Part shown: piece after piece, positions 1 to 64,000 of the stretch
Position numbering within the stretch: the first letter of the stretch is position 1
How the letters are laid out: every line of letters starts with the position of its first letter
Translations under genes and position numbers: made by a program
Notes under the pieces: generated by a model
The model's database searches: none
What the model was told of the DNA's origin: nothing
The model's input: only the letters and a program-made list of their open reading frames with translations
NCBI RefSeq assembly: GCF_964204645.1
Contig: NC_134030.1
Span: forward strand, 21,784,210-21,848,209
Direction: 5' to 3'
Length of the DNA: 64,000 nucleotides
Origin: Tubulanus polymorphus
Lineage: Eukaryota; Animalia; Nemertea

Positions 1-659
1 GTAACAATTAATTGTAATTACATTAGTTGATTATAAAATATATTTTCTGCTTTATCTTTCATAAAAATCTGATTATATATTTCTCGTTTTTCCGCGTCGT
101 ATCGAGAAAACTTCTCTTTGTTTTGCTGAAATCTGTGAAGGTTCACATTTGATTGTTTGACTTTTATTAGTCAAAATACTGAAATGTGCTAAAATATACA
201 GTGCAACTGAAGTAGATGAAATTCAGTGTAACTGAATGATTGCAGTATTGTACCGTAGTTGTAACTATATCGAGCAGAAATAAATTGTAAACGAATTTGC
301 ATTTCAATAAATTATCAGCGGTTGTTCTTGGGGAATATTAGGCCTACATTGTAGTCAAACTTACGCTGTATAACTGTATTTTGATACAATGTAACTGGTT
401 TACTATTTTACTATACATAAAATATGTTTTAAGTTAAAAACTGTAAATATGCATCACTGATTGATTTACTGATTTGATAAGTTACTGCATTACTGATTGG
501 TTTGATTGATCATTGAAAACTGTGATAAGTTTTATTCCATTTGAAAAAGTTTTAAAAAACTTCGTGCTGTATTTTTGCTAGAAATTGCTAACGATGTAAC
601 GTGCTAATTCTATTCGCTTAAATAAATGAATTTATCTATGTAAATAAAGTCATTTATTT

Positions 660-832
660 CTTTTCTATCAACTGCAGCCGGAGTAGAAGCGACCCCGGGT
701 CGGGTGAGGTTGACACTTGGTCATCTCAAGTCTTACCAATAGCTTCCCGTTAACCCCAACTATAGCCGAATAGGACGCGAACCTAAAATCTTCGGTGTGC
801 CAGCCGGGCACGCTAACCACTAGGCCATAGAC
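660..832 (-). mobile_element. tRNA-derived SINE-like element
   Basis: Minus strand has Pol III A box TGGCCTAGTGG and B box GGTTCGCGTCC at tRNA-like spacing, then a ~110-bp body and an A-rich end. Recurs at ~1150-1322 and ~37810-37980. Confidence 0.65.
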
Positions 833-1149
833 AAATAGTTCTTCAACGGGTTTGTAAATGCGTCTGATCAGTGTGGTGAACATTTATCTGTGGTGACTAT
901 CAGTCGGGTGTGTGGTGACTGATGACCATTCAGGTGCGGTGACTGGTGAGTCAGATGTGGAGACTCTATTCACTAACAGTGCCCGCTCTATCATTGTGTG
1001 TTACATCCTCGCTCCTTTATGAAACCATTGATGCGGTTTATAAGATCAGCTACACGCGGACTCCTGGTAAAACTTTGTGCTGTGTTTTTTGCTTTATTCG
1101 CTTAAATAAAAGAATTTATCTTTATAAATAAAGTCATTGTTTTCTTTTC

Positions 1150-1322
1150 TATCAACTCAACTGCAGCCGGAGTAGAACCGACCCCGGGTCGGATGAGGTT
1201 GACACTTGGTCATGTCCAATCTTACCAATAGCTTCCCGTTAACCCTAACTCTAGCCGAATTGGACGCGAACCTAAAATCTTCAGCGTGCCAGCCGAGCAC
1301 ACTAACCACTAGACCATACACC
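1150..1322 (-). mobile_element. tRNA-derived SINE-like element (second copy, in a local tandem duplication)
   Basis: A box TGGTCTAGTGG, B box GGTTCGCGTCC; closely similar to 660-832. Confidence 0.65.
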
Positions 1323-2069
1323 AGTAGTTTGTAAGTGCGTGTCTGGTCAGGTGTGGTGAACATTTATCTGTGGTGACTATCAGTCGGGTGTGTGGTGACT
1401 GGTGACCATTCAGGTGCGGTGACTGTCGAGTCAGATGTGGAGACACTATTCACTAACAGTGCCCGCTCTATCATTCTGTGTTACAGTTACAGCAGTTTCA
1501 ATGCAATTGTCAGAAAGTTCTAAGGAAGTCGTTTTGTCCTGCAGCTCCTAGAAGTTGCCTCTTTTTCCATAGATGAAGTAGTTAAAATTACACCTTGTAT
1601 CCATCTCTGACACTTCTGCCTTCGCGACGTCGTGAATGTATTTTACAATCTCTCGGAATTGATATCTTTTATTGTATTTCACTAAGAATTTCTAATTGAT
1701 ATCTAAAAGTTTGATAATTTTTGATTTTTCAGTTTCTAAAAATGTATACCTTATTTTGAGTGGAATGGATTGATTTTAGAGACCCGCAGTTTATGGAGCG
1801 TAGATGGATTATAAAAGTAATAGTTCATTGACTCCAATAGGTGTAAAATGCGATACATTGTTAAACCATTCTTGTCGTACGTGGCGTTGACCTCTTTTAC
1901 CCGACTGGTATTTCTTCACACCTAAAGGTGCTCGCACATGTCACCCGTTATATCAAACGAGCACCGATACCTCTTGTGAAAAAATCATGAAATTCAACGA
2001 AAAGCTTAAGATGTAACTGATTAAAGGTGAGTTTGTTGACGTATTTAACTCCACTCCAGTCGGATCTGT

Positions 2070-2210
2070 TCAACTCGGAGATAACCGTTCAACTCAGAGA
2101 TAACCGTTCAACTCGGAGATAACCGATCAACTCGGAGATAACCGTTCAACTCAGAGATAACCGATCAACTCGGAGGTAAGCGATCAAGTCGGAGATAACC
2201 GCAACTCGGA
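2070..2210. repeat. 19-bp minisatellite (caactcggagataaccgtt) x~7
   Basis: Direct tandem units; also at 38730-38871. Confidence 0.9.
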
Positions 2211-2721
2211 TGTTGAAATATGTTTTTACGGCAGTATTTAAGAAATACATATCATCCAACTCGGATATCCCTCATCAAGTCGGACACATTTTTTTGCGGT
2301 TCCAAAAGATCCGACTTGAGCGGAGTCTACTGTATTCAAGAATAAGAGTCAAACTTATACAGGCCTATATGCCACAATTTCATCTTTCAATTTTCTGACC
2401 TAAATTCTAAAATTCTAGTGAAACTTTCGACGATTTTGAAATATTTTCTGAAAGCGGTGAAAACTATGCATTTTGTACAAAAATAAATTTACAAAGCAGT
2501 CACTATTTGTGCCCCTGGACTTTGGACCCCGGGGCTGATATGTAGGTCATACGATTATTGAAGGACGACCAGTGATTTTAACACCTTTCGCTTCCTGCTC
2601 AACGCTCGAATATACTGAATGTATCACCGGCGCTGATCATCAAAATCTTATCTTTAACTTCCTCAATTATCAGACGAAGTGGAACTCGATTATTATCCTT
2701 TATTCTGTACTCTGTATCACA

Positions 2722-5700
2722 ATGATGAACACACGTTCGTTCTTGATAATATACGCGATTTTATTACAACTTGGGAACTTAAACAGCGCAGAAACATCTG
2801 GAAATAAGACGCATAATTCAAGTAAGTCACTCGAACCAATGATAGCTTTTTCTGTTGTGTCGATTTCATAGATTTCTGTCGATGAGAATTCAACAATTCA
2901 AGGTGTTTGAGACTCCCCGTACATAGGTCTAGCTATACTAACGGGATCTATAAAGGGCCTGTCATGTGAATAAATTACCTAGAAGATGTTGCAGGCCCGT
3001 ATGCTGCCTTTCTTTGTTGTGGGCAGTTCTCGATTACTGTATAGGAGGGGGAGCGTTTTGTGGGGATTCCCCAAGAAAACTTTGATCATTTAAAGCCATC
3101 AGTTTGAATTCATTACTGGCTAATTTATGTATAGCTGTAAACAAACGACTGTGTAGGACGATACGTGATGGGAAATGTAGTCTAAAAATTCGGAACTAGA
3201 GATTTTGCTGGGGGGAGGGGGTCACGTGGTGGAAAAAGGACCTCAATAGATTATTCGAAGTTTGTGCGTTTTACTGTTTCATAGACTATTCATATTTATT
3301 CATTCGTTTTCAGTGATTTATCCGAAGCCTGTTCCCGATGGAAAACCCGACATCAAAACACAAGGACAATCGATTGAATATATTTGTAGAACTAGTGTTA
3401 AATATCCTACAGTTATATTCCAAAAGAAGAGAAGAGATTCAGAACAATGGGAAACAATTCCAGACGAACTGATTCGTATAACTAGAAATGTGAAACATAT
3501 TACTTCTGCTTCACTAGAATTCAAAGCAGATTTCAAACTGCACAATGGAACAACATTTAGATGTCTCGTTCTTAAGGAAGGCCAAACAGATTTTGATTAT
3601 CTTCAGTTTGATCTAATCGTAGTTCATCGAACTGGTAAGTAACAGTTTTAAAATGTGAACCTTCCCAGTCTGGAATCCTGCTACTAAATAAACATCGAAT
3701 CTATCAAAACAAATTAATATTGAAACACAGCATCTCTGTTACTTTTAAATTACTTCGCAGTCGATTGCATGAATTTATAGTTTAGCAGCTACGTATCAAA
3801 AGTGCGTTTATTGTAGCGTATGACATGTACATTTTAATGCATTCTAGAATTTATAGAAATAATTCTCAATAAGACGGCCATACGACTCAGCGTGAAATTC
3901 ATATTTCTGTTTAACGGATATATAGCCGACAGTTTAATTTGTTGTAGCTTCCTCTTTCATATACCCGTCATTTGTTCATCCATTTCTATCTCCGCACAAA
4001 CATATCTTCTTGTGTCAACTATACTAATTTCAAGGTCGCTTGATGAGTTGTTGATTTTAAATTTTGTATATTTGATATCTAAAAACCTGAATTTCTTCAT
4101 TTAAAAAGTAAATATTTGTCGCCCTCGTCACTTTTGGAATTGGGAATAAGGTTTTTTATTTATGTCTTTTTATTTCAAAAGGGATGTAAAAATAATAAGT
4201 ATCGGCCGTTCTTGTCACTTTCCCAAAAAGGGGTCGATGAGAAACAACCATATTTATTGCGTGGTCTTAATGCACGCGTCAGTAAACTAACCAAACTAAA
4301 CCCAACCACAAACAGTCTAAGTTACTTTCTACATTTGATTGTTTTTCTCATTTCAGATTTGAATCAAATCCCGGCGACTGAAATCAGTAAATCAGGGTCA
4401 GTATCTATTTCACTTAGCGCACTACAAATAAATCATATTCTATATGTGAATCATTTCTTTGTTGTCGATGCTTTTTGTGAAATAATTTTGAATTGATATC
4501 TCACTCGTCTCATTGGCTTCCGATTAACAGTTCACCTATCATTATTCATCTCAATTTTCACATTTTGCCACAAAAGGTAACAGTACGGGCAATTGCAAAA
4601 TATGTGACCTCGATATCGCTACCACGAGCCCTGCCTTTTCACTTCTGAGCCCAGTTGCACAGTCGTGACTTAAGTCCAAAAGTAGTCTTAAATCTTAAGA
4701 CTAGTCTTAATTTCTTAGATTAGCTATAGAACTAAGTTGGTCTTAGACTGGTCTTAAGTCTAAGCTTTGACTATGCAACCGGCCTCTGTTCTGCTGATTT
4801 ATCTTAATTGTAAATTTCGTCCTTTTCATTCAGAGTTCGTCTGCTTACTGCTGAAAATGTGGCCTCGAAAAATAAGGTCATTATAAATTTAAGTAATAAT
4901 CAAACTAACTTGTCAAATATAGTCCCCGGATCCCAGACACAGAGTCGAATTAAACCCACTGAACTGTGAACCTTGATTTAGGATATAAAAGCGAATTGAA
5001 TTTTATAATATAAACTGAATGATTAATTGATTGATATTTGCAGCTTGTGTTGAGGTTTGATTCTATTCTGTTCGTTTCTAGTTTATACCCGCGAATTGTC
5101 ATCCGGTATATTCTACATCCTTCGAGTTTTCCTTATTTTTCTTTCTCTGACCAAATCGGTTTACAGACTAAACTGGACCACAAACCTGACTGGACCATGA
5201 TGATAATTTACATCGCTTGTGGAGCTATCGGTTTCCTCCTCGTCATCGTTATCATCGTTGTCATCGTCATTTGCAGGTTTGTACTCAATAATCTCGGGCA
5301 GATTTCATATCTAAGATAATCCCCCTATGACGTCATATCAAAACGTGAAATAATTTGATAAATCAGTGACGTTTCCAAAAAAGATGTCTTCATTCGTAAA
5401 TTTGTATCTACCTATGCGCCGATTACTGGCTGAGTCAATCTCAAATCAGCAGGAATAATTCAATATAATGACCGAAATATCCGAAATCTAAAATCTCTTC
5501 AACGCTTAAATTACCCATGTTTCAGACGCAGGCGATTGCCAGGTGAAGGTCGTGTGGAGGTTGCGACACCGCAGGTACTCGACGTCTATGACGAGTTGTA
5601 TGATGACATAGATTCTGTTACTGTGACTGACAAACTGCACACCAGCGATCAGAAAGTTACTACAGATCCGTACGTGAATATTGAGGCCGGGAACGGCAAA

Positions 5701-6036
5701 GACACAACTCCGTACATGGATATGGCAGCCGCGAAGGGTAAAGACACAGCTTCATATATAGATATGGAAGCCGGGAAGGGCAAAGACACAACTCCTTATA
5801 TGGATATGGGACCCGGGATAGAAGAGGATACGTACAGGAGTACGGAAACCGGGAAGGACAAACACACAACTCCTTACACGAATACCGGAGCCGAGAAGGA
5901 CAAAGATAGACATAGTTACGTGAATACCGAAGCCGGAAAGGCGCGCCATTTGAAGAAAGATACTGATGAACCCGTGAAAGATGATGTTGAACTTTATTCT
6001 TACGCTACTGTTCAATATACTCGCAATAGGCGTTAG
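2722..6036 (+). CDS. Gene A copy 1: single-Ig type-I receptor with Tyr-repeat tail, ~374 aa. Exons 2722-2821, 3314-3634, 4357-4396, 4834-4876, 5167-5276, 5526-6036
   Basis: Signal peptide MMNTRSFLIIYAILLQLG; Ig-like exon with YIC...W...FRC; TM IIYIACGAIGFLLVIVIIVVIVIC followed by RRRR; GT-AG junctions give one open frame. The two small middle exons are the least certain: they are needed to reconcile phase, and one carries a synonymous aat/aac change between copies. Confidence 0.85.
4647..4786. mobile_element. MITE-like palindromic element
   Basis: Imperfect terminal inverted repeats gagcccagttgcacagtc ... gactatgcaaccggcctc with internal cttaag palindromes; also at ~41273-41412. Confidence 0.6.
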
Positions 6037-7825
6037 AGGGCGCCGCTGAGCAAACAACGACTGATTATACATATGTAAAACATAAGGCTAGAAACAATTG
6101 AAACATTATTTTTCATAATCTGCTGAGCTTGAAAGTAGAATCAGCTGCATGCATACATTATTCATTTCTAAAAATAACAGACCCGGCAGTTTTAGAAATG
6201 AACTGACTACATATTTTATTCTAGTTCACAAAAATGACCCGGTCGACTAGGAGAAACAATTGGGTATGATTCACTAGCCTAAGTTTTAAGTTTTTGATAT
6301 GTACCAGTAGTGTATTTGATGATCAAACTAAGGAACATCAATTCACTTCGACAATCATTCACTTTTAGCAAATGAAGATTAGGTGAAATAACGATGTCAA
6401 ATGATTCAGTTTACCGGGCAGTATTCAAACTGTGAAAGTATAAATTCATGATATTCAGCTACCGATGGCCTTTAAATCGTAGACTGTTATGAGGACTTAA
6501 ATTTTTTAAATGGCAAATTGACATGTCAATCATCTTCAGGGGCGGATCCAAGTAAGGCCGAAGCCTCCCCTTATCTCTTTTGCCAAGAAAATATTCTCAC
6601 AACCCGGATTAGGAATGTAACAAATATAATAGAAAGTCTTTGTCATTCATTTTGTTCTTGATTTACTCTAGATGCCCCCAGAAAATGATCCATTCCTTGA
6701 TTCCCTTAAAAAGATATATAAAATATAGTACAATATTCGCAGTCAATCAGTTGGTTTGTCTCATTCTTTTCTTGATGATTTATTTTCTTTTTTCCTCTTA
6801 ACTACTTCGGTCAAACAAGAAACATTACACGATGGTAAAAGCTTTCCTAAAATAGATGTGCTTTAAGATTTCATTCAGAAGTATCGACAGGATGAGGATT
6901 CCGGAATACTGGACGGTCAAACATTCCACATTGCTGGGACAGTGAACTTCAAAGCTCTATTGCCAAATGACCTTCTTGGAGACAGGTTTGACTAGAGGTG
7001 TTATCATTTATATCGACTCGTATTCTATTCATCCATTATTAGATCAAGCACATTCTAATGATCTTAAAATTTTTATCAATATGTTCATTTCAGTTACTTT
7101 CACTTTGTCTCACTTTAAACCCATGTTTTAGTCTCTGGTTTGCTGTTACACATTTTTTCAGTTAATCAGACGGTTCACAGATCATTTTGTGCCTCGATAA
7201 GTACAAACCAATCACTTTGTGCCTCGATATTTACCAACCATTGATATGTAGATGAACCGACCGATGTGTTTTACCAGGTGTTATCATTATATTGACTCAT
7301 ATTCTATTCATGCACAGCGTTTATCGTTGACTCAATACATTTTGTATAGTTCCATTATTCACCCTCTAAGGATTATATTTTATAGGATACTTCCATTTTT
7401 CAAGATATTTTCTTCGGGCTGATAGAACATCTTACGTGAAGTTAACAATTGATCGTTCAGATTTTTTTGACTTTTCAAATGCATATCAGAATCGAGGATT
7501 AGTTGCTTTGTTTATGGATATTTAGAGTAGTTTCACTTTGTTTTTTTTTCATTAAGGTAAAAATCATTTCCTCATTAAACTCTTTTCACATCTGGGTTTC
7601 GTTTCATGAAAAGTTTTAAGCTTTAGACAGTTAAATATGAATTGTTGTCCTCATTACAAACTTGAAGTAACCAATCATAGCAGCTGACCTTGAGAGATTC
7701 AAGTTATTTTCACTCTGCTTTGTAATATTGGACCCCGAGCGAGACTCCTGGTTTTGATGTACACAGTCTTGTATGCAGTGACTATCCATCACTTGGACGT
7801 TACCAAAAATACAAATGAAATTGAA

Positions 7826-8016
7826 ATGCTGGTCGAATTAATACTAGGAATAGTTCGTTAACTCATTCGTCGCCTAGGAATCTAATTGACGTTTCGTCTT
7901 CGTAGTTCTCAACTTCCGCGACGATTCTAAAATGAGAACTACTAAACCGAAACGAAATTTCGATTCCTAGGTAGTTAAAGAAATACGATCTTATTCCTAG
8001 AATTAATTCGGCCATC
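7826..8016. mobile_element. MITE-like inverted-repeat element upstream of gene B
   Basis: tgctggtcgaattaatactaggaata ... tattcctagaattaattcggccatca are imperfect inverted repeats; also at ~44434-44624. Confidence 0.55.
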
Positions 8017-8105
8017 ATATCACAAACTCCCAATCAGTCTAGTTTTCTGTATGTGATAATGATCTGAAGTTTGTGTCTTTATACTTAGGCAATGAATGAA
8101 CCAAG

Positions 8106-11100
8106 ATGAAGAATCTATGGAGGAATCCGCAGAAGTGTTTAGTGATCTACGTGATTATACTGTTGAATCTCATGGCGAACAACAACAGCCCACAAGCGTT
8201 TAGAGTCAAGAGAAATACAGGTAAGACAACGTGAAAGAACATATCATAGAGTTTATATGGAGAATGTATTACATAAGATGAAACTTATCACCAGACTTTG
8301 GAAACTTGTATTTGAAATATCTGGGACAAAATGATAGTAGCTGAATAGTCCACTTGAACTGATACATTTACCTCGAATGAAAACCCACAATCTCTCAAGT
8401 GTTTTACATTTTACCATTAAACATTTTAACTATTCAATAATTGTATTTTATCTTCTAAAACTCCATCTACACTTGATTCTTATACCCGGGTTATGCGTCT
8501 CCACTACGATGCTGGTTTTCCGCAAAACCTGGGTTTTAGAAACCGTATTGAAAAAGAAGGGTCCACTCCTTATTCAACCACGTTCGCGTAAAACTTTTAG
8601 AATTTTTACTAGAAGTGTAGAAAGTAGACCCGCGCAACGATTGAACTTAAAATTGAACTACAGATTGGTAGAAATCCCACAATAAAATCAGCGAAAGAAA
8701 TTGAAATCAGAATTCAGAATTCATTGTAAACGAGAATATATTTCGAGCAACGTTTCGGCTAAACACAACTATGAGCCAATCATCAGGCGTACCGATACAC
8801 GAGATATATTTAACAAGATATTTATACAGAAAATGAACTGAAGAATGAGTGATCGAAGTTAAATACAGAGTAAAGTTATTCAAAACATAGACAAGGAAAC
8901 AATAGTAGAAAGAGTTAAGCAACAGCAAACAGCAAACTAGGGGTAAAACGAGGAGGTAAATAAAACACAAAACCCGAAACTAAAACGAGGAGGTAAACCA
9001 CAGGGTAATCTAACAATCACAGAATACATCACAGGCTGTGTCTCAAAATCATAGATAATGCGTGTGAATATTAGATCTTAAAAACATCAAATCAGATTAT
9101 TGTTTATTTCTTGTCGAACCTCTTCAAACGGTGACAACTATCGGAAGACAATTTGCTTAAACAAGTCTGGGGCTCTAGTTCCTCTGAAGTCGGTTTAAGG
9201 TGAATGAAATTGAGATGTTAATTGGTCAATTCTGAACAATGGCTCTGACAGAAAGATTGCCATTTATTTCAGCACCTGATGGAGTTGTACTGGACAGTGT
9301 GAATGTATTACCGGGTACAAGAATATTACGTATATTGTGTATTTGATATTTCAGCACCTGATCTAGTTGTACTGGACAGCGTGAATGTATTACCGGGTAC
9401 AAGAATATTACGTATATTGTGTATTTGATATTTCAGCACCTGATGGAGTTGTACTGGACAGTGTGAATGTATTACCGGGTACAAGAATATTACGTATATT
9501 GTGTATTTGATATTTCAGCACCTGATCTAGTTGTACTGGACAGCGTGAATGTATTACCGGGTACAAGAATATTACGTATATTGTGTATTTGATATTTCAG
9601 CACCTGATGGAGTTGTACTGGACAGCGTGAATGTATTACCGGGTACAAGAATATTACGCATATGGTGTATTTGATATTTCAGCACCTGATGGAGTTGTAC
9701 TGGACAGTGTGAATGTATTACCGGGTACAAGAATATTACGTATATTGTGTATTTGATATTTCAGCACCTGATGGAGTTGTACTGGACAGTGTGAATGTAT
9801 TACCGGGTACAAGAATATTACGTATATTGTGTATTTGATATTTCAGCACCTGATGGAGTTGTACTGGACAGTGTGAATGTATTACCGGGTACAAATATGT
9901 TACTGTCGCAGGAAGGTAAAACTGTTAGTATTACCTGTAAACAGAGCAGCTCTGCAGCGACTGGTGTAGCATTCCAGCTACAAGTGAATAATGGACCAGA
10001 AGGGACCTGGATTGCATTACCTTCAGAATCAGCACCAGTTTGGGTTTTTCAGCCCGATGCTCGTAAAATGTATAAATGTGTGGCCATTAATTCAGCCGGA
10101 ATTAAAGAAAGTCAAATCTACCAATCAGATGTAATCAGTGAGTATGCATCACTTATCAAATAATGCTGGGAAAATAGAAAAAAAGTTTCCTGTGCACATG
10201 TTATATTTTTTCGTGCATATAACTTTTATTTCAGGTATAAAGATAAATGAAAACCCGTGTAAACTGCATGAATTCAAACCATCACTAACTTGTACTTGTA
10301 AAGCCACTAGTAAGATTGGTAATCCAATCATCAAAGTAAAATGGTATGCTGATGGATTTACTGAAGGTTCAACGGATATTGATCAGATTCCCGATCAAGG
10401 CGTAAATACTCCGGTGAAAGATGGAGTTATCAACAGGAATCAGATGCGGTTTAATTTAATGCTGTACGCAATATTGATTCAATGTCGGTTATGGAAGTAT
10501 AATGGGATAGAGTTACCGAAACAAAAACTTCAAGAACAAATACTACATCAAACTCCAATGAACGTTACGTGTAAGTTGGAGAATATTTTCATGAGAGATT
10601 TTTCATTCGATATCAGAGTGACAATAATACATGTTACATCGTTTATTCTATTGGTAACTGCCCATAGTTGGAGATTTAAGAGTTACTATTTCATAACGAC
10701 TGGTGATAATGCCTATGAAATTCTTTCGTTTTAATATTTGGTCCCAAGAAGGTATTTCGAATACTGAAGCGAATTGTTAATAATAACATTAAAAGGACTA
10801 GAATATGATTGTGCATGAATTTGCTTTTGAAATCGAACCTACTAGAAAACGATTTCACCTTCAATGATTAGGCTTAAGATTTTGAGCCCACATGGAAAAA
10901 TTGCAGCGAAATTGGTTAAAATGTTGACGTAAAAAGTTCGTTTCTGTAACAATTGTCGTCTTCGGGTATTCTTATGGCTATATCAGGGATTTTTAGTTTG
11001 TAATATGGGACAAAGCTTCTTGAACCGGGACAATAGGATCACGCACAACTCACCAGAACAAAGGATTCTTTTCATGAGTGCGATAGATACGCCACCTATC

Positions 11101-14100
11101 GTTGATATGTATTGTTGCAAAAACAAATAAACTATATTACAATATAATTATGTCGGGAGTTACACCGTTACATTTCCGTCGATTCAAATTTCGACGCCCT
11201 TGATAAACACACATTCCTCGGAGCGCAAGTAATATTTTACCATGTTTTATGGACGGACGTTTTCTCGATTTTGCACCGATCAGTGAAATTGAAGTGGATA
11301 AACATGATATCATCCAAAAATATATTTGCATCTTTATCTTTTAGATTTTCCCGATGAAATTGAAACACCAGATACTTTCACCGGAGAACCTGACATTAGA
11401 AATGAAGGAGATGTTGTAGAATATACTTGTAGAACAGTGATAGGAAGGCCCGATCCTACAGTGATATACCAACAGAAGAGAAGAGATTCTGAACGATGGC
11501 AGCCAATTCCTGATCCACAACCTCGTAAAGTACCTCTCAAAATGGGTTTAAAAGGTTTTGATACGACGTACAAGTTCAAAGCTGATTTCAAACTGCACAA
11601 TGGAACGTCATTTCGATGTGCTGTAAAGGAGAACCTTACGTTTCCAGAACCTCGACAATTTAATCCAATCATTGTTCATTGTAAGTAACAGTTTCTTTCT
11701 CGAATTCGAGAAATAAGTAATTTTCCCTGCAACAATACAGACCCCAGTGATAGTACAGACCTATCCACACATATAGTATGACACAATGTAACCATGCTAA
11801 GGAGGAACATGGCAGAATCTCATGATGTCATCAGGTTCAAATCCCTGCCGAGGGAGGAACGTGGCAGAATCTCATGATGTCATCAGGTTCAAATCCCTGC
11901 TAGGGAGGAACGTGGCAGAGTCTCACGATGTAATCAGGTTCGAATTCCTGCTGAGGGAGGATGTGTCTACTATGTGTCTACTGTGTTTGTACTGTGACAG
12001 AGTCTCACGATGTCATCAGGTTCGAATCCCTGCCGAGGATGATGGGTCTACTATGACAGGGCTTAAGAACTGTGCTAGGTTAGATACTAATGTTTCTTTG
12101 TTTTTCAATCAGATTTTGCTGCACCAGTTTACAAGAAATCCAGTGAAAATGAAACAAATGCAGCGTATATTGTAACAGTTAATAGTTACCCATTGACTCA
12201 ACAAGTTACATGTGACCCTCCAGCTGTCGTTCAAAAACTATCAAACTCTCAGTGGAATATAACGATACCTATCGTAAACAGTACCACAACTGACTATAGA
12301 GGGCGGTGTTTGGTTGATGGTATTAATGAAAGGGTTATTGATGTCGCTGGTTATCATCACGCCGGTCCAACTGATGAACCAGGTAAGATTCCGGGTCACG
12401 ACTGGATGAATTTTACATGAATTTGAAGATTCAAATGATTCAATTCCATGACATTATAAAACTCGAGGCCATCATCTCTTAACTCGAAATCATTTCTACA
12501 CAATCAAACAATTTACTTATGAAAGTCGTTATTTTCTAAATTGTCACAAAACCTATTAATATATTTCAAAGTCTCAATTTACTAAGTCATTTGTCATTAT
12601 TATTGGGTCTCATTTTACTAGGTGTAAGTCGTCATTCATTTAAAGCGTCACATACATACATATTACAAAAAAATAATTTTTGTATTTTACCTAAAGTGTA
12701 AATCATTTAGATTAGTCAGCACAGCGGAGGAGTCTCGTGACGTCATCAGATTTTAAATCCGTGCGCGATGACGTAATTCTCTGTGTCGTCAGAATTGAGC
12801 GTTTTCTATTATTATCTGTGAATTCATCACATTCAAATATTACACAATGATTTAGCATCTTTAACTTTCTATCTTGAGGCTGTTTGACCCAATCAAGGAA
12901 CGATTAATTTTCTCCCATTTTAAAAACAACTTATTTGCTTTATTCAGAGACTATTTGAGCTTTGAAATTAAGGAACAATTAATTTTTGTTTGACCTAGTT
13001 AATTATTCAATTAAATTGCTGTTACTTTTATCAATAGTTACAATGGAACTATTTCTAGCTTTATCTAATTCAATTCAATCGCATCACCGATTAGTTTGAA
13101 TTTCCGTTTCAGATGCAGGAAATGGAGGAATTGTGGCTGGTGTTGTAATCGGTATATTACTGATATTACTGATTCTAATAATACTGTTTATACTGTGGCG
13201 TCGTGGCTGCTGTAAGTTTTACATAAAACCATCAATAAATCTGAAAAACAATAATAAACAAACTGCAGAAATGAAATACTCTATTAGGGGTAGAAAACCT
13301 AATGATGAACTGGTGGAAATTGTTAGTTCTATAATATATCATATACAGAATGCTAGAAATCCAAAAGTAGTGAACACAGCTGGAAGAATTCAGGGGTCCC
13401 AAGGTGGCCAGATACAGTTCATTCTCAATTATCTGTTCAAATTTCATTCATGCAATTGAATTCAAGAATGTTTGGAACTTAGAAGAACAGAATGTTATCA
13501 TTTCTGGGATTCAGCACGGGTTGGGTCGTAGTTTCAGATGGCAGCAAACATGAAATGTGCTACGACCAAACATTCACCGATTCCATAACAATCATTTTGA
13601 TAGAAACCGCCGGCATAGGTTTTCTTAGCCTCCAGGAGAAGCTACTAAGTAACATCGTTCTCTTCACAAATAACGGTGTTTGAAAAAGTATCCATTTTAT
13701 AATGTTTAGCATCATTCAACTTTCAATCAATTTTCTAGACACAATACGCGCATTATTCAAACCAGAATTTAGATGCACGAGACGCATTAAAAATCTAAAG
13801 CCAGAATATGCATAATGTTTATTTATTTTCGTCTGACATCGATCACTTTCAGATCTGAATCAGTGCGGTCTAAATAAAATATCGTTTTTATATCTATTGT
13901 AAAATGCAGCATTAATTGAATTATCTAATGGCGAATGAATTACTCGTAGATGCACAGTCTTCGGTACAGGCTCGATACAAGTCTCTGCGGGGTCATCAAT
14001 CAACGTTGATAGGTTAAGATTTCTTGCCTACGTAGGTTCTGCATTTTCTCGTTGGGAAGTATCGTTAAGTTGTTGGGTGACGATAGTAATAAATTATCAC

Positions 14101-17100
14101 ATATGCCTACCGGGTATCGGTAATGAAAACTTGCGCCCGGTTCCTTGTCCCAGTTACCATTTATTGCCAACTAGAAGAAATTCCGTAAATCTCTGATTCC
14201 GAAAAATGACAGTACCGGTTTAAACTCGAAAAAGTTACGCAGTATCATTGGTTCAATTGTCTCATGGCATTAGTATCCATGACTATCTTTAGTGGGTGGC
14301 TCCATGAATATCCAAATCACACTGTTTCTTTATTGGGTTGATTTGTCAGGTGAATGTGCATCGTGTAAATAAACAGTATTTCTGTTTTCTAATTTACAGT
14401 ACCGTGTTTGGGTCCGAAATCTAAAGATGTGATTGAATTGTTGCGTTGGACAAGTGAAACCTGGTATGAAAAAGGTAAGATTCTCTCACATGATTTACTG
14501 CACATATTCTCAGATATCGGTTTGATAATTTTAGGTGTTGTTTTCTCTTTGTAGATCATGAGAATTGGGTGAAAACACGTGACCAACTGCAGCCGGGTAT
14601 TCATAGAATTATTAACCCTTTATTTCTATTACCTGTAGAATATCTTGCATGAATAGAGTTCATAGTTTTAGAAATCATCCACTAATCATCTGAAAGATAC
14701 ACAACTGATTTTGCTTCATTATCTAAACTGTAATTATCAATTTAAGTTTATGGTTAACAACGTAATTTCTTGAAGATTTCTTGAGAATTGTTTGATCAAT
14801 TGTGTTGATATTTCGTCTATATATGTTTTAACACACATCTGCAGTCTTTCTGGTGCATGCCTAGCGATCATTGTTCTTTAAAGAAATCAGCATTTCATGC
14901 ACATTTTCGAAGTCTATGGGAAATTTCAAAGATATTTGGCTCATTTTTATTGAGGTCTGAAGTGGACAAAACAACATGCTCCGTAAAAAGACATTGGCTT
15001 GATCGAAATCAAGATGACTAATTTTCGATTTTCGTTTTCAAAAATCAGTACTATTTGCACATCATATTTTGAGGTTTTCTAGAGAAATTTTAATAGATTC
15101 TTTAATCTATTTTTTTTAATGTTTGGTTTATACATGTATCTACCCTAGATGTATCAGCAGTTCTAAAAATGAATAGTTGGAATCAAGACTGGCGGCTATT
15201 GTTACTCGGCAGGGCGGTTAAAACGACCCTCTCCTTTTTTACCAGGTCTAGAGGCTTTAAAAGATGGTCGTTTCTCAATATTTGTTTATTATGGAAATCT
15301 TCTTTCTGACCAGAAACTAGTCCATATTCACTTACGTGGAAATCCTGGACTTCACTTGTAGCAAGTGAGGATCCACCAGGTGCAAGGAGGCAATTCCTTG
15401 CTATTTTTAGAGTCTGACCTTTTCGTGAGAAAGAAGAAAAAGCATGTGAAAATCCCTGATAATGTGTAGGCCTAAGCGTTGTTGTCGTCGTTAACCGGCG
15501 CTTTTTTCGGCAGTCCTCCAGTTCATGGTGTTTCATCGATAGTTCATTGATGTGTTTGGTTGAATGACTGGACTGGTTCCGGGTCAGGCGTATTGTCTGA
15601 TCGTGCCTAGAACGCGTCACCACGCATCTAATTTTAAAACGTTTTCCGCGGGAGGACGCCCACTAATTTAACCCCTCCCTCAAATCCTGGATCCGCCACG
15701 TAAGATGCGGCAATTGAGAATTCCCATTGAAAATCAACTATACACGAGAAACGTTTTTGGATGTCGTTTTTTCATGTTTATCTGTAGCTAATATTTGTGT
15801 TGTTTGTTTAACAGTTGAAACTGGAGACTTTGAGGTCATTGAAAGGTCATTAAGTCCAGGTATATATTTAATGGTTATTGTAATTTCATTTCAATAAAAC
15901 AATATAAACTCAGATAATTCAGTTATAAATCAACTACTTGTTCGTAACGTCGATGAATTCATTTAAACAATTAATTTATTGTCAATTTTTCTTTCTAGAA
16001 ATTGTTAGAATAATTGTCGATATTTATGGAACTAAGAATGATTGGGAGTTAACGAGGGATAAGGATAAACAAGGTAAGAGGAGTGATGACTCAGTTGCCA
16101 AGGTAAGAGCCAAACCGGCTGATTTGTTTGTTGCAACCCGGGGCCGGGCTTATAGACTGGTGTTAACTTTAAACCCGGGGGTTAATCTAATTAATTTTCA
16201 ATTGAGTTAACCCTCTGGTTAAAGATAATACCCGCCTATAAAACCGGGTCCTGCATACAATACTGTACCGGAATATAACACTTCCCCGGGCCTCCTATCT
16301 TCATCCAGCAGTAATTCAAACTGTTTGATGCTCAGTTTATTCAAATATTGAAAAAAATGCTTTCTATATTTCATTTCAGCAATAGCTATCAGAGAATTTC
16401 TGTTTGGACAGTTATCAAGTGATCAAAGTAAGTAATTGTTTACCTATAGTTTGTTTTAAGTTTATGTACGCATGGGATGTATGTAAACATGCGCATGTGA
16501 GTTATGTGAACATGCACATGTGAGTAATGTGTACATGTACATTTGATTGATACATAGTAAGTTGTGAGTTGGGTAAACATGTTCATGTAAGTTAACATGC
16601 ACATGTGATTAGTTTACGTGTTTTAAGTTAACACAAGTTTCATCAATGTTTATATTTTCAGGTATGTTAGATTTGGTGAAAGAAATTCTAAGTAAGTTTA
16701 CGAAACGACTCAATATTTCCTCTTCAACTCGAATCTTGGATTCAAATGTGTTTATAATTATCTATTGACAGGAAAATACGTGAGAATAAACGATTTAAAA
16801 ACGAAACTATCAAATGAGATCGGTAAGAGTTGATTGAATACAGTTATTGATGTATGAGTTTATTGATTATTATTCAACTGTCAACTCATTTTGTAAATGT
16901 ATTACAGATACATTACTGAACAAGAAGAGGTCAATAGATGGCGCTGATGCAGTTTACAATAGAGATGAAGGTACCGTTATTATTTACTGTTCAAATGAAA
17001 TATTCAGCTTCGCAGATAGAAATGTAACGAATTCTATTCAAGATGGCCGCATGGCAGCCTTTTGGCAATAATGAATAAACCTTATAAAAGCGACCAGTTT

Positions 17101-20100
17101 AAAATTTCATCTTAAAAATATCAGACTAGAGCTTCAGAAATACTCAAGTTACAACAAAATTATCAAATTTACAATTGTTATTTAAGAAATAAGATGTGAT
17201 ATAAACTAGGGGTAATGATACAGCATGAAACAGATTTTCAATTAAACTAATTTCAAATCTATTTTCTCCGTGTTTCAGATGAAGTTCATATTAGTTTTAT
17301 GACGCAATTGAATGAAGAGAAAAGACCCCTGACAAACAAAGAGAAACAGTTCATCAGACATGGTCAGTAACACTATGAATTCGGTCTGAGTTCAATTTTC
17401 ACATTTAGTTGACTACACAGGGTTACCACGAGTCTTAAGAGTGTTTAAAGAACTTACTGGCGAAAATGGCTTACTTTTTGGAAAAAGTAGTGATTTACTG
17501 TGTCGCTAGTGTTTAGGATTTATCTGTATTTATCGATTTGCAAAATAAAACGAGCGCCTGTGAATCACACTGAGCTTTTTTTCGTAGGTTTCAAATCCCC
17601 AGTAAATGGTTATAATGAATTTCTATATTTTCAGTTGCTTCAGCAGTTGAATTTATTGTTGATTTCTTTGCTAAAATGTCCGGTAGGTTCCATAAATCAT
17701 TTCAGTAAAAATACTGTGGAGTTTGTTGTGGAATCATTGAATAATTGGTTTATTTTTACTGTAGATGCTGAATTATGTGAACGAGGAATATTCAACATTA
17801 AACGTAGGTTTTAATTCTCATTTATCCTCAACTGAGCGTATAAATTCACGCGCGCTCTAATCTACTGTACTTGTACATGTGCTTTATAATCTACTGTACA
17901 TGTACAAGTCAGGTCTCTGAAGTTTATGTACGTTCTGTAAATACTTTTACCTTGTATTTCAGCTACTGTTGAAATTGCTGGTAAGTTATAATATTCACTA
18001 TGATGTTTAAACTGGTGCTGAGTCTGTTCATTTATAACTGAAATATCACTGTATCTTTTTATAGAAATGTTTGTAAAAGATACACTTAATAAAGAAGTTA
18101 AACAACAGAATGGTGAGTGTTCAGTTAATCTAGGAATCTATCAAGGGAGGAGGGCTTACGACTATAAACTGATTACAAATTAAACATATTTTCTCTAATT
18201 ACAGGAAACCTCGTCACACAAATAGAAAACCAGAAAGTAACTGATGAAACAAAGACAGGTTTGTTGTACATTAAACTAATAATCATAATTTATCCATAAT
18301 TTATTCAGATGTTGTCAATATTAAACTATTTACCGGTACGAAAAAAGTGTAGATACAAATTTATCCTGCAATAGTGAATAATAGAAACTGTCCTTATGGT
18401 TGATATTACAGAAATGGGAGTGGCCGACTGGGGCCGTTTTGTGAACAAAGATATTTGTGGTAAGACTGAAAATGTTATTCTTTCCCGTTTTTTCACGCTA
18501 ATTACAATCGTTTTGTTAATGAGAAATCTGAAGTACAATAAAACCAGCTAGACCCGGTGATGTGGAACAATTGGCAACGTTGTCAAAATTCATCCGCTTT
18601 CTGGGAAATTTAACGTGTTATAAAACCCGGTTAATCCAGATGTATTTGGATGAAATTCTAGTTAGAACTAATCTACCAGATCAGTTCAAACTAGAATTTC
18701 ATGAATTTCATGTATTGTAATTTCATTAGAATAACATGAATATTGACCAGACAAAGATATTTGAGCGAAAGTTTTATTCTTTTATTTTTTACGTTTATTA
18801 CAAATCGTTTCGTTAATGAGAAATCCGAGGTACAATAATAATATCACTACCTGGTAATGTGGAACAATTGGCAACGTTGTCAAAATTCATCCGCTTTGTG
18901 AAAAATTTAAGGTTTAATAATACCCGGTTAATCCAGATGTATTTGAGTGAAATTCTAGTTTGAACTGATCTGATCAATATTCATGTTATTTTATTCTATT
19001 CATTTGTAGAATCAGTTTTATTGGCGTCAAGTTTGCAGAAATTAGAAGAGAACAAACATTCTACAGAACTAGATAAAAGTAAGTGTAAACTTTCTTTGTC
19101 CCTAGAACTAAATTTACAGAGTATTTGATGACCATGAATTGAAGATGAAATTTATTGATGTCATCAGATTATCAGAGGCATCTGTTATGATTCAGAGCCA
19201 CGTTTTAAGTGGTTTTAAACTAAGAATGTTGCTAGGTGACAGTTTGTGTTGATGTGACTATTCTTAAGACCGAGTTCGAATCATAGCTTGAAGAAACCGT
19301 GTTTTGATTGTCATGCATACATCACATGGGGTGGCTCTGACAATATCCAAATCATATCATCATTAGAGGCTAGCTGAGGGTGATTTCTGTCCAAATCTTG
19401 CATTATGGGAAATGATTTTGTGATAAGTTTATTTCATTGTTCAACTGTTTTTCAGGTATCTATGAAATAAGCCGAGCTATCCACGTGATTTCTCTTAATT
19501 TTCTGATAAAAAAACTTGTTGGATTGAATTTTTATCAGATATTTGAAAAGAGGTTTAAAATAGCAGTGTTGATTTTAGCAGTAGTTGATGCTGTGTTGGA
19601 ATCATGAATTATATTCTTTTTTTCAGAAATTAAATTGAAAATCGCAGTTTTTGAATCTATCAAAGGTAAGAGGTTTATGTATAGATTGCATCAGAATCAG
19701 CAGGGTTTATTCCATCATTTTCCAAGATTCAACTTAAGCTCAATTTGTTTTCTGAGAACTCAATTTCAGTTCTGATGTCATTTTCCTGGTAATTTATCTT
19801 CACGAATCACTTCTAGAATTGTACGCTGAACGAGCTGAAAGATTTCAGAAAGAACTCAAAGAGAAACTGAAACAAGAGGAAAATGAAGAGAGAAAAAATG
19901 AGGAGGAATTGAACAGAATAATTCACAGTTCAGTTTGTCAGGCGTTTAAATATATCACTGATATGAATGAAAGTAAATATCGATTTTATATCTCAAATTA
20001 TACATGCACTTAACATGTCACATATTATGTGTGAATGAATGCTCATGTAACATGTTCATGTGAATGAATGCACATGTAACATGCTACATGTAACATGTGA

Positions 20101-23100
20101 ATGAATGCGCATGTAACATGTTCATGTAAATTAATGCACATGTTGCATGTTTAGTTCTCTGATATATTTCAGAAACTCTGATGGATAATAAAGTTGTAGG
20201 ATATGGAGGTTTGTAAATAGTTCAATCACAAACCAGTTTTCATCGTAAATAATCTGTTTGATTTTTCTCAATTTATATTTCAGTGAGTCCAGAAGAGATA
20301 AGTGAGTTCTGATTGATATTTGTTAATATTCTCAGTACAGTAGACTGCGCGCTTGCCGCTGATTTCATGTTGTAATTCGTCATATTTACCTGTTTATAAG
20401 TTGCAGTGATTTTCTATATTGATAGATTCTAAACTACGTGAATTAGCCGATAAAGAGTTTGAAGACAGGAAAGGTACCGTACACATTACAAAGTGTGATG
20501 ATGCTTGAATGGATTGTTTTGATATCGGTTACCCTAGATCCGGGTGTCGTACATAGAAAGCAAGCTAACCATTAGACCATGGGCGTATAAATTAGTCTAG
20601 TTTATACGCTCATGAGTAGACCAATAGAACTGTTTAGTGTTTATACAGCTTGTCCTATATGCGGAACGCTGTGACCTTTTTTGAGCCCAAAAAGTTCATT
20701 TTTGCCCTGAATTCCGAGACCTGTAGCTTCCGAATGGTTTGCCATTTTTCATTGAAATTCGTTATGGATATTTTTCGAAGGGCTCTTAAACATATCAGAT
20801 GGGCTGACGTTGAATAATGGAATTTAGTAATGTTTTAAATTTTATTGATGTTTATGATCAATGTTTATTACAGTCGGTATAAAGACACTTGTAGAGATAG
20901 TGCCTCTAATACTGAATATACCGCACCAAATCAGCACTGGTAAGTGACTACACTGAAACTGGATGTTTGAATTGAAATTCAATACAGTAAACTTTAAATT
21001 TGTCGAGAATCAGGAAAATCGGTTTATCACAAACTTAAGGAATCTTTATTTGAATTTAATTTAATTTGTAGACTTGTATTCAGCTGGACGAGATCCAGTT
21101 ATTCTGCCGGATCGAGCAGGTATTGTATAAGTCCGTAAAAAACTTAAGATAACCAGTTTAATTCCATTCCATAATCATGCCGTTATCAAACGCCAACATA
21201 TTTCAGGGAATAAATCCCGCAAATCTAAATTCAGTGGAAATACCATTCTTTATAATGCCTTGTACTTCATCGGTCCCAACTGTTGCATCATGAAGGACTT
21301 TCACTGTGAACAAAATTTGAGTTTTTTAAGAGCATTAGCCTGAAATATTCTGCAACTGATCTTTGTCCCTGAAAGGACGATTAATTCTTCTAAGTTCTTG
21401 TAACGAATCCTTAAACTGCTCGTTATTAAAACCAGAAATCGCTCTTCCGTCATATACCTAATTGTTTGGTTAAGGCCCTGAAAATGGGGTTCTAACCATG
21501 GTTTACTGGTATTTTTAATGTCAAAATGCAAACTTAAAGCAACAACGGTTTTATAATGAAACCACACTCAATGAATGCTGTGTCTATGTTTGCTGTTTTT
21601 ATGTGAATTTCAGTGGAATATTTCAAGGAAGAATTCATTAATGCAATACAATCTGATGAATCATTGACAACTGCTACTCAAACTGCTTTAGATAACGGTA
21701 AGTAACATCTACAGTAAACTACATTTGCATCTACAGTAAACTGCATTTACATCTACAATAAACTACATTTACATCTACAGTAAACTAAATTTACATCTAC
21801 AGTAAACTACATTTACATCTACAGTAAACTACATTTAATACATCTACAGTAAACTACATTTACATCTACAGTAAACTACATTTACATCTACAGTCAACAA
21901 TTAGATACGTTTATTCACTAAGATTGTCAATCATAGAAATTTGTTTGTGGTTTTTTAGAATCAAGTAAAATCAACGAATTCTTGAGGAAAGAAAAGTCGA
22001 ATGGTAAAATTGTTTGATAAAATGCGGATAATTTGTTTGTTTTCACGAACCGAAAAATAATTCAAACGTTTTTCTTCTATTTCTTAGTTAATAGAATTTA
22101 TGGTGAAGTGAAAAAGAGAATAGAATCAATATCTACAGGTTTGTATTTTAATGATTTTCTATCAATTCTTGCATTTAAATGTCGGATATATTTCCTCGTG
22201 TTGAGGTTTCTTTTCATAAAGCATGTTATAATATATCATATTTCTAATAAACATATCATATCATATCATATACCACTATCATATACAATGTCATCAAGTA
22301 CATATATAAAATACGTATATCACATATCATATCACGTCATACCAGACATCATTTATGCTTGTAAAATGTGATTTTGAAGGTGATGAGTTTTGTTTTACTT
22401 TTTATCACGGATTGATTCATTGCTGAATTTACGTTATATTTCTATTTGTGATTTCAGAGGAATTAAATGAACGAGGAATCGTAGTTTATAGAAGTGAGTA
22501 AAAGTCAATTTGTCTGATTTGAATTCTAATCTGTTCATCAATTCCATAGTTTTCCTGTTCCATAGTTACCCTGATCCCATAAACTCCTAACAAGAGACTC
22601 CCAACACTAGAATCATAACCCCCCAGTTATTTTTAATTCAGATCTAAATCAAATTAAGTAAGAATTTTATAGTAAAAGTGAACTGTATGAATTTAACTGT
22701 TTAGATCTAATTAATGTATATTTATTAGTTACTGTTGTTTTCTGTTTTTCAGTAAAAGATGAAACAGCGAGTAAGTACTGATAACAACTTCCATGTTAAA
22801 GTTTAGATAAATATATATATGTCATGTCCTGTTTTAAATAGTAGTGGTTCTTATTAAAATCCAGTGAAACCGTTTTACAGATGATGAAAATACTTCCTTC
22901 AAGACTAAAGGAAGGATTGTGAAAGAAGATCATGTTTCTCTGTCCCTGCAGTAATCTATTATGTGTATTATTTTTCAGTGAGTCACATCAAACCAATTAT
23001 TGCAAACAGAATCCTAGATTTTGAAGGTGAATACTGTTGACTGTTAGGTGTTCTTATTAACGAATTAAACCGGTACCGAGTGGTCGACTAGTACTGAGTT

Positions 23101-26100
23101 AGGGTGAAGGTCGACTGGCATTGAGTAAGGGTGAAGGTCGACTGGTACTGAGTAAGGGTGAAGGTCGACTGGTACTGAGTAAGGGTGAAGGTCGACTGGT
23201 AGTGAGTAAGGGTGAAGGTCGACTGGTACTGAGTAAGGGTGGCGGTCGACTGGTACTGAGTAAGGGTGAAGGTCGACTGGTACTGAGTAAGGGTGGCGGT
23301 CGACTGGTATTGAGTAAGGGTGAAGGTCGACTGGTACTGAGTAAGGGTGAAGGTCGACTGGTAGTGAGTAAGGGTGAAGGTCGACTGGTATTGAGTAAGG
23401 GTGAAGGTCGACTGGTACTGAGTAAGGGTGAAGGTCGACTAGTACTGAGTAAGGGTGAAGGTCGACTGGTATTGAGTAAGGGTGAAGGTCGACTGGTATT
23501 GAGTAAGGGTGAAGGTCGACTGGTACTGAGTAAGGGTGGCGGTCGACTGGTACTGAGTAAGGGTGAAGGTCGACTGGTACTGAGTAAGGGTGAAGGTCGA
23601 CTGGTACTGAGTAAGGGTGAAGGTCGACTGGTACTGAGTAAGGGTGGCGGTCGACTGGTATTGAGTAAGGGTGAAGGTCGACTGGTACTGAGTAAGGGTG
23701 AAGGTCGACTGGTAGTGAGTAAGGGTGAAGGTCGACTGGTACTGAGTAAGGGTGAAGGTCGACTGTATTTTTAAGAGGATATTTGACGCTGTAGCAGCAT
23801 ATGAAAAGTTTACAACATCAGTCGATGTCACAGTTGTTTCTAATGAGCATTATATAATTACAGATTCACTAGAGACTGTTTTAGAAGAGAAATGTAAAGA
23901 CAATCTCAGTATGTGGTCATCAAAACAGTGGGAATATGATATATCTACCGCGAGTAAGTTCAAGGTGAAATCAGTTTGTGATTTATAATAGAATTCTATT
24001 GTATAAAAACTTGTCTATTGTTTATTACATGTAGTGTCTGTACTCAGTGAATTTACCAGTACAACTTTAAAGACAAACACAGGTTATTGGAAACAAGTCA
24101 AAGAATGTTTCGGTAAATGATAAATTCTTGTTTCGCTTCTGAATGTTTTTAGTGATCAGATTTTTATGTTTTGAATAATAATTGTTTGTTCTGTTTGAAT
24201 AGGAGATAAAATTGACAGTGAAAAAAATACAACTGAACTTACAAAAACAGGTGAATATCAATAGAATAACAGTTCTTTACTCAAATTAACAAATTGAATT
24301 TTGAAGTTGGATATCGAGTCTAGATATTTTAATTTCTCTGGTAAACTATTCCAGAATTTCGCTCCTTGAATTTTCATAGATATATACTTGTATTTAGATT
24401 TAGCAAAGATTTTGGGTGTTCCTGAGAATGAAAAAATCTTAGTGAAAATATTAGTTTATTTACTCCACAATTATACAATTGCGCAGAGCAGAAAATTATT
24501 TTACAATATACATTGCGACATTTAACATTTGAAATGTATTAAACATTTGCGTATATACAACGCCAGTTTTTTAAGGGTTTGGCAATTTGACTTGAACAAA
24601 TCATACAATTTTACGTTATTGGGGAATCTCTAATAACGCTCCGGGATGTATCTTGCTCTGGATTCCTGGGGCAGACGAGTAAAAAGTGATATTCGTCCCC
24701 CACCGCCTCTAAATCACACTTTTGGCACGGCCTATTGGCACGGGCAATTATATAGGACTATATATATAACCACTGACCAAGTGAACTAGTTCTATTGGTC
24801 TAAATTTTTAAGTGTGTAACTGTAGATGAGTTAAATCCGTTGCGTTTAAACTAGGAAGTTACTCATTATCATCGGTTCAATTCTCGGCTAGAAATCGAGC
24901 ATAGCTTGAAAAAAAACATGTTTAGAGTGTAAAACTAAGAGGTGTTTGAAAGTCGTCTTTGTTTACATTTTTTATCGGTATGAAAATTAAGTCAAACAAA
25001 TTTTGTTTGTTTATACGTAGTTGATGAGTGTTTGGGTGAATGCATTAAAACAATGGTTGATGAATGGAATCCTGGTGAGTACCCCTCATATGGTGGCTGA
25101 TAAGGGCCACGAAAATATGTCCTGACAAAAAAATAATTGCGTAATGAAAAATGAATTTCCATCTAAAAATATTCGTGAGTAAAAATAATTTGAGTTCAAT
25201 TTGAGTACAGGACTCAAATGCAAATCGTAATTTCAGTACCTGAGTACCATAAGCTATTGGACCTTGAGTGAGTACCATTTATTGACTGTCGGAATAAGTC
25301 AGTATGATGAGAGTACATGCGGAGTACTTTAGCAAAAATAATAGACATGTATACTTATAATCGCGCTGTTGTTTTAATTCACCATTAATTAATTATTACT
25401 CACACAATCAGTTAGACAGCTGTCAATTCGACGCCTGTGATAACAGTTTGTTTTGTAATTAATTGTGTGCTCAAACATGTCTGTCAACTTTTATAGTATT
25501 ATATAAATAGAATGTAAATCCATGAACAGCAGTTGAGTTTGAGACGAGTCTTGGAGCCTGATACATCTTTCAGGCAAATTCCCAAGCTACTCGATTGAGA
25601 ATCTAAAGAATAAAATCGTCTACGTTTAGTGCTGAAAACTACTAGCTTTCTCATTGTTGCATAACTCAGGATTTAATCGTAGCTGGAGCTTCCCCGAAAG
25701 ACGAGTTAGAACAATTAGTTTTGTTAAAGTACAGTCATACAGTCACTCAACTGAGTACCCGGCCCCGGTTACATGAATTGTGTGTAAAGGAATTAAAATG
25801 ATGCTATTCAGAGATCAAGTTGAAACAAACTGCAAAATGAACAAGGTTAAGTGACAGAATTTCATGTTTTGTTGTTTGTAGATGCTTTCAAGTACAACAA
25901 GATGATTATAGGGACAGGTGAATATATCGTATATGAATCACCTAGGGCCGGTTCTATAGTAATCATTATAGTTAAAACCAGTCTAAGACGATTTCGGTTT
26001 TACAGCCGATCTAACAACTTAGAACCAGTTGTAAGATTTAAGACGAATTTTGGATTCAATTTTCGATTATGGAGCCGGCCACTGGTTCAATGAAAAACCA

Positions 26101-29100
26101 ATTTGAATTCATAATAAAAATCTGTTTGATTTTCTATCTATTTATATTTCAGCGGGTCCAGAAGAGATAAGTGAGTTCTGAGATGAGTAGAATTTATTTT
26201 AGATTTTCACTATTTTGATCTTTAAAGTGATTGTTAGATGTGTGTAGTGACGGGTACCGGCATCTGTGTGAACTGATGCAGACAATCACGCACGATTCAT
26301 TGGCTTCACAAGAGCAACAATCATTATGAGTTCAGTGATAACTTGTTATTCATAATTGCCGCCCCCATAAAACATTTTAATGCAATTTATTTCTCCAGAT
26401 ATTTTATACAGAAAAAAATATCACTAAAATAGAAGCCAGTTGTCAATATCATCACGTGGTGGACCTAAAACCTTAAGTAACACTTATCTGTTTATCAGAC
26501 AGTTGTAGTCAGCGCTTGCCTCTGATTTTGTGGAAACAATGAATAATAGTGACGTCGAATTACAAGTCACACGAGTTTGTTTAAGTCAGTGATTTTCTAT
26601 ATTGATAGATTCTAAACTACATGAATTAGCTGATAAAGAGTTTGAAGATAAGAAAGGTACTGTACACATTACAAAGTGTGAAATTCAACATCTTTCATGT
26701 CTTAAATCTTATTGATGTTTTATGATCAATGATGTTTATTACAGTCATTAGGGAACAATCATTCGAACGTATAAAGACACCGGAAGAAATATTGCCTCTA
26801 AAACTGAAAATACCGGCACAACTCGGCACTGGTAAGTGACTACACTGAAAAACTGCATGTTTGAATTGGAATTCGATACAGTAAACTTTGCCTCGAATAA
26901 ACTGTTAATATTTCACTGAGTTGAGAATCAGGTTAATCCTTTTATCACAAAACTTTCAGTATTTTCAAAATTTTAAGATTTTATCTAAAATTTTTGTAGA
27001 TTTTGATTCAGCTGGACGAGATGCAGTTATTCTGCCGGATCAAGCAGGTATTGTATAAGTTAAGTCTGTAAAAAAAACTTAAGATAACCCGTTTAATGTC
27101 ACTGATCTCTTAACGCCAACATATTTCAGGGAACAAATGCCGCAAATCTAAATTCAATGGAAATACCATTCTTTATAAAGCCACATATTTCATCGGTGCC
27201 AACAGTGGTATTATGAAAGACTTTTTCTGTGATAACAAAATTTTCAGTTTTTTAAGAGCACTAGCCTGAAATATATTCTGCAACTGATCTTTGTCCTTGA
27301 AAAGACGATAAATTCTTCTAAGTTCTTGTAACGAATCCTTAAACTGCTCTTTATTAATACCAGAAATCGCTCTTCCGTCATATACCTAATTGTGAGGTTA
27401 AGGCCCTGTTTATGGTGTTCTAACCCATGGTTTACTGGTCTTTTGAATGTCCAGGAAGTGAATGTCTTTTAAAGCGACAAAAGTTTTAAATTCAGAAACC
27501 ACACTCAATGAATGTTGTGTCTATGTTTGCTGTTTTTATGTGAATTTCAGTGAAATATTTCAAGGATGAATTCATTATTGCAATACAATCTGATGAATCA
27601 TTGAAAACTGCTACTCGAACTGCTTTAGATAACAGTAAGTTACGTCTACAGTAAACTACATTTATATCTACAGTAAACTACATTTACATCCATAGTAAAC
27701 TACATTTACATCTACAGTAAACTACATTTGTGTACATCTGTAAGACTACATTTATCTACAAAATCAAAAATTAGATACAGTTATTCACTAAGATTTTCGA
27801 TTCTTGAAATTTTTTTCTATTCTTAAGCATCAAGCGAAATCAACAATTTGCTGAAGAAAGAAAACTGGAAAGGTAAATTGTTTGATGAAATGTGTGTAAA
27901 ATGTTTATTTTTACGAATAAAAAAAATGAATATTTTAGGAACCACAAATGACTGGTTTATTTTAATCACTTCTATGATTTCAAATTAACTGCTGATTTTA
28001 CTGTGTAAAACAATTTAAAGATTTTCTTCTATTTTCAGTTAATGGAATTTATAATGATGTGAAATCCAGAATACAATCAATGTCTACAGGTTTGTATTTC
28101 AACGATTCACTATCAATTCACCCATTAAAATGTAACCGTATTCTCCCCCGGGCAAGCGCCCTTTTTGTGACCCATATCATATCATTTCATCACATCATAC
28201 ACTTGTATAACGGTTTATTCCAATTTCGCCGCTTATTTATTCCAATTTGGCCTTTTTCCCAATCAACCCCTTTTCCCATTTTGCCCCTTTCCTATTTCGC
28301 CCTTTGTTCACATTTTCACCCCGTTTTTGTACATTTTCAAAGAAGCTTAGTTGAATTTAAGCTGCATTGTAACATGATTATGTTAATTGTGCCTGTGCCT
28401 AAATAACTTCAGTCATTTAGATTATGTGAATTTCAATCAAAAACAGAAAGGTACAAGGTGGAAAAGGGGCAAAAAAAAGATTGGCGGGGCTGAAAAAATG
28501 GTAAGGGTGAAATTGAAAACGAGTGAGATGGGAAGGGGCTAAATGGAAAAGGGGTCAACTAGGAAGGGAAGACATCTTGTATATCATGTCAACACGCATG
28601 CACGCACGTCGCACGCACGCACGCACGCACACAATCATATTGCGTTACGTCATTTTTGCTTGTAAAATGTAATTTCGAAGTTGATTAACTTCATTTTATT
28701 TTTCATCACGGAACGATTTTCATTGCTGAATTTACGTTCTTTTTCTATTTGTGATTTCAGAGGAATTAAAGAAACGAAAGGAACGAAAAATCGTAGCTTA
28801 TAGAAGTGAGTAAAATGCGTGTTTGATTTATTCAACAATTCCACAGTTTTGAGTTACCCTAAACCTATTAACACTAACACTAGACTCCCTTCCCCTAACA
28901 CTAACTAGACTTCTAAGCTGTCCACTATTGAGATGAACAAAATTCAAAGAAATAGAAAATTAGGATATTTTTTTCTCAAAATCGCTTCACATCGCAAAAA
29001 TACCTCAAACTCTTGACAAAAAACATAGACCAATATTACATACAATCTTGAAAATAAAGTATAGAATTAAAGCACACTGAATAATCATATAATGAATAAT

Positions 29101-32100
29101 AATGATAATTTCAAAAAAAATAACAGAATTAAACATCAGCAGAAATAAATACTCATGAAAAAGAATAAATCTATAACTTTTTTTTGAAAGATGATAAAAG
29201 CGTTTAGTCGCAATGATATTCTACAAATGAATAAGATTTAAAGAAATTTAGATTTAAATGAAAACAAGTGAAAAGTGAACTGTATGAATTAACTTGTTTA
29301 TATATACTCAATGTTTATATATGAATTATTGTTGTTTTCTGTTTTTCAGTAAAAGATGAAATAGCGAGTAAGTACTGATAACATCTTCCACATTAGAGTC
29401 TAGATAAATAGATATTTGTCATGTCCTGTTTTGAATAATGGTTCTCATATAGCTCCTAAATCAGTTCAGAGTACTTGAAATGCTGCACGAAATGCTGCCT
29501 TAGAAAGGAAACATTTCAGGGGCTTCCCACATTCATCAATGGATGAAATTGCCCGTGGAGGCTTCGGGCGGATCTAGCCTAGGTTTCTGTGAGTACCGCT
29601 CAACTGTGGAAGGGTAAGCCCAATCATAACCCAATTACGGTACTCCCTCAGAAAATCGTGAAGTTTTCTAGGAAATATTTATGAAAGCAATAAGAAGGTT
29701 ACCATTTTCGATTATTCGAATTAACCATTTCTATTACTTCTACCAGATTACTAGCCTGGAATATAACATACATGGTGTACAACTCAAACCCTGATCAAAT
29801 TCAAATCAACTCATCGATAATAACTCGCTTGCCAGGGGTAATTTCTTCCTGTTAAAACGAGATTTTCACGAGGAACGTGAAAAATAGAAGGGTTTTTCTA
29901 CAAACTGAGTACCGTTCAAGGCGGTAGTAGGTTACGGTAAGCTGGATCCACCCCTGGGCGGCTTGTTCCACAAATTTGGGGTACTACATGTACTATTACT
30001 TCTTCATGGCTCGTAGTATTTGACTCGCAGTGGCTTTCGACTTAAATGAATAAATCTGTGGAGATGAAAAAATTGTCCTGATTGATCTTCGATATCCCGG
30101 TTTATTTATAAATCAGTACAATCAATATTCATTCTCTGGTTTATCGACTTGATTTGTAGATGTGAAAGGAGAACATGTTTCCCTCTCCCTGCAGTAATCT
30201 ATTGTGTTTATTCTGTTTCAGTGAAAAACATCAAACTAATTATTGCAAACAGAATCCCAATATATAAAGGTGAATACATTGTGTAGACTGTTAAGTTATA
30301 CTAGCAAAGAACCAGCCGTCCTGAACGGGTTTTATCGTGATTGAGTTTGAGTTGATTATTTTACTTCTCATGTGGAATACACAGTTATTTCGCATAAAGT
30401 CGACTGTATTTTGTAGGAGGATATTGTGACGCTATAGCAACATAAATAGTTTACATCAGTTGACATCATGATAGTTTATAAATATGTCTTTGCTCCTCAT
30501 TAGGTACATTTTAACATTTATAATTACAGGCACGCTAGTGACTGTTTTAGAAGAGAAATGTAAAAAGGCTTCCAGTTGGACATTCAAGAACTGGGTTTAT
30601 GATATATCACTCGTGTGTAAGTTCACAGTGAAATTAGTTTGTGATTTATAATAGAATTCTATTGTATAAAAACTTGTCTATTGTTTATTACATATAGTGT
30701 CTGAACTCAGTGAATTAACCAGTAAAACTTTAAAGACAAACACAGGTTATTGGAAACAAGTCAAAGAATGTTTCGGTGAATTATAAATTCTCGTTTCACT
30801 GAATATTAAGCTTTTTATTAAATAATTCAATCTAAATTTTGAATAATAATTGTTTCTGTTTGAATAGGAGATGAAATTGACAGGGAAACAAATAAAACTG
30901 AACTGACAGAAATAGGTGAATATAAAAAAAGATTCAGATAAACAAAATCATTGAGTTCATTAAAGATGAAATTAATCAGATCTCCAGAGGCATCAGTTTT
31001 GATTCAGAGTAATGTAAGATAAAAGTGTTTGAAAGACGTCGTCACTGTTTGATTGTTCACAGTTTGTATCTATGTGAAAATTTAATTTGTTTATAGTTGA
31101 TGAGTGTTTGCGTGAATGCACTAAAACAATGCGTGATAAATGGAGTTCTGGTGAGTACCCCTCATCAGTACTTCTCGTGAGTACATCTCATGAGTACCAA
31201 TTATGAGTACCTCTTTTAAGTACTTCTCATGAGTGAGTACCATATTCAAATAACTACCAGGCATCTTGGGTACGTCAAGTACAGGACTCAAATACAAATC
31301 GGAAATTGAGTACCCGCGAGTAACATATAGAAACCAGAAGTTTAGTGAGTTTAGTAATTTAACACAGATTAACAGTCCGGTACCTGAATAAAGACGTTTC
31401 CAGTTTCAAGGCGCCAGTGAGTTTCTAGTGAAATGGCGGTGCGCAGTGGGAGACCCCTTTGGCGTGTAATCTCGAACTCAAGCGGTTACAAATTAGTCGT
31501 CAGGAAAGATATTCAAAGAATTTTAATGCAGGCCCAAACTGCAAATAACCCTCTTTAACCTCTGCGAAAACTGGAAATATAGCTTTAAGAGATACTTAGA
31601 TATTTTAAAATTAATAAATATCGCGATTTCTTTTACGCGCGGTTAAGATATGCGGTCCTTGGTTCAACATTGTCACTGTTCTCAATGTTTGCGTTCAAAA
31701 CATCCAAAAATCATGTATAAATGCTGTATAACTTAAGTTCATCGAACAAGGGACTGCAGAACTATATGATATTCAATCTAAAGTTATGTTTGAAAAATGA
31801 GCGCAAATTATCGCAACAATGGGGACCTCGAGGGACCGCCACAAAATGACGCCTAGAAACTGGAAACCCTTTATTATGACATTTAAATGATGCAATTCAT
31901 TGATCAAGTTAAACTAGCAGTAAACTGGACCAGTCTGAATGACTAGTTTTCTTTAAGCTTTTATTTCATGTTTTAGTATTTTTAGACGATTTCAAGACCA
32001 ACAAGATGATTGTAGATTCAGGTAAATATGGAAATTCATTCACAGGTAACAGATAAGACTCAATCTTGAATTGAAATAAACTGGTCCCTAAATCTTCAAA

Positions 32101-35100
32101 CTGTTTAATAAAGTTTTCTAATTTAAATATCCATCTTTGAAATAAATATATAGCGAGTTTAGCCCGCCGCACACGGCAAAACATTTGTTTCGCCGAAACA
32201 GAAAACACGTTTTTCAGAAAACGTTTTTTGCTCGTGAAGATCGTTTTTCAGTTCGGCGTTTTGTGTTTTGCCTCCCCCGCACACGGCATGACAAAAAACA
32301 TCGAAAACGTTTTTGCACGAGGAAAAAACGTTTTTTGGGTGCCGTCTGCGTTGGGCTTTATTATTCAACTTAAAATCTGTCTCTTGCATGTGCAAGTCAC
32401 GGAGTAAACGTTCTAATTTCTTAGAGAATGTCACAGAGTTAACCATTAATTGTTTTTTCCAAATACAAATGTTTACGACAAACCGCAGTCTTTAAAAATC
32501 TTAATAAATAACATCCAGGGGCTCTTAAACCTATCCTTAACATACAGGTTGAAATATATTTTATAGAGAATGTTGCATTAAGTTTAGTTTGTTTGCACGA
32601 AATCATTTTAACCCACAAGTTAATGATTCAACGCTTTACAATTGTAGGAAAAATGCCAGGGGTGTAAAAGTACAATAGTGAATATAAGTACACGCTTGGG
32701 GTAATATAAATTATCAAATCAGCCACGTTTTAGGAAATTTAAAGAGGGGGAACTTAGGGTACTAAAATACAACCAAATACAGCCAAATACAAACAAATCA
32801 ACCAAATACAACAAATAAAACCAAATACAACCAAATACAATAATTAGTTGGAAATAGAAAGAGATCATTGATAAGATGACGGATAATTAATGCATTCAAC
32901 TTGAATCTATGTAAATAACTGAATTTTTTCATAAGATGGCCTTTTTCCTCCTACACAATAAGTGGCATTTTTACCGGTGGCATTTTTCCTATGTCGCAAA
33001 ATTTTTAATAGTTTCTAAATGTATCTCAATTCGAAGTGGTTTCGCGAAGTTCAGTAAACAGAGTGCAATCAAAGAGAAAATGTAATTCATCCCCAAAACA
33101 TTGCAAATTGGGCACATTCTTTCATTTCTAGGTATATGGAAATTATGTGAATATGTCTATCGGGAATAAATCTATCCAGGAAAATTATGTCCCAGGGAAT
33201 AAACGCCCTCTGAAAAAATATCCCTTTTCTAAGAAAGGACAAAATGTCCCAGTCTATCATTACCGGTACTTATTTGGTAATTAAGAAAATTTCATATCAA
33301 AATAACACGAGAGTTCAAACTTGTTAATTATGTAAATTTCAAACTAAACATCAAAAGAAAGAATTCATAAGTGATCATACGAATTATAAAATTTTAGTAT
33401 CAGTTCGTTTTGCTTATGAGAATTGTTGTCAACTCAGTAAGAAATCAAAACAATTATTTCATTCAGGGTAATCCTGATAATGAATATCTCAGTGTATCAG
33501 CAAATGACTTCACTTTAATTCAAATTCGTAGAATTCGATAGATGATTCCATTGAGCTTAGATTGTTTACCAGATACAGTTTTACACCAAAAATTAATCAT
33601 TCTACGCTTTACCTCAATGAACAAAGGATAACGCGCCCTAACTCTGCTAACACCGGTAAATTATGCGAATACTTCGTCACTATCATTAGAATTTTGCATA
33701 AATACATATTTTCTAATGAGTCTAAATTTTCATATCCGCAGACCTTGCAACCATACATGGCAACAGGGGCAACGCACATATCAAATAATTTAAACATTAC
33801 GTCGATTGGAAGTTTCAGGCGCCTACCTTTTTGAATAATCGAAAACATAGCTCTCATAGCTTTATCGTAAAGATATTTTCTTGCTTTTGCAAAACTTCCG
33901 TTCCAGTTAAATGTAACTCAGAGATACACATTATCTTCAACTTCAATCTCCAATTCCTGATTACCGAACATAAATTTCTGAATTTGCTTAATTCTGGTTT
34001 TACTTCGCACAAACAAAGACTAATATTTTCGTTTTATTGACGTTTATCCCGAGTTCAGATTTGCTATAAACGATTAAGTTGGGTTGCCACGGTCATTTCA
34101 AAAAGTCCTAAATATCATTCAAAAATAAAAAAAAAGGAATAGGCCACAGGTTTTCTTGTCCTTCTGTCTTGTCTATAATAATTTACGCATATGTCACTAA
34201 TTTGCAATTTTTCCTTCAGCCCAGTACTGCCCCCTGGTGACTGTATGAGATGTAACAATTCCGTTATTTGTATTGTAGAAGAGATTTTTGAAGCGATAAA
34301 AGGCGAATATTTTCAAACTCCCGAATTTAGAAGTAAGTTTCCAATAAAATCAGAACCTGTTTTAACAACCAGAACTCAAATATTAATATCTGTATGTATT
34401 GTATTATTATTTATAGGATCAGTTGTGACTGCAGTGAATGAAGCTATCCAGAATTCAGGTATTTGTTAAATATTCTTCAAAAGTTCGAATTCCGTGTTTG
34501 AATTGAGCTCAGTTTGACTGAAGGCGCTTTCTTTTTCAAAATGTAAACTTATATTTTACAGATAGATCACAACACGGCAAAACACCAAACTATGAAGCTG
34601 CAGGTTTGTAAAACTATAATTTCTGTAAATGAATTTGACTTGATGTGGCTGCTACACAGGACCGAATATCATAGATTAGGGGGCAAAATATTCCCCTGGA
34701 CCCAGTTTTATAGACTGGTATTATCTTTAACCCGGGAGTTAACTTAATTGAAATTGAATCAAGTTAGCCCCCCGGATTAAAGTTAATACCAGTCTATAAA
34801 ACCGACCCCTTGGCCCTGGAAACTTTTTGAAAATTGTCAGTAGTTAACATAGTTTCTCAATGTTGCTATGGTGGTTGTCAGCCTGTTTGAGGATTTTCCC
34901 CACGAGGATCATTCATTTATTACGTATGCAAAAAATTCAGAAAAAGCCTCGAGTAAGCTGATAATAGTTAGATCGAGTCCACTATGTAGAAAAAGAGTGG
35001 ATGAAAATGTAGTCACGTGATAAAATTCATCCGGAGCAGAATTGAATTTTAAAAATCATTAAGGTGCGTACAATACGCATTATTATTTACCCCTCCCCCT

Positions 35101-36658
35101 TTTGTTCACAAAAGTATGCAATTTAATAAGACCCCCTTTGTACAATTTGATTTTTGAGTTTAACCCCCTCCCTACCCAAAATGCGTACCTAATAATTGGG
35201 TGACCCCTTAAAAGGTAACTTTGAACCCGCCCTATGAAACTAGGCCCATGATGATGACCACAAAGATGAGGTAATTTTCAGTTGCTTTCCCTTAAGGATT
35301 TTATTCTATTATTTCAGTGAAGTGGATAGCTGATAAAATGAAAGGTAAATTGACTGGTAATAATACTCAATTTCGTGATGAGTTTGTGTTGATGTTTACA
35401 AAAGAATTCTAATTTCAGGTTTCACGGTTAAACCATCTGAAACTTATGGTATGTAATATAATTGTTATATACAGTTGATTATAACGGTCGCTGTCATCGT
35501 TGTTGTCACTGTCACTGTTCACTCAACACGAACATTTATCAGAGAACAAATTTGTAAAATCAAACTCAAATTCAATGAAAATACCATTTATAAATCGCCA
35601 AAATTCATTATGAAGTCATATTTTTCATTGGTCCCAATAGTGGCTTGACTATATTTATACATGTATCTTGTGTGGATGCCTCATCTGTCAGACAACTGGG
35701 CGGGAAATTGAGTAACAATTCATTAAAAAATCCTGACGTTTTTTTCAGAGAGTAATGAATTTGCTAGACTTGTACGAGCAAAAGGTAATGAATGAATTAT
35801 GTGTGTTAAAATTGATGTTATCGATTATGATAATGTTTTATGATGCTATACGTAATTTAATTTCTGTTTCAGTAATTGAAAAATCAAGAAATTTGATGGA
35901 TGAGATACGTGCTATAACAAATAAAAGTAATCAATATTGACTTCAATAAACATTTTACTGACTCGATAATTCCATATTCATGGATTCATGTTTCCACATA
36001 TATATATATATATAACGTGTCTTGTGGTCCCCAAACCGGAAAATCAGGAATTTCAAAATAATGTTCTTTAAATTCATTTTGCGCTTCAATTTTCTTCGGC
36101 GATCTTTTTTTGAAAATCTCCTTCATCCACGAATCACCAGTAAATGTTGACGTCACTGTAGTGTATGATGTTATCTGCTCAATTTCCATCTGGAAAATGA
36201 AAAATCACCCATGAAATACTCGGGTTTATTGACTTCATGTAATTGTGAGAACTATCCATAAATTCTGGAGCGGGTGATATATAGTTGTATAAAAACAGTT
36301 ACAAGCTGAACACATCTAAAACAGAGCAAACTCTAGGGGCTACTGATAAAGTATTGTGAATATAAGTTAAAGTTGACGGGTATCTACACTTAGGGAGTGT
36401 GCAGTTGTATTTGGTGTTTGGTTTATATTGTACATATATCTATTTATAGAAGCTCCTCGTAAAGAAACTGCTGGTGATCGTAGATCAGGTATTAACCGAC
36501 CAGTGAGTGATGATGGTGGGTCACCTGAAGGTGGTTTAGTGAAATATGAAGATGAACCTAAAGGTGCCTGTAGTCAGAGTGCTGCTGATGATAGTCACAC
36601 AAGTGACACCGCATCGAGTGGTGATCGTGAGCGGGGTGATATCGGTACACAAGTCTAG
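8106..36658 (+). CDS. Gene B copy 1: Ig-superfamily-like type-I receptor with a very long micro-exon-encoded cytoplasmic tail (~1490 aa, ~61 coding exons)
   Basis: Exons: signal peptide 8106-8220 (MKNLWRNPQKCLVIYVIILLNLMA...RVKRNT); Ig-like 9847-10137, 10235-10570, 11345-11680, 12113-12382; TM 13113-13211; 54 internal tail exons from 14400-14474 to 35873-35926; terminal exon 36450-36658 ending GTQV-stop. Every junction is GT-AG phase 1 and the joined frame has no internal stop. Confidence 0.85.
9262..9893 (+). repeat. 82-bp minisatellite made of the splice acceptor plus start of gene B exon 2 (8 acceptors)
   Basis: tttcag|cacctgat recurs at 9273, 9355, 9437, 9519, 9601, 9683, 9765 and 9847. 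Confidence 0.95.
9847..12382 (+). other. Four Ig-like ectodomain exons of gene B (291, 336, 336, 270 nt; all phase 1-1)
   Basis: One domain per exon, each with paired Cys (VSITC..W..YKC; LTCTC..W..IQC; EYTC..W..FRC; VTC..YRGRC). The fourth is the most degenerate. Confidence 0.8.
11800..12050. repeat. Intronic ~39-bp tandem repeat with tRNA B-box-like core
   Basis: Units ggcagaatctcatgatgtcatcaggttcaaatccctgc; expanded as a 78-bp unit in copy 2. Confidence 0.8.
16138..16251. mobile_element. MITE-like element (family also at 34698-34810 and ~54250-54363)
   Basis: Inverted ends ccgggcttatagactggtgttaactttaa ... ttaaagataatacccgcctataaaaccgg; a related copy sits elsewhere in the gene. Confidence 0.65.
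18420..18970. repeat. ~300-bp intronic tandem duplication specific to copy 1
   Basis: gttaatgagaaatc...atccagatgtattt...aaattctagtt occurs twice here and once at ~56700-56950. Confidence 0.8.
21705..21893. repeat. 22-bp minisatellite (acatctacagtaaactacattt)
   Basis: About 8 units; shorter arrays at ~27640-27760 and ~59753-59830. Confidence 0.9.
23082..23765. repeat. 27-bp intronic minisatellite (ggtcgactggtactgagtaagggtgaa) x~25
   Basis: Near-perfect tandem units between exons 22979-23026 and 23864-23953. Confidence 0.95.
26153..32021 (+). repeat. 15-micro-exon cassette II (~265 aa): 26153-26170, 26609-26656, 26745-26831, 27000-27047, 27551-27634, 27828-27872, 28039-28089, 28761-28805, 29350-29367, 30222-30269, 30530-30616, 30698-30775, 30868-30915, 31097-31150, 31986-32021
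   Basis: Duplicate of cassette I; all exon length differences are multiples of 3. Confidence 0.9.
31387..31875. mobile_element. Non-autonomous DNA transposon-like insertion
   Basis: TIRs aataaagacgtttccagtttcaaggcg ... cgcctagaaactggaaaccctttatt; absent from the homologous intron of cassette I. Confidence 0.65.
32158..32360. mobile_element. Foldback/MITE-like element
   Basis: Ends agcccgccgcacacggca ... tgccgtctgcgttgggct with internal aaaacgtttt palindromes. Confidence 0.6.
32930..34070 (-). mobile_element. Degenerate non-LTR retrotransposon (LINE) ORF2 3' fragment
   Basis: Minus-strand peptides KLFDMCVAPVAMYGCKVCG...PVLAELGR (33609-33857) and a frameshifted RMCPICNV..DELHFLFDC CCHC-type motif (~33060-33120), typical of the post-RT C-terminus of LINE ORF2. 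Confidence 0.7.
34279..36658 (+). other. Gene B tail final block: 34279-34332, 34417-34458, 34562-34603, 35318-35344, 35419-35448, 35749-35784, 35873-35926, terminal 36450-36658
   Basis: Phase 1-1, length 3n, GT-AG. There is no second copy in the window to confirm these, and extra exons in 32022-34278 could have been missed. Confidence 0.7.
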
Positions 36659-36979
36659 TACCTACCCGTCGTTCCCCAAAAGGTTTGATTCGACACTAAA
36701 ATCAGTTGTTGCATTGCAAGACATTGTATGGACAGTTTCTCACCAAACGTTGTAGGGAACCCGAAACAACGACTGGTATTCAGACTAGTACACAGGATTA
36801 TAACCGCCAGTCTCTAGTGGTGGAACTGGGTCTGGGTGGAACTGGGTGTAACTCACAACTGTGGAACTGTGTTTTGTATCACGCTATTATCAAGATGTTT
36901 GTTAATCTCTTTTTGATTGGCTTGAATCATTTGAGATTTAATACGAAAAGAAAAAGAAAAAGATATGAACACAGTTTCT

Positions 36980-36985
36980 AATAAA
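36980..36985 (+). promoter_or_regulatory. Candidate polyadenylation signal of gene B
   Basis: AATAAA ~320 nt after the stop, followed by T/GT-rich sequence. Confidence 0.4.
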
Positions 36986-37809
36986 ATATTTATCTTTGTT
37001 ATTCGGTTGTATGTAATTTCTGCGCTATTTGATTACTGTAGATCATTGATTGATTATTGCTGAAACGATTAATTGTAATAACATTAGTTAATCAAATAAA
37101 TATATTTTCTGCTTTTATCTCTCATAAAAAACTGATGTCTCGTTTTTCCGCGTCGTATCTGGTTTTTTTCACTAGCGAGAAATCTTCTCTTTGTTTTGCT
37201 GAAATCTGTGAGGCTCACATTTGATTGTTTGACTTTTATCAGTCAAAATACTGAAATGTGCTAAAATATACAGTGTAACTGAAGTAGATGAAATACAGTG
37301 CAACTGAATGATTGCAGTATTGTATTGTACCGTAGTTGTAACTCTATCGAGCAGAAATAAATTGTAAACGAAATTTCTTTTTGCTAAATCATCAGCGGTT
37401 GTTCTTGGGGAATATTAGGCCTACATTGTAGTCAAACTTACGCTGTATAACTGTATTATGATACAATGTAACTGGTTTACTGTTTTACTATATATAAAAT
37501 ATGTTTTAAGTTGAAACTGTAAATATGCATTGCTGATTGATTTGATAAGTTACTGCATTACTGATTGGTTTGATTGATCATTGAAAACTGTGATTAGTTT
37601 TATTTCATTTAATTGAAAAATTGAAAAAAATTTTGTAAAAACGTGACATTTAATGAAACCATTGATGCGGTTTATAAGATCAGCTACACGCGGACTCCTG
37701 GTAAAACTTTGTGCCGTGGTTTTGCTAGAAATTGCTGATAATGTAACGTGCTAATTTTATTCGCTTGAATAAAAGAATTTATCTTTATAAATAAAGTCAT
37801 TTATTTCTT

Positions 37810-37980
37810 TTTTATCAACCGCAGCCGGAGTAGAACCGACCCCGGGTCGGATGAGGTTGACTCTTGGTCATGTCCAATCTTACCAATAGCTTCCCGTTAC
37901 CCCCAACTCTAGCCGAATAGGACTCGAACCTAAAATCTTCAGCGTGCCAGCCGAGCACACTAACCACTAGACCATACACC
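37810..37980 (-). mobile_element. tRNA-derived SINE-like element (unit 2 copy)
   Basis: A box TGGTCTAGTGG and B box GGTTCGAGTCC on the minus strand. Confidence 0.65.
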
Positions 37981-39382
37981 AGTAGTTTGTAAGTGCGTGT
38001 CTGGTCAGTGTGGTGAACATTTATCTGTGGTGACTATCAGTCGGGTGTGTGGTGACTGGTGACCATTCAGGTGCGGTGACTGGTGAGTCAGATGTGGAGA
38101 CACTATTCACTAACAGTGCCCGCTCTATCATTCTGTGTTACAGTTACAGCAGTTTCAATGCAATTGTCAGCAATTTCTAAGAAAGTCGTTTCGTCCTGCA
38201 GCTCCTAAAAGTTGCCTCTTTTTCCATAGATGAAGTAGTCGAAATTACACCTTGTATCCATCTCTGAGACTTCTGCCTTCCCGACATCGTGAATGTATTT
38301 TACAATCTCTCGGAATTGATATCTTTTATTGTATTTCTTTAAGATTTTCTAATTGATATCTAAAAGTTTGATAATTTTTGATTTTTCAGTTTCTAAAAAT
38401 GTATACCTTATTTTGAGTGGAATGGATTGATTTTAGTAGAGACCCGCAGTTTATGGAGCGTAGATGGATTATAAAAGTAATAGTTCATTGACTCCAATAG
38501 GTGTAAAATGCGATACATTGTTAAACCATTCTTGTCGTACGTGGCGTTGACCTCTTTTACCCGACTGGTATTTCTTCACACCTAAAGGTGCTCGCACATG
38601 TCACCCGTTATATCAAACGAGCACCGATACCTCTTGTGAAAAAATCATGAAATTCAACGAAAAGCTTAAGATGTAACTGATTAAAGGTGAGTTTGTTGAA
38701 GTATTTAACTCCACTCCAGTCGGATCTGTTCAACTCGGAGATAACCGTTCAACTCAGAGATAACCGTTCAACTCGGAGGATAACCGATCAACTCGGAGAT
38801 AACCGTTCAACTCAGAGATAACCGATCAACTCGGAGGTAAGCGATCAAGTCGGAGATAACCGCAACTCGGATGTTGAAATATGTTTTTACGGCAGTATTT
38901 AAGAAATACATATCATCCAACTCGGATATCCCTCATCAAGTCGGACACTTTTTTTTGCGGTTCCAAAAGATCCGACTTGAGCGGAGTCTACTGTATTCAA
39001 GAATAAGAGTCAAACTTATACAGGCCTATATGCCACAATTTCATCTTTCAATTTTCTGACCTAAATTCTAAAATTCTAGTGAAACTTTCGACGATTTTGA
39101 AATATTTTCTGAAAGCGGTGAAAACTATGCATTTTGTACAAAAATAAATTTACAAAGCAGTCACTATTTGTGCCCCTGGACTTTGGACCCCGGGGCTGAT
39201 ATGTAGGTCATACGATTATTGAAGGACGACCAGTGATTTTAACACCTTTCGCTTCCTGCTCAACGCTCGAATATATTGAATGTATCACCGGCGCTGATCA
39301 TCAAAATCTTATCTTTAACTTCCTCAATTATCAGACGAAGTGGAACTCGATTATTATCCTTTATTCTGTACTCTGTATCACA

Positions 39383-42300
39383 ATGATGAACACACGTTCG
39401 TTCTTGATAATATACGCGATTTTATTACAACTTGGGAACTTAAACAGCGCAGAAACATCTGGAAATAAGACGCATAATTCAAGTAAGTCACTCGAACCAA
39501 TGATAGCTTTTTCTGTTGTGTCGATTTCATAGATTTCTGTCGATGAGAATTCAACAATTCAAGGTGTTTGAGACTCCCCGTACATAGGTCTAGCTATACT
39601 AACGGGATCTATAAAGGGCCTGTCATGTGAATAAATTACCTAGAAGATGTTGCAGGCCCGTATGCTGCCTTTCTTTGTTGTGGGCAGTTCTCGATTACTG
39701 TATAGGAGGGGGAGCGTTTTGTGGGGATTCCCCAAGAAAACTTTGATCATTTAAAGCCATCAGTTTGAATTCATTACTGGCTAATTTATGTATAGCTGTA
39801 AACAAACGACTGTGTAGGACTGTGTAGGAACTAGAGATTTTGCTGGGGGGAGGGGGTCACGTGGTGGAAAAAGGACCTCAATAGATTATTCGAAGTTTGT
39901 GCGTTTTACTGTTTCATAGACTATTCATATTTATTTATTCGTTTTCAGTGATTTACCCGAAGCCTGTTCCCGATGGAAAACCCGATATTAAAACAAAAGG
40001 ACAAACGATTGAATATATTTGTAGAACTAGTGTTAAATATCCTACAGTTATATTCCAAAAGAAGAGAAGAGATTCAGAACAATGGGAAACAATTCCAGAC
40101 GAACTGATTCGTATAACTAGAAATGTGAAATATATTACTTCTGCTTCACTAGAATTCAAAGCAGATTTCAAACTGCACAATGGAACAACATTTAGATGTC
40201 TCGTTCTTAAGGAAGGCCAAACAGATTTTGATTATCTTCAGTTTGATCTAATCGTAGTTCATCGAACTGGTAAGTAACAGTTTTAAAATGTGAACCTTCC
40301 CAGTCTGGAATCCTGCTACTAAATAAACATCGAATCTATCAAAACAAATTAATATTGAAACACAGCATCCTGTTTCTTTTAAATTACTTCGCAGTCAATT
40401 GCATGAATTTATAGTTTAGCAGCTACGTATCAAAAGTGCGTTTATTGTAGCGTATGACATGTACATTTTAATGTATTCTGGAATTTATAGAAATAATTCT
40501 CAAATTGACGGCCATACGACTCGGCGTGAAATTCATATTTCTGTTTAACGGATATATAGCCGACAGTTTAATTTGTTGTAGCTTCCTCTTTCATATACCC
40601 GTCATTTGTTCATCCATTTCTATCTCCGCACAAACATATCTTCTTGTGTCAACTACTTATTTCAAGGTCGCTTGATGAGTTGTTGATTTTAAATTTTGTA
40701 TATTTGATATTTAAAAACCTGAATTTCTTCATTTAAAAAGTAAAAATTTGTCGCCCTCGTCATTTTTGGAACTGGGAATAAAGCTTTTTATTATGTCTTT
40801 TTATTTCAAAAGGGATGTAAAAATAATAAGTATCGGCCGTTCTTGTCACTTTCCCAAAAAGGGGTTGATGAGAAACAACCATATTTATTTGGTATTAATG
40901 CACGCGTCAGTAAACTAACCAAACACAACCCAACCACAAACAGTCAAAGTTACTTTCTACAGGTAATTGTTTTTCTCATTTCAGATTTGAATCAAATCCC
41001 GGCGACTGAAATCAGTAAATCAGGGTCAGTATCTATTTCACTTAGCGCACTACATAAATCATATCATATATGTATATCATTTCTTTGTTGTCGATGCTTT
41101 TTGTGAAATAATTTTGAATTGATATCTCACTCGTCTCATTGGCTTCCGATTAACAGTTCACCTATCATTATTCATCTCAATTTTCACATTTTGCCACAAA
41201 AGGTAACAGTACGGGCAATTGTAAAATATGTGACCTCGATATCGCTACCACGAGCCCTGCCTTTTCACTTCTGAGCCCAGTTGCACAGTCGTGACTTAAG
41301 TCCAAAAGTAGTCTTAAATCTTAAGACTAGTCCTAATTTATTAGATTGGCAATAGAACTAAGTTGGTCTTAGACTGGTCTTAAGTCTAAGCCTTGACTAT
41401 GCAACCGGCCTCTGTTCTGCTGGTTTATCTTAATTGTAAATTTCGTCCTTTTCATTCAGAGTTCGTCTGCTTACTGCTGAAAATGTGGCCTCGAAAAACA
41501 AGGTCATTATAAATTTAAGTAATAATCCAACTAACTTGTCAAATAAAGTCCCCCGGATCCCAGACACAGAGTCGAATTAAACCCACTGAACTGTGAACCT
41601 TGATTTAGGATATAAAAGCGAATTGAATTTTGTAATATAAACTGAATGATTAATTGATTGATATTTGCAGCTTGTGTTGAGGTTTGATTCTATTCTGTTG
41701 GTTTCTAGTTTATACCCGCGAATTGTCATCCGGTATATTCTACATCCTTCGAGTTTTCCTTATTTTTCTTTCTCTGACCAAATCGGTATACAGACTGGAC
41801 TGGACCACAAACCTGACTGGACCATGATGATAATTTACATCGCTTGTGGAGCTATCGGTTTCCTCCTCGTCATCGTTATCATCGTTGTCATCGTCATTTG
41901 CAGGTTTGTACTCGTTAATCTCGGGCAGATTTCATATCTAAGATAATGCCCCTATGACGTCATATTAACACGTTAAATAATTTGATGAATCAGTGACGTT
42001 TTCGAAAAAAAGATGTCTTCATTCGTAAATTTGTATCTACCTCTGCGCCGATTACTGGCTGAGTCAATCCCAAATCAGCAGGAATAATTCAATATAATGA
42101 CCGAAATATCCGAAATCTAAAATCTCTTCAACGCTTAAATTACCCATGTTTCAGACGCAGGCGATTGCCAGGTGAAGGTCGTGTGGAGGTTGCGACACCG
42201 CAGGTACTCGACGTCTATGACGAGTTGTATGATGACATAGATTCTGTTACTGTGACTGACAAACTGCACACCAGCGATCAGAAAGTTACTACAGATCCGT

Positions 42301-42665
42301 ACGCGAATATCGAGGCCGGGAACGACAAAAATACGGCTCCGTACATGGATATGGCAGCCGCGAAGGGTAAAGACACAGCTTCATATATAGATATGGAAGC
42401 CGGGAAGGGCAAAGATACAACTCCTTATATGGATATGGGACCCGGGATAGAAGAGGATACGTACAGGAGTACGGAAACCGGGAAGGACAAACACACAACT
42501 CCTTACACGAATACCGGAGCCGAGAAGCGCAAAGATAGACATAGTTACGTGAATACTGAAGCCGGAAAGGCGCGCCGTTTGAAGAAAGATACTGATGAAC
42601 CCGTGAAAGATGATGTTGAACTTTATTCTTACGCTACTGTTCAATATACTCGCAATAGGCGTTAG
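39383..42665 (+). CDS. Gene A copy 2. Exons 39383-39482, 39949-40269, 40985-41024, 41460-41502, 41794-41903, 42155-42665
   Basis: Same structure and splice sites as copy 1, intact frame, few amino-acid changes. Confidence 0.85.
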
Positions 42666-44645
42666 AGGGCGCCATTGAGCAAACGACCACTGATTATACA
42701 TATGCAAAACATGAGGCAATTGATACCTAATTTTTCATAATCTGCTGAGCTCAAAAGTAGAATCAGCTGCATGCATACATTATTCATTTCTAAAAATAAC
42801 AGACCCGGCAGTTTTAGAAATGAACTGACTACATATTTTATTCTAGTTCACAAAAATGACCCGGTCGACTAGGAGAAACAATTAGGTATGATTCACTAGC
42901 CTAAGTTTTAAGTTTTTGATATGTACCAGTAGTGTATTTGATGATCAAACTAAGGAACATCAATTCACTTCGACAATCATTCAAATTCCACTTTTAGCAA
43001 ATGAAGATTATAGGTGAAATTGCGATGTCAAATGCTTCAGTTTACAGGGCAGTATTCAAACTGTGAAAGTATAAATTCATGATATTCAGCTACCGATGGC
43101 CTCGTAGACTCTTATGAGGACTTAAGTTTTTTAAGTGCCAATTGACTTGTCAAAATCATCTTCAGGGGCGTATCCAAGTAAGGCCGAAGCGGCCTCCTCC
43201 CCTTATCTATTTTGCCAAGAAAATATTTTCACAACATGGATTAGGAATGTAACAAATATAGTAGAAAGTCTTTGTCATTCATTTTGTTATTGATTTACTC
43301 TAGATGCCCCCAGAAAATGATCCAATCCTGATTCCCCTAAAAAGATATATAAAATATGGTATAAAATCCGTCAGTCTTATTCTTTTCTTGATGATTTATT
43401 TTCTTTTTTCCTCTTTTACTACTTCGGTCAAACAAGATACATTACACGATGGTAAAAGCTTTCCTAAAATAGATGTGTTTTAAGATTTCATTCAGAAGTA
43501 TCGACGGATGAGGATTCCGGAATACTGGACGGTCAAACATTCCACATTGTTGGGACAGTGAACTTCAAAGCTCTATTGCCAAATGACCTTCTTGGAGACA
43601 GGTTTGACTAGAGGTGTTATCATTTATATCCACTCATATTCTATTCATCCATTATTAGATCAAGCACATTCTAATGATCTTAACATTTTATCAATATGTT
43701 CATTTCAGTTACTTTCACTTTGTCTCACTTTAAACCCTTGTTTTAGTCTCTGGTTTGCAGTTACACATTTTTTCATTTAATCAGACGGTTCACAGATCAT
43801 TTCGTGCCTCGATATTTACCAACCAATCACTTCGTGCCTCGATATTTACCAACCAATGATATGTAGATGAACCGACCGATGTGTTTTACCAGGTGTTATC
43901 ATTTATATTGACTCATATTCTATTCATGCACAGCGTTTATCGTTGACTCAATACATTTTCATAGTTCTATTATTCACCCTCTAAGGATTGTATTTTATAG
44001 GATACTTCCATTTTTCCACATATTTTCTTCGGGCTGATAGAACATCTTATGTGAAGTTAACAATTGATCGATCAGATTTTTTGACTTTTTAAATGCATCA
44101 GAATCGAGGATTAGTTGCTTTGTTTATGGATATTTAGAGTAGTTTCACTTTGTTTTTATTTCATTAAGGTAAAAATCATTTCCTCCTCTTTTCACATCTG
44201 GGTTTCGTTTCATGAAAAGTTTTAAGCTTTAGACAGTTAAATATGAATTGTTGTCCTCATTACAAACTTGAAGTAACCAATCATAGCAGCTGAACTTGAG
44301 AGATTCAAGTTATTTTTACTCTGTTTTGTAATATTGGACCCTGAGCGAGACTCCTGGTTTTGATGTACACATGTCTTGTATGCAGTGACTATCCATCACT
44401 TGGACGTTACCAAAAATACGAATGAAATTGAAATGCTGGTCGAATTAATACTAGGAATAGTTCGTTAACTCATTCGTCTCCTAGGAATCGAATTGACGTT
44501 TCGTCTTCGTAGTTCTCAACTTCCGCGACGATTCTAAAATGAGAACTACTAAACCGAAACGTAATTTCGATTCCTAGGTAGTTAAAGAAATACGATCTTA
44601 TTCCTAGAATTAATTCGGCCATCATATCGCAAACCCCCAATCAGT

Positions 44646-45770
44646 CGCTTGCCGGCTCTGCCAAGACTGAAGATCCTTTCAGAATCGAATCAATTATACC
44701 AAGATAAGATATTTATTTCACTCCAACCATAAGAATGGTACATGGAGGCAAGATTGAATACAAAATATGAAATATAAAAATTTACAAAACATAAACAGAA
44801 TTTTATACATATATACTTTCAGACGAAGCAAATGGGAAAATAATTCTATAACAAAGTTAAGATCCAATTTTTCAGTAAAACAATTTACAGACAAAGCAAG
44901 TACAGAGATTGAATTATATACAGCAAAATATACCACACGTATATACATATACACAATTTACTGGAGGGATTTTTATAAACTTAAACCTAACTCGATAAAT
45001 TGAGCTATTTGTGGGTTAGGATTCGTTAATATTTCAGAGTTTCTGGACATACTTAAATGGATGGAATTATCACGCATATCATATAACATTAATGAAATGC
45101 AGGTCATCTCCTCTCTGACTACGTTACAGGCGGGGCACAGTCTTTCACTTCTGTATGAGCGTTCGATCGATTATCTACCGGTAACAAATAGGAACCAATT
45201 CTGAATTCGAATGAGCTATAACGCGCAAGACGATACTTTCAAATTTTCAGATATTTTCTTGAACATGTGAATTTAAAAATCGATCATGTATAAGTTTGTT
45301 AGACTTTTAAGTGCATATCAGAATGGGTTCACTTAGAATGGTTTAGTTTGATAGAATAGTTTTACTTTTCTGATAAACCGTTTTTCTTTTCATTAAGGAA
45401 AAACTCACTTTTTCCTAGACTCACTACACACCAGAGTTTGGTTTACTCCAGACGGTTATATTTGAAATCCATTATGAGTTTGAATTACTGTCCTCATTAA
45501 AAACTTAAGTCCTCACCTCATCAAGTTTTCTTCACTTTTTTGTGAATCGGACCCTGACCTACTAGTCTCCTAGACTTGATGTATATCTGTCTGCGGTAAA
45601 ACATTGAACACTTTTAATTTTTGAACACCATTAATTTCCTATTCTTTTTGCATACCGGTAGAGATATTTACATCTTAACAATTGAACACCTCGTCTATAG
45701 AATTTCATAAAAATGCTTGTCGACAAGAGGTTCCCTGTGCAAGAGCGTCGTTGTAAGATGTGTTTAACTG
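44646..45770 (-). mobile_element. Copy-2-specific ~1.1-kb segment: degenerate LINE 3' end plus a diverged duplicate of upstream sequence
   Basis: Absent from copy 1 (junction ccaatcagtc|...|ttttctgtatgtga). Minus strand has RLCPACNVV..GDDLHFI at ~45095-45145; ~45300-45590 resembles ~44075-44370. Confidence 0.55.
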
Positions 45771-45833
45771 TTTTCTGTATGTGACGATGATCTGAGGTTT
45801 GTGTCTTTATATCCAGGTAATGAATGAATCAAG

Positions 45834-48800
45834 ATGAGGAATCTATGGAGGAATCCGCAGAAGTGTTTAGTGATCTACGTGATTATACTGTTGAATCTCA
45901 TGGCGTACAACAACAGCCCACAAGCGTTTAGAGTCAAGAGAAATACAGGTAAGACAACGTGAAAGAACATATCATAGAGTATATATGGAAAATGTATTAC
46001 ATAAGATAAAACTTATCACCAGACTTTGGAAACTTGTATTTGAAATATCTGGGACAAAATGATAGTAGTTGAATAGTCCACTTGAACTGATACATTTACC
46101 TCGAATGAAAACCCACAATCTCTCAAGTGTTTACATTTTACCTTAAACATTTTAACTATTCAATAATTGTATTTTATCTTCTAAAACTCCATCTGCACTT
46201 GATTCTTATATCCGGGTTATGCGTCTCCACTACGCTCGCAACACGCCTTCAATGCTGAGTTTTCCGCAAAACCTGGGTTTTAGAAACCGTAGTTGAAAAA
46301 GAAGGGTCCACTCCTTATTCAACCACGTTCGCGTAAAACTTTTAGAATTTTTACTAGAAGTGTAGAAAGTAAACCCGCGCAACGATTGAACTTAAAATTG
46401 AACTACAGATTGGTAGAAATCCCACAATAAAATCAGCGAAAGAAATTGAAATCAGAATTCAGAATTCATTGTAAACGAGAATATATTTCGAGCAACGTTT
46501 CGGCTAAACACAACTATGAGCCAATCATCAGGCGTACCGATACACGAGATATATTTAACAAGATATTTATACAGAAAATGAACTGAAGAATGAGTGATCG
46601 AAGTTAAATACAGAGTAAAGTTATTCAAAACATAGACAAGGAAACAATAGTAGAAAGAGTTAAGCAACAGCAAACAGCAAACTAGGGGTAAAACGAGGAG
46701 GTAAATAAAACACAAAACCCGAAACTAAAACGAGGAGGTAAACCAGGGGGTAATCAAACAATGGCAAAAACATAACAAGGTTAATCAGAGAGTGAGGGGA
46801 AACAAAGAGGGCAGGATAGAAGGGAAAATTAATATAATGCGGGGACAGGTGAAGCGAGAAATTTTGAGATCAATAAGTTGTGGGGAAAATCGATATTCGA
46901 ATTGTGGCAATTTTCCAGATGTTCAATTATCAGAGCTGATTTCTTAACGTGTCGTTTGGTTTGATTGGGACAGGGACACCGCACGAATACGTTTGTTCAC
47001 TGACTTATGGCATATAATGTATATTTGATATTTCAGCACCTGATGGAGTTGTACTGGACAGTGTGAATGTATTACCGGGTACAAGAATATTACGTATATT
47101 GTGTATTTGATATTTCAGCACCTGATGGAGTTGTACTGGACAGTGTGAATGTATTACCGGGTACAAGAATATTACGTATATTGTGTATTTGATATTTCAG
47201 CACCTGATGGAGTTGTACTGGACAGTGTGAATGTATTACCGGGTACAAGAATATTACGTATATTGTGTATTTGATATTTCAGCACCTGATGGAGTTGTAC
47301 TGGACAGTGTGAATGTATTACCGGGTACAAGAATATTACGTATATTGTTTATTTGATATTTCAGCACCTGATGGAGTTGTATTGGACAGTGTGAATGTAT
47401 TACCGGGTACAAGAATATTACGTATATTGTGTATTTGATATTTCAGCACCTGATGGAGTTGTACTGGACAGTGTGAATGTATTACCGGGTACAAGAATAT
47501 TACGTATATTGTGTATTTGATATTTCAGCACCTGATGGAGTTGTACTGGACAGTGTGAATGTATTACCGGGTACAAGAATATTACGTATATTGTGTATTT
47601 GATATTTCAGCACCTGATGGAGTTGTACTGGACAGTGTGAATGTATTACCGGGTTCAAATATGTTACTGTCGCAGGAAGGTAAAACTGTTAGTATTACCT
47701 GTAAACAGAGCAGCGCTGCAGCGACTGGTGTAGCATTCCAGCTACAAGTGAATAATGGACCAGAAGGGACCTGGATTGCATTACCTTCAGAATCAGCACC
47801 AGTTTGGGTTTTTCAGCCCGATGCTCGTAAAATATATAAATGTGTGGCCATTAATTCAGCCGGAATTAAAGAAAGTCAAATCTACCAATCAGATGTAATT
47901 AGTGAGTATGCATCACTTATCAAATAATGCTGGGAAAATAGAAAAAAAGTTTCCTGTGCACATGTTATATTTTTTCGTGCATATAACTTTTATTTCAGGT
48001 ATAAAGATAAATGAAAACCCGTGTAAACTGCATGAATTCAAACCATCACTAACTTGTACTTGTAAAGCCACTAGTAAGATTGGTAATCCAATCATCAAAG
48101 TAAAATGGTATGCTGATGGATTTACTGAAGGTTCAACGGATATTGATCAGATTCCCGATCAAGGCGTAAATACTCCGGTGAAAGATGGAGTTATCAACAG
48201 GAATCAGATGCGGTTTAATTTAATGCTGTACGCAATATTGATTCAATGTCGGTTATGGAAGTATAATGGGATAGAGTTACCGAAACAAAAACTTCAAGAA
48301 CAAATACTACATCAAACTCCAATGAACGTTACGTGTAAGTTGGAGAATATTTTAATGAGAGAATTTTCATACGATATCAGAGTGACAATAATGCATGTTA
48401 CATCGTTTATTCTATTGGTAACTGCCCATAGTTGGAGATTTAAGAGTTACTATTTCATAACGACTGGTGATCATGCCTATGAAATTCTTTCGTTTTAATA
48501 TTTGGTTCCAAGAAGGTATTTCGAGTACTGAAGCGAATTGTTAATAATAACATTAAAAGGACTAGAATATGAATGTGCATGAATTTGCCTTTGAAATCGA
48601 ACCTACTAGAAAACGATTTCAAAAGTTCGTTTCTGTAACAATTGTCATCTTCGGGTATTCTTATGGCTATATCAGGGTTTTTTAATTTGTAATATGGGAC
48701 AAAGCTTCTTGAACCGGGACAATAGGATCACGCACAACTCACCAGAATAAAGGATTCTTTTCATGAGTGCGATAGATACGCCACCTATCGTTGATATGTA

Positions 48801-51800
48801 TCGTTGCAAAAACAAATAAACTATATTACAATATAATTATGTCGGGAGTTACACCGCTACATTTCCGTCGATTCTAATTTCGACGCCCTTGATAAACACA
48901 CATTCCTCGGTGCGCAAGTAATATTTTACCATGTTTTATGGACGGACGTTTTCTCGATTTTGCACCGATCAGTGAAATTGAAGTGGATAAACTTGATATC
49001 CTCCAAAAATATATTTGCATCTTTATCTTTCAGATTTTCCCGATGAAATTGAAACACCAGATACTTTCACCGGAGAACCTGACATTAGAAATGAAGGAGA
49101 AGTTGTAGAATATACTTGTAGAACAGTGATAGGAAGGCCCGATCCTACAGTGATATACCAACAGAAGAGAAGAGGTTCTGAACAATGGCAGCCAATTCCT
49201 GATCCACAACCTCAAAGAGTACCTGTCTTGGGGGGTTTTGACACGACGTACAAGTTCAAAGCTGATTTCAAACTGCACAATGGAACGTCATTTCGATGTG
49301 CTGTAAAGGAGAACCTTACATTTCCAGAACCTCAGCAATTTAATCCAATCATTGTTTATTGTAAGTAACAGTTTCTTTCTCGAATTCGAGAAATAAGTAA
49401 TTTTCCCTGCAACAATACAGACCCCAGTGGTAGTGCAGACCTATCCACACATATAGCATGTCACAATGTAACCATGCTAAGGAGGAACATGGCAGAATCT
49501 CATGATGTCATCAGGTTCAAATCCCTGCTAGGGAGGAACGTGACAGAGTCTCACGATGCCATCAAGTTCAAATCCCTGCTGAGGGAGGATGTGTCTACTA
49601 GGACAGGGGTTTGTACTGTGACAGAGTCTCACGATGCCATCAAGTTCAAATCCCTGCTGAGGGAGGATGTGTCTACTAGGACAGGGGTTTGTACTGTGAC
49701 AGAGTCTCACGATGTCTTCAGGTTCAAATCCCGTCTGAGGGAGGATGTGTCTACTAGGACAGGGGTTTGTACTGTGACAGAGTCTCACGATGTCATCAGG
49801 TTTGAATCCCTGCTGAGGGAGGATGTGTCTACTAGGACAGGGGTTTGTACTGTGACAGAGTCTCACGATGCCATCAAGTTCAAATCCCTGCTGAGGGAGG
49901 ATGTGTCTACTAGGACAGGGGTTTGTACTGTGACAGAGTCTCACGATGTCTTCAGGTTCAAATCCCGTCTGAGGGAGGATGTGTCTACTAGGACAGGGGT
50001 TTGTACTGTGACAGAGTCTCACGATGTCTTCAGGTTCAAATCCCGTCTGAGGGAGGATGTGTCTACTAGGACAGGGGTTTGTACTGTGACAGAGTCTCAC
50101 GATGCCATCAAGTTCAAATCCCTGCTGAGGGAGGATGTGTCTACTAGGACAGGGGTTTGTACTGTGACAGAGTCTCACGATGTCATCAGGTTCGAATCCC
50201 TGCCGAGGATGATGGGTCTACTATGACAGGGCTTAAGAACTGTGCTAGGTCAGATATAACTTTTACTAATGTTTTGTTTGTTTTTCAATCAGATTTTGCC
50301 GCACCAGTTTACAAGAAATCCAGTGAAAATGAAACAAATGCAGCGTATATTGTAACAGTTAATAGTTACCCATTGACTCAACAAGTTACATGTGACCCTC
50401 CAGCTGTCGTCCAAAAACTATCAAACTCTCAGTGGAATATAACGATACCTATCGTAAATAGTACCACAACTGACTATAGAGGGCGGTGTTTGGCTGACGG
50501 TATTAATGAAAGGGTTATTGATGTCGCTGGTTATCATCACGCCGGTCCAACTGATGAACCAGGTAAGATTCCGGGTCACGACTGGATGAATTTTACATGA
50601 ATTTGAAGATTCAAATGATTCAATTCCATGAAACATGATAAAACTCGAGGCCATCATCTCTTAACTCGAAATCATTTCTACACAATCAAACAATTTACTT
50701 ATGAAAGTCGTTATTTTTCAAAATTGTCACAAAACCTAAATTAATATATTTCAAAGTCTCAATTTACTAAGTCATTTGTCATTATTATTGGGTCTCATTT
50801 TACTAGGTGTAAGTCGTCATTCATTTAAAAAGCGTCACATACATACATATTACAAAAAAATAATTTTTGTATTTTACCTAAAGTGTAAATGATTTAGAAT
50901 AGTCAGCACAGCGGAGGAGTCTCGTGACGTCATCAGATTTTAAATCCGTGCGCGATGACGTAATTCTCTGTGTCGTCAGAATTGAGCGTTTTCTATTATT
51001 ATCTGTGAATTCATCACATTCAAATATTACACAATGATTTAGCATCTTTAACTTTCTATCTTGAGGCTGTTTGACTCAATCAAGGAACAATTAATTTTCT
51101 CCCATTTTAAAAACAACTTATTTACTTTATTCAGAGACTATTTGAGCTTTGAAATTAAGGAACAATTAATTTTTGTTTGACCTAGTTAATTATTCAATTC
51201 TCAATTGCTGTTATTTTTATCAATAGTTACAATGGAACTATTTCTAGCTTTATATAATTCAATTCAATCGCATCACCGATTAGTTTGAATTTCCGTTTCA
51301 GATGCAGGAAATGGAGGCAGAGTGGCTGGTGCTGTAATCGGTATACTGATATTACTGATTCTGATAATACTGTTTATACTGTGGCGTCGTGGCTGCTGTA
51401 AGTTTTACATAAAACCATCATTAAATCTTTAAAAAAAATAAACAAACTGCAGAAATGAAATACTGTATTAGGTGTAGAAAACCTAATGATGAACTGTGTA
51501 GCTGTGGAAATAGTTAGTTCTATAATATTTCATATACAGAATGCTAGAAATCCAAAAGTAGTGTACACAGCTGGAAGAATTCAGGGGTCCCAAGGTGGCC
51601 AGATACAGTTCATTCTCAATTATCTGTTCAAATTTTATTCATGCAATTGAATTCAAGAATGTTTGGAACTTAGTAGAACAGAATGTTATCATTTCTGGGA
51701 TTCAGCACGGGTTGGGTCGTAGTTTCAGATGGCTGCAAACGTGAAATGTGCTACGACCAAACATTCACCGGTTCCATAAAAATCATTTAGATGGAAACCG

Positions 51801-54800
51801 CCGCCATAGGTTTTCTTAGCCTCCAGGAGAAGCTACTATGTAACATCGTTCTCTTCACAAATAACGGTGTTTGAAAAAGTATCCATTTTATAATGTTTAG
51901 CATCATTCAACTTTCAATCAATTTTCTAGACACAATACGCGCATTATTCAGACCAGAATTTAGGTGCACGAGACGCATTAAAAATCTAAAGCCAGAATAT
52001 GCATAATGTTTATTTATTTTCGTCTGACATCGATCACTTATAGATCTGAATCAGTGCGGTCTAAATAAAACATCGTTTTTATATCTATTGTAAAATGCAG
52101 CATTAATTGAATTATCTAATGGCGAATGAATTACTCGTAGATGCACAGTCTTGGGTACAGGCTCGATACAAGTCACTGCGGGGTCATCAATCACCGTTGA
52201 TAGGTTAAGATTACTTGCCTACGTAGGTTCTGCATTTTCTCGTTGGGAAGTATCGTTAAGTTGTTGTGTGACGATAGTAATAAATTATCACATATGCCTA
52301 CCAGTTATCGGTAATGAAAACTTGCGTCCGGTTCCTTGTCCCAGTTACCATTTATTGCGAACTAGAAATTCCGTAAATCCGTGATTCCGAAATAGTACCG
52401 GAAACTCAAGAAAGTTATGCAGTATTATTGCTTCAATTATCTCATAGCATTAGTATCCATGACTATCTTTAGTGGGTGGCTCCAACAATATCCAAATCAC
52501 ACTGTTTCTTTATTGGGTTGATTTGTCAGGTGAACGTGCATCATGTTAACAAACAGTATTTCTGTTTTCTAATTTACAGTACCGCGTTTATGTCCGAAAT
52601 CTGAAGATGCGATTGAATTGTTGCGTTGGACAAGTGAAACCTGGTATGAAAAAGGTAAGATTCTCTCACATGATTTACTGCACATATTCTCAGATATCGG
52701 TTTGATAATTTTAGGTGTTGTTTTCTCTTTGTAGATCATGAGAATTGGGTGAAAACACGTGACCAACTGCAGCCAGGTACCTATTAACCCTATTTCTATG
52801 TAGAATATTTTGCATGAATACAGTTCATAGTTTTAGAAATCACCCAACTGTAAATGTCAATTTAAGTTTATGGTTTGTTAACAACGTAAGTTCTTGAAGA
52901 TTTCTTGAGAATTCTTTGATCAATTATGTTGATATTTCGTTTACATATTTATTTACCCTAGACACACATCTGTAGTCTTACTGGCGCATGCCTAGCGACC
53001 ATTGTTCTTAAAAGAAACCTCATGCACATTTTTGAAGTCTATGGGAAATTTCGAAGACATTTGGCTCATTTGTCTCGAGATCTGAAGTATACCCTGGACA
53101 AAACAACGTGCTCCGTAAAAAGACATTGGCTTGATCGAAATCAAGATGACTAATTTTCGATTTTCGTTTTCAAAAATCAGTACATTTTTGAAGTTTTCTA
53201 GAGAAATTTTGATAGAATCTATTTTTCTTGATGTTTGGTTTATACATGTATATACCCTAGATGTATCAACAGTTCTGAAAATGAATAGTTGGAATCAAGA
53301 CTGGCGGCTATTGTTACTCGGCAGGGCGGTTAAAACGACCCTCTTCTTTTTTTTACCAGGTCTAGAGGCTTTAAAAGATGGTCGTTTCTCAATATTTGTT
53401 TATTATGGAAATCTTCTTTCTGACCAGAAACTAGTCCATATTCACTTACGTGGAAATCCTGGACTTCACTTGTAGCAAGTGAGGATCCACCAGGTGCAAG
53501 GAGGCAATTCCTTGCTATTTTTAGAGTCTGACCTTTTCGTGAGAAAGAAGAAAAAGCATGTGAAAATCCCTGATAATGTGTTGGCCTAAGCGTTGTTGTC
53601 GTCGTTAATCGGCGCTTTTTTCGGCAATCCTCCAGTTCATGGTGTTTCATCGATTGTTCATTGCTGTGTTTGGTTGAATGACTGGACTGGTTCTGGGTCA
53701 GGCGTATAGTCTGATCGTGCCTAGAACGCGTCACCACGCATCTAATTTTAAAACGTTTTCCGCGGGAGGACGCCCACTAATTTAACCCCTCCCTCAAATC
53801 CTGGATCCGCCACGTAAAATGCGGCAATAGTGGATTCCCATTGAAAATAAACTATACGCGAGAAACGTTTTTAGATGTCGTCTTTTTTCATGTATATCTG
53901 TAGCTAATATTTGTGTTGTTTGTTTAACAGTTGAAACTGGAGACTTCGAGGTCATTGACAGGTTCAGTCCAGGTATATTAGATATTTATTGTGATTTCAT
54001 TTCAATCAAACAATATAAACTCAGATAATTCATCGATAAATCAACTACCTGTTTGTTAACATCGATGAATTCATTTCAAAAATCAATTTATTGTCAGTTT
54101 TTCTTTATAGAAATTGTTAGAATAATTGTCGATGTTTACGGAACTGAGAATGATTGGGAGTTAACGAGAGATAAGGATAAACAAGGTAAGAGGAGTGATG
54201 ACTCAGTTGCCAGGGTAAGTGTCAAACCGGCTGATTGGTTTGTTGCAACCCGGGGCCGGGTTTATAGACTGGTGTTAACTTTAAACCCGGGGGTTAATCT
54301 AATTAATTTTCAATTGAGTTAACCCCCTGGTTAAAGATAATACCAGTCTATAAAACCGGGTCCTGCATACAATACTGTACCGGAATATGACACTTCCCCG
54401 GGCCTCCTATCTTCATCCAACAGTAATTCAAACTGTTTGATGCACAGTTTATTCAAATATTGAAAAAAATGCTTTTTATATTTCATTTCAGAAAAAGCTA
54501 TCAGAGAATTCCTGTTCCAACAGTTATCACGTGATCAAAGTAAGTAATCGTTTACCTATAGTTTGTTTTAAGTTCATGTACGCTTGTGATGTATGTAAAC
54601 ATGCGCATGTGAGTTATGTGTACATGTACATGTGAGTAATGTGTACATGTACATGTGAGTAATGTGAACATGCACATGTGAGTAATGTGTGCATGTACAT
54701 TTGATTGATACATAGTAAGTTGTGAGTTGCGGAAACATGTTCATGTAAGTTAACATGCACATGTGATTTGTTTACGTGTTTTAAGTTAACACAAGTTTGA

Positions 54801-57800
54801 TCAATGTTTATATTTTCAGGTATGTTGGATTTGGTGAAGAAAATTCTAAGTAAGTACAAAATCTCATTATTTTTCTGACCTCTTCAACTCGAATCATGTC
54901 TCTAAATGTGTTTGTTATTATCTATTGACAGGAAAATACACGAGAATAAACAATTTAAAAACGAAACTATCAAATGAGATCGGTAAGAGTTGATTGAATA
55001 CAGTAATTGATGTAATGAGTTTATTGATTATTATTCTACTGTCAACTCATTTTGTAAATGTATTACAGATACATTACTGAACGAGAAGAGGTCAATAGAT
55101 GGCGCTGATGCAGTTTACAATAGAGATGAAGGTACCGTTATTATTTACTGTTCAAATGAAATATTCAGCATTGCTGATAGAAATGTAGCGAATTCTATTC
55201 AAGATGGCCGCTTGGCAGCCTTTTGGCAATAACCTGATAGAAGTGACCAGTTGGGAATTTGTAATATTTCAGTGTGTTATTTCGTGAAATGGAAAGTTAC
55301 TCTCATGCCATTTTTGCCTAAATTCGTACCATTTTTGACAAATTGGATGCATCAAAAGTTGAGAGGGAAATTTCATCTTAAACGTATCAGACTAGAGCTT
55401 CAGAAATAATCAAGTTACAACAAAATAATCAGATTTACATTTGTTATTTAAGAAATAAGACTGATGTGATATAAACTAGGGGTAATGATACAGCATGAAA
55501 CAGAATTTCAATTGAACTAATTTCAAATCTATTTTTTCCGTGTTACAGATGAAATTCGTGTTAATTTTATGACGCAATTGAATGAAGAGAAAAGACCCCT
55601 GACAAACAAAGAGAAAGAGTTCATCAGAGATGGTCAGTAAAACTATGAATTCGGTCTGAGTTCAATTTTCACATGTAGTTGACTACACAGGGTTACCACG
55701 AGTCTTAAGAGTGTTTAAAGAACTTACTGGCGAAAATGGCTTACTTTTTGGAAAAAGTAGTGATTTACTGTGTCGCTGCCGTTTAGGATTTATCTGTATT
55801 TATCGATTTGCAAAATAAAACGAGCGCCTGTGAATCACACTGAGCTTTTTTTCGTAGGTTTCAAATCCCCAGTAAATGTTTATAATGAATTTCTATATTT
55901 TCAGTTGCTTCATCAGTTGTATATATTGTTGATTTCTTTGCTAAAATGTCCGGTAGGTTCCATAAATCATTTCAGTAAAAATACTGTGGAGTTTGTTGTG
56001 GAATTATTGAATAATTGATTGTGTTTATTTTTACTGTAGATGCGGAATTATGTGAACGAGGAATATCCAACATTAAACGTAGGTTTTAATTCTCATTTTA
56101 TCCTCAAATGTTTATAAATACATGTGCTCTATAATCTTCTTTACATGTGCATGTGAGTTCTCTGTAAATGTCCATGTTAGTTTTGTGAAGGATTTGTGAG
56201 TTCTGTGGTAAAAACCTTTACTTTATATTTCAGCTACTGTTGAAATTGTTGGTAAGTTGTAATATTCACTATGATGTTTAAACTGGTGCTGAGGCTGTTC
56301 AATTATAACTGAAATATCACTGTATCTTTTTATAGGTAAGTTTGTGAAGGAAACACTTCAAACAGAAGTTAAACAACAGAATGGTGAGTGTTCAGTTAAT
56401 CTATCATTTCCTCCCTGAAAACTGTAATCTGATTACAAATTAAACATATTTTGTCTAATTACAGAAAACGTCGTTACACAAATAGAAAACCAGAAAGTAA
56501 CTGATGAAACAAAGAGAGGTTTGTTATACAATAAACTGATTATCATAATTTATCCATAATTTATTCAGATGTTGTTAATATTGAACTATTTACCGGTACT
56601 GAAAAAATGTAGGTACAAATTAACCCGCAATAGTGAATAATAGGCCCGAATAATAGAAACTGTCTTTATGGTTGGTATTACAGAATTGGGAGTGGCCGAC
56701 CGGGACCGTTTTGTGAACAAAGATATTTGTGGTAAGACTGAAAATGTTGTTCTTTTCTTATTTTTCATGCTAATTACAAATCGTTTCGTTAATGAGAAAT
56801 CCAAGGTACAATTAAGCCAGCTGGACCCAGGTAATGTGAACAACTGGCAACGTTGTCAAAATTCATCCGCTTTGTGGGAAATTAAAGGTTTCATAAGACC
56901 CGGTTAATCCAGATGTATTTGGATGAAATTCTAGTTTAAACTGATCTAATCAATATTTATGTTATTCTATCCATGTATTCATTTGTAGAATCAGTTTTAT
57001 CGGAGTCAAGTTTGCAGAAATTAGAAGAGAACAAACATTCTACAGAACTAGATAAAAGTAAGTTTAAACTTTCCTTGTCCCTAGAACTAAATTTACCGAG
57101 TATTTGATGACCATGAATTGAAGATGAAATTTATCGATGTCATCAGATTATCAGAAGCATCTGTTATGATTCAGAGCCGAGTTTTAAGTGGTGTTAAACT
57201 AAGAATGTATCTCGACAGTTTGTGTCGATAATCTTCAGACCGAGTTCGAATCATAGCTTGAAGAAACCATGTTTTGATTGTTATGCATACATCACATGGG
57301 GTGGCTCTGAGAATATCCAAATCATATCATCATAAGATGCTAGCTGAGGGTGATTTTTGTCAAAATCCTGCATTATGGGAAATGATTTTGTGATAAGTTT
57401 ATTTCGTTGTTTAACTATATTTTCAGGTATTTATGAAATAAGTCGAGATGTTTTAGGTGAGAACTAAATAGTACTAACAAACTATAAATATCGTGGTCTA
57501 GGGTCGAGAGCAGACGCTTTAAAAGACATTTCTAGCGGACAAACTCTTAATTTCACTGATAAAAACTTGTTGGATTTAATTTTTATCAGATATTTGAAAA
57601 GAGGTTCAAAATAGCAGTGTTGATTTTCAGCAGCAGTTGATGCTGTGTTGAAATCATGAATTATATTCTTTTTTTCAGAAATCAAATTGAAAATCGCAGT
57701 TTTCAAATCTATCAAAGGTAAGAAGTCTATGTATGGATTGCATCAGAATCAGCCGGGTTTATTCCATCATTTGCCAAGATTCAACCTGAGCTCAATTTGT

Positions 57801-60800
57801 TTTCTGAGAACTCAATTTCAGTTCTGATGTCATTTTCCTGGTAATTTATCTTCAAGAATCACTTTTAGAATTATACGCTGGACGAGCTGAAAGATTTCTG
57901 AAAGAACTCAAAGAGAAACTGAAACAAGAGGAAAATGAAGAGAGAAAAAATGAGGAGGAAATGAACAGAATAATTCACAGTTCAGTTTGTCAGGCGTTTA
58001 AATATATCACTGATATGAATGAAAGTAAATATCGATTTTATATCTCAAATTATACATGCACTTAACATGTCACATATTATGTGTGAATGAATACACATGT
58101 AACATGTTCATGTGAATGAATACACATATAACATGCTACATGTTACATGTGAATGAATGCGCATGTTACATGTTCATGTAAATTAATGCACATGTTGCAT
58201 GTTTAGTTCTCTGATATATTTCAGAAACTCTGATGGATAATAAAGTTGTAGGATATGGAGGTTTGTAAATAGTTCAATCACAAACCAGTTTTCAACGTAA
58301 ATAATCTGTTTGATTTTCTCTATTTATATTTCAGTGAGTCCAGAAGAGATAAGTGAGTTCTGATTGATATTTATAAATATTCTCAGTACAGTAGACTGCG
58401 CGCTTGCCTCTGATTTCATGTTGTAATTCGTCATATTTACCTGTTTATAAGTTGCAGTGATTTTCTATATTGATAGATTCTAAACTACATGAATTTGCCG
58501 ATAAAGAGTTTGAAGACAGAAAAGGTACCGTACACATTACAAAGTGTGATGATGCTTGAATGGATTGTTTTGATATCGGTTACCCTAGATCCGGGTGTCG
58601 TACATAGAAAGCAAGCTAACCAGTAGACCATGGGCGTATAAATTAGTCTAGTTTATACGCTCATGAGTAGACCAATAGAACTGTTTAGTGTTTATACAGC
58701 TTGTCCTATATGCGGAACGCTGTGACCTTTTTTGAGCCCAAAAAGTTCATTTTTGCCCTGAATTCCGAGACCTGTAGCTTCCGAATGGTTTGCCATTTTT
58801 CATTGAAATTCGTTATGGATATTTTTCGAAGGGCTCTTAAACATATCAGATGGGCTGACGTTGAATAATGGAATTTAGTAATGTTTTAAATTTTATTGAT
58901 GTTTATGATCAATGTTTATTACAGTCGGTATAAAGACACTTGAAGAAATATTGCCTCTAAAACTGAATATACCGGACCAACTCAGCACTGGTAAGTGACT
59001 ACACTGAAACTGGATGTTTGAATTGAAATTCAATACAGTAAACTTTAAATTTGTCGAGAATCAGGAAAATCGGTTTATCACAAACTTAAGGAATCTTTAT
59101 TTGAATTTAATCTAATTTGTAGACTTGTATGCAGGACGAGATCCAGTTATTCTGCCGGATCGAGCAGGTATTGTATAAGTCCGTAAAAAACTTAAGATAA
59201 CCAGTTTAATTCCATTCCATAATCATGCCGTTATCAAACGCCAACATATCTCAGGGAATAAATCCCGCAAATCTAAATTCAGTGGAAATACCATTCTTTA
59301 TAATACCTTGTACTTCATCGGTCCCAACTGTTGCATCATGAAGGACTTTCACTGTGAACAAAATTTGAGTTTTTTAAGAGCATTAGCCTGAAATATTCTG
59401 CAACTGATCTTTGTCCCTGTAAGGACGATTAATTCTTCTAAGTTCTTGTAACGAATCCTTAAACTGCTCGTTATTAAAACCAGAAAATGCTCTTCCGTCA
59501 TATACCTAATTGTGAGGTTAAGGCCCTGATAATGGTGTTCTAACCCTGGTTTACTGGTATTTTTAATGTCAAAATGCAAACTTAAAGCAATAACGGTTTT
59601 AAAATGAAACCGCACTCAATGAATGTTGTGTCTATGTTTGCTGTTTTTATATGAATTTCAGTGGAATATTTCAAGGAAGAATTCATTATTGCAATACAAT
59701 CTGATGAATCATTAAAAACTGCTACTCGAACTGCTTTAGTTAACAGTAAGTTACATCTACAGTAAACTACATTTACATCTACAACAAACTACATTTACAT
59801 CTACAGTAAACTACATTTAATACATCTACAATCAACAATTAGATACATTTATTCACTATGATTGTCAATCATAGAAACTTGTTTGTGGTTTTTTTAGAAC
59901 CAAGTAAAATCAACGATTTGTTGAGGAAAGAAAAGTCGAATGGTAAAATTATTTGATGAAATGTGGATAATTTGTTTGTTTTCACGAACCGAAAAATAAT
60001 TCAAACGTTTTTCTTCTATTTCTTAGTTAATAGAATTTATGGTGAAGTGAAAAAGAGAATAGAATCAATGTCTACAGGTTTGGATTTTAATGATTTTCTA
60101 TCAATTCTTGCATTTAAATGTCGGATATATTTCGATCCTCGTGTTGAGGTTTCTTTTCATAAAGCATATTATAATATATCATATTTCGCATAACGAAGTG
60201 GCTACTCGTACGAATAATTCCGTAGGCTATTCGTATGCACCCGTCGGATAACTCTGGAATTATGTGTTCGGGAAGGGATAGGGTTAGGGTAAGGTGAGGC
60301 TATATGTAGTTAAAACATTCGACCGACCGTCAGCGAGCTCGGTGGTCTAGTGGTACGATGCCGGCTAGTAATTTACTAGCCCGGGTTCGAGTCTCGCTCA
60401 ATCCGCTCTATTTTTCTCTAACTCTATTCTCCACACTTTCCTTGAATTTTCTAAGTCGTGCACCTCTGTACGCATGCGCGGCGTTAATCGGCCAATCAGC
60501 GACAGTTATTAGCGTACAGATCCTAGTCCCGTACGAATAGTCTCCAGAGTAATCCGTACGGGTCCGTACGAGTAGCCACAGCGTTCTCATAAACATGTCA
60601 TATCATATTATAAACCACTAGCATATACAATAATAATATATAAAATGTGATTTTGAAGGTGATGAGTTTTGTTTTACTTTTTATCACGGATTGATTCATT
60701 GCTGAATTTACGTTATTATTTCTATTTGTGATTTCAGAGGAATTAAATGAACGAGGAATCGTAGTTTATAGAAGTGAGTAAAAGTCAATTTGTCTGATTT

Positions 60801-63800
60801 GAATTCTAATCTGTTCATCAATTCCATATCCTGCTCCATAGTTACCCTGATCCCATAAACTCCTAACAAGAGACTCCCAACACTAGAATCATAACCCCCT
60901 CAGTTTTTTAAATTCAGATTTAGATCAAATTAAGTAAGAATTTTATAGTAAAAGTGAACTGTATGAATTTATCTGTTTAGATCTAATTAATGTATATTTA
61001 TTAGTTATTGTTGTTCTGTTTTTCAGTAAAAGATGAAATAGCGAGTAAGTACTGATAACAACTTCCATGTTAAAGTTTTGATAAATTTATATATCTCATG
61101 TCCTGTTTTAAATAGTAGTGGTTCTTATTAAAATCCAGTGAAACCGTTTTACAGATGATGAAAATACTTCCTTCAAGACAAAAGGAAGGATTGTGAAAGA
61201 AGAACATGTTTCCCTCTCCCTGCAGTAATCTATTGTGTTTATTCTGTTTCAGTGTTTCATATCAGACCAATTATTGCAAACAGAATCCCGGGATTTAAAG
61301 GTGAATACATTGTGTTGACTGTTAGGTGTTTTAATAATCAAATTAAATCGGTACCGAGAGTAAGAGTGGTCGACTGGTACTGAGTAAGGGTGGCGGTCGA
61401 CTGGTACTGAGAAAGGGTGGCGGTCGACTGGTACTGAGTAAGGGTGGCGGTCGACTGGTACTGAGTAAGGGTGGCGGTCGACTGGTACTGAGTAAGGGTG
61501 GCGGTCGACTGGTACTGAGTAAGGGTGAAGGTCGACTGGTACTGAGTAAGGGTGAAGGTCGACTGGTACTGAGTAAGGGTGAAGGTCGACTGGTACTGAG
61601 TAAGGGTGAAGGTCGACTGTATTTTGTAGGAGGATATTTGACGCTGTAGCAGCATAAATAGTTTACATCATCAGTCGATGTCACAGTTGTTTCTAATCAA
61701 CATTGTATAATTACAGATTCATTAGTGACTGTTTTAAAAGAGAAATGTAAAAAGGCTATCAGTATGTGGCCATCAAAACACTGGACATATGATATATCTA
61801 CCGCGAGTAAGTTCACAGTGAAATCAGTTTGTGATTTATAATAGAATTCTATTGTATAAAAACTTGTCTATTGTTTATTACATATAGTGTCTGTACTCAG
61901 TAAATTAACCAGTAAAACTTTAAAGACAAACACAGGTTATTGGAAACAAGTCCAAGAATGTTTCGGTAAATAATAAATTCTTGTTTCACTGAACGTTTTA
62001 TTAAATGATCTGATTTTTATGTTTTGAATAATAATTGTTTGTTCTGTTTGAATAGGAGATGAAATTGACAGTGAAACAAATACAACTGAACTGACAAAAA
62101 TAGGTGAATATCAATACAACAACTTAATATTTCCAGATTAACAAAAATTATTTCGAATTTTGCGTTGAATTCATTGAAGATCGAAATTCATCAATGTGAT
62201 CAGATCTTTAGAGGCATCTGTTTTGGTTCATGGGTTACACAGTATTATCAGTTGAATTCTCGGCTCAAAATCAATCATAGCTTGAAAAAATCACGTTTAG
62301 AGTGTAAAATTAAGAGGTGTTTGAAAATCGTCACTCTTTGGTTACATTTTGTATAGATGTGAAAATTTATTTATTATTCATTTGTTCGTTTATAGTTGAT
62401 GATTGTTTGGGTGAATGCATTAAAACAATGAGTGATAAATGGAACACTGGTGAGTACCCCTCATATGGTGGCTGATAAGGGCCATGAAAATATTTCCTGA
62501 CCAAAAATTATTTCGTCATGAAAAATAATATTCCATCGAAAAATGTTCGTAAGTAAAAATAATTTCGTTGTGAAAAATAAATTCTCATCAAAAATATTCA
62601 TACGCTAAAATAATTTTATTAATAATCGCCTCCTAAATATAGGCGTGAGTAAAAATAATTCCGCTATGAAAAATAAATTGCCTTCCTTCAAAATATATTC
62701 CTAAAAATAATTGTGGGTTTTTCCGCTAGTGCACGCGTGCGCGCACGCGCTAGTCGCTAGTCACCCCTGATCTAGCCCTAAGTATAGTATAGTGGTACAC
62801 ACTGTGTGCATAATATACTTAAACTACACGGGGGACATACCGCACAGCTCTCATTTACACATGAATCAGGGTACTACGGTAGAGCTTTGGTTTATTTTTA
62901 TCCTGAAATTTTTTGATGAGTCCTTGTGAACTAACTTTAGGAAGGGTGGGATGGTGGTGATGTCGTTGGGTCCATGTGAACAGAAATTATGTGGAGGCAT
63001 TTAAATGAGGCTATTCAGAGTTGAAACAAACTGCAAAGTGAACAAGGTTAAGCGACAGTTTTCTATGAGGTTTAATTTCATGTTTTGTTATTTCTAGGCG
63101 ATTTTAAGAACCGCAAGATGATTGTAGGGAAAGGTAAATATTCCGTATATAATTCCCTTAGAACCGGTTCTATAGTCATCATTACAATTGAGACCAGTCT
63201 AAGACGGTCTCGGTTCAATAAACAACTAGAACCAGTCGTAAGATTTAAGACGAATTTTGGATTCAATTTTCGATTATGGAGCCGGCCACTGGTTATATCA
63301 ATGAAAAACCAATTTCATTATGAAAATCTGTTTGATTTTCTATCCATTTATATTTCAGCGAGTCCAGAAGAGATAAGTGAGTTCTGAGATTAGTAGAATT
63401 TATTTTAGATTTTCACTATTTTGATCTATAAAGTGATTGTTATGTATCCAGTGACAGGTATCTGTGTGAACTGGTGACCAAAATCACAAATGATTAATTA
63501 ATTGTCTTCACTAAAATAGAAACCAGTTGTCAATATCATCCCATGGTGGACCTAAAACCTTAAGTCGCACTTATCTGTTTATCAGACAGTTGTAGTCAGC
63601 GCTTGCCTCTGATTTTGTGGAACCAGTGAATAATAGTGACGTCGAATTACAAGTCACACTAGTTTGTTTAAGTCAGTGATTTTCTATATTGATAGATTCT
63701 AAACTACATGAATTAGCCGATAAAGAGTTTGAAGATAGGAAAGGTACTGTACACATAACAAAGTGTGAATTTCAACATGTTTTATGTTTAAAATCTTATT

Positions 63801-63956
63801 GATGTTTATTATCAATGTTTATTACAGTCGGTGAATTTAATCAAATAAAGACACCTGATGATCAAATAAAGACACAAGATGCATCATTCGAACGCGTAAA
63901 AACACCTGAAGAAATATTGCCTCTAACACTGGATATACCGGCACAACTCAGCACCG
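45834..63956 (+). CDS. Gene B copy 2 (3'-partial; continues beyond window)
   Basis: Exons 45834-45948, 47611-47901, 47999-48334, 49034-49360, 50293-50562, TM 51302-51397, then tail micro-exons from 52580-52654 to 63828-63956. Splice sites are conserved and the coding indels I found are all 3n. Confidence 0.85.
47019..47655 (+). repeat. 82-bp splice-acceptor minisatellite, copy 2 (8 acceptors)
   Basis: Acceptors at 47037 + 82n up to 47611. Confidence 0.95.
49476..50210. repeat. 78-bp intronic minisatellite x~8.5
   Basis: Unit gtgacagagtctcacgatgtcatcaggttcaaatccctgctgagggaggatgtgtctactaggacaggggtttgtact. Confidence 0.95.
60188..60588. mobile_element. Copy-2-specific TIR element carrying a tRNA-like segment
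   Basis: Perfect 15-bp inverted repeats gtggctactcgtacg (60198-60212) and cgtacgagtagccac (60565-60579); internal TGGTCTAGTGG...GGTTCGAGTCT; empty site at ~22245 in copy 1. Confidence 0.75.
61368..61619. repeat. 27-bp minisatellite, copy 2, x~9
   Basis: Same unit as 23082-23765. Confidence 0.95.
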
Positions 63957-64000
63957 GTAAGTGACTACACTGAAACTGCATGTTTGAATTTGAATTCAAT

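Follow-up and report, generated by a model that had tools for sequence, protein, structure and literature searches.

A tandemly amplified two-gene cassette encoding immunoglobulin-superfamily membrane proteins in the nemertean Tubulanus polymorphus

A tandemly amplified pair of neighboring genes, A and B, is present in the genome of Tubulanus polymorphus (Nemertea), where the window analyzed here, a 64,000-nt stretch whose numbering we use for all window features, comprises one unit of this cassette and the start of a second. The encoded proteins belong to an immunoglobulin (Ig)-superfamily family that, judging from database searches, is known so far only from T. polymorphus. The family is real and is probably immune-related, and the best overall explanation, which we regard as reasonably probable, is that the cassette encodes cooperating surface proteins that most likely act in innate immune recognition, a function that we infer from sequence.

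Gene A spans positions 2722-6036, and its six exons encode a type I membrane protein of 374 aa with one family-specific Ig domain, a stalk, a transmembrane (TM) helix, and a cytoplasmic tail dense in tyrosine motifs:

2722..2821, forward strand: exon 1, with the start codon and signal peptide, ending in phase 1; matches residues 1-33 of the RefSeq-type A proteins P0004 and P0089.
3314..3634, forward strand: exon 2, the single family-specific Ig domain, phase 1-1; supported by alignment, AlphaFold, and Foldseek, with sub-threshold Pfam matches.
4357..4396, forward strand: exon 3, a 40-nt stalk micro-exon, phase 1 to 2; matches the stalk of P0004 and P0089.
4834..4876, forward strand: exon 4, a 43-nt stalk micro-exon, phase 2 to 0; identified by RefSeq-type protein match.
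5167..5276, forward strand: exon 5, the TM helix, with no charged residue and two Cys, the first intrahelical and the second at the cytoplasmic end.
5526..6036, forward strand: exon 6, the 169-aa cytoplasmic tail, with three YxxM motifs, three YxN motifs, YDDI, and YSYATV; the stop codon is at 6034-6036.

This gene model agrees with the RefSeq-type proteins. The two micro-exons yield a 28-aa stalk that contains no cysteine; in the paralogue models P0001 and P0087 the stalk exons are skipped or the exon-4 donor is read through, resulting in truncated products that lack the TM helix. The original prediction had assigned gene A a phosphotyrosine-type tail, and the motifs are indeed there: the tail has 12 tyrosines (including those of YMDM, YIDM, YMDM, YVNI, YTNT, YVNT, and YSYATV), and paralogous A tails carry 3-12 repeated 14-aa YxxM units and conserve the tail motifs, YSYATV among them. 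The last of these gives gene A an ITIM-like C-terminal YxxV, but the Tyr at position -2 departs from the ITIM consensus I/V/L/S-x-Y-x-x-I/V/L, so that the motif is canonical neither as an ITIM nor as an ITSM.

Gene B begins 2 kb downstream on the same strand (8106-36658) and corresponds to RefSeq LOC141906744, with 1526 aa in ~63 exons. The RefSeq protein P0099 maps exactly to 8106-36655 in 63 exact-match segments that account for 1508 of its 1526 residues, and 57 of these segments represent exons of the tail (median length ~48 nt). The product is a type I membrane protein with four Ig-like domains, the third of which is of the A type, followed by a TM helix and a tail of ~1040 aa:

8106..8220, forward strand: exon 1, with the start codon and signal peptide, from the P0099 mapping.
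9183..10056, forward strand: 82-bp minisatellite in which the acceptor of the first Ig exon and its initial 42 nt recur, lying upstream of the exon start and overlapping it.
9847..10137, forward strand: Ig-like exon 1, the membrane-distal domain; its Pfam Ig_2 match is sub-threshold.
10235..10570, forward strand: Ig-like exon 2.
11345..11680, forward strand: Ig exon 3, the domain in common with gene A.
12113..12382, forward strand: exon 4, the membrane-proximal Ig-like domain, with edges good to ~2 nt.
13113..13211, forward strand: TM exon, with no charged residue and a juxtamembrane segment with Cys.
14399..35925, forward strand: cytoplasmic tail of ~56-57 micro-exons, median ~48 nt.
36450..36658, forward strand: last exon, with an acidic, Ser-rich C-terminus ending in GTQV and the stop codon.

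The long tail is an orphan sequence, predicted to be all-helical and containing two copies of a ~260-aa module, in which we found no recognizable domain and for which the structure model was poor (pLDDT 36). Its C-terminal T-Q-V fits the class I PDZ-ligand motif (S/T-x-hydrophobic) and is a putative ligand on that basis, and 7 of 13 helical-tail B paralogues end in T-[Q/V]-V. The long micro-exon tail (~57 exons) and PDZ motif anticipated for gene B are thus both present.

The exon common to the two genes was recovered as originally proposed. The gene A Ig exon (3314-3634) and gene B Ig exon 3 (11345-11680), which are open in the frames from 3316 and 11347, respectively, share 50% identity and 66% positives over 101 aa (BLASTP, E 7e-30), including all the motifs quoted in the prediction, and both are directly followed on the 3' side by gtaagtaacagttt, a common intron start that is kept in almost all of 30 family exons inspected. 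At the level of predicted fold, the A domain is a member of the immunoglobulin superfamily: its AlphaFold model has nine strands (pLDDT 91.6), its best PDB matches in Foldseek are MyBP-C C1, the CD96 V domain, IgNAR V, and Rst D1 (TM ~0.65-0.70, probability 1.00), and C24 and C83, the B-F strand cysteine pair of the Ig fold, are invariant in the family alignment. Pfam scores for this domain are sub-threshold (ig, E 0.0018; C2-set_2, E 0.066). In a tree of the shared domain, the B-type sequences form a single clade (100/100) with short branches and are the most conserved part of the family, and the A-type sequences form several deeper clades. The tree gave no sign of homogenization between these separate old clades, and the A/B split predates every copy of the cassette.

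A cluster of genes with a shared domain and contrasting tails, together with the ITIM-like motif of gene A, invites comparison with classical paired receptors (KIR, LILR, SIRP), in which activating and inhibitory members with near-identical ectodomains are rivals for one ligand, and the original prediction drew this analogy. The part of it that stands is the description of two co-oriented type I membrane protein genes with one shared Ig domain and very different tails, and a general likeness to KIR, LILR, SIRP, PIR, and Ly49 as clustered, fast-duplicating receptor genes with related ectodomains and differing cytoplasmic wiring. In true paired receptors, one member carries an ITIM and its partner, near-identical in ectodomain, is short-tailed and engages DAP12 or FcRgamma through a charged residue in its TM helix. 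Genes A and B, by contrast, have one and four Ig-like domains that are 50% identical in a single domain belonging to separate clades; neither TM helix is charged; there is no ITAM, canonical ITIM, or short-tailed partner; and the ITIM-like motif is not on the long-tailed member. A classical activating/inhibitory pair is therefore contradicted in its defining features (ectodomains, TM charge, and tail length), and we consider it highly improbable.

A parallel in working principle is provided by vertebrate CD28/ICOS and DAP10. Gene A, like these proteins, combines one stalked Ig domain and a single TM helix with a tail characterized mainly by YxxM (p85 SH2 type) alongside YxN (Grb2 type), the counterparts of which are YMNM in CD28 and YINM in DAP10, and by analogy it could act as the signalling subunit of a larger receptor. 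It differs from them in lacking the stalk cysteine for disulfide dimers and the charged TM residue for pairing, and in having a much longer tail. The sequence and fold matches of gene A included no member of the CD28 family; without a stalk cysteine or detected homology, it was not assigned to that family.

The original prediction that the pair had been duplicated as a unit proved understated. The A-to-B unit is present in at least 10 tandem copies over ~365 kb, and the 10 A copies of this array are 93-100% identical, each with a B-type exon 7.6-9.8 kb after it; the reading frame is open in every A and B Ig exon of the array. The second unit begins in the window near 37,060, and its blocks match those of the first at 84-98% identity:

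39383..42665, forward strand: unit 2 gene A (RefSeq-type P0089, 374 aa, 99% match).
45834..64000, forward strand: unit 2 gene B, for which P0100 is the nearest RefSeq protein; it runs off the window end.

The high similarity of the units, and the fact that short-read contigs from DNA runs pile up on them with many variants, might suggest that tandem haplotigs or collapsed or expanded repeats were introduced during assembly. We find an artefact of this kind extremely improbable, since two haplotypes cannot yield ten different copies: the ten differ in sequence (by 0.5-4.4% from one another), in indels, in block identities, and in minisatellite length, and in RefSeq the copies are modelled as distinct genes.

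Outside the array, ~6 older and more diverged A-to-B cassettes were found on C6 and C9, in at least three of which the B gene bears a NACHT-LRR region. The arrangements include the following:

C6 18341694 > 18353278 > NACHT 18368639: diverged cassette with NACHT, A > B order on one strand.
C9 294768 > 306057 > NACHT 320191: diverged cassette with NACHT, A > B order on one strand.
C6 22296718 > 22285284/22277305 > NACHT 22260062, minus strand: diverged cassette with NACHT, A > B order on one strand.
C6 22758554 > 22765939: diverged cassette, A > B order on one strand.
C6 22811190 > 22822143: diverged cassette, A > B order on one strand.

Linkage between A and B, the loss of which in other copies had been named as a reason to abandon the prediction, thus holds across the array and these cassettes. 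Tandem segmental duplication co-copies neighboring genes whether or not they cooperate. There are also A-type genes with no B neighbor (e.g., the C9 4.2-5.07 Mb cluster and C6 18225692) and B-type genes with no detected A (C6 21684921, 21722245, and 18434233).

Comparison of the array copies gave pN/pS values of 0.3-0.8, and no exon exceeded 1, so that no positive selection was detected on the array Ig exons by this measure; pS was ~0.04-0.09, close to the intron divergence of 0.035-0.059. The most variable exon across units was the first Ig-like exon of gene B (pN/pS 0.78), in which the variable patch falls in the middle strands. This distal variability, in a large tandem array of Ig genes, would be compatible with an allorecognition or histocompatibility locus comparable to Hydractinia Alr or Botryllus fuhc, whose copies diversified for self/non-self discrimination. 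Also in its favor, Lineus nemerteans reject xenografts with memory, the molecular basis of which is unknown (PMC2248247). The Alr resemblance extends to big clusters of divergent Ig-like type I membrane proteins that have tyrosine-motif tails and elude standard sequence profiles. Alr genes, however, show extreme polymorphism, and their homophilically binding products function in colony fusion, whereas Tubulanus is a solitary worm, its array copies are little diverged and show no diversifying selection, and all looked-up family matches are from T. polymorphus, with no Alr relationship or homology among them. Together with the strong conservation of the shared B domain, these observations led us to consider the allorecognition component of the original prediction unsupported and improbable.

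The strongest challenge to cooperation between A and B is that they are mere neighbors in one segmental-duplication unit, acting independently (for example in junctional or synaptic adhesion or as a scaffold), with an array that reflects neutral or dosage-driven amplification. Tandem duplication would then explain the co-copying with no shared function; the unpartnered A-type and B-type genes also fit this view, and pN/pS is below 1 everywhere. The T-x-V terminus of gene B is, moreover, typical of adhesion proteins of the JAM/CAR/nectin type, and PDZ-ligand termini characterize junctional or synaptic adhesion molecules more than they do immune receptors. Gene B shares with JAM, CAR, and nectin the form of a type I Ig-superfamily protein with such an end, but those proteins have 2-3 Ig domains and tails of tens of residues and are single-copy genes conserved across phyla, in contrast to the ~1040-aa lineage-specific tail and 10-copy array of gene B. 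Against independence, A > B order and strand are preserved in ~16 cassettes, in some of which the A domains are down to 47-67% identity, both genes are intact in all of them, and the NACHT-LRR region of B-lineage paralogues favors immune signalling over plain adhesion. We therefore consider independent neighbors somewhat unlikely.

The taxonomic range of the family was examined by a profile search of 1.84 billion representative proteins, which returned 14 matches at E <= 1e-28. The 12 of these 14 that were looked up (all but P0013 and the 50% cluster partners of P0099) are all 'uncharacterized' proteins of T. polymorphus, and two weaker matches (E 4e-18 and 7e-12) are fragments from the same species; the next matches are generic Ig proteins or bacterial beta-repeat proteins. 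Likewise, all 15 proteins with the B tail are from T. polymorphus. Given that few nemertean proteomes are in the databases, 'species-restricted' may mean merely 'not yet sampled'. The window sequence was absent from the single sequencing run guessed to be RNA.

Three B-lineage paralogues, P0003, P0008, and P0109, which also occur in the A-to-B cassette arrangement, combine an Ig ectodomain and TM helix with a cytoplasmic NACHT domain (Pfam E 3e-14, passing the curated cut-off) and an LRR-like end. They thereby match the Ig + TM + cytoplasmic NACHT layout of membrane-anchored Ig-NACHT receptors (AjNLRC4-like), a likeness in layout between the echinoderm and nemertean proteins. Gene B of the window differs from such receptors in having an orphan helical tail and PDZ-type end instead; no NACHT exon for it was found in the window or in the fetched pieces of the array.

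The persistence of A and B as intact, adjacent genes through deep divergence suggests that they act jointly, most likely in innate immune recognition, and the NACHT-LRR sister genes of B point in the same direction, lending some independent support to an immune role; the functional coupling itself we infer from conserved linkage. In the cooperating cassette that we favor, gene B would be a cell-surface recognition receptor that binds ligand through its distal Ig domains, with a tail that may serve as a scaffold tethered via a PDZ protein. Gene A would serve, much as CD28 or DAP10 does, as a docking subunit or co-receptor, its phosphorylated YxxM motifs recruiting PI3K p85-type SH2 proteins, its YxN motifs Grb2-type SH2 proteins, and its YSYATV possibly a SHP-type phosphatase. 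The binding of pYxxM to p85, pYxN to Grb2, and S/T-x-V to class I PDZ domains are established specificities. A more specific version, which we consider unlikely though worth stating, is that the genome hard-wires a heteromeric receptor composed of A and either B or its NACHT-bearing sisters. A diversified multi-Ig sensor chain, its own tail serving as a PDZ-anchored scaffold or as a NACHT-LRR switch, would then be coupled to a dedicated single-Ig chain that signals into PI3K/Grb2. If so, nemerteans would possess their own Ig-based innate recognition, organized like vertebrate immunoreceptors around separate ligand-binding and signalling chains, and the locus would be a candidate molecular basis of graft rejection in Lineus.

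To our knowledge, almost nothing is known of the molecules of nemertean immunity, and graft rejection with memory in Lineus worms was reportedly shown decades ago. This locus provides a specific candidate that is open to testing. Its Ig receptors form a lineage-restricted family organized as a two-gene cassette that has been held together through repeated duplication, and in which the large member is wired alternately to a putative scaffold tail or to a NACHT-LRR region. Cooperation between the A and B products would imply that a spiralian independently evolved both cell-surface NLRs and the coupling of a receptor to a signalling chain. Should the two act separately, the family would still illustrate cleanly how new receptor genes are built from exon-shuffled Ig domains together with tails of micro-exons.

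Gene models were obtained by mapping T. polymorphus database proteins back onto the window, whose DNA is eukaryotic, with GT-AG introns and a G+C content of ~35%; Tubulanus polymorphus is a palaeonemertean ribbon worm. Search queries were either single window exons or whole database proteins, and a word search with a gene A exon returned a T. polymorphus RefSeq protein. Gene B is exactly the RefSeq protein P0099 (LOC141906744, 1526 aa), which maps onto the window as 63 exact-match segments that are spread over 8106-36655 and account for 1508 of its 1526 residues. Splice junctions and expression of both genes were taken solely from RefSeq models, and no contig of one run, guessed to be RNA, was placed on window 2601-8600. 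The other four runs, of unrecorded type, behaved as short contigs of genomic DNA, and two runs, X1 and X2, contributed nothing but such contigs to this interval.

Features of genes A and B.
2722-2821, plus strand: gene A (374 aa), first of six exons
3314-3634, plus strand: gene A, second exon (Ig)
4357-4396, plus strand: gene A, third exon
4834-4876, plus strand: gene A, fourth exon
5167-5276, plus strand: gene A, fifth exon
5526-6036, plus strand: gene A, sixth exon
Gene B, plus strand, in order: signal peptide; four Ig-like exons (Ig1 to Ig4, the third, 11345-11680, shared with gene A)
13113-13211, plus strand: gene B, transmembrane (TM) exon
Gene B, plus strand, after the TM exon: tail; last exon encoding GTQV and the stop

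The Ig exons of A and B translate without stops, in frames starting at 3316 and 11347, respectively. Their alignment bore out the homology claimed in the original prediction, with 50% identity over 101 residues (E 7e-30) and all of the quoted motifs present. Both the A Ig exon and the B Ig3 exon end in phase 1, and the same intron start, gtaagtaacagttt, follows in each gene. Despite weak Pfam matches of the Ig domains (ig, E 0.0018; C2-set_2, E 0.066), the domain common to A and B is real, because an AlphaFold model from 12 family members was confident (pLDDT 91.6) and this predicted structure matched the Ig domains MyBP-C C1, CD96 V, IgNAR V, and Rst D1 with TM scores of 0.65-0.70. The first ~13 intron bases after the shared exon (window 3635-3648 and 11681-11694) read gtaagtaacag[t/a]tt, a start that is kept in nearly all of 30 family exons inspected and persists even where protein identity is only ~50% and the rest of the intron is unrelated. 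This conservation exceeds the normal donor consensus and may mark a splicing control element.

When 1.84 billion representative proteins were searched with a profile, 14 matched at E <= 1e-28, and each of the 12 that were looked up was an 'uncharacterized' T. polymorphus protein. Weaker matches included two T. polymorphus fragments, followed in rank by a hemicentin-like protein from a butterfly and beta-repeat proteins from bacteria. The family is restricted to T. polymorphus in current databases. One short member (proteins P0014, P0096, and P0097; LOC141906756, contig C6) joins a shared-type Ig and a B-Ig4-like domain to a hydrophobic C-terminus, which may be a GPI signal; this member suggests that Ig3 and Ig4 make up an older module. 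In another RefSeq model, P0007, of 823 aa and encoded on a 16.48-Mb contig, a ubiquitin C-terminal hydrolase (Pfam E 2.6e-23) is combined with a C-terminal family Ig at residues 718-822; the combination may reflect either a fused model or an exon copy gone astray.

The phosphotyrosine-type tail proposed for gene A was confirmed: it comprises 169 aa with 12 tyrosines, among them three YxxM and three YxN motifs, an acidic YDDI, and a terminal YSYATV. These motifs are retained in diverged paralogues, in which YxxM units number up to 12. Two small stalk exons restore the frame between the Ig and TM exons of gene A; in the paralogue RefSeq models P0001 and P0087, truncated, TM-less products arise where the stalk exons are skipped or the fourth-exon donor is read through. 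DNA contig pile-up was very high at 4601-4800, 6001-6400, and 7601-7800, with up to ~209,000 summed depth at 4601-4800, and points to high-copy interspersed repeats in an A intron and in the A-B spacer.

For gene B, the long micro-exon tail and PDZ-type end were likewise recovered, as 57 of the 63 P0099 segments are tail exons (median ~48 nt) and the terminus is GTQV; a T-[Q/V]-V C-terminus is found in 7 of 13 helical-tail paralogues. The tail, which holds two copies of a ~260-aa module, was found in 15 proteins, every one from T. polymorphus. It had nothing above cut-off in Pfam, and phmmer found neither a PDB-sequence relative nor an ESM Atlas neighbour. AlphaFold predicted residues 483-1100 to be all-helical at low confidence (pLDDT 36), too poor a model for a fold search. 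An ADP-ribosyltransferase-exoenzyme match in the first module was sub-threshold (E 0.001, 18.9 bits against a cut-off of 23.4) and was judged to be chance, because it was absent from the second module and from PDB-sequence profile searches.

Several tandem repeats lie within the B-type genes. An 82-bp minisatellite of ~8 copies (window 9183-10056 and 46865-47820) repeats the acceptor and first 42 nt of the Ig1 exon; in principle, every copy could be spliced in as a phase-1 exon of 42 nt next to an intron of 40 nt, and the RefSeq model uses the last copy only. Among the tail exons of both units, a 27-bp minisatellite (22947-23894 in unit 1, with ~25 tiled starts, and 61233-61640) carries an open GEGRLVLSK-repeat frame, with one exact-match exon inside it (22981-23025) and another beginning at 23863. 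A 78-bp tandem repeat (49462-50307; 8 tiled starts, ~11 unit lengths) is found in the unit-2 B gene, between its exons Ig3 and Ig4, but not in unit 1.

The pair is duplicated as a unit, on a larger scale than the original prediction had stated. Within the window, unit 2 begins near 37,060 and is 84-98% identical to unit 1, in blocks. Genome-wide, the A-type exon occurs in 10 copies (93-100% identical) at 21.75-22.09 Mb of contig C6, spaced 26-43 kb apart and each with a B-type exon 7.6-9.8 kb downstream, so that at least 10 units are arrayed over ~365 kb. Over 3.3 kb, divergence between array copies is 0.5-4.4% and shows no simple positional pattern; a three-unit higher-order repeat hinted at by the protein tree was unconfirmed in the 3.3-kb nucleotide distance matrix and was dropped. 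B-type domain 3 was found at 24 loci, and, besides the array, ~6 sites have an A-like exon positioned 7-12 kb 5' of a B-type domain, on the same strand. In a maximum-likelihood tree, B-type domains formed one shallow clade (100/100 support) and A-type domains several deeper clades; therefore, the A/B split is older than all cassettes, and the cassette duplicated as a whole, with no mutual homogenisation of A and B.

In at least 3 of the ~6 further cassettes, a large NACHT-LRR open frame lies downstream of the B ectodomain, and the RefSeq proteins P0003, P0008, and P0109 from NACHT cassettes matched Pfam NACHT at E 3e-14; no NACHT exon was found within the window. One NACHT-LRR subfamily has at least 18 intact members, each a single-exon open frame of ~920-1000 aa, together with several broken copies; these are located on C6 (17.5-18.45 and 22.26-22.31 Mb), C8, C9, C12, C19, C32, and C56, some directly 3' of B-type ectodomain exons.

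All array copies are intact, with pS near intron divergence. In gene A, their pN/pS was 0.41-0.45 (Ig exon) and 0.40 (tail); in gene B, it was 0.78, 0.30, 0.56, and 0.51 for Ig1 to Ig4, the membrane-distal Ig1 being the most variable. This looks like relaxed purifying selection. Diversifying selection was not demonstrated among array copies (pN/pS 0.30-0.78), and the proposed allorecognition role found no support.

These observations establish the anatomy of both genes and a conserved A-to-B cassette. The A tail motifs are of types that p85, Grb2, and SHP-type SH2 domains would bind, and the B C-terminus is of the class I PDZ-ligand type. Given these features, gene A could be a signalling chain in the manner of CD28 or DAP10, and gene B a large sensor or scaffold chain. 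It is their conserved linkage only that suggests that A and B act jointly. A classical paired receptor failed when tested; for example, a charged residue was found in the TM helix of neither A nor B. The original interpretation was partly right: clustered Ig receptor genes and a probable immune role are supported, a classical pair and allorecognition are not. Membrane NLRs with Ig ectodomains have already been described in sea cucumber (PMC13133943), and graft rejection in Lineus offers biological context (PMC2248247). A role in innate immune recognition is suggested by the NACHT-LRR sister genes together with the arrangement in an array. The locus, whose genes are annotated in RefSeq but uncharacterised, represents a new, lineage-specific form of clustered Ig receptor genes.

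Follow-up and report, generated by a model that had tools for sequence, protein, structure and literature searches.

An Ig-like receptor gene of Tubulanus polymorphus with a micro-exon intracellular tail and NACHT-LRR sister genes

Diversified invertebrate immune receptors usually vary on the extracellular side. In plants, integrated-decoy NLRs carry a variable extra domain fused to the NLR, and they are encoded by clustered and paired sensor/helper genes that evolve fast. The locus described here, termed gene B, encodes an Ig-like receptor with a long tail of micro-exons, and it can also be set beside several animal systems.

An Ig-TM-NACHT receptor that binds bacteria, AjNLRC4, has been described in the sea cucumber Apostichopus japonicus (PMC8699970). 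It has extracellular Ig, a TM helix and an intracellular NACHT domain in one chain, as do the gene B sister proteins P0021, P0040 and P0051. The likeness is one of architecture. AjNLRC4 differs from the sisters in being without LRRs, in having two predicted TM helices and in having no reported micro-exon helical tail (PMC8699970). Gene B itself, unlike AjNLRC4, contains no NACHT domain.

The Hydractinia Alr genes are clustered and encode unusual single-pass Ig superfamily receptors in which each Ig domain and the TM helix has an exon of its own, and in this they resemble the gene B family; Alr tails are more divergent than the ectodomains, and some have tyrosine motifs, as does gene A, the partner of gene B (bioRxiv 10.1101/2022.03.04.482883). 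Unlike Alr, gene B has no Fn3-like domain that could be found and no ITIM-pattern or ITAM motif matched in its tail; the tail is helical, ~970 aa long and spread over 56 exons, and the family includes NLR fusions.

Schistosoma MEGs encode secreted proteins of ≤189 aa from 10–20 exons, mostly of 15 bp, and are varied by splicing; like gene B, they have a long run of very short exons and fast amino-acid change (bioRxiv 10.1101/2023.06.21.545858). Gene B shares the short, frame-preserving exon run, but its product is not a small, secreted, TM-free protein: it is a membrane protein of 1523 aa with an intracellular tail, a median tail exon size of 48 nt and mainly genomic variation. In word- and length-limited searches no homology to MEG proteins was found, and matches to the gene B family were confined to T. 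polymorphus.

The receptor gene and its exon chain

The window, i.e. the whole 64,000-nucleotide stretch of T. polymorphus DNA that was analysed, contains one complete array unit and part of the next. The features are as follows.

2722..6036, plus strand: partner gene A, which heads each array unit; signal exon 2722-2821, Ig-like exon 3314-3634, small spacer exon(s), TM exon ending at 5276, and a last exon with 11 tyrosines in ~14-aa repeats of YxxM- and YxN-type
8106..8220, plus strand: gene B exon 1, with start, signal peptide and basic (furin-like) site (peptide and cleavage site by inspection) and a phase-1 donor
9265..9894, no strand: 82-bp minisatellite of eight copies that repeat the first Ig exon's acceptor and 5′ portion; only the last copy runs into the exon
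9847-10137, 10235-10570, 11345-11680 and 12113-12382, plus strand: four Ig-like exons, all phase 1-1
13113..13211, plus strand: transmembrane exon, spliced to the 14400 region in run X4
14400..20208, plus strand: proximal tail, 19 micro-exons, including a 156-nt coiled-coil-like exon (19817-19972); dN/dS 0.83
19456..19476, plus strand: degraded 30-nt tail exon with its donor deleted and its acceptor and 5′ portion still in place
20284..25917, plus strand: 15-exon block, copy 1, ~260 aa; dN/dS 1.52
26153..32021, plus strand: 15-exon block, copy 2
34279..35926, plus strand: distal tail, 7 micro-exons; dN/dS 1.66
36450..36658, plus strand: terminal exon, low-complexity Ser/Gly/Asp-rich end and stop
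39383..42665, plus strand: gene A of the next unit
45834..64000, plus strand: gene B of the next unit (RefSeq LOC141906693, P0030), running past the window end

The exons of gene B, from exon 1 through the terminal exon, join into a single stop-free ORF of 1523 aa, which comprises the signal exon, four Ig-like exons, the TM exon, 56 tail exons and the terminal exon. All 61 internal exons are AG/GT-bounded and multiples of three. The tail exons are in phase 1 and 18–156 nt in length (mean 52 nt), with 49/56 at ≤81 nt and 13/56 at ≤36 nt, and they total 2916 nt or 972 aa. An earlier note on this DNA had given 54 tail exons and 2820 nt; the symmetric in-frame run stands and the count is corrected. 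Gene B matches RefSeq LOC141906744 except for 3 aa, and the sole difference from the independent RefSeq protein P0013 (1526 aa) is a 9-nt alternative acceptor.

In a control for chance, an exon finder detected 49 phase-1 exons on the plus strand, where phase 0 gave 12 and phase 2 gave 10, vs 1–2 for the minus strand and 2.6 on average over 20 shuffles. Preservation of the exons, with coding indels in multiples of three, had been proposed for the second unit and is found there and in four further units. True exon length changes are all 3n, and three non-3n rows in the unit comparison are mis-mappings inside an internally duplicated exon.

RNA mapping places GT..AG joints of run X4 at the predicted sites within 13100-19099, among them the joint from the TM exon to the first tail exon. 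Around a dozen joints between micro-exons are seen, and this is at the family level, since reads were placed at 88% likeness and paralogue transcripts contribute; coverage is of the first 16 tail exons. Runs X1 and X2 have no splice joints and behave as DNA, and run X5, from 2015, yielded nothing. The ORF, P0013 and the TM-to-tail joint bear out the proposal that one gene fuses the micro-exon tail to an Ig-TM receptor, and gene B is confirmed as real, with an inner tail of ~970 residues made of 56 tiny in-frame exons.

The family belongs with the Ig superfamily receptors, as it has an Ig-like domain per phase-1 exon, a signal peptide and a single TM helix. Pfam Ig_2 and C2-set_2 match the gene B Ig exons weakly (E 0.04–0.07); in paralogues, C2-set_2 reaches 28.2 bits vs a cut-off of 21 (P0019) and Ig_2 an E of 7.5e-6 (P0021). 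The gene A Ig exon shares ~53% identity with Ig3 of gene B, and it lies ~8–12 kb upstream of gene B copies, NACHT-bearing copies included.

Sister genes and genomic variation

The gene B family has at least 18 copies. RefSeq annotates it as uncharacterised only, and a literature search did not find a paper on it. The same ectodomain is present with three different insides in sister genes: tail only, tail plus NACHT-LRR, and NACHT-LRR alone. NACHT is found in P0004, P0021, P0040 and P0051, the last two without any tail. P0021/P0039 is 76% identical to the gene B protein over 832 aa, and NACHT then follows (E 3e-16). A single NACHT-LRR exon takes the place of the terminal exon in sister genes, and a NACHT ORF follows tail exons on the same strand at three places (C6:22.27-22.26 Mb, C9:0.31-0.32 Mb and C19); the tail-NACHT joins are predicted from RefSeq models and genomic order. 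What the NACHT-bearing genes retain is mostly the proximal tail and only half a block, and most of the fast-evolving part is absent from them. The order of NACHT gain or loss is not recoverable from the ectodomain tree. As predicted from the gene models, the sisters share the ectodomain with each of the three insides, so that in this membrane-NLR-type family the intracellular part, be it tail or NACHT-LRR, is an exchangeable module.

Block copy number across six adjacent units is 1, ~1.5, 1, 2, 2 and 2. Two tail exons are lost in gene B alone, with all five neighbouring units keeping both. The lost 30-nt exon is intact in these five units and present in paralogues, and is absent from P0013; the last micro-exon of the neighbours, which precedes NACHT in P0021, is also missing from gene B. 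Distance matrices of ectodomain and tail show no correlation (Spearman -0.27 to 0.34); the relationships of the two parts are uncoupled, and the paralogues are mosaic. The Ig, TM and tail exons of the family are phase-1 cassettes, and the NACHT-LRR exon, judged by its place in the models, is shown to be one also. The diversity of the family is mainly genomic.

The joining of the ectodomain to NACHT-LRR, with or without the tail, and the duplicated 15-exon block had been missed in the earlier note.

Properties and possible roles of the tail

Based on six paralogues that are under gene conversion and hence non-independent, dN/dS is 1.56 for the distal tail (CI 1.20–2.09), 0.83 for the proximal tail (0.59–1.17) and 0.73 for the Ig exons (0.57–0.95). 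It is thus shown that in the distal tail amino acids change faster than silent sites, which upholds the proposal that the evolvable part is intracellular. It should be pointed out that dS is lower in the tiny exons (0.09) than the divergence of nearby introns (0.156), so that splice-signal constraint may inflate dN/dS. Purifying selection acts on the Ig exons, whereas the distal cytoplasmic tail differs between copies in its sequence, in the exons it contains and in its number of blocks.

The tail had been reported to have no recognisable domain, and the searches agree. Homologue searches with one tail exon, P0001 and P0002:490-1500 returned only T. polymorphus proteins, these searches being word- and length-limited, such that distant kin are possible. 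No tail family exceeded the Pfam cut-off with single exons or full-length database proteins, barring one ADPrib_exo_Tox half-match, and NCBIfam and PDB sequence searches gave no match. AlphaFold predicts helical bundles for two tail units (pLDDT 70–93), and the distal tail of paralogue P0037 is confidently modelled as a small helical bundle; the proximal tail model has a pLDDT of 40. Fold searches with the block and distal model gave no Foldseek E below 1, a best VIA Z of 5.9 and an Atlas TM of 0.26. A six-helix death fold was not found in the two confidently modelled units.

Exon gain, loss and swap, the NLR modules and the fast distal tail point to an immune receptor family diversified inside the cell. 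On sequence grounds, there is about an even chance that gene B belongs to a young, tandemly expanded immune-receptor family with a diversifying intracellular binding or bait scaffold. Because every part is a phase-1 cassette, unequal crossing-over and conversion add, drop or swap exons or blocks in frame, and they have yielded Ig-TM-tail and, by the gene models, Ig-TM-tail-NACHT-LRR and Ig-TM-NACHT-LRR genes, as well as tails of differing length. The micro-exons would be spliced mostly constitutively. The tail may fold into consecutive protein-binding helical bundles of ~110–130 aa; the distal ones, which vary, would be tethered at the membrane and present a binding surface or bait to intracellular factors of pathogen or non-self origin. 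Receptors with a tail alone might relay the signal to sisters that bear NACHT, or to gene A with its tyrosine motifs, perhaps by way of the conserved proximal tail or of Ig domains common to both. A fuller form of this proposal is unlikely: that recognition diversity moved to the cytoplasmic side by way of a new helical-repeat domain, exchangeable micro-exon cassettes, positive selection and a membrane-tethered integrated bait reporting to fused or paired NACHT-LRR, with exon skipping as a second layer.

The family wires one ectodomain to three insides, two of them with NACHT-LRR. By analogy, it may be likened to the plant integrated-decoy NLRs, in which an NLR is likewise joined to an additional, variable domain, genes are clustered and paired, and evolution is fast. 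Plant decoys, however, copy known host targets; for the gene B tail no host template was found, and it is membrane-anchored behind Ig domains. Should the tail prove to be a bait or a variable docking surface, the family would provide an animal counterpart of the plant decoys, as well as a clear example from nature of NLR-linked surface receptors assembled by phase-1 exon shuffling.

It is possible, if rather doubtful, that the tail is instead an effector or oligomerisation domain that signals directly on Ig clustering, so that tail-only genes bypass NACHT. The tail directly precedes NACHT in P0021 and P0004, where NLRs carry an N-terminal effector, other members of the same NACHT clade have short repeat N-termini at this position, and the proximal tail is the conserved part retained in NACHT fusions. 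However, VIA and Foldseek searches with the block and distal model gave no match to death-fold, MLKL/HeLo/RPW8, TIR or HEPN folds, P0040 and P0051 have NACHT without the tail, and a dN/dS above 1, as in the distal part, is seldom seen in effector domains.

Somatic diversification of the MEG or Dscam type, where cells or animals skip different micro-exons to produce many tail isoforms, had been suggested earlier and appears improbable. All 56 tail exons are symmetric, and among 22 alternative RefSeq isoforms in 12 paralogues, seven drop tail micro-exons and three the TM exon. Gene B, however, has one RefSeq isoform, the paralogue skips are of one or two exons apiece, and the X4 joints are consecutive save for one skipped exon, itself absent from several paralogue models. 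Phase 1 is also common to the Ig and TM exons, and the symmetry follows from duplication of phase-1 cassettes; as modelled, the tail exons would encode parts of folded helices rather than free peptides. The variation shown is genomic.

Equally improbable is that the tail serves an adhesion or self-recognition receptor as a helical spacer or cytoskeletal tether under loose constraint, varying by drift and gene conversion and not by selection. Distal dN (0.145) is about equal to, and not above, intron divergence, entire tail exons are lost without harm, and ITAM/ITIM motifs are lacking. Nonetheless, 50% of the distal codons do not vary and 23% vary strongly, all six units maintain frame and splice sites, and the tail is fused with NACHT-LRR in sister genes.

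Most improbable is that the 15-exon block is a degenerate ADP-ribosyltransferase (ART), i.e. a pseudo-enzyme decoy, or a derivative of the GBP/atlastin/Sey1 three-helix stalk: although Pfam ADPrib_exo_Tox matches 9/25 block copies (best E 6e-6, 26.1 bits vs a cut-off of 23.4) and the ESM feature neighbours are Sey1_3HB (0.90), GVIN1 (0.82) and GBP_C (0.80), the ART match is limited to profile positions 29-116 of 196 with no Q/E-x-E motif after it and S-x-S-like motifs not conserved, PDB sequence and structure searches gave no ART chains, Pfam, genome and VIA searches gave no GBP_C or Sey1 match at gene B loci, and the ESM shared features (90–138 of 256) are under the same-family level. The block was also rejected as an R-S-E ADP-ribosyltransferase enzyme (PF03496), with only the Arg-strand half matching and no E-x-E.

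A derivation of the whole tail from one ancient ~120-aa repeat was not upheld, with profile comparisons not above block-shuffled controls (best E 0.03), and it stays a lead. In the putative repeat units the first exon has 18 nt, and the last is a short one encoding a helix-Gly-strand segment.

Gene structure and transcripts

A unit of ~37 kb is present 1.7 times in the window (G000:C6:21784210-21848209 in a 268-Mb animal assembly), with 88–98% DNA identity between the copies. The receptor gene of unit 1, LOC141906744, is real; it is already modelled in RefSeq yet undescribed, and its tail is an orphan domain. The small partner gene that heads each unit is termed gene A.

Features of the window
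2722-6036 and 39383-42665: gene A, whose tail has YxxM and YxN motifs within repeats of ~14 aa
8106-8220 (+): first exon of the receptor gene, unit 1
Between first and TM exons (+): Ig-like exons, four in unit 1
13113-13211 (+): TM exon, unit 1
14400-35926 (+): 56 tail exons, unit 1
36450-36658 (+): terminal exon, unit 1

Every internal exon of the receptor gene has AG/GT borders, a length divisible by three and phase 1-1, and the 1523-aa reading frame is free of stops. The tail exons sum to 2916 nt (range 18–156 nt, mean 52) and introns measure 74–2257 nt. The micro-exon run described in an earlier note stands, with its 54 exons and 2820 nt a slight undercount. An exon finder returned 49 phase-1 exons on the gene strand, 10–12 in other phases, 1–2 on the opposite strand and 2.6 in shuffles. 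The RefSeq product, P0013, matches the traced model except for one 9-nt alternative acceptor.

Transcripts of the family show the first tail micro-exons joined to the TM exon, as had been proposed. In the region covered (13100-19099), contigs from the spliced-RNA run X4 cross GT..AG introns at predicted sites: TM to the 14400 region, 14474-14555, 14596-15815, 15859-15999, 16073-16380, 16427-16662, 16691-16772, 16970-17279 and 18112-18205, with more junctions as loose ends. Because likeness was set at 88%, these joints are evidence at the level of the family. Runs X1 and X2 have no joints and act as DNA-like controls.

An 82-bp minisatellite that repeats the first Ig exon's acceptor and 5' part has eight copies in each unit (9265-9894, 47013-47658). 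A 27-bp intronic minisatellite has 25 copies in unit 1 (23082-23765) and nine in unit 2 (61368-61619). Short, partly palindromic MITE-like dispersed elements lie in introns and intergenic regions (16140-16251, 34698-34809, 54252-54363; 4675-4784, 25946-26054; 7823-8022).

The array and its three architectures

At least 18 copies of the 156-nt tail exon are found in the genome, most of them belonging to a single tandem array on C6. A database search with a single tail exon found five proteins, all 'uncharacterized' RefSeq entries of the nemertean Tubulanus polymorphus; searches with the tail exon and database proteins as queries, limited by word and length, gave no tail homologues beyond this species. 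Gene A, at the start of every array unit, encodes one Ig domain, a TM and, in its last exon, YxxM-/YxN-type repeats that contain 11 tyrosines. YxxM and YxN are PI3K- and Grb2-type docking motifs. Gene A precedes copies of the receptor gene, NACHT-bearing ones included, and this arrangement suggests that the two genes encode paired receptors. The unit at G000:C6:22.065-22.083 Mb has Ig exons and no match to the 156-nt tail exon ahead of the next gene A, as in a copy that is truncated or lacks the tail.

A block of ~260 aa, encoded by exons 25-39, has 1, ~1.5, 1, 2, 2 and 2 copies across six adjacent units; the paralogue P0027 has one extra partial copy. Two exons present in all five neighbouring units are missing from the window gene, one leaving a donor-less remnant at 19456, the other (the last tail exon) gone. 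True length changes between units are multiples of three without exception. How closely two paralogues are related depends on the part of the protein compared: between ectodomain and tail segments the identity matrices have correlations of -0.27 to 0.34 (0.75 among ectodomain segments), and P0027 and P0032 share tail segments at 99–100% while their nearest Ig domains differ.

P0021/P0039 shares 76% identity with the product of the window gene across 832 aa that span Ig, TM and proximal tail; half a tail block and a C-terminal NACHT-LRR follow (NACHT E 3e-16). P0004 is tail plus NACHT. In P0040 and P0051 a short linker connects this same front (signal, four Ig, TM) to NACHT-LRR, and the tail is absent. 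Tail exons followed by a NACHT open frame of ~920–980 aa on the same strand occur at C6:22.26 Mb, C9:0.32 Mb and on C19, and the short micro-exon preceding NACHT in P0021 is the final tail exon of tail-only P0019 and P0027. As read from RefSeq models and exon order, these architectures point to one ectodomain wired to three insides. The window gene itself is no NLR. Cys-rich small exons, absent from the window gene, lie between TM and tail in P0009, P0022, P0028, P0039, P0040 and P0051, possibly as a palmitoylation or metal site. P0041, P0043, P0045 and P0046, on other contigs, belong to the same NACHT clade, are cytosolic and have N-terminal short tandem repeats in place of a death fold.

In the way it works the gene most resembles invertebrate IgSF families that lie in clusters, such as Hydractinia Alr (10.1101/2022.03.04.482883), and its NACHT-bearing sisters liken it to the Ig-TM-NACHT receptor of a sea cucumber (PMC8699970). 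The analysis shows a cassette structure, splicing at family level, shuffling in the genome, the three architectures and a distal tail that changes faster. There is perhaps an even chance that this is an immune receptor whose helical bundles would form a variable binding or bait surface tethered at the membrane, the signal passing through NACHT-bearing sister proteins or gene A.

What the tail may do

The tail is E/K-rich and helical. AlphaFold modelling (25 block + distal sequences) gives two small helical bundles, pLDDT mostly 70–93, with a poor middle; both are predicted to finish with a long helix, a short helix, Gly and a strand. Fold searches with the block and distal models found nothing above background, and no ITIM-type motif was found in the window-gene tail. 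That the tail is itself a direct effector domain is unlikely, if the foremost alternative to a binding or bait surface. The exon pattern and natural swaps of unit ends hint at a deeper repeat structure, in a comparison that is not significant.

Diversification by MEG-like splicing appears improbable. Tail-exon skipping is real and looks modest, since isoforms drop few exons and X4 shows a single skip, although contigs and short-read annotation are compatible with more. The in-frame skipping envisaged earlier occurs in 7 of 22 alternative isoforms across 12 paralogues, which omit one or two tail micro-exons; its extent looks small, and the window gene has one RefSeq isoform. The TM exon is omitted in three of the 22, and the remainder have a shifted splice site or changed ends or Ig content. 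The sole skip among the X4 joints is exon 15815-15859, which four paralogue models also lack. The gene is not a MEG, as MEG proteins are secreted, of at most 189 aa, with 10–20 exons (10.1101/2023.06.21.545858). Isoforms of three paralogues (P0023, P0031, P0036) omit the TM exon in frame and would secrete the Ig domains together with the tail.

A neutral spacer is just as doubtful. When the six units are compared in pairs, dN/dS is 0.73 (0.57–0.95) for Ig exons and 0.83 (0.59–1.17) for the proximal tail; for the distal tail it is 1.56 (1.20–2.09), from six non-independent units, and splice-signal constraint may raise such ratios because dS (0.09) is below nearby intron divergence (0.156). Among distal-tail codons, 50% show no variation and 23% vary strongly.

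Origin of the block from a pseudo-ART or GBP stalk is very improbable: nine of 25 block copies match ADPrib_exo_Tox (best E 6e-6), in the first half of the profile only and with the catalytic glutamate motif absent, and ESM features pointed weakly to Sey1/GBP three-helix stalks, without further support. A full ADPrib_exo_Tox match (E 1.6e-10) does occur in a 1977-aa open frame at G000:C6:20705644-20706150, which lies ~1 Mb away from the array, close to distant Ig paralogues (20.4–20.6 Mb).
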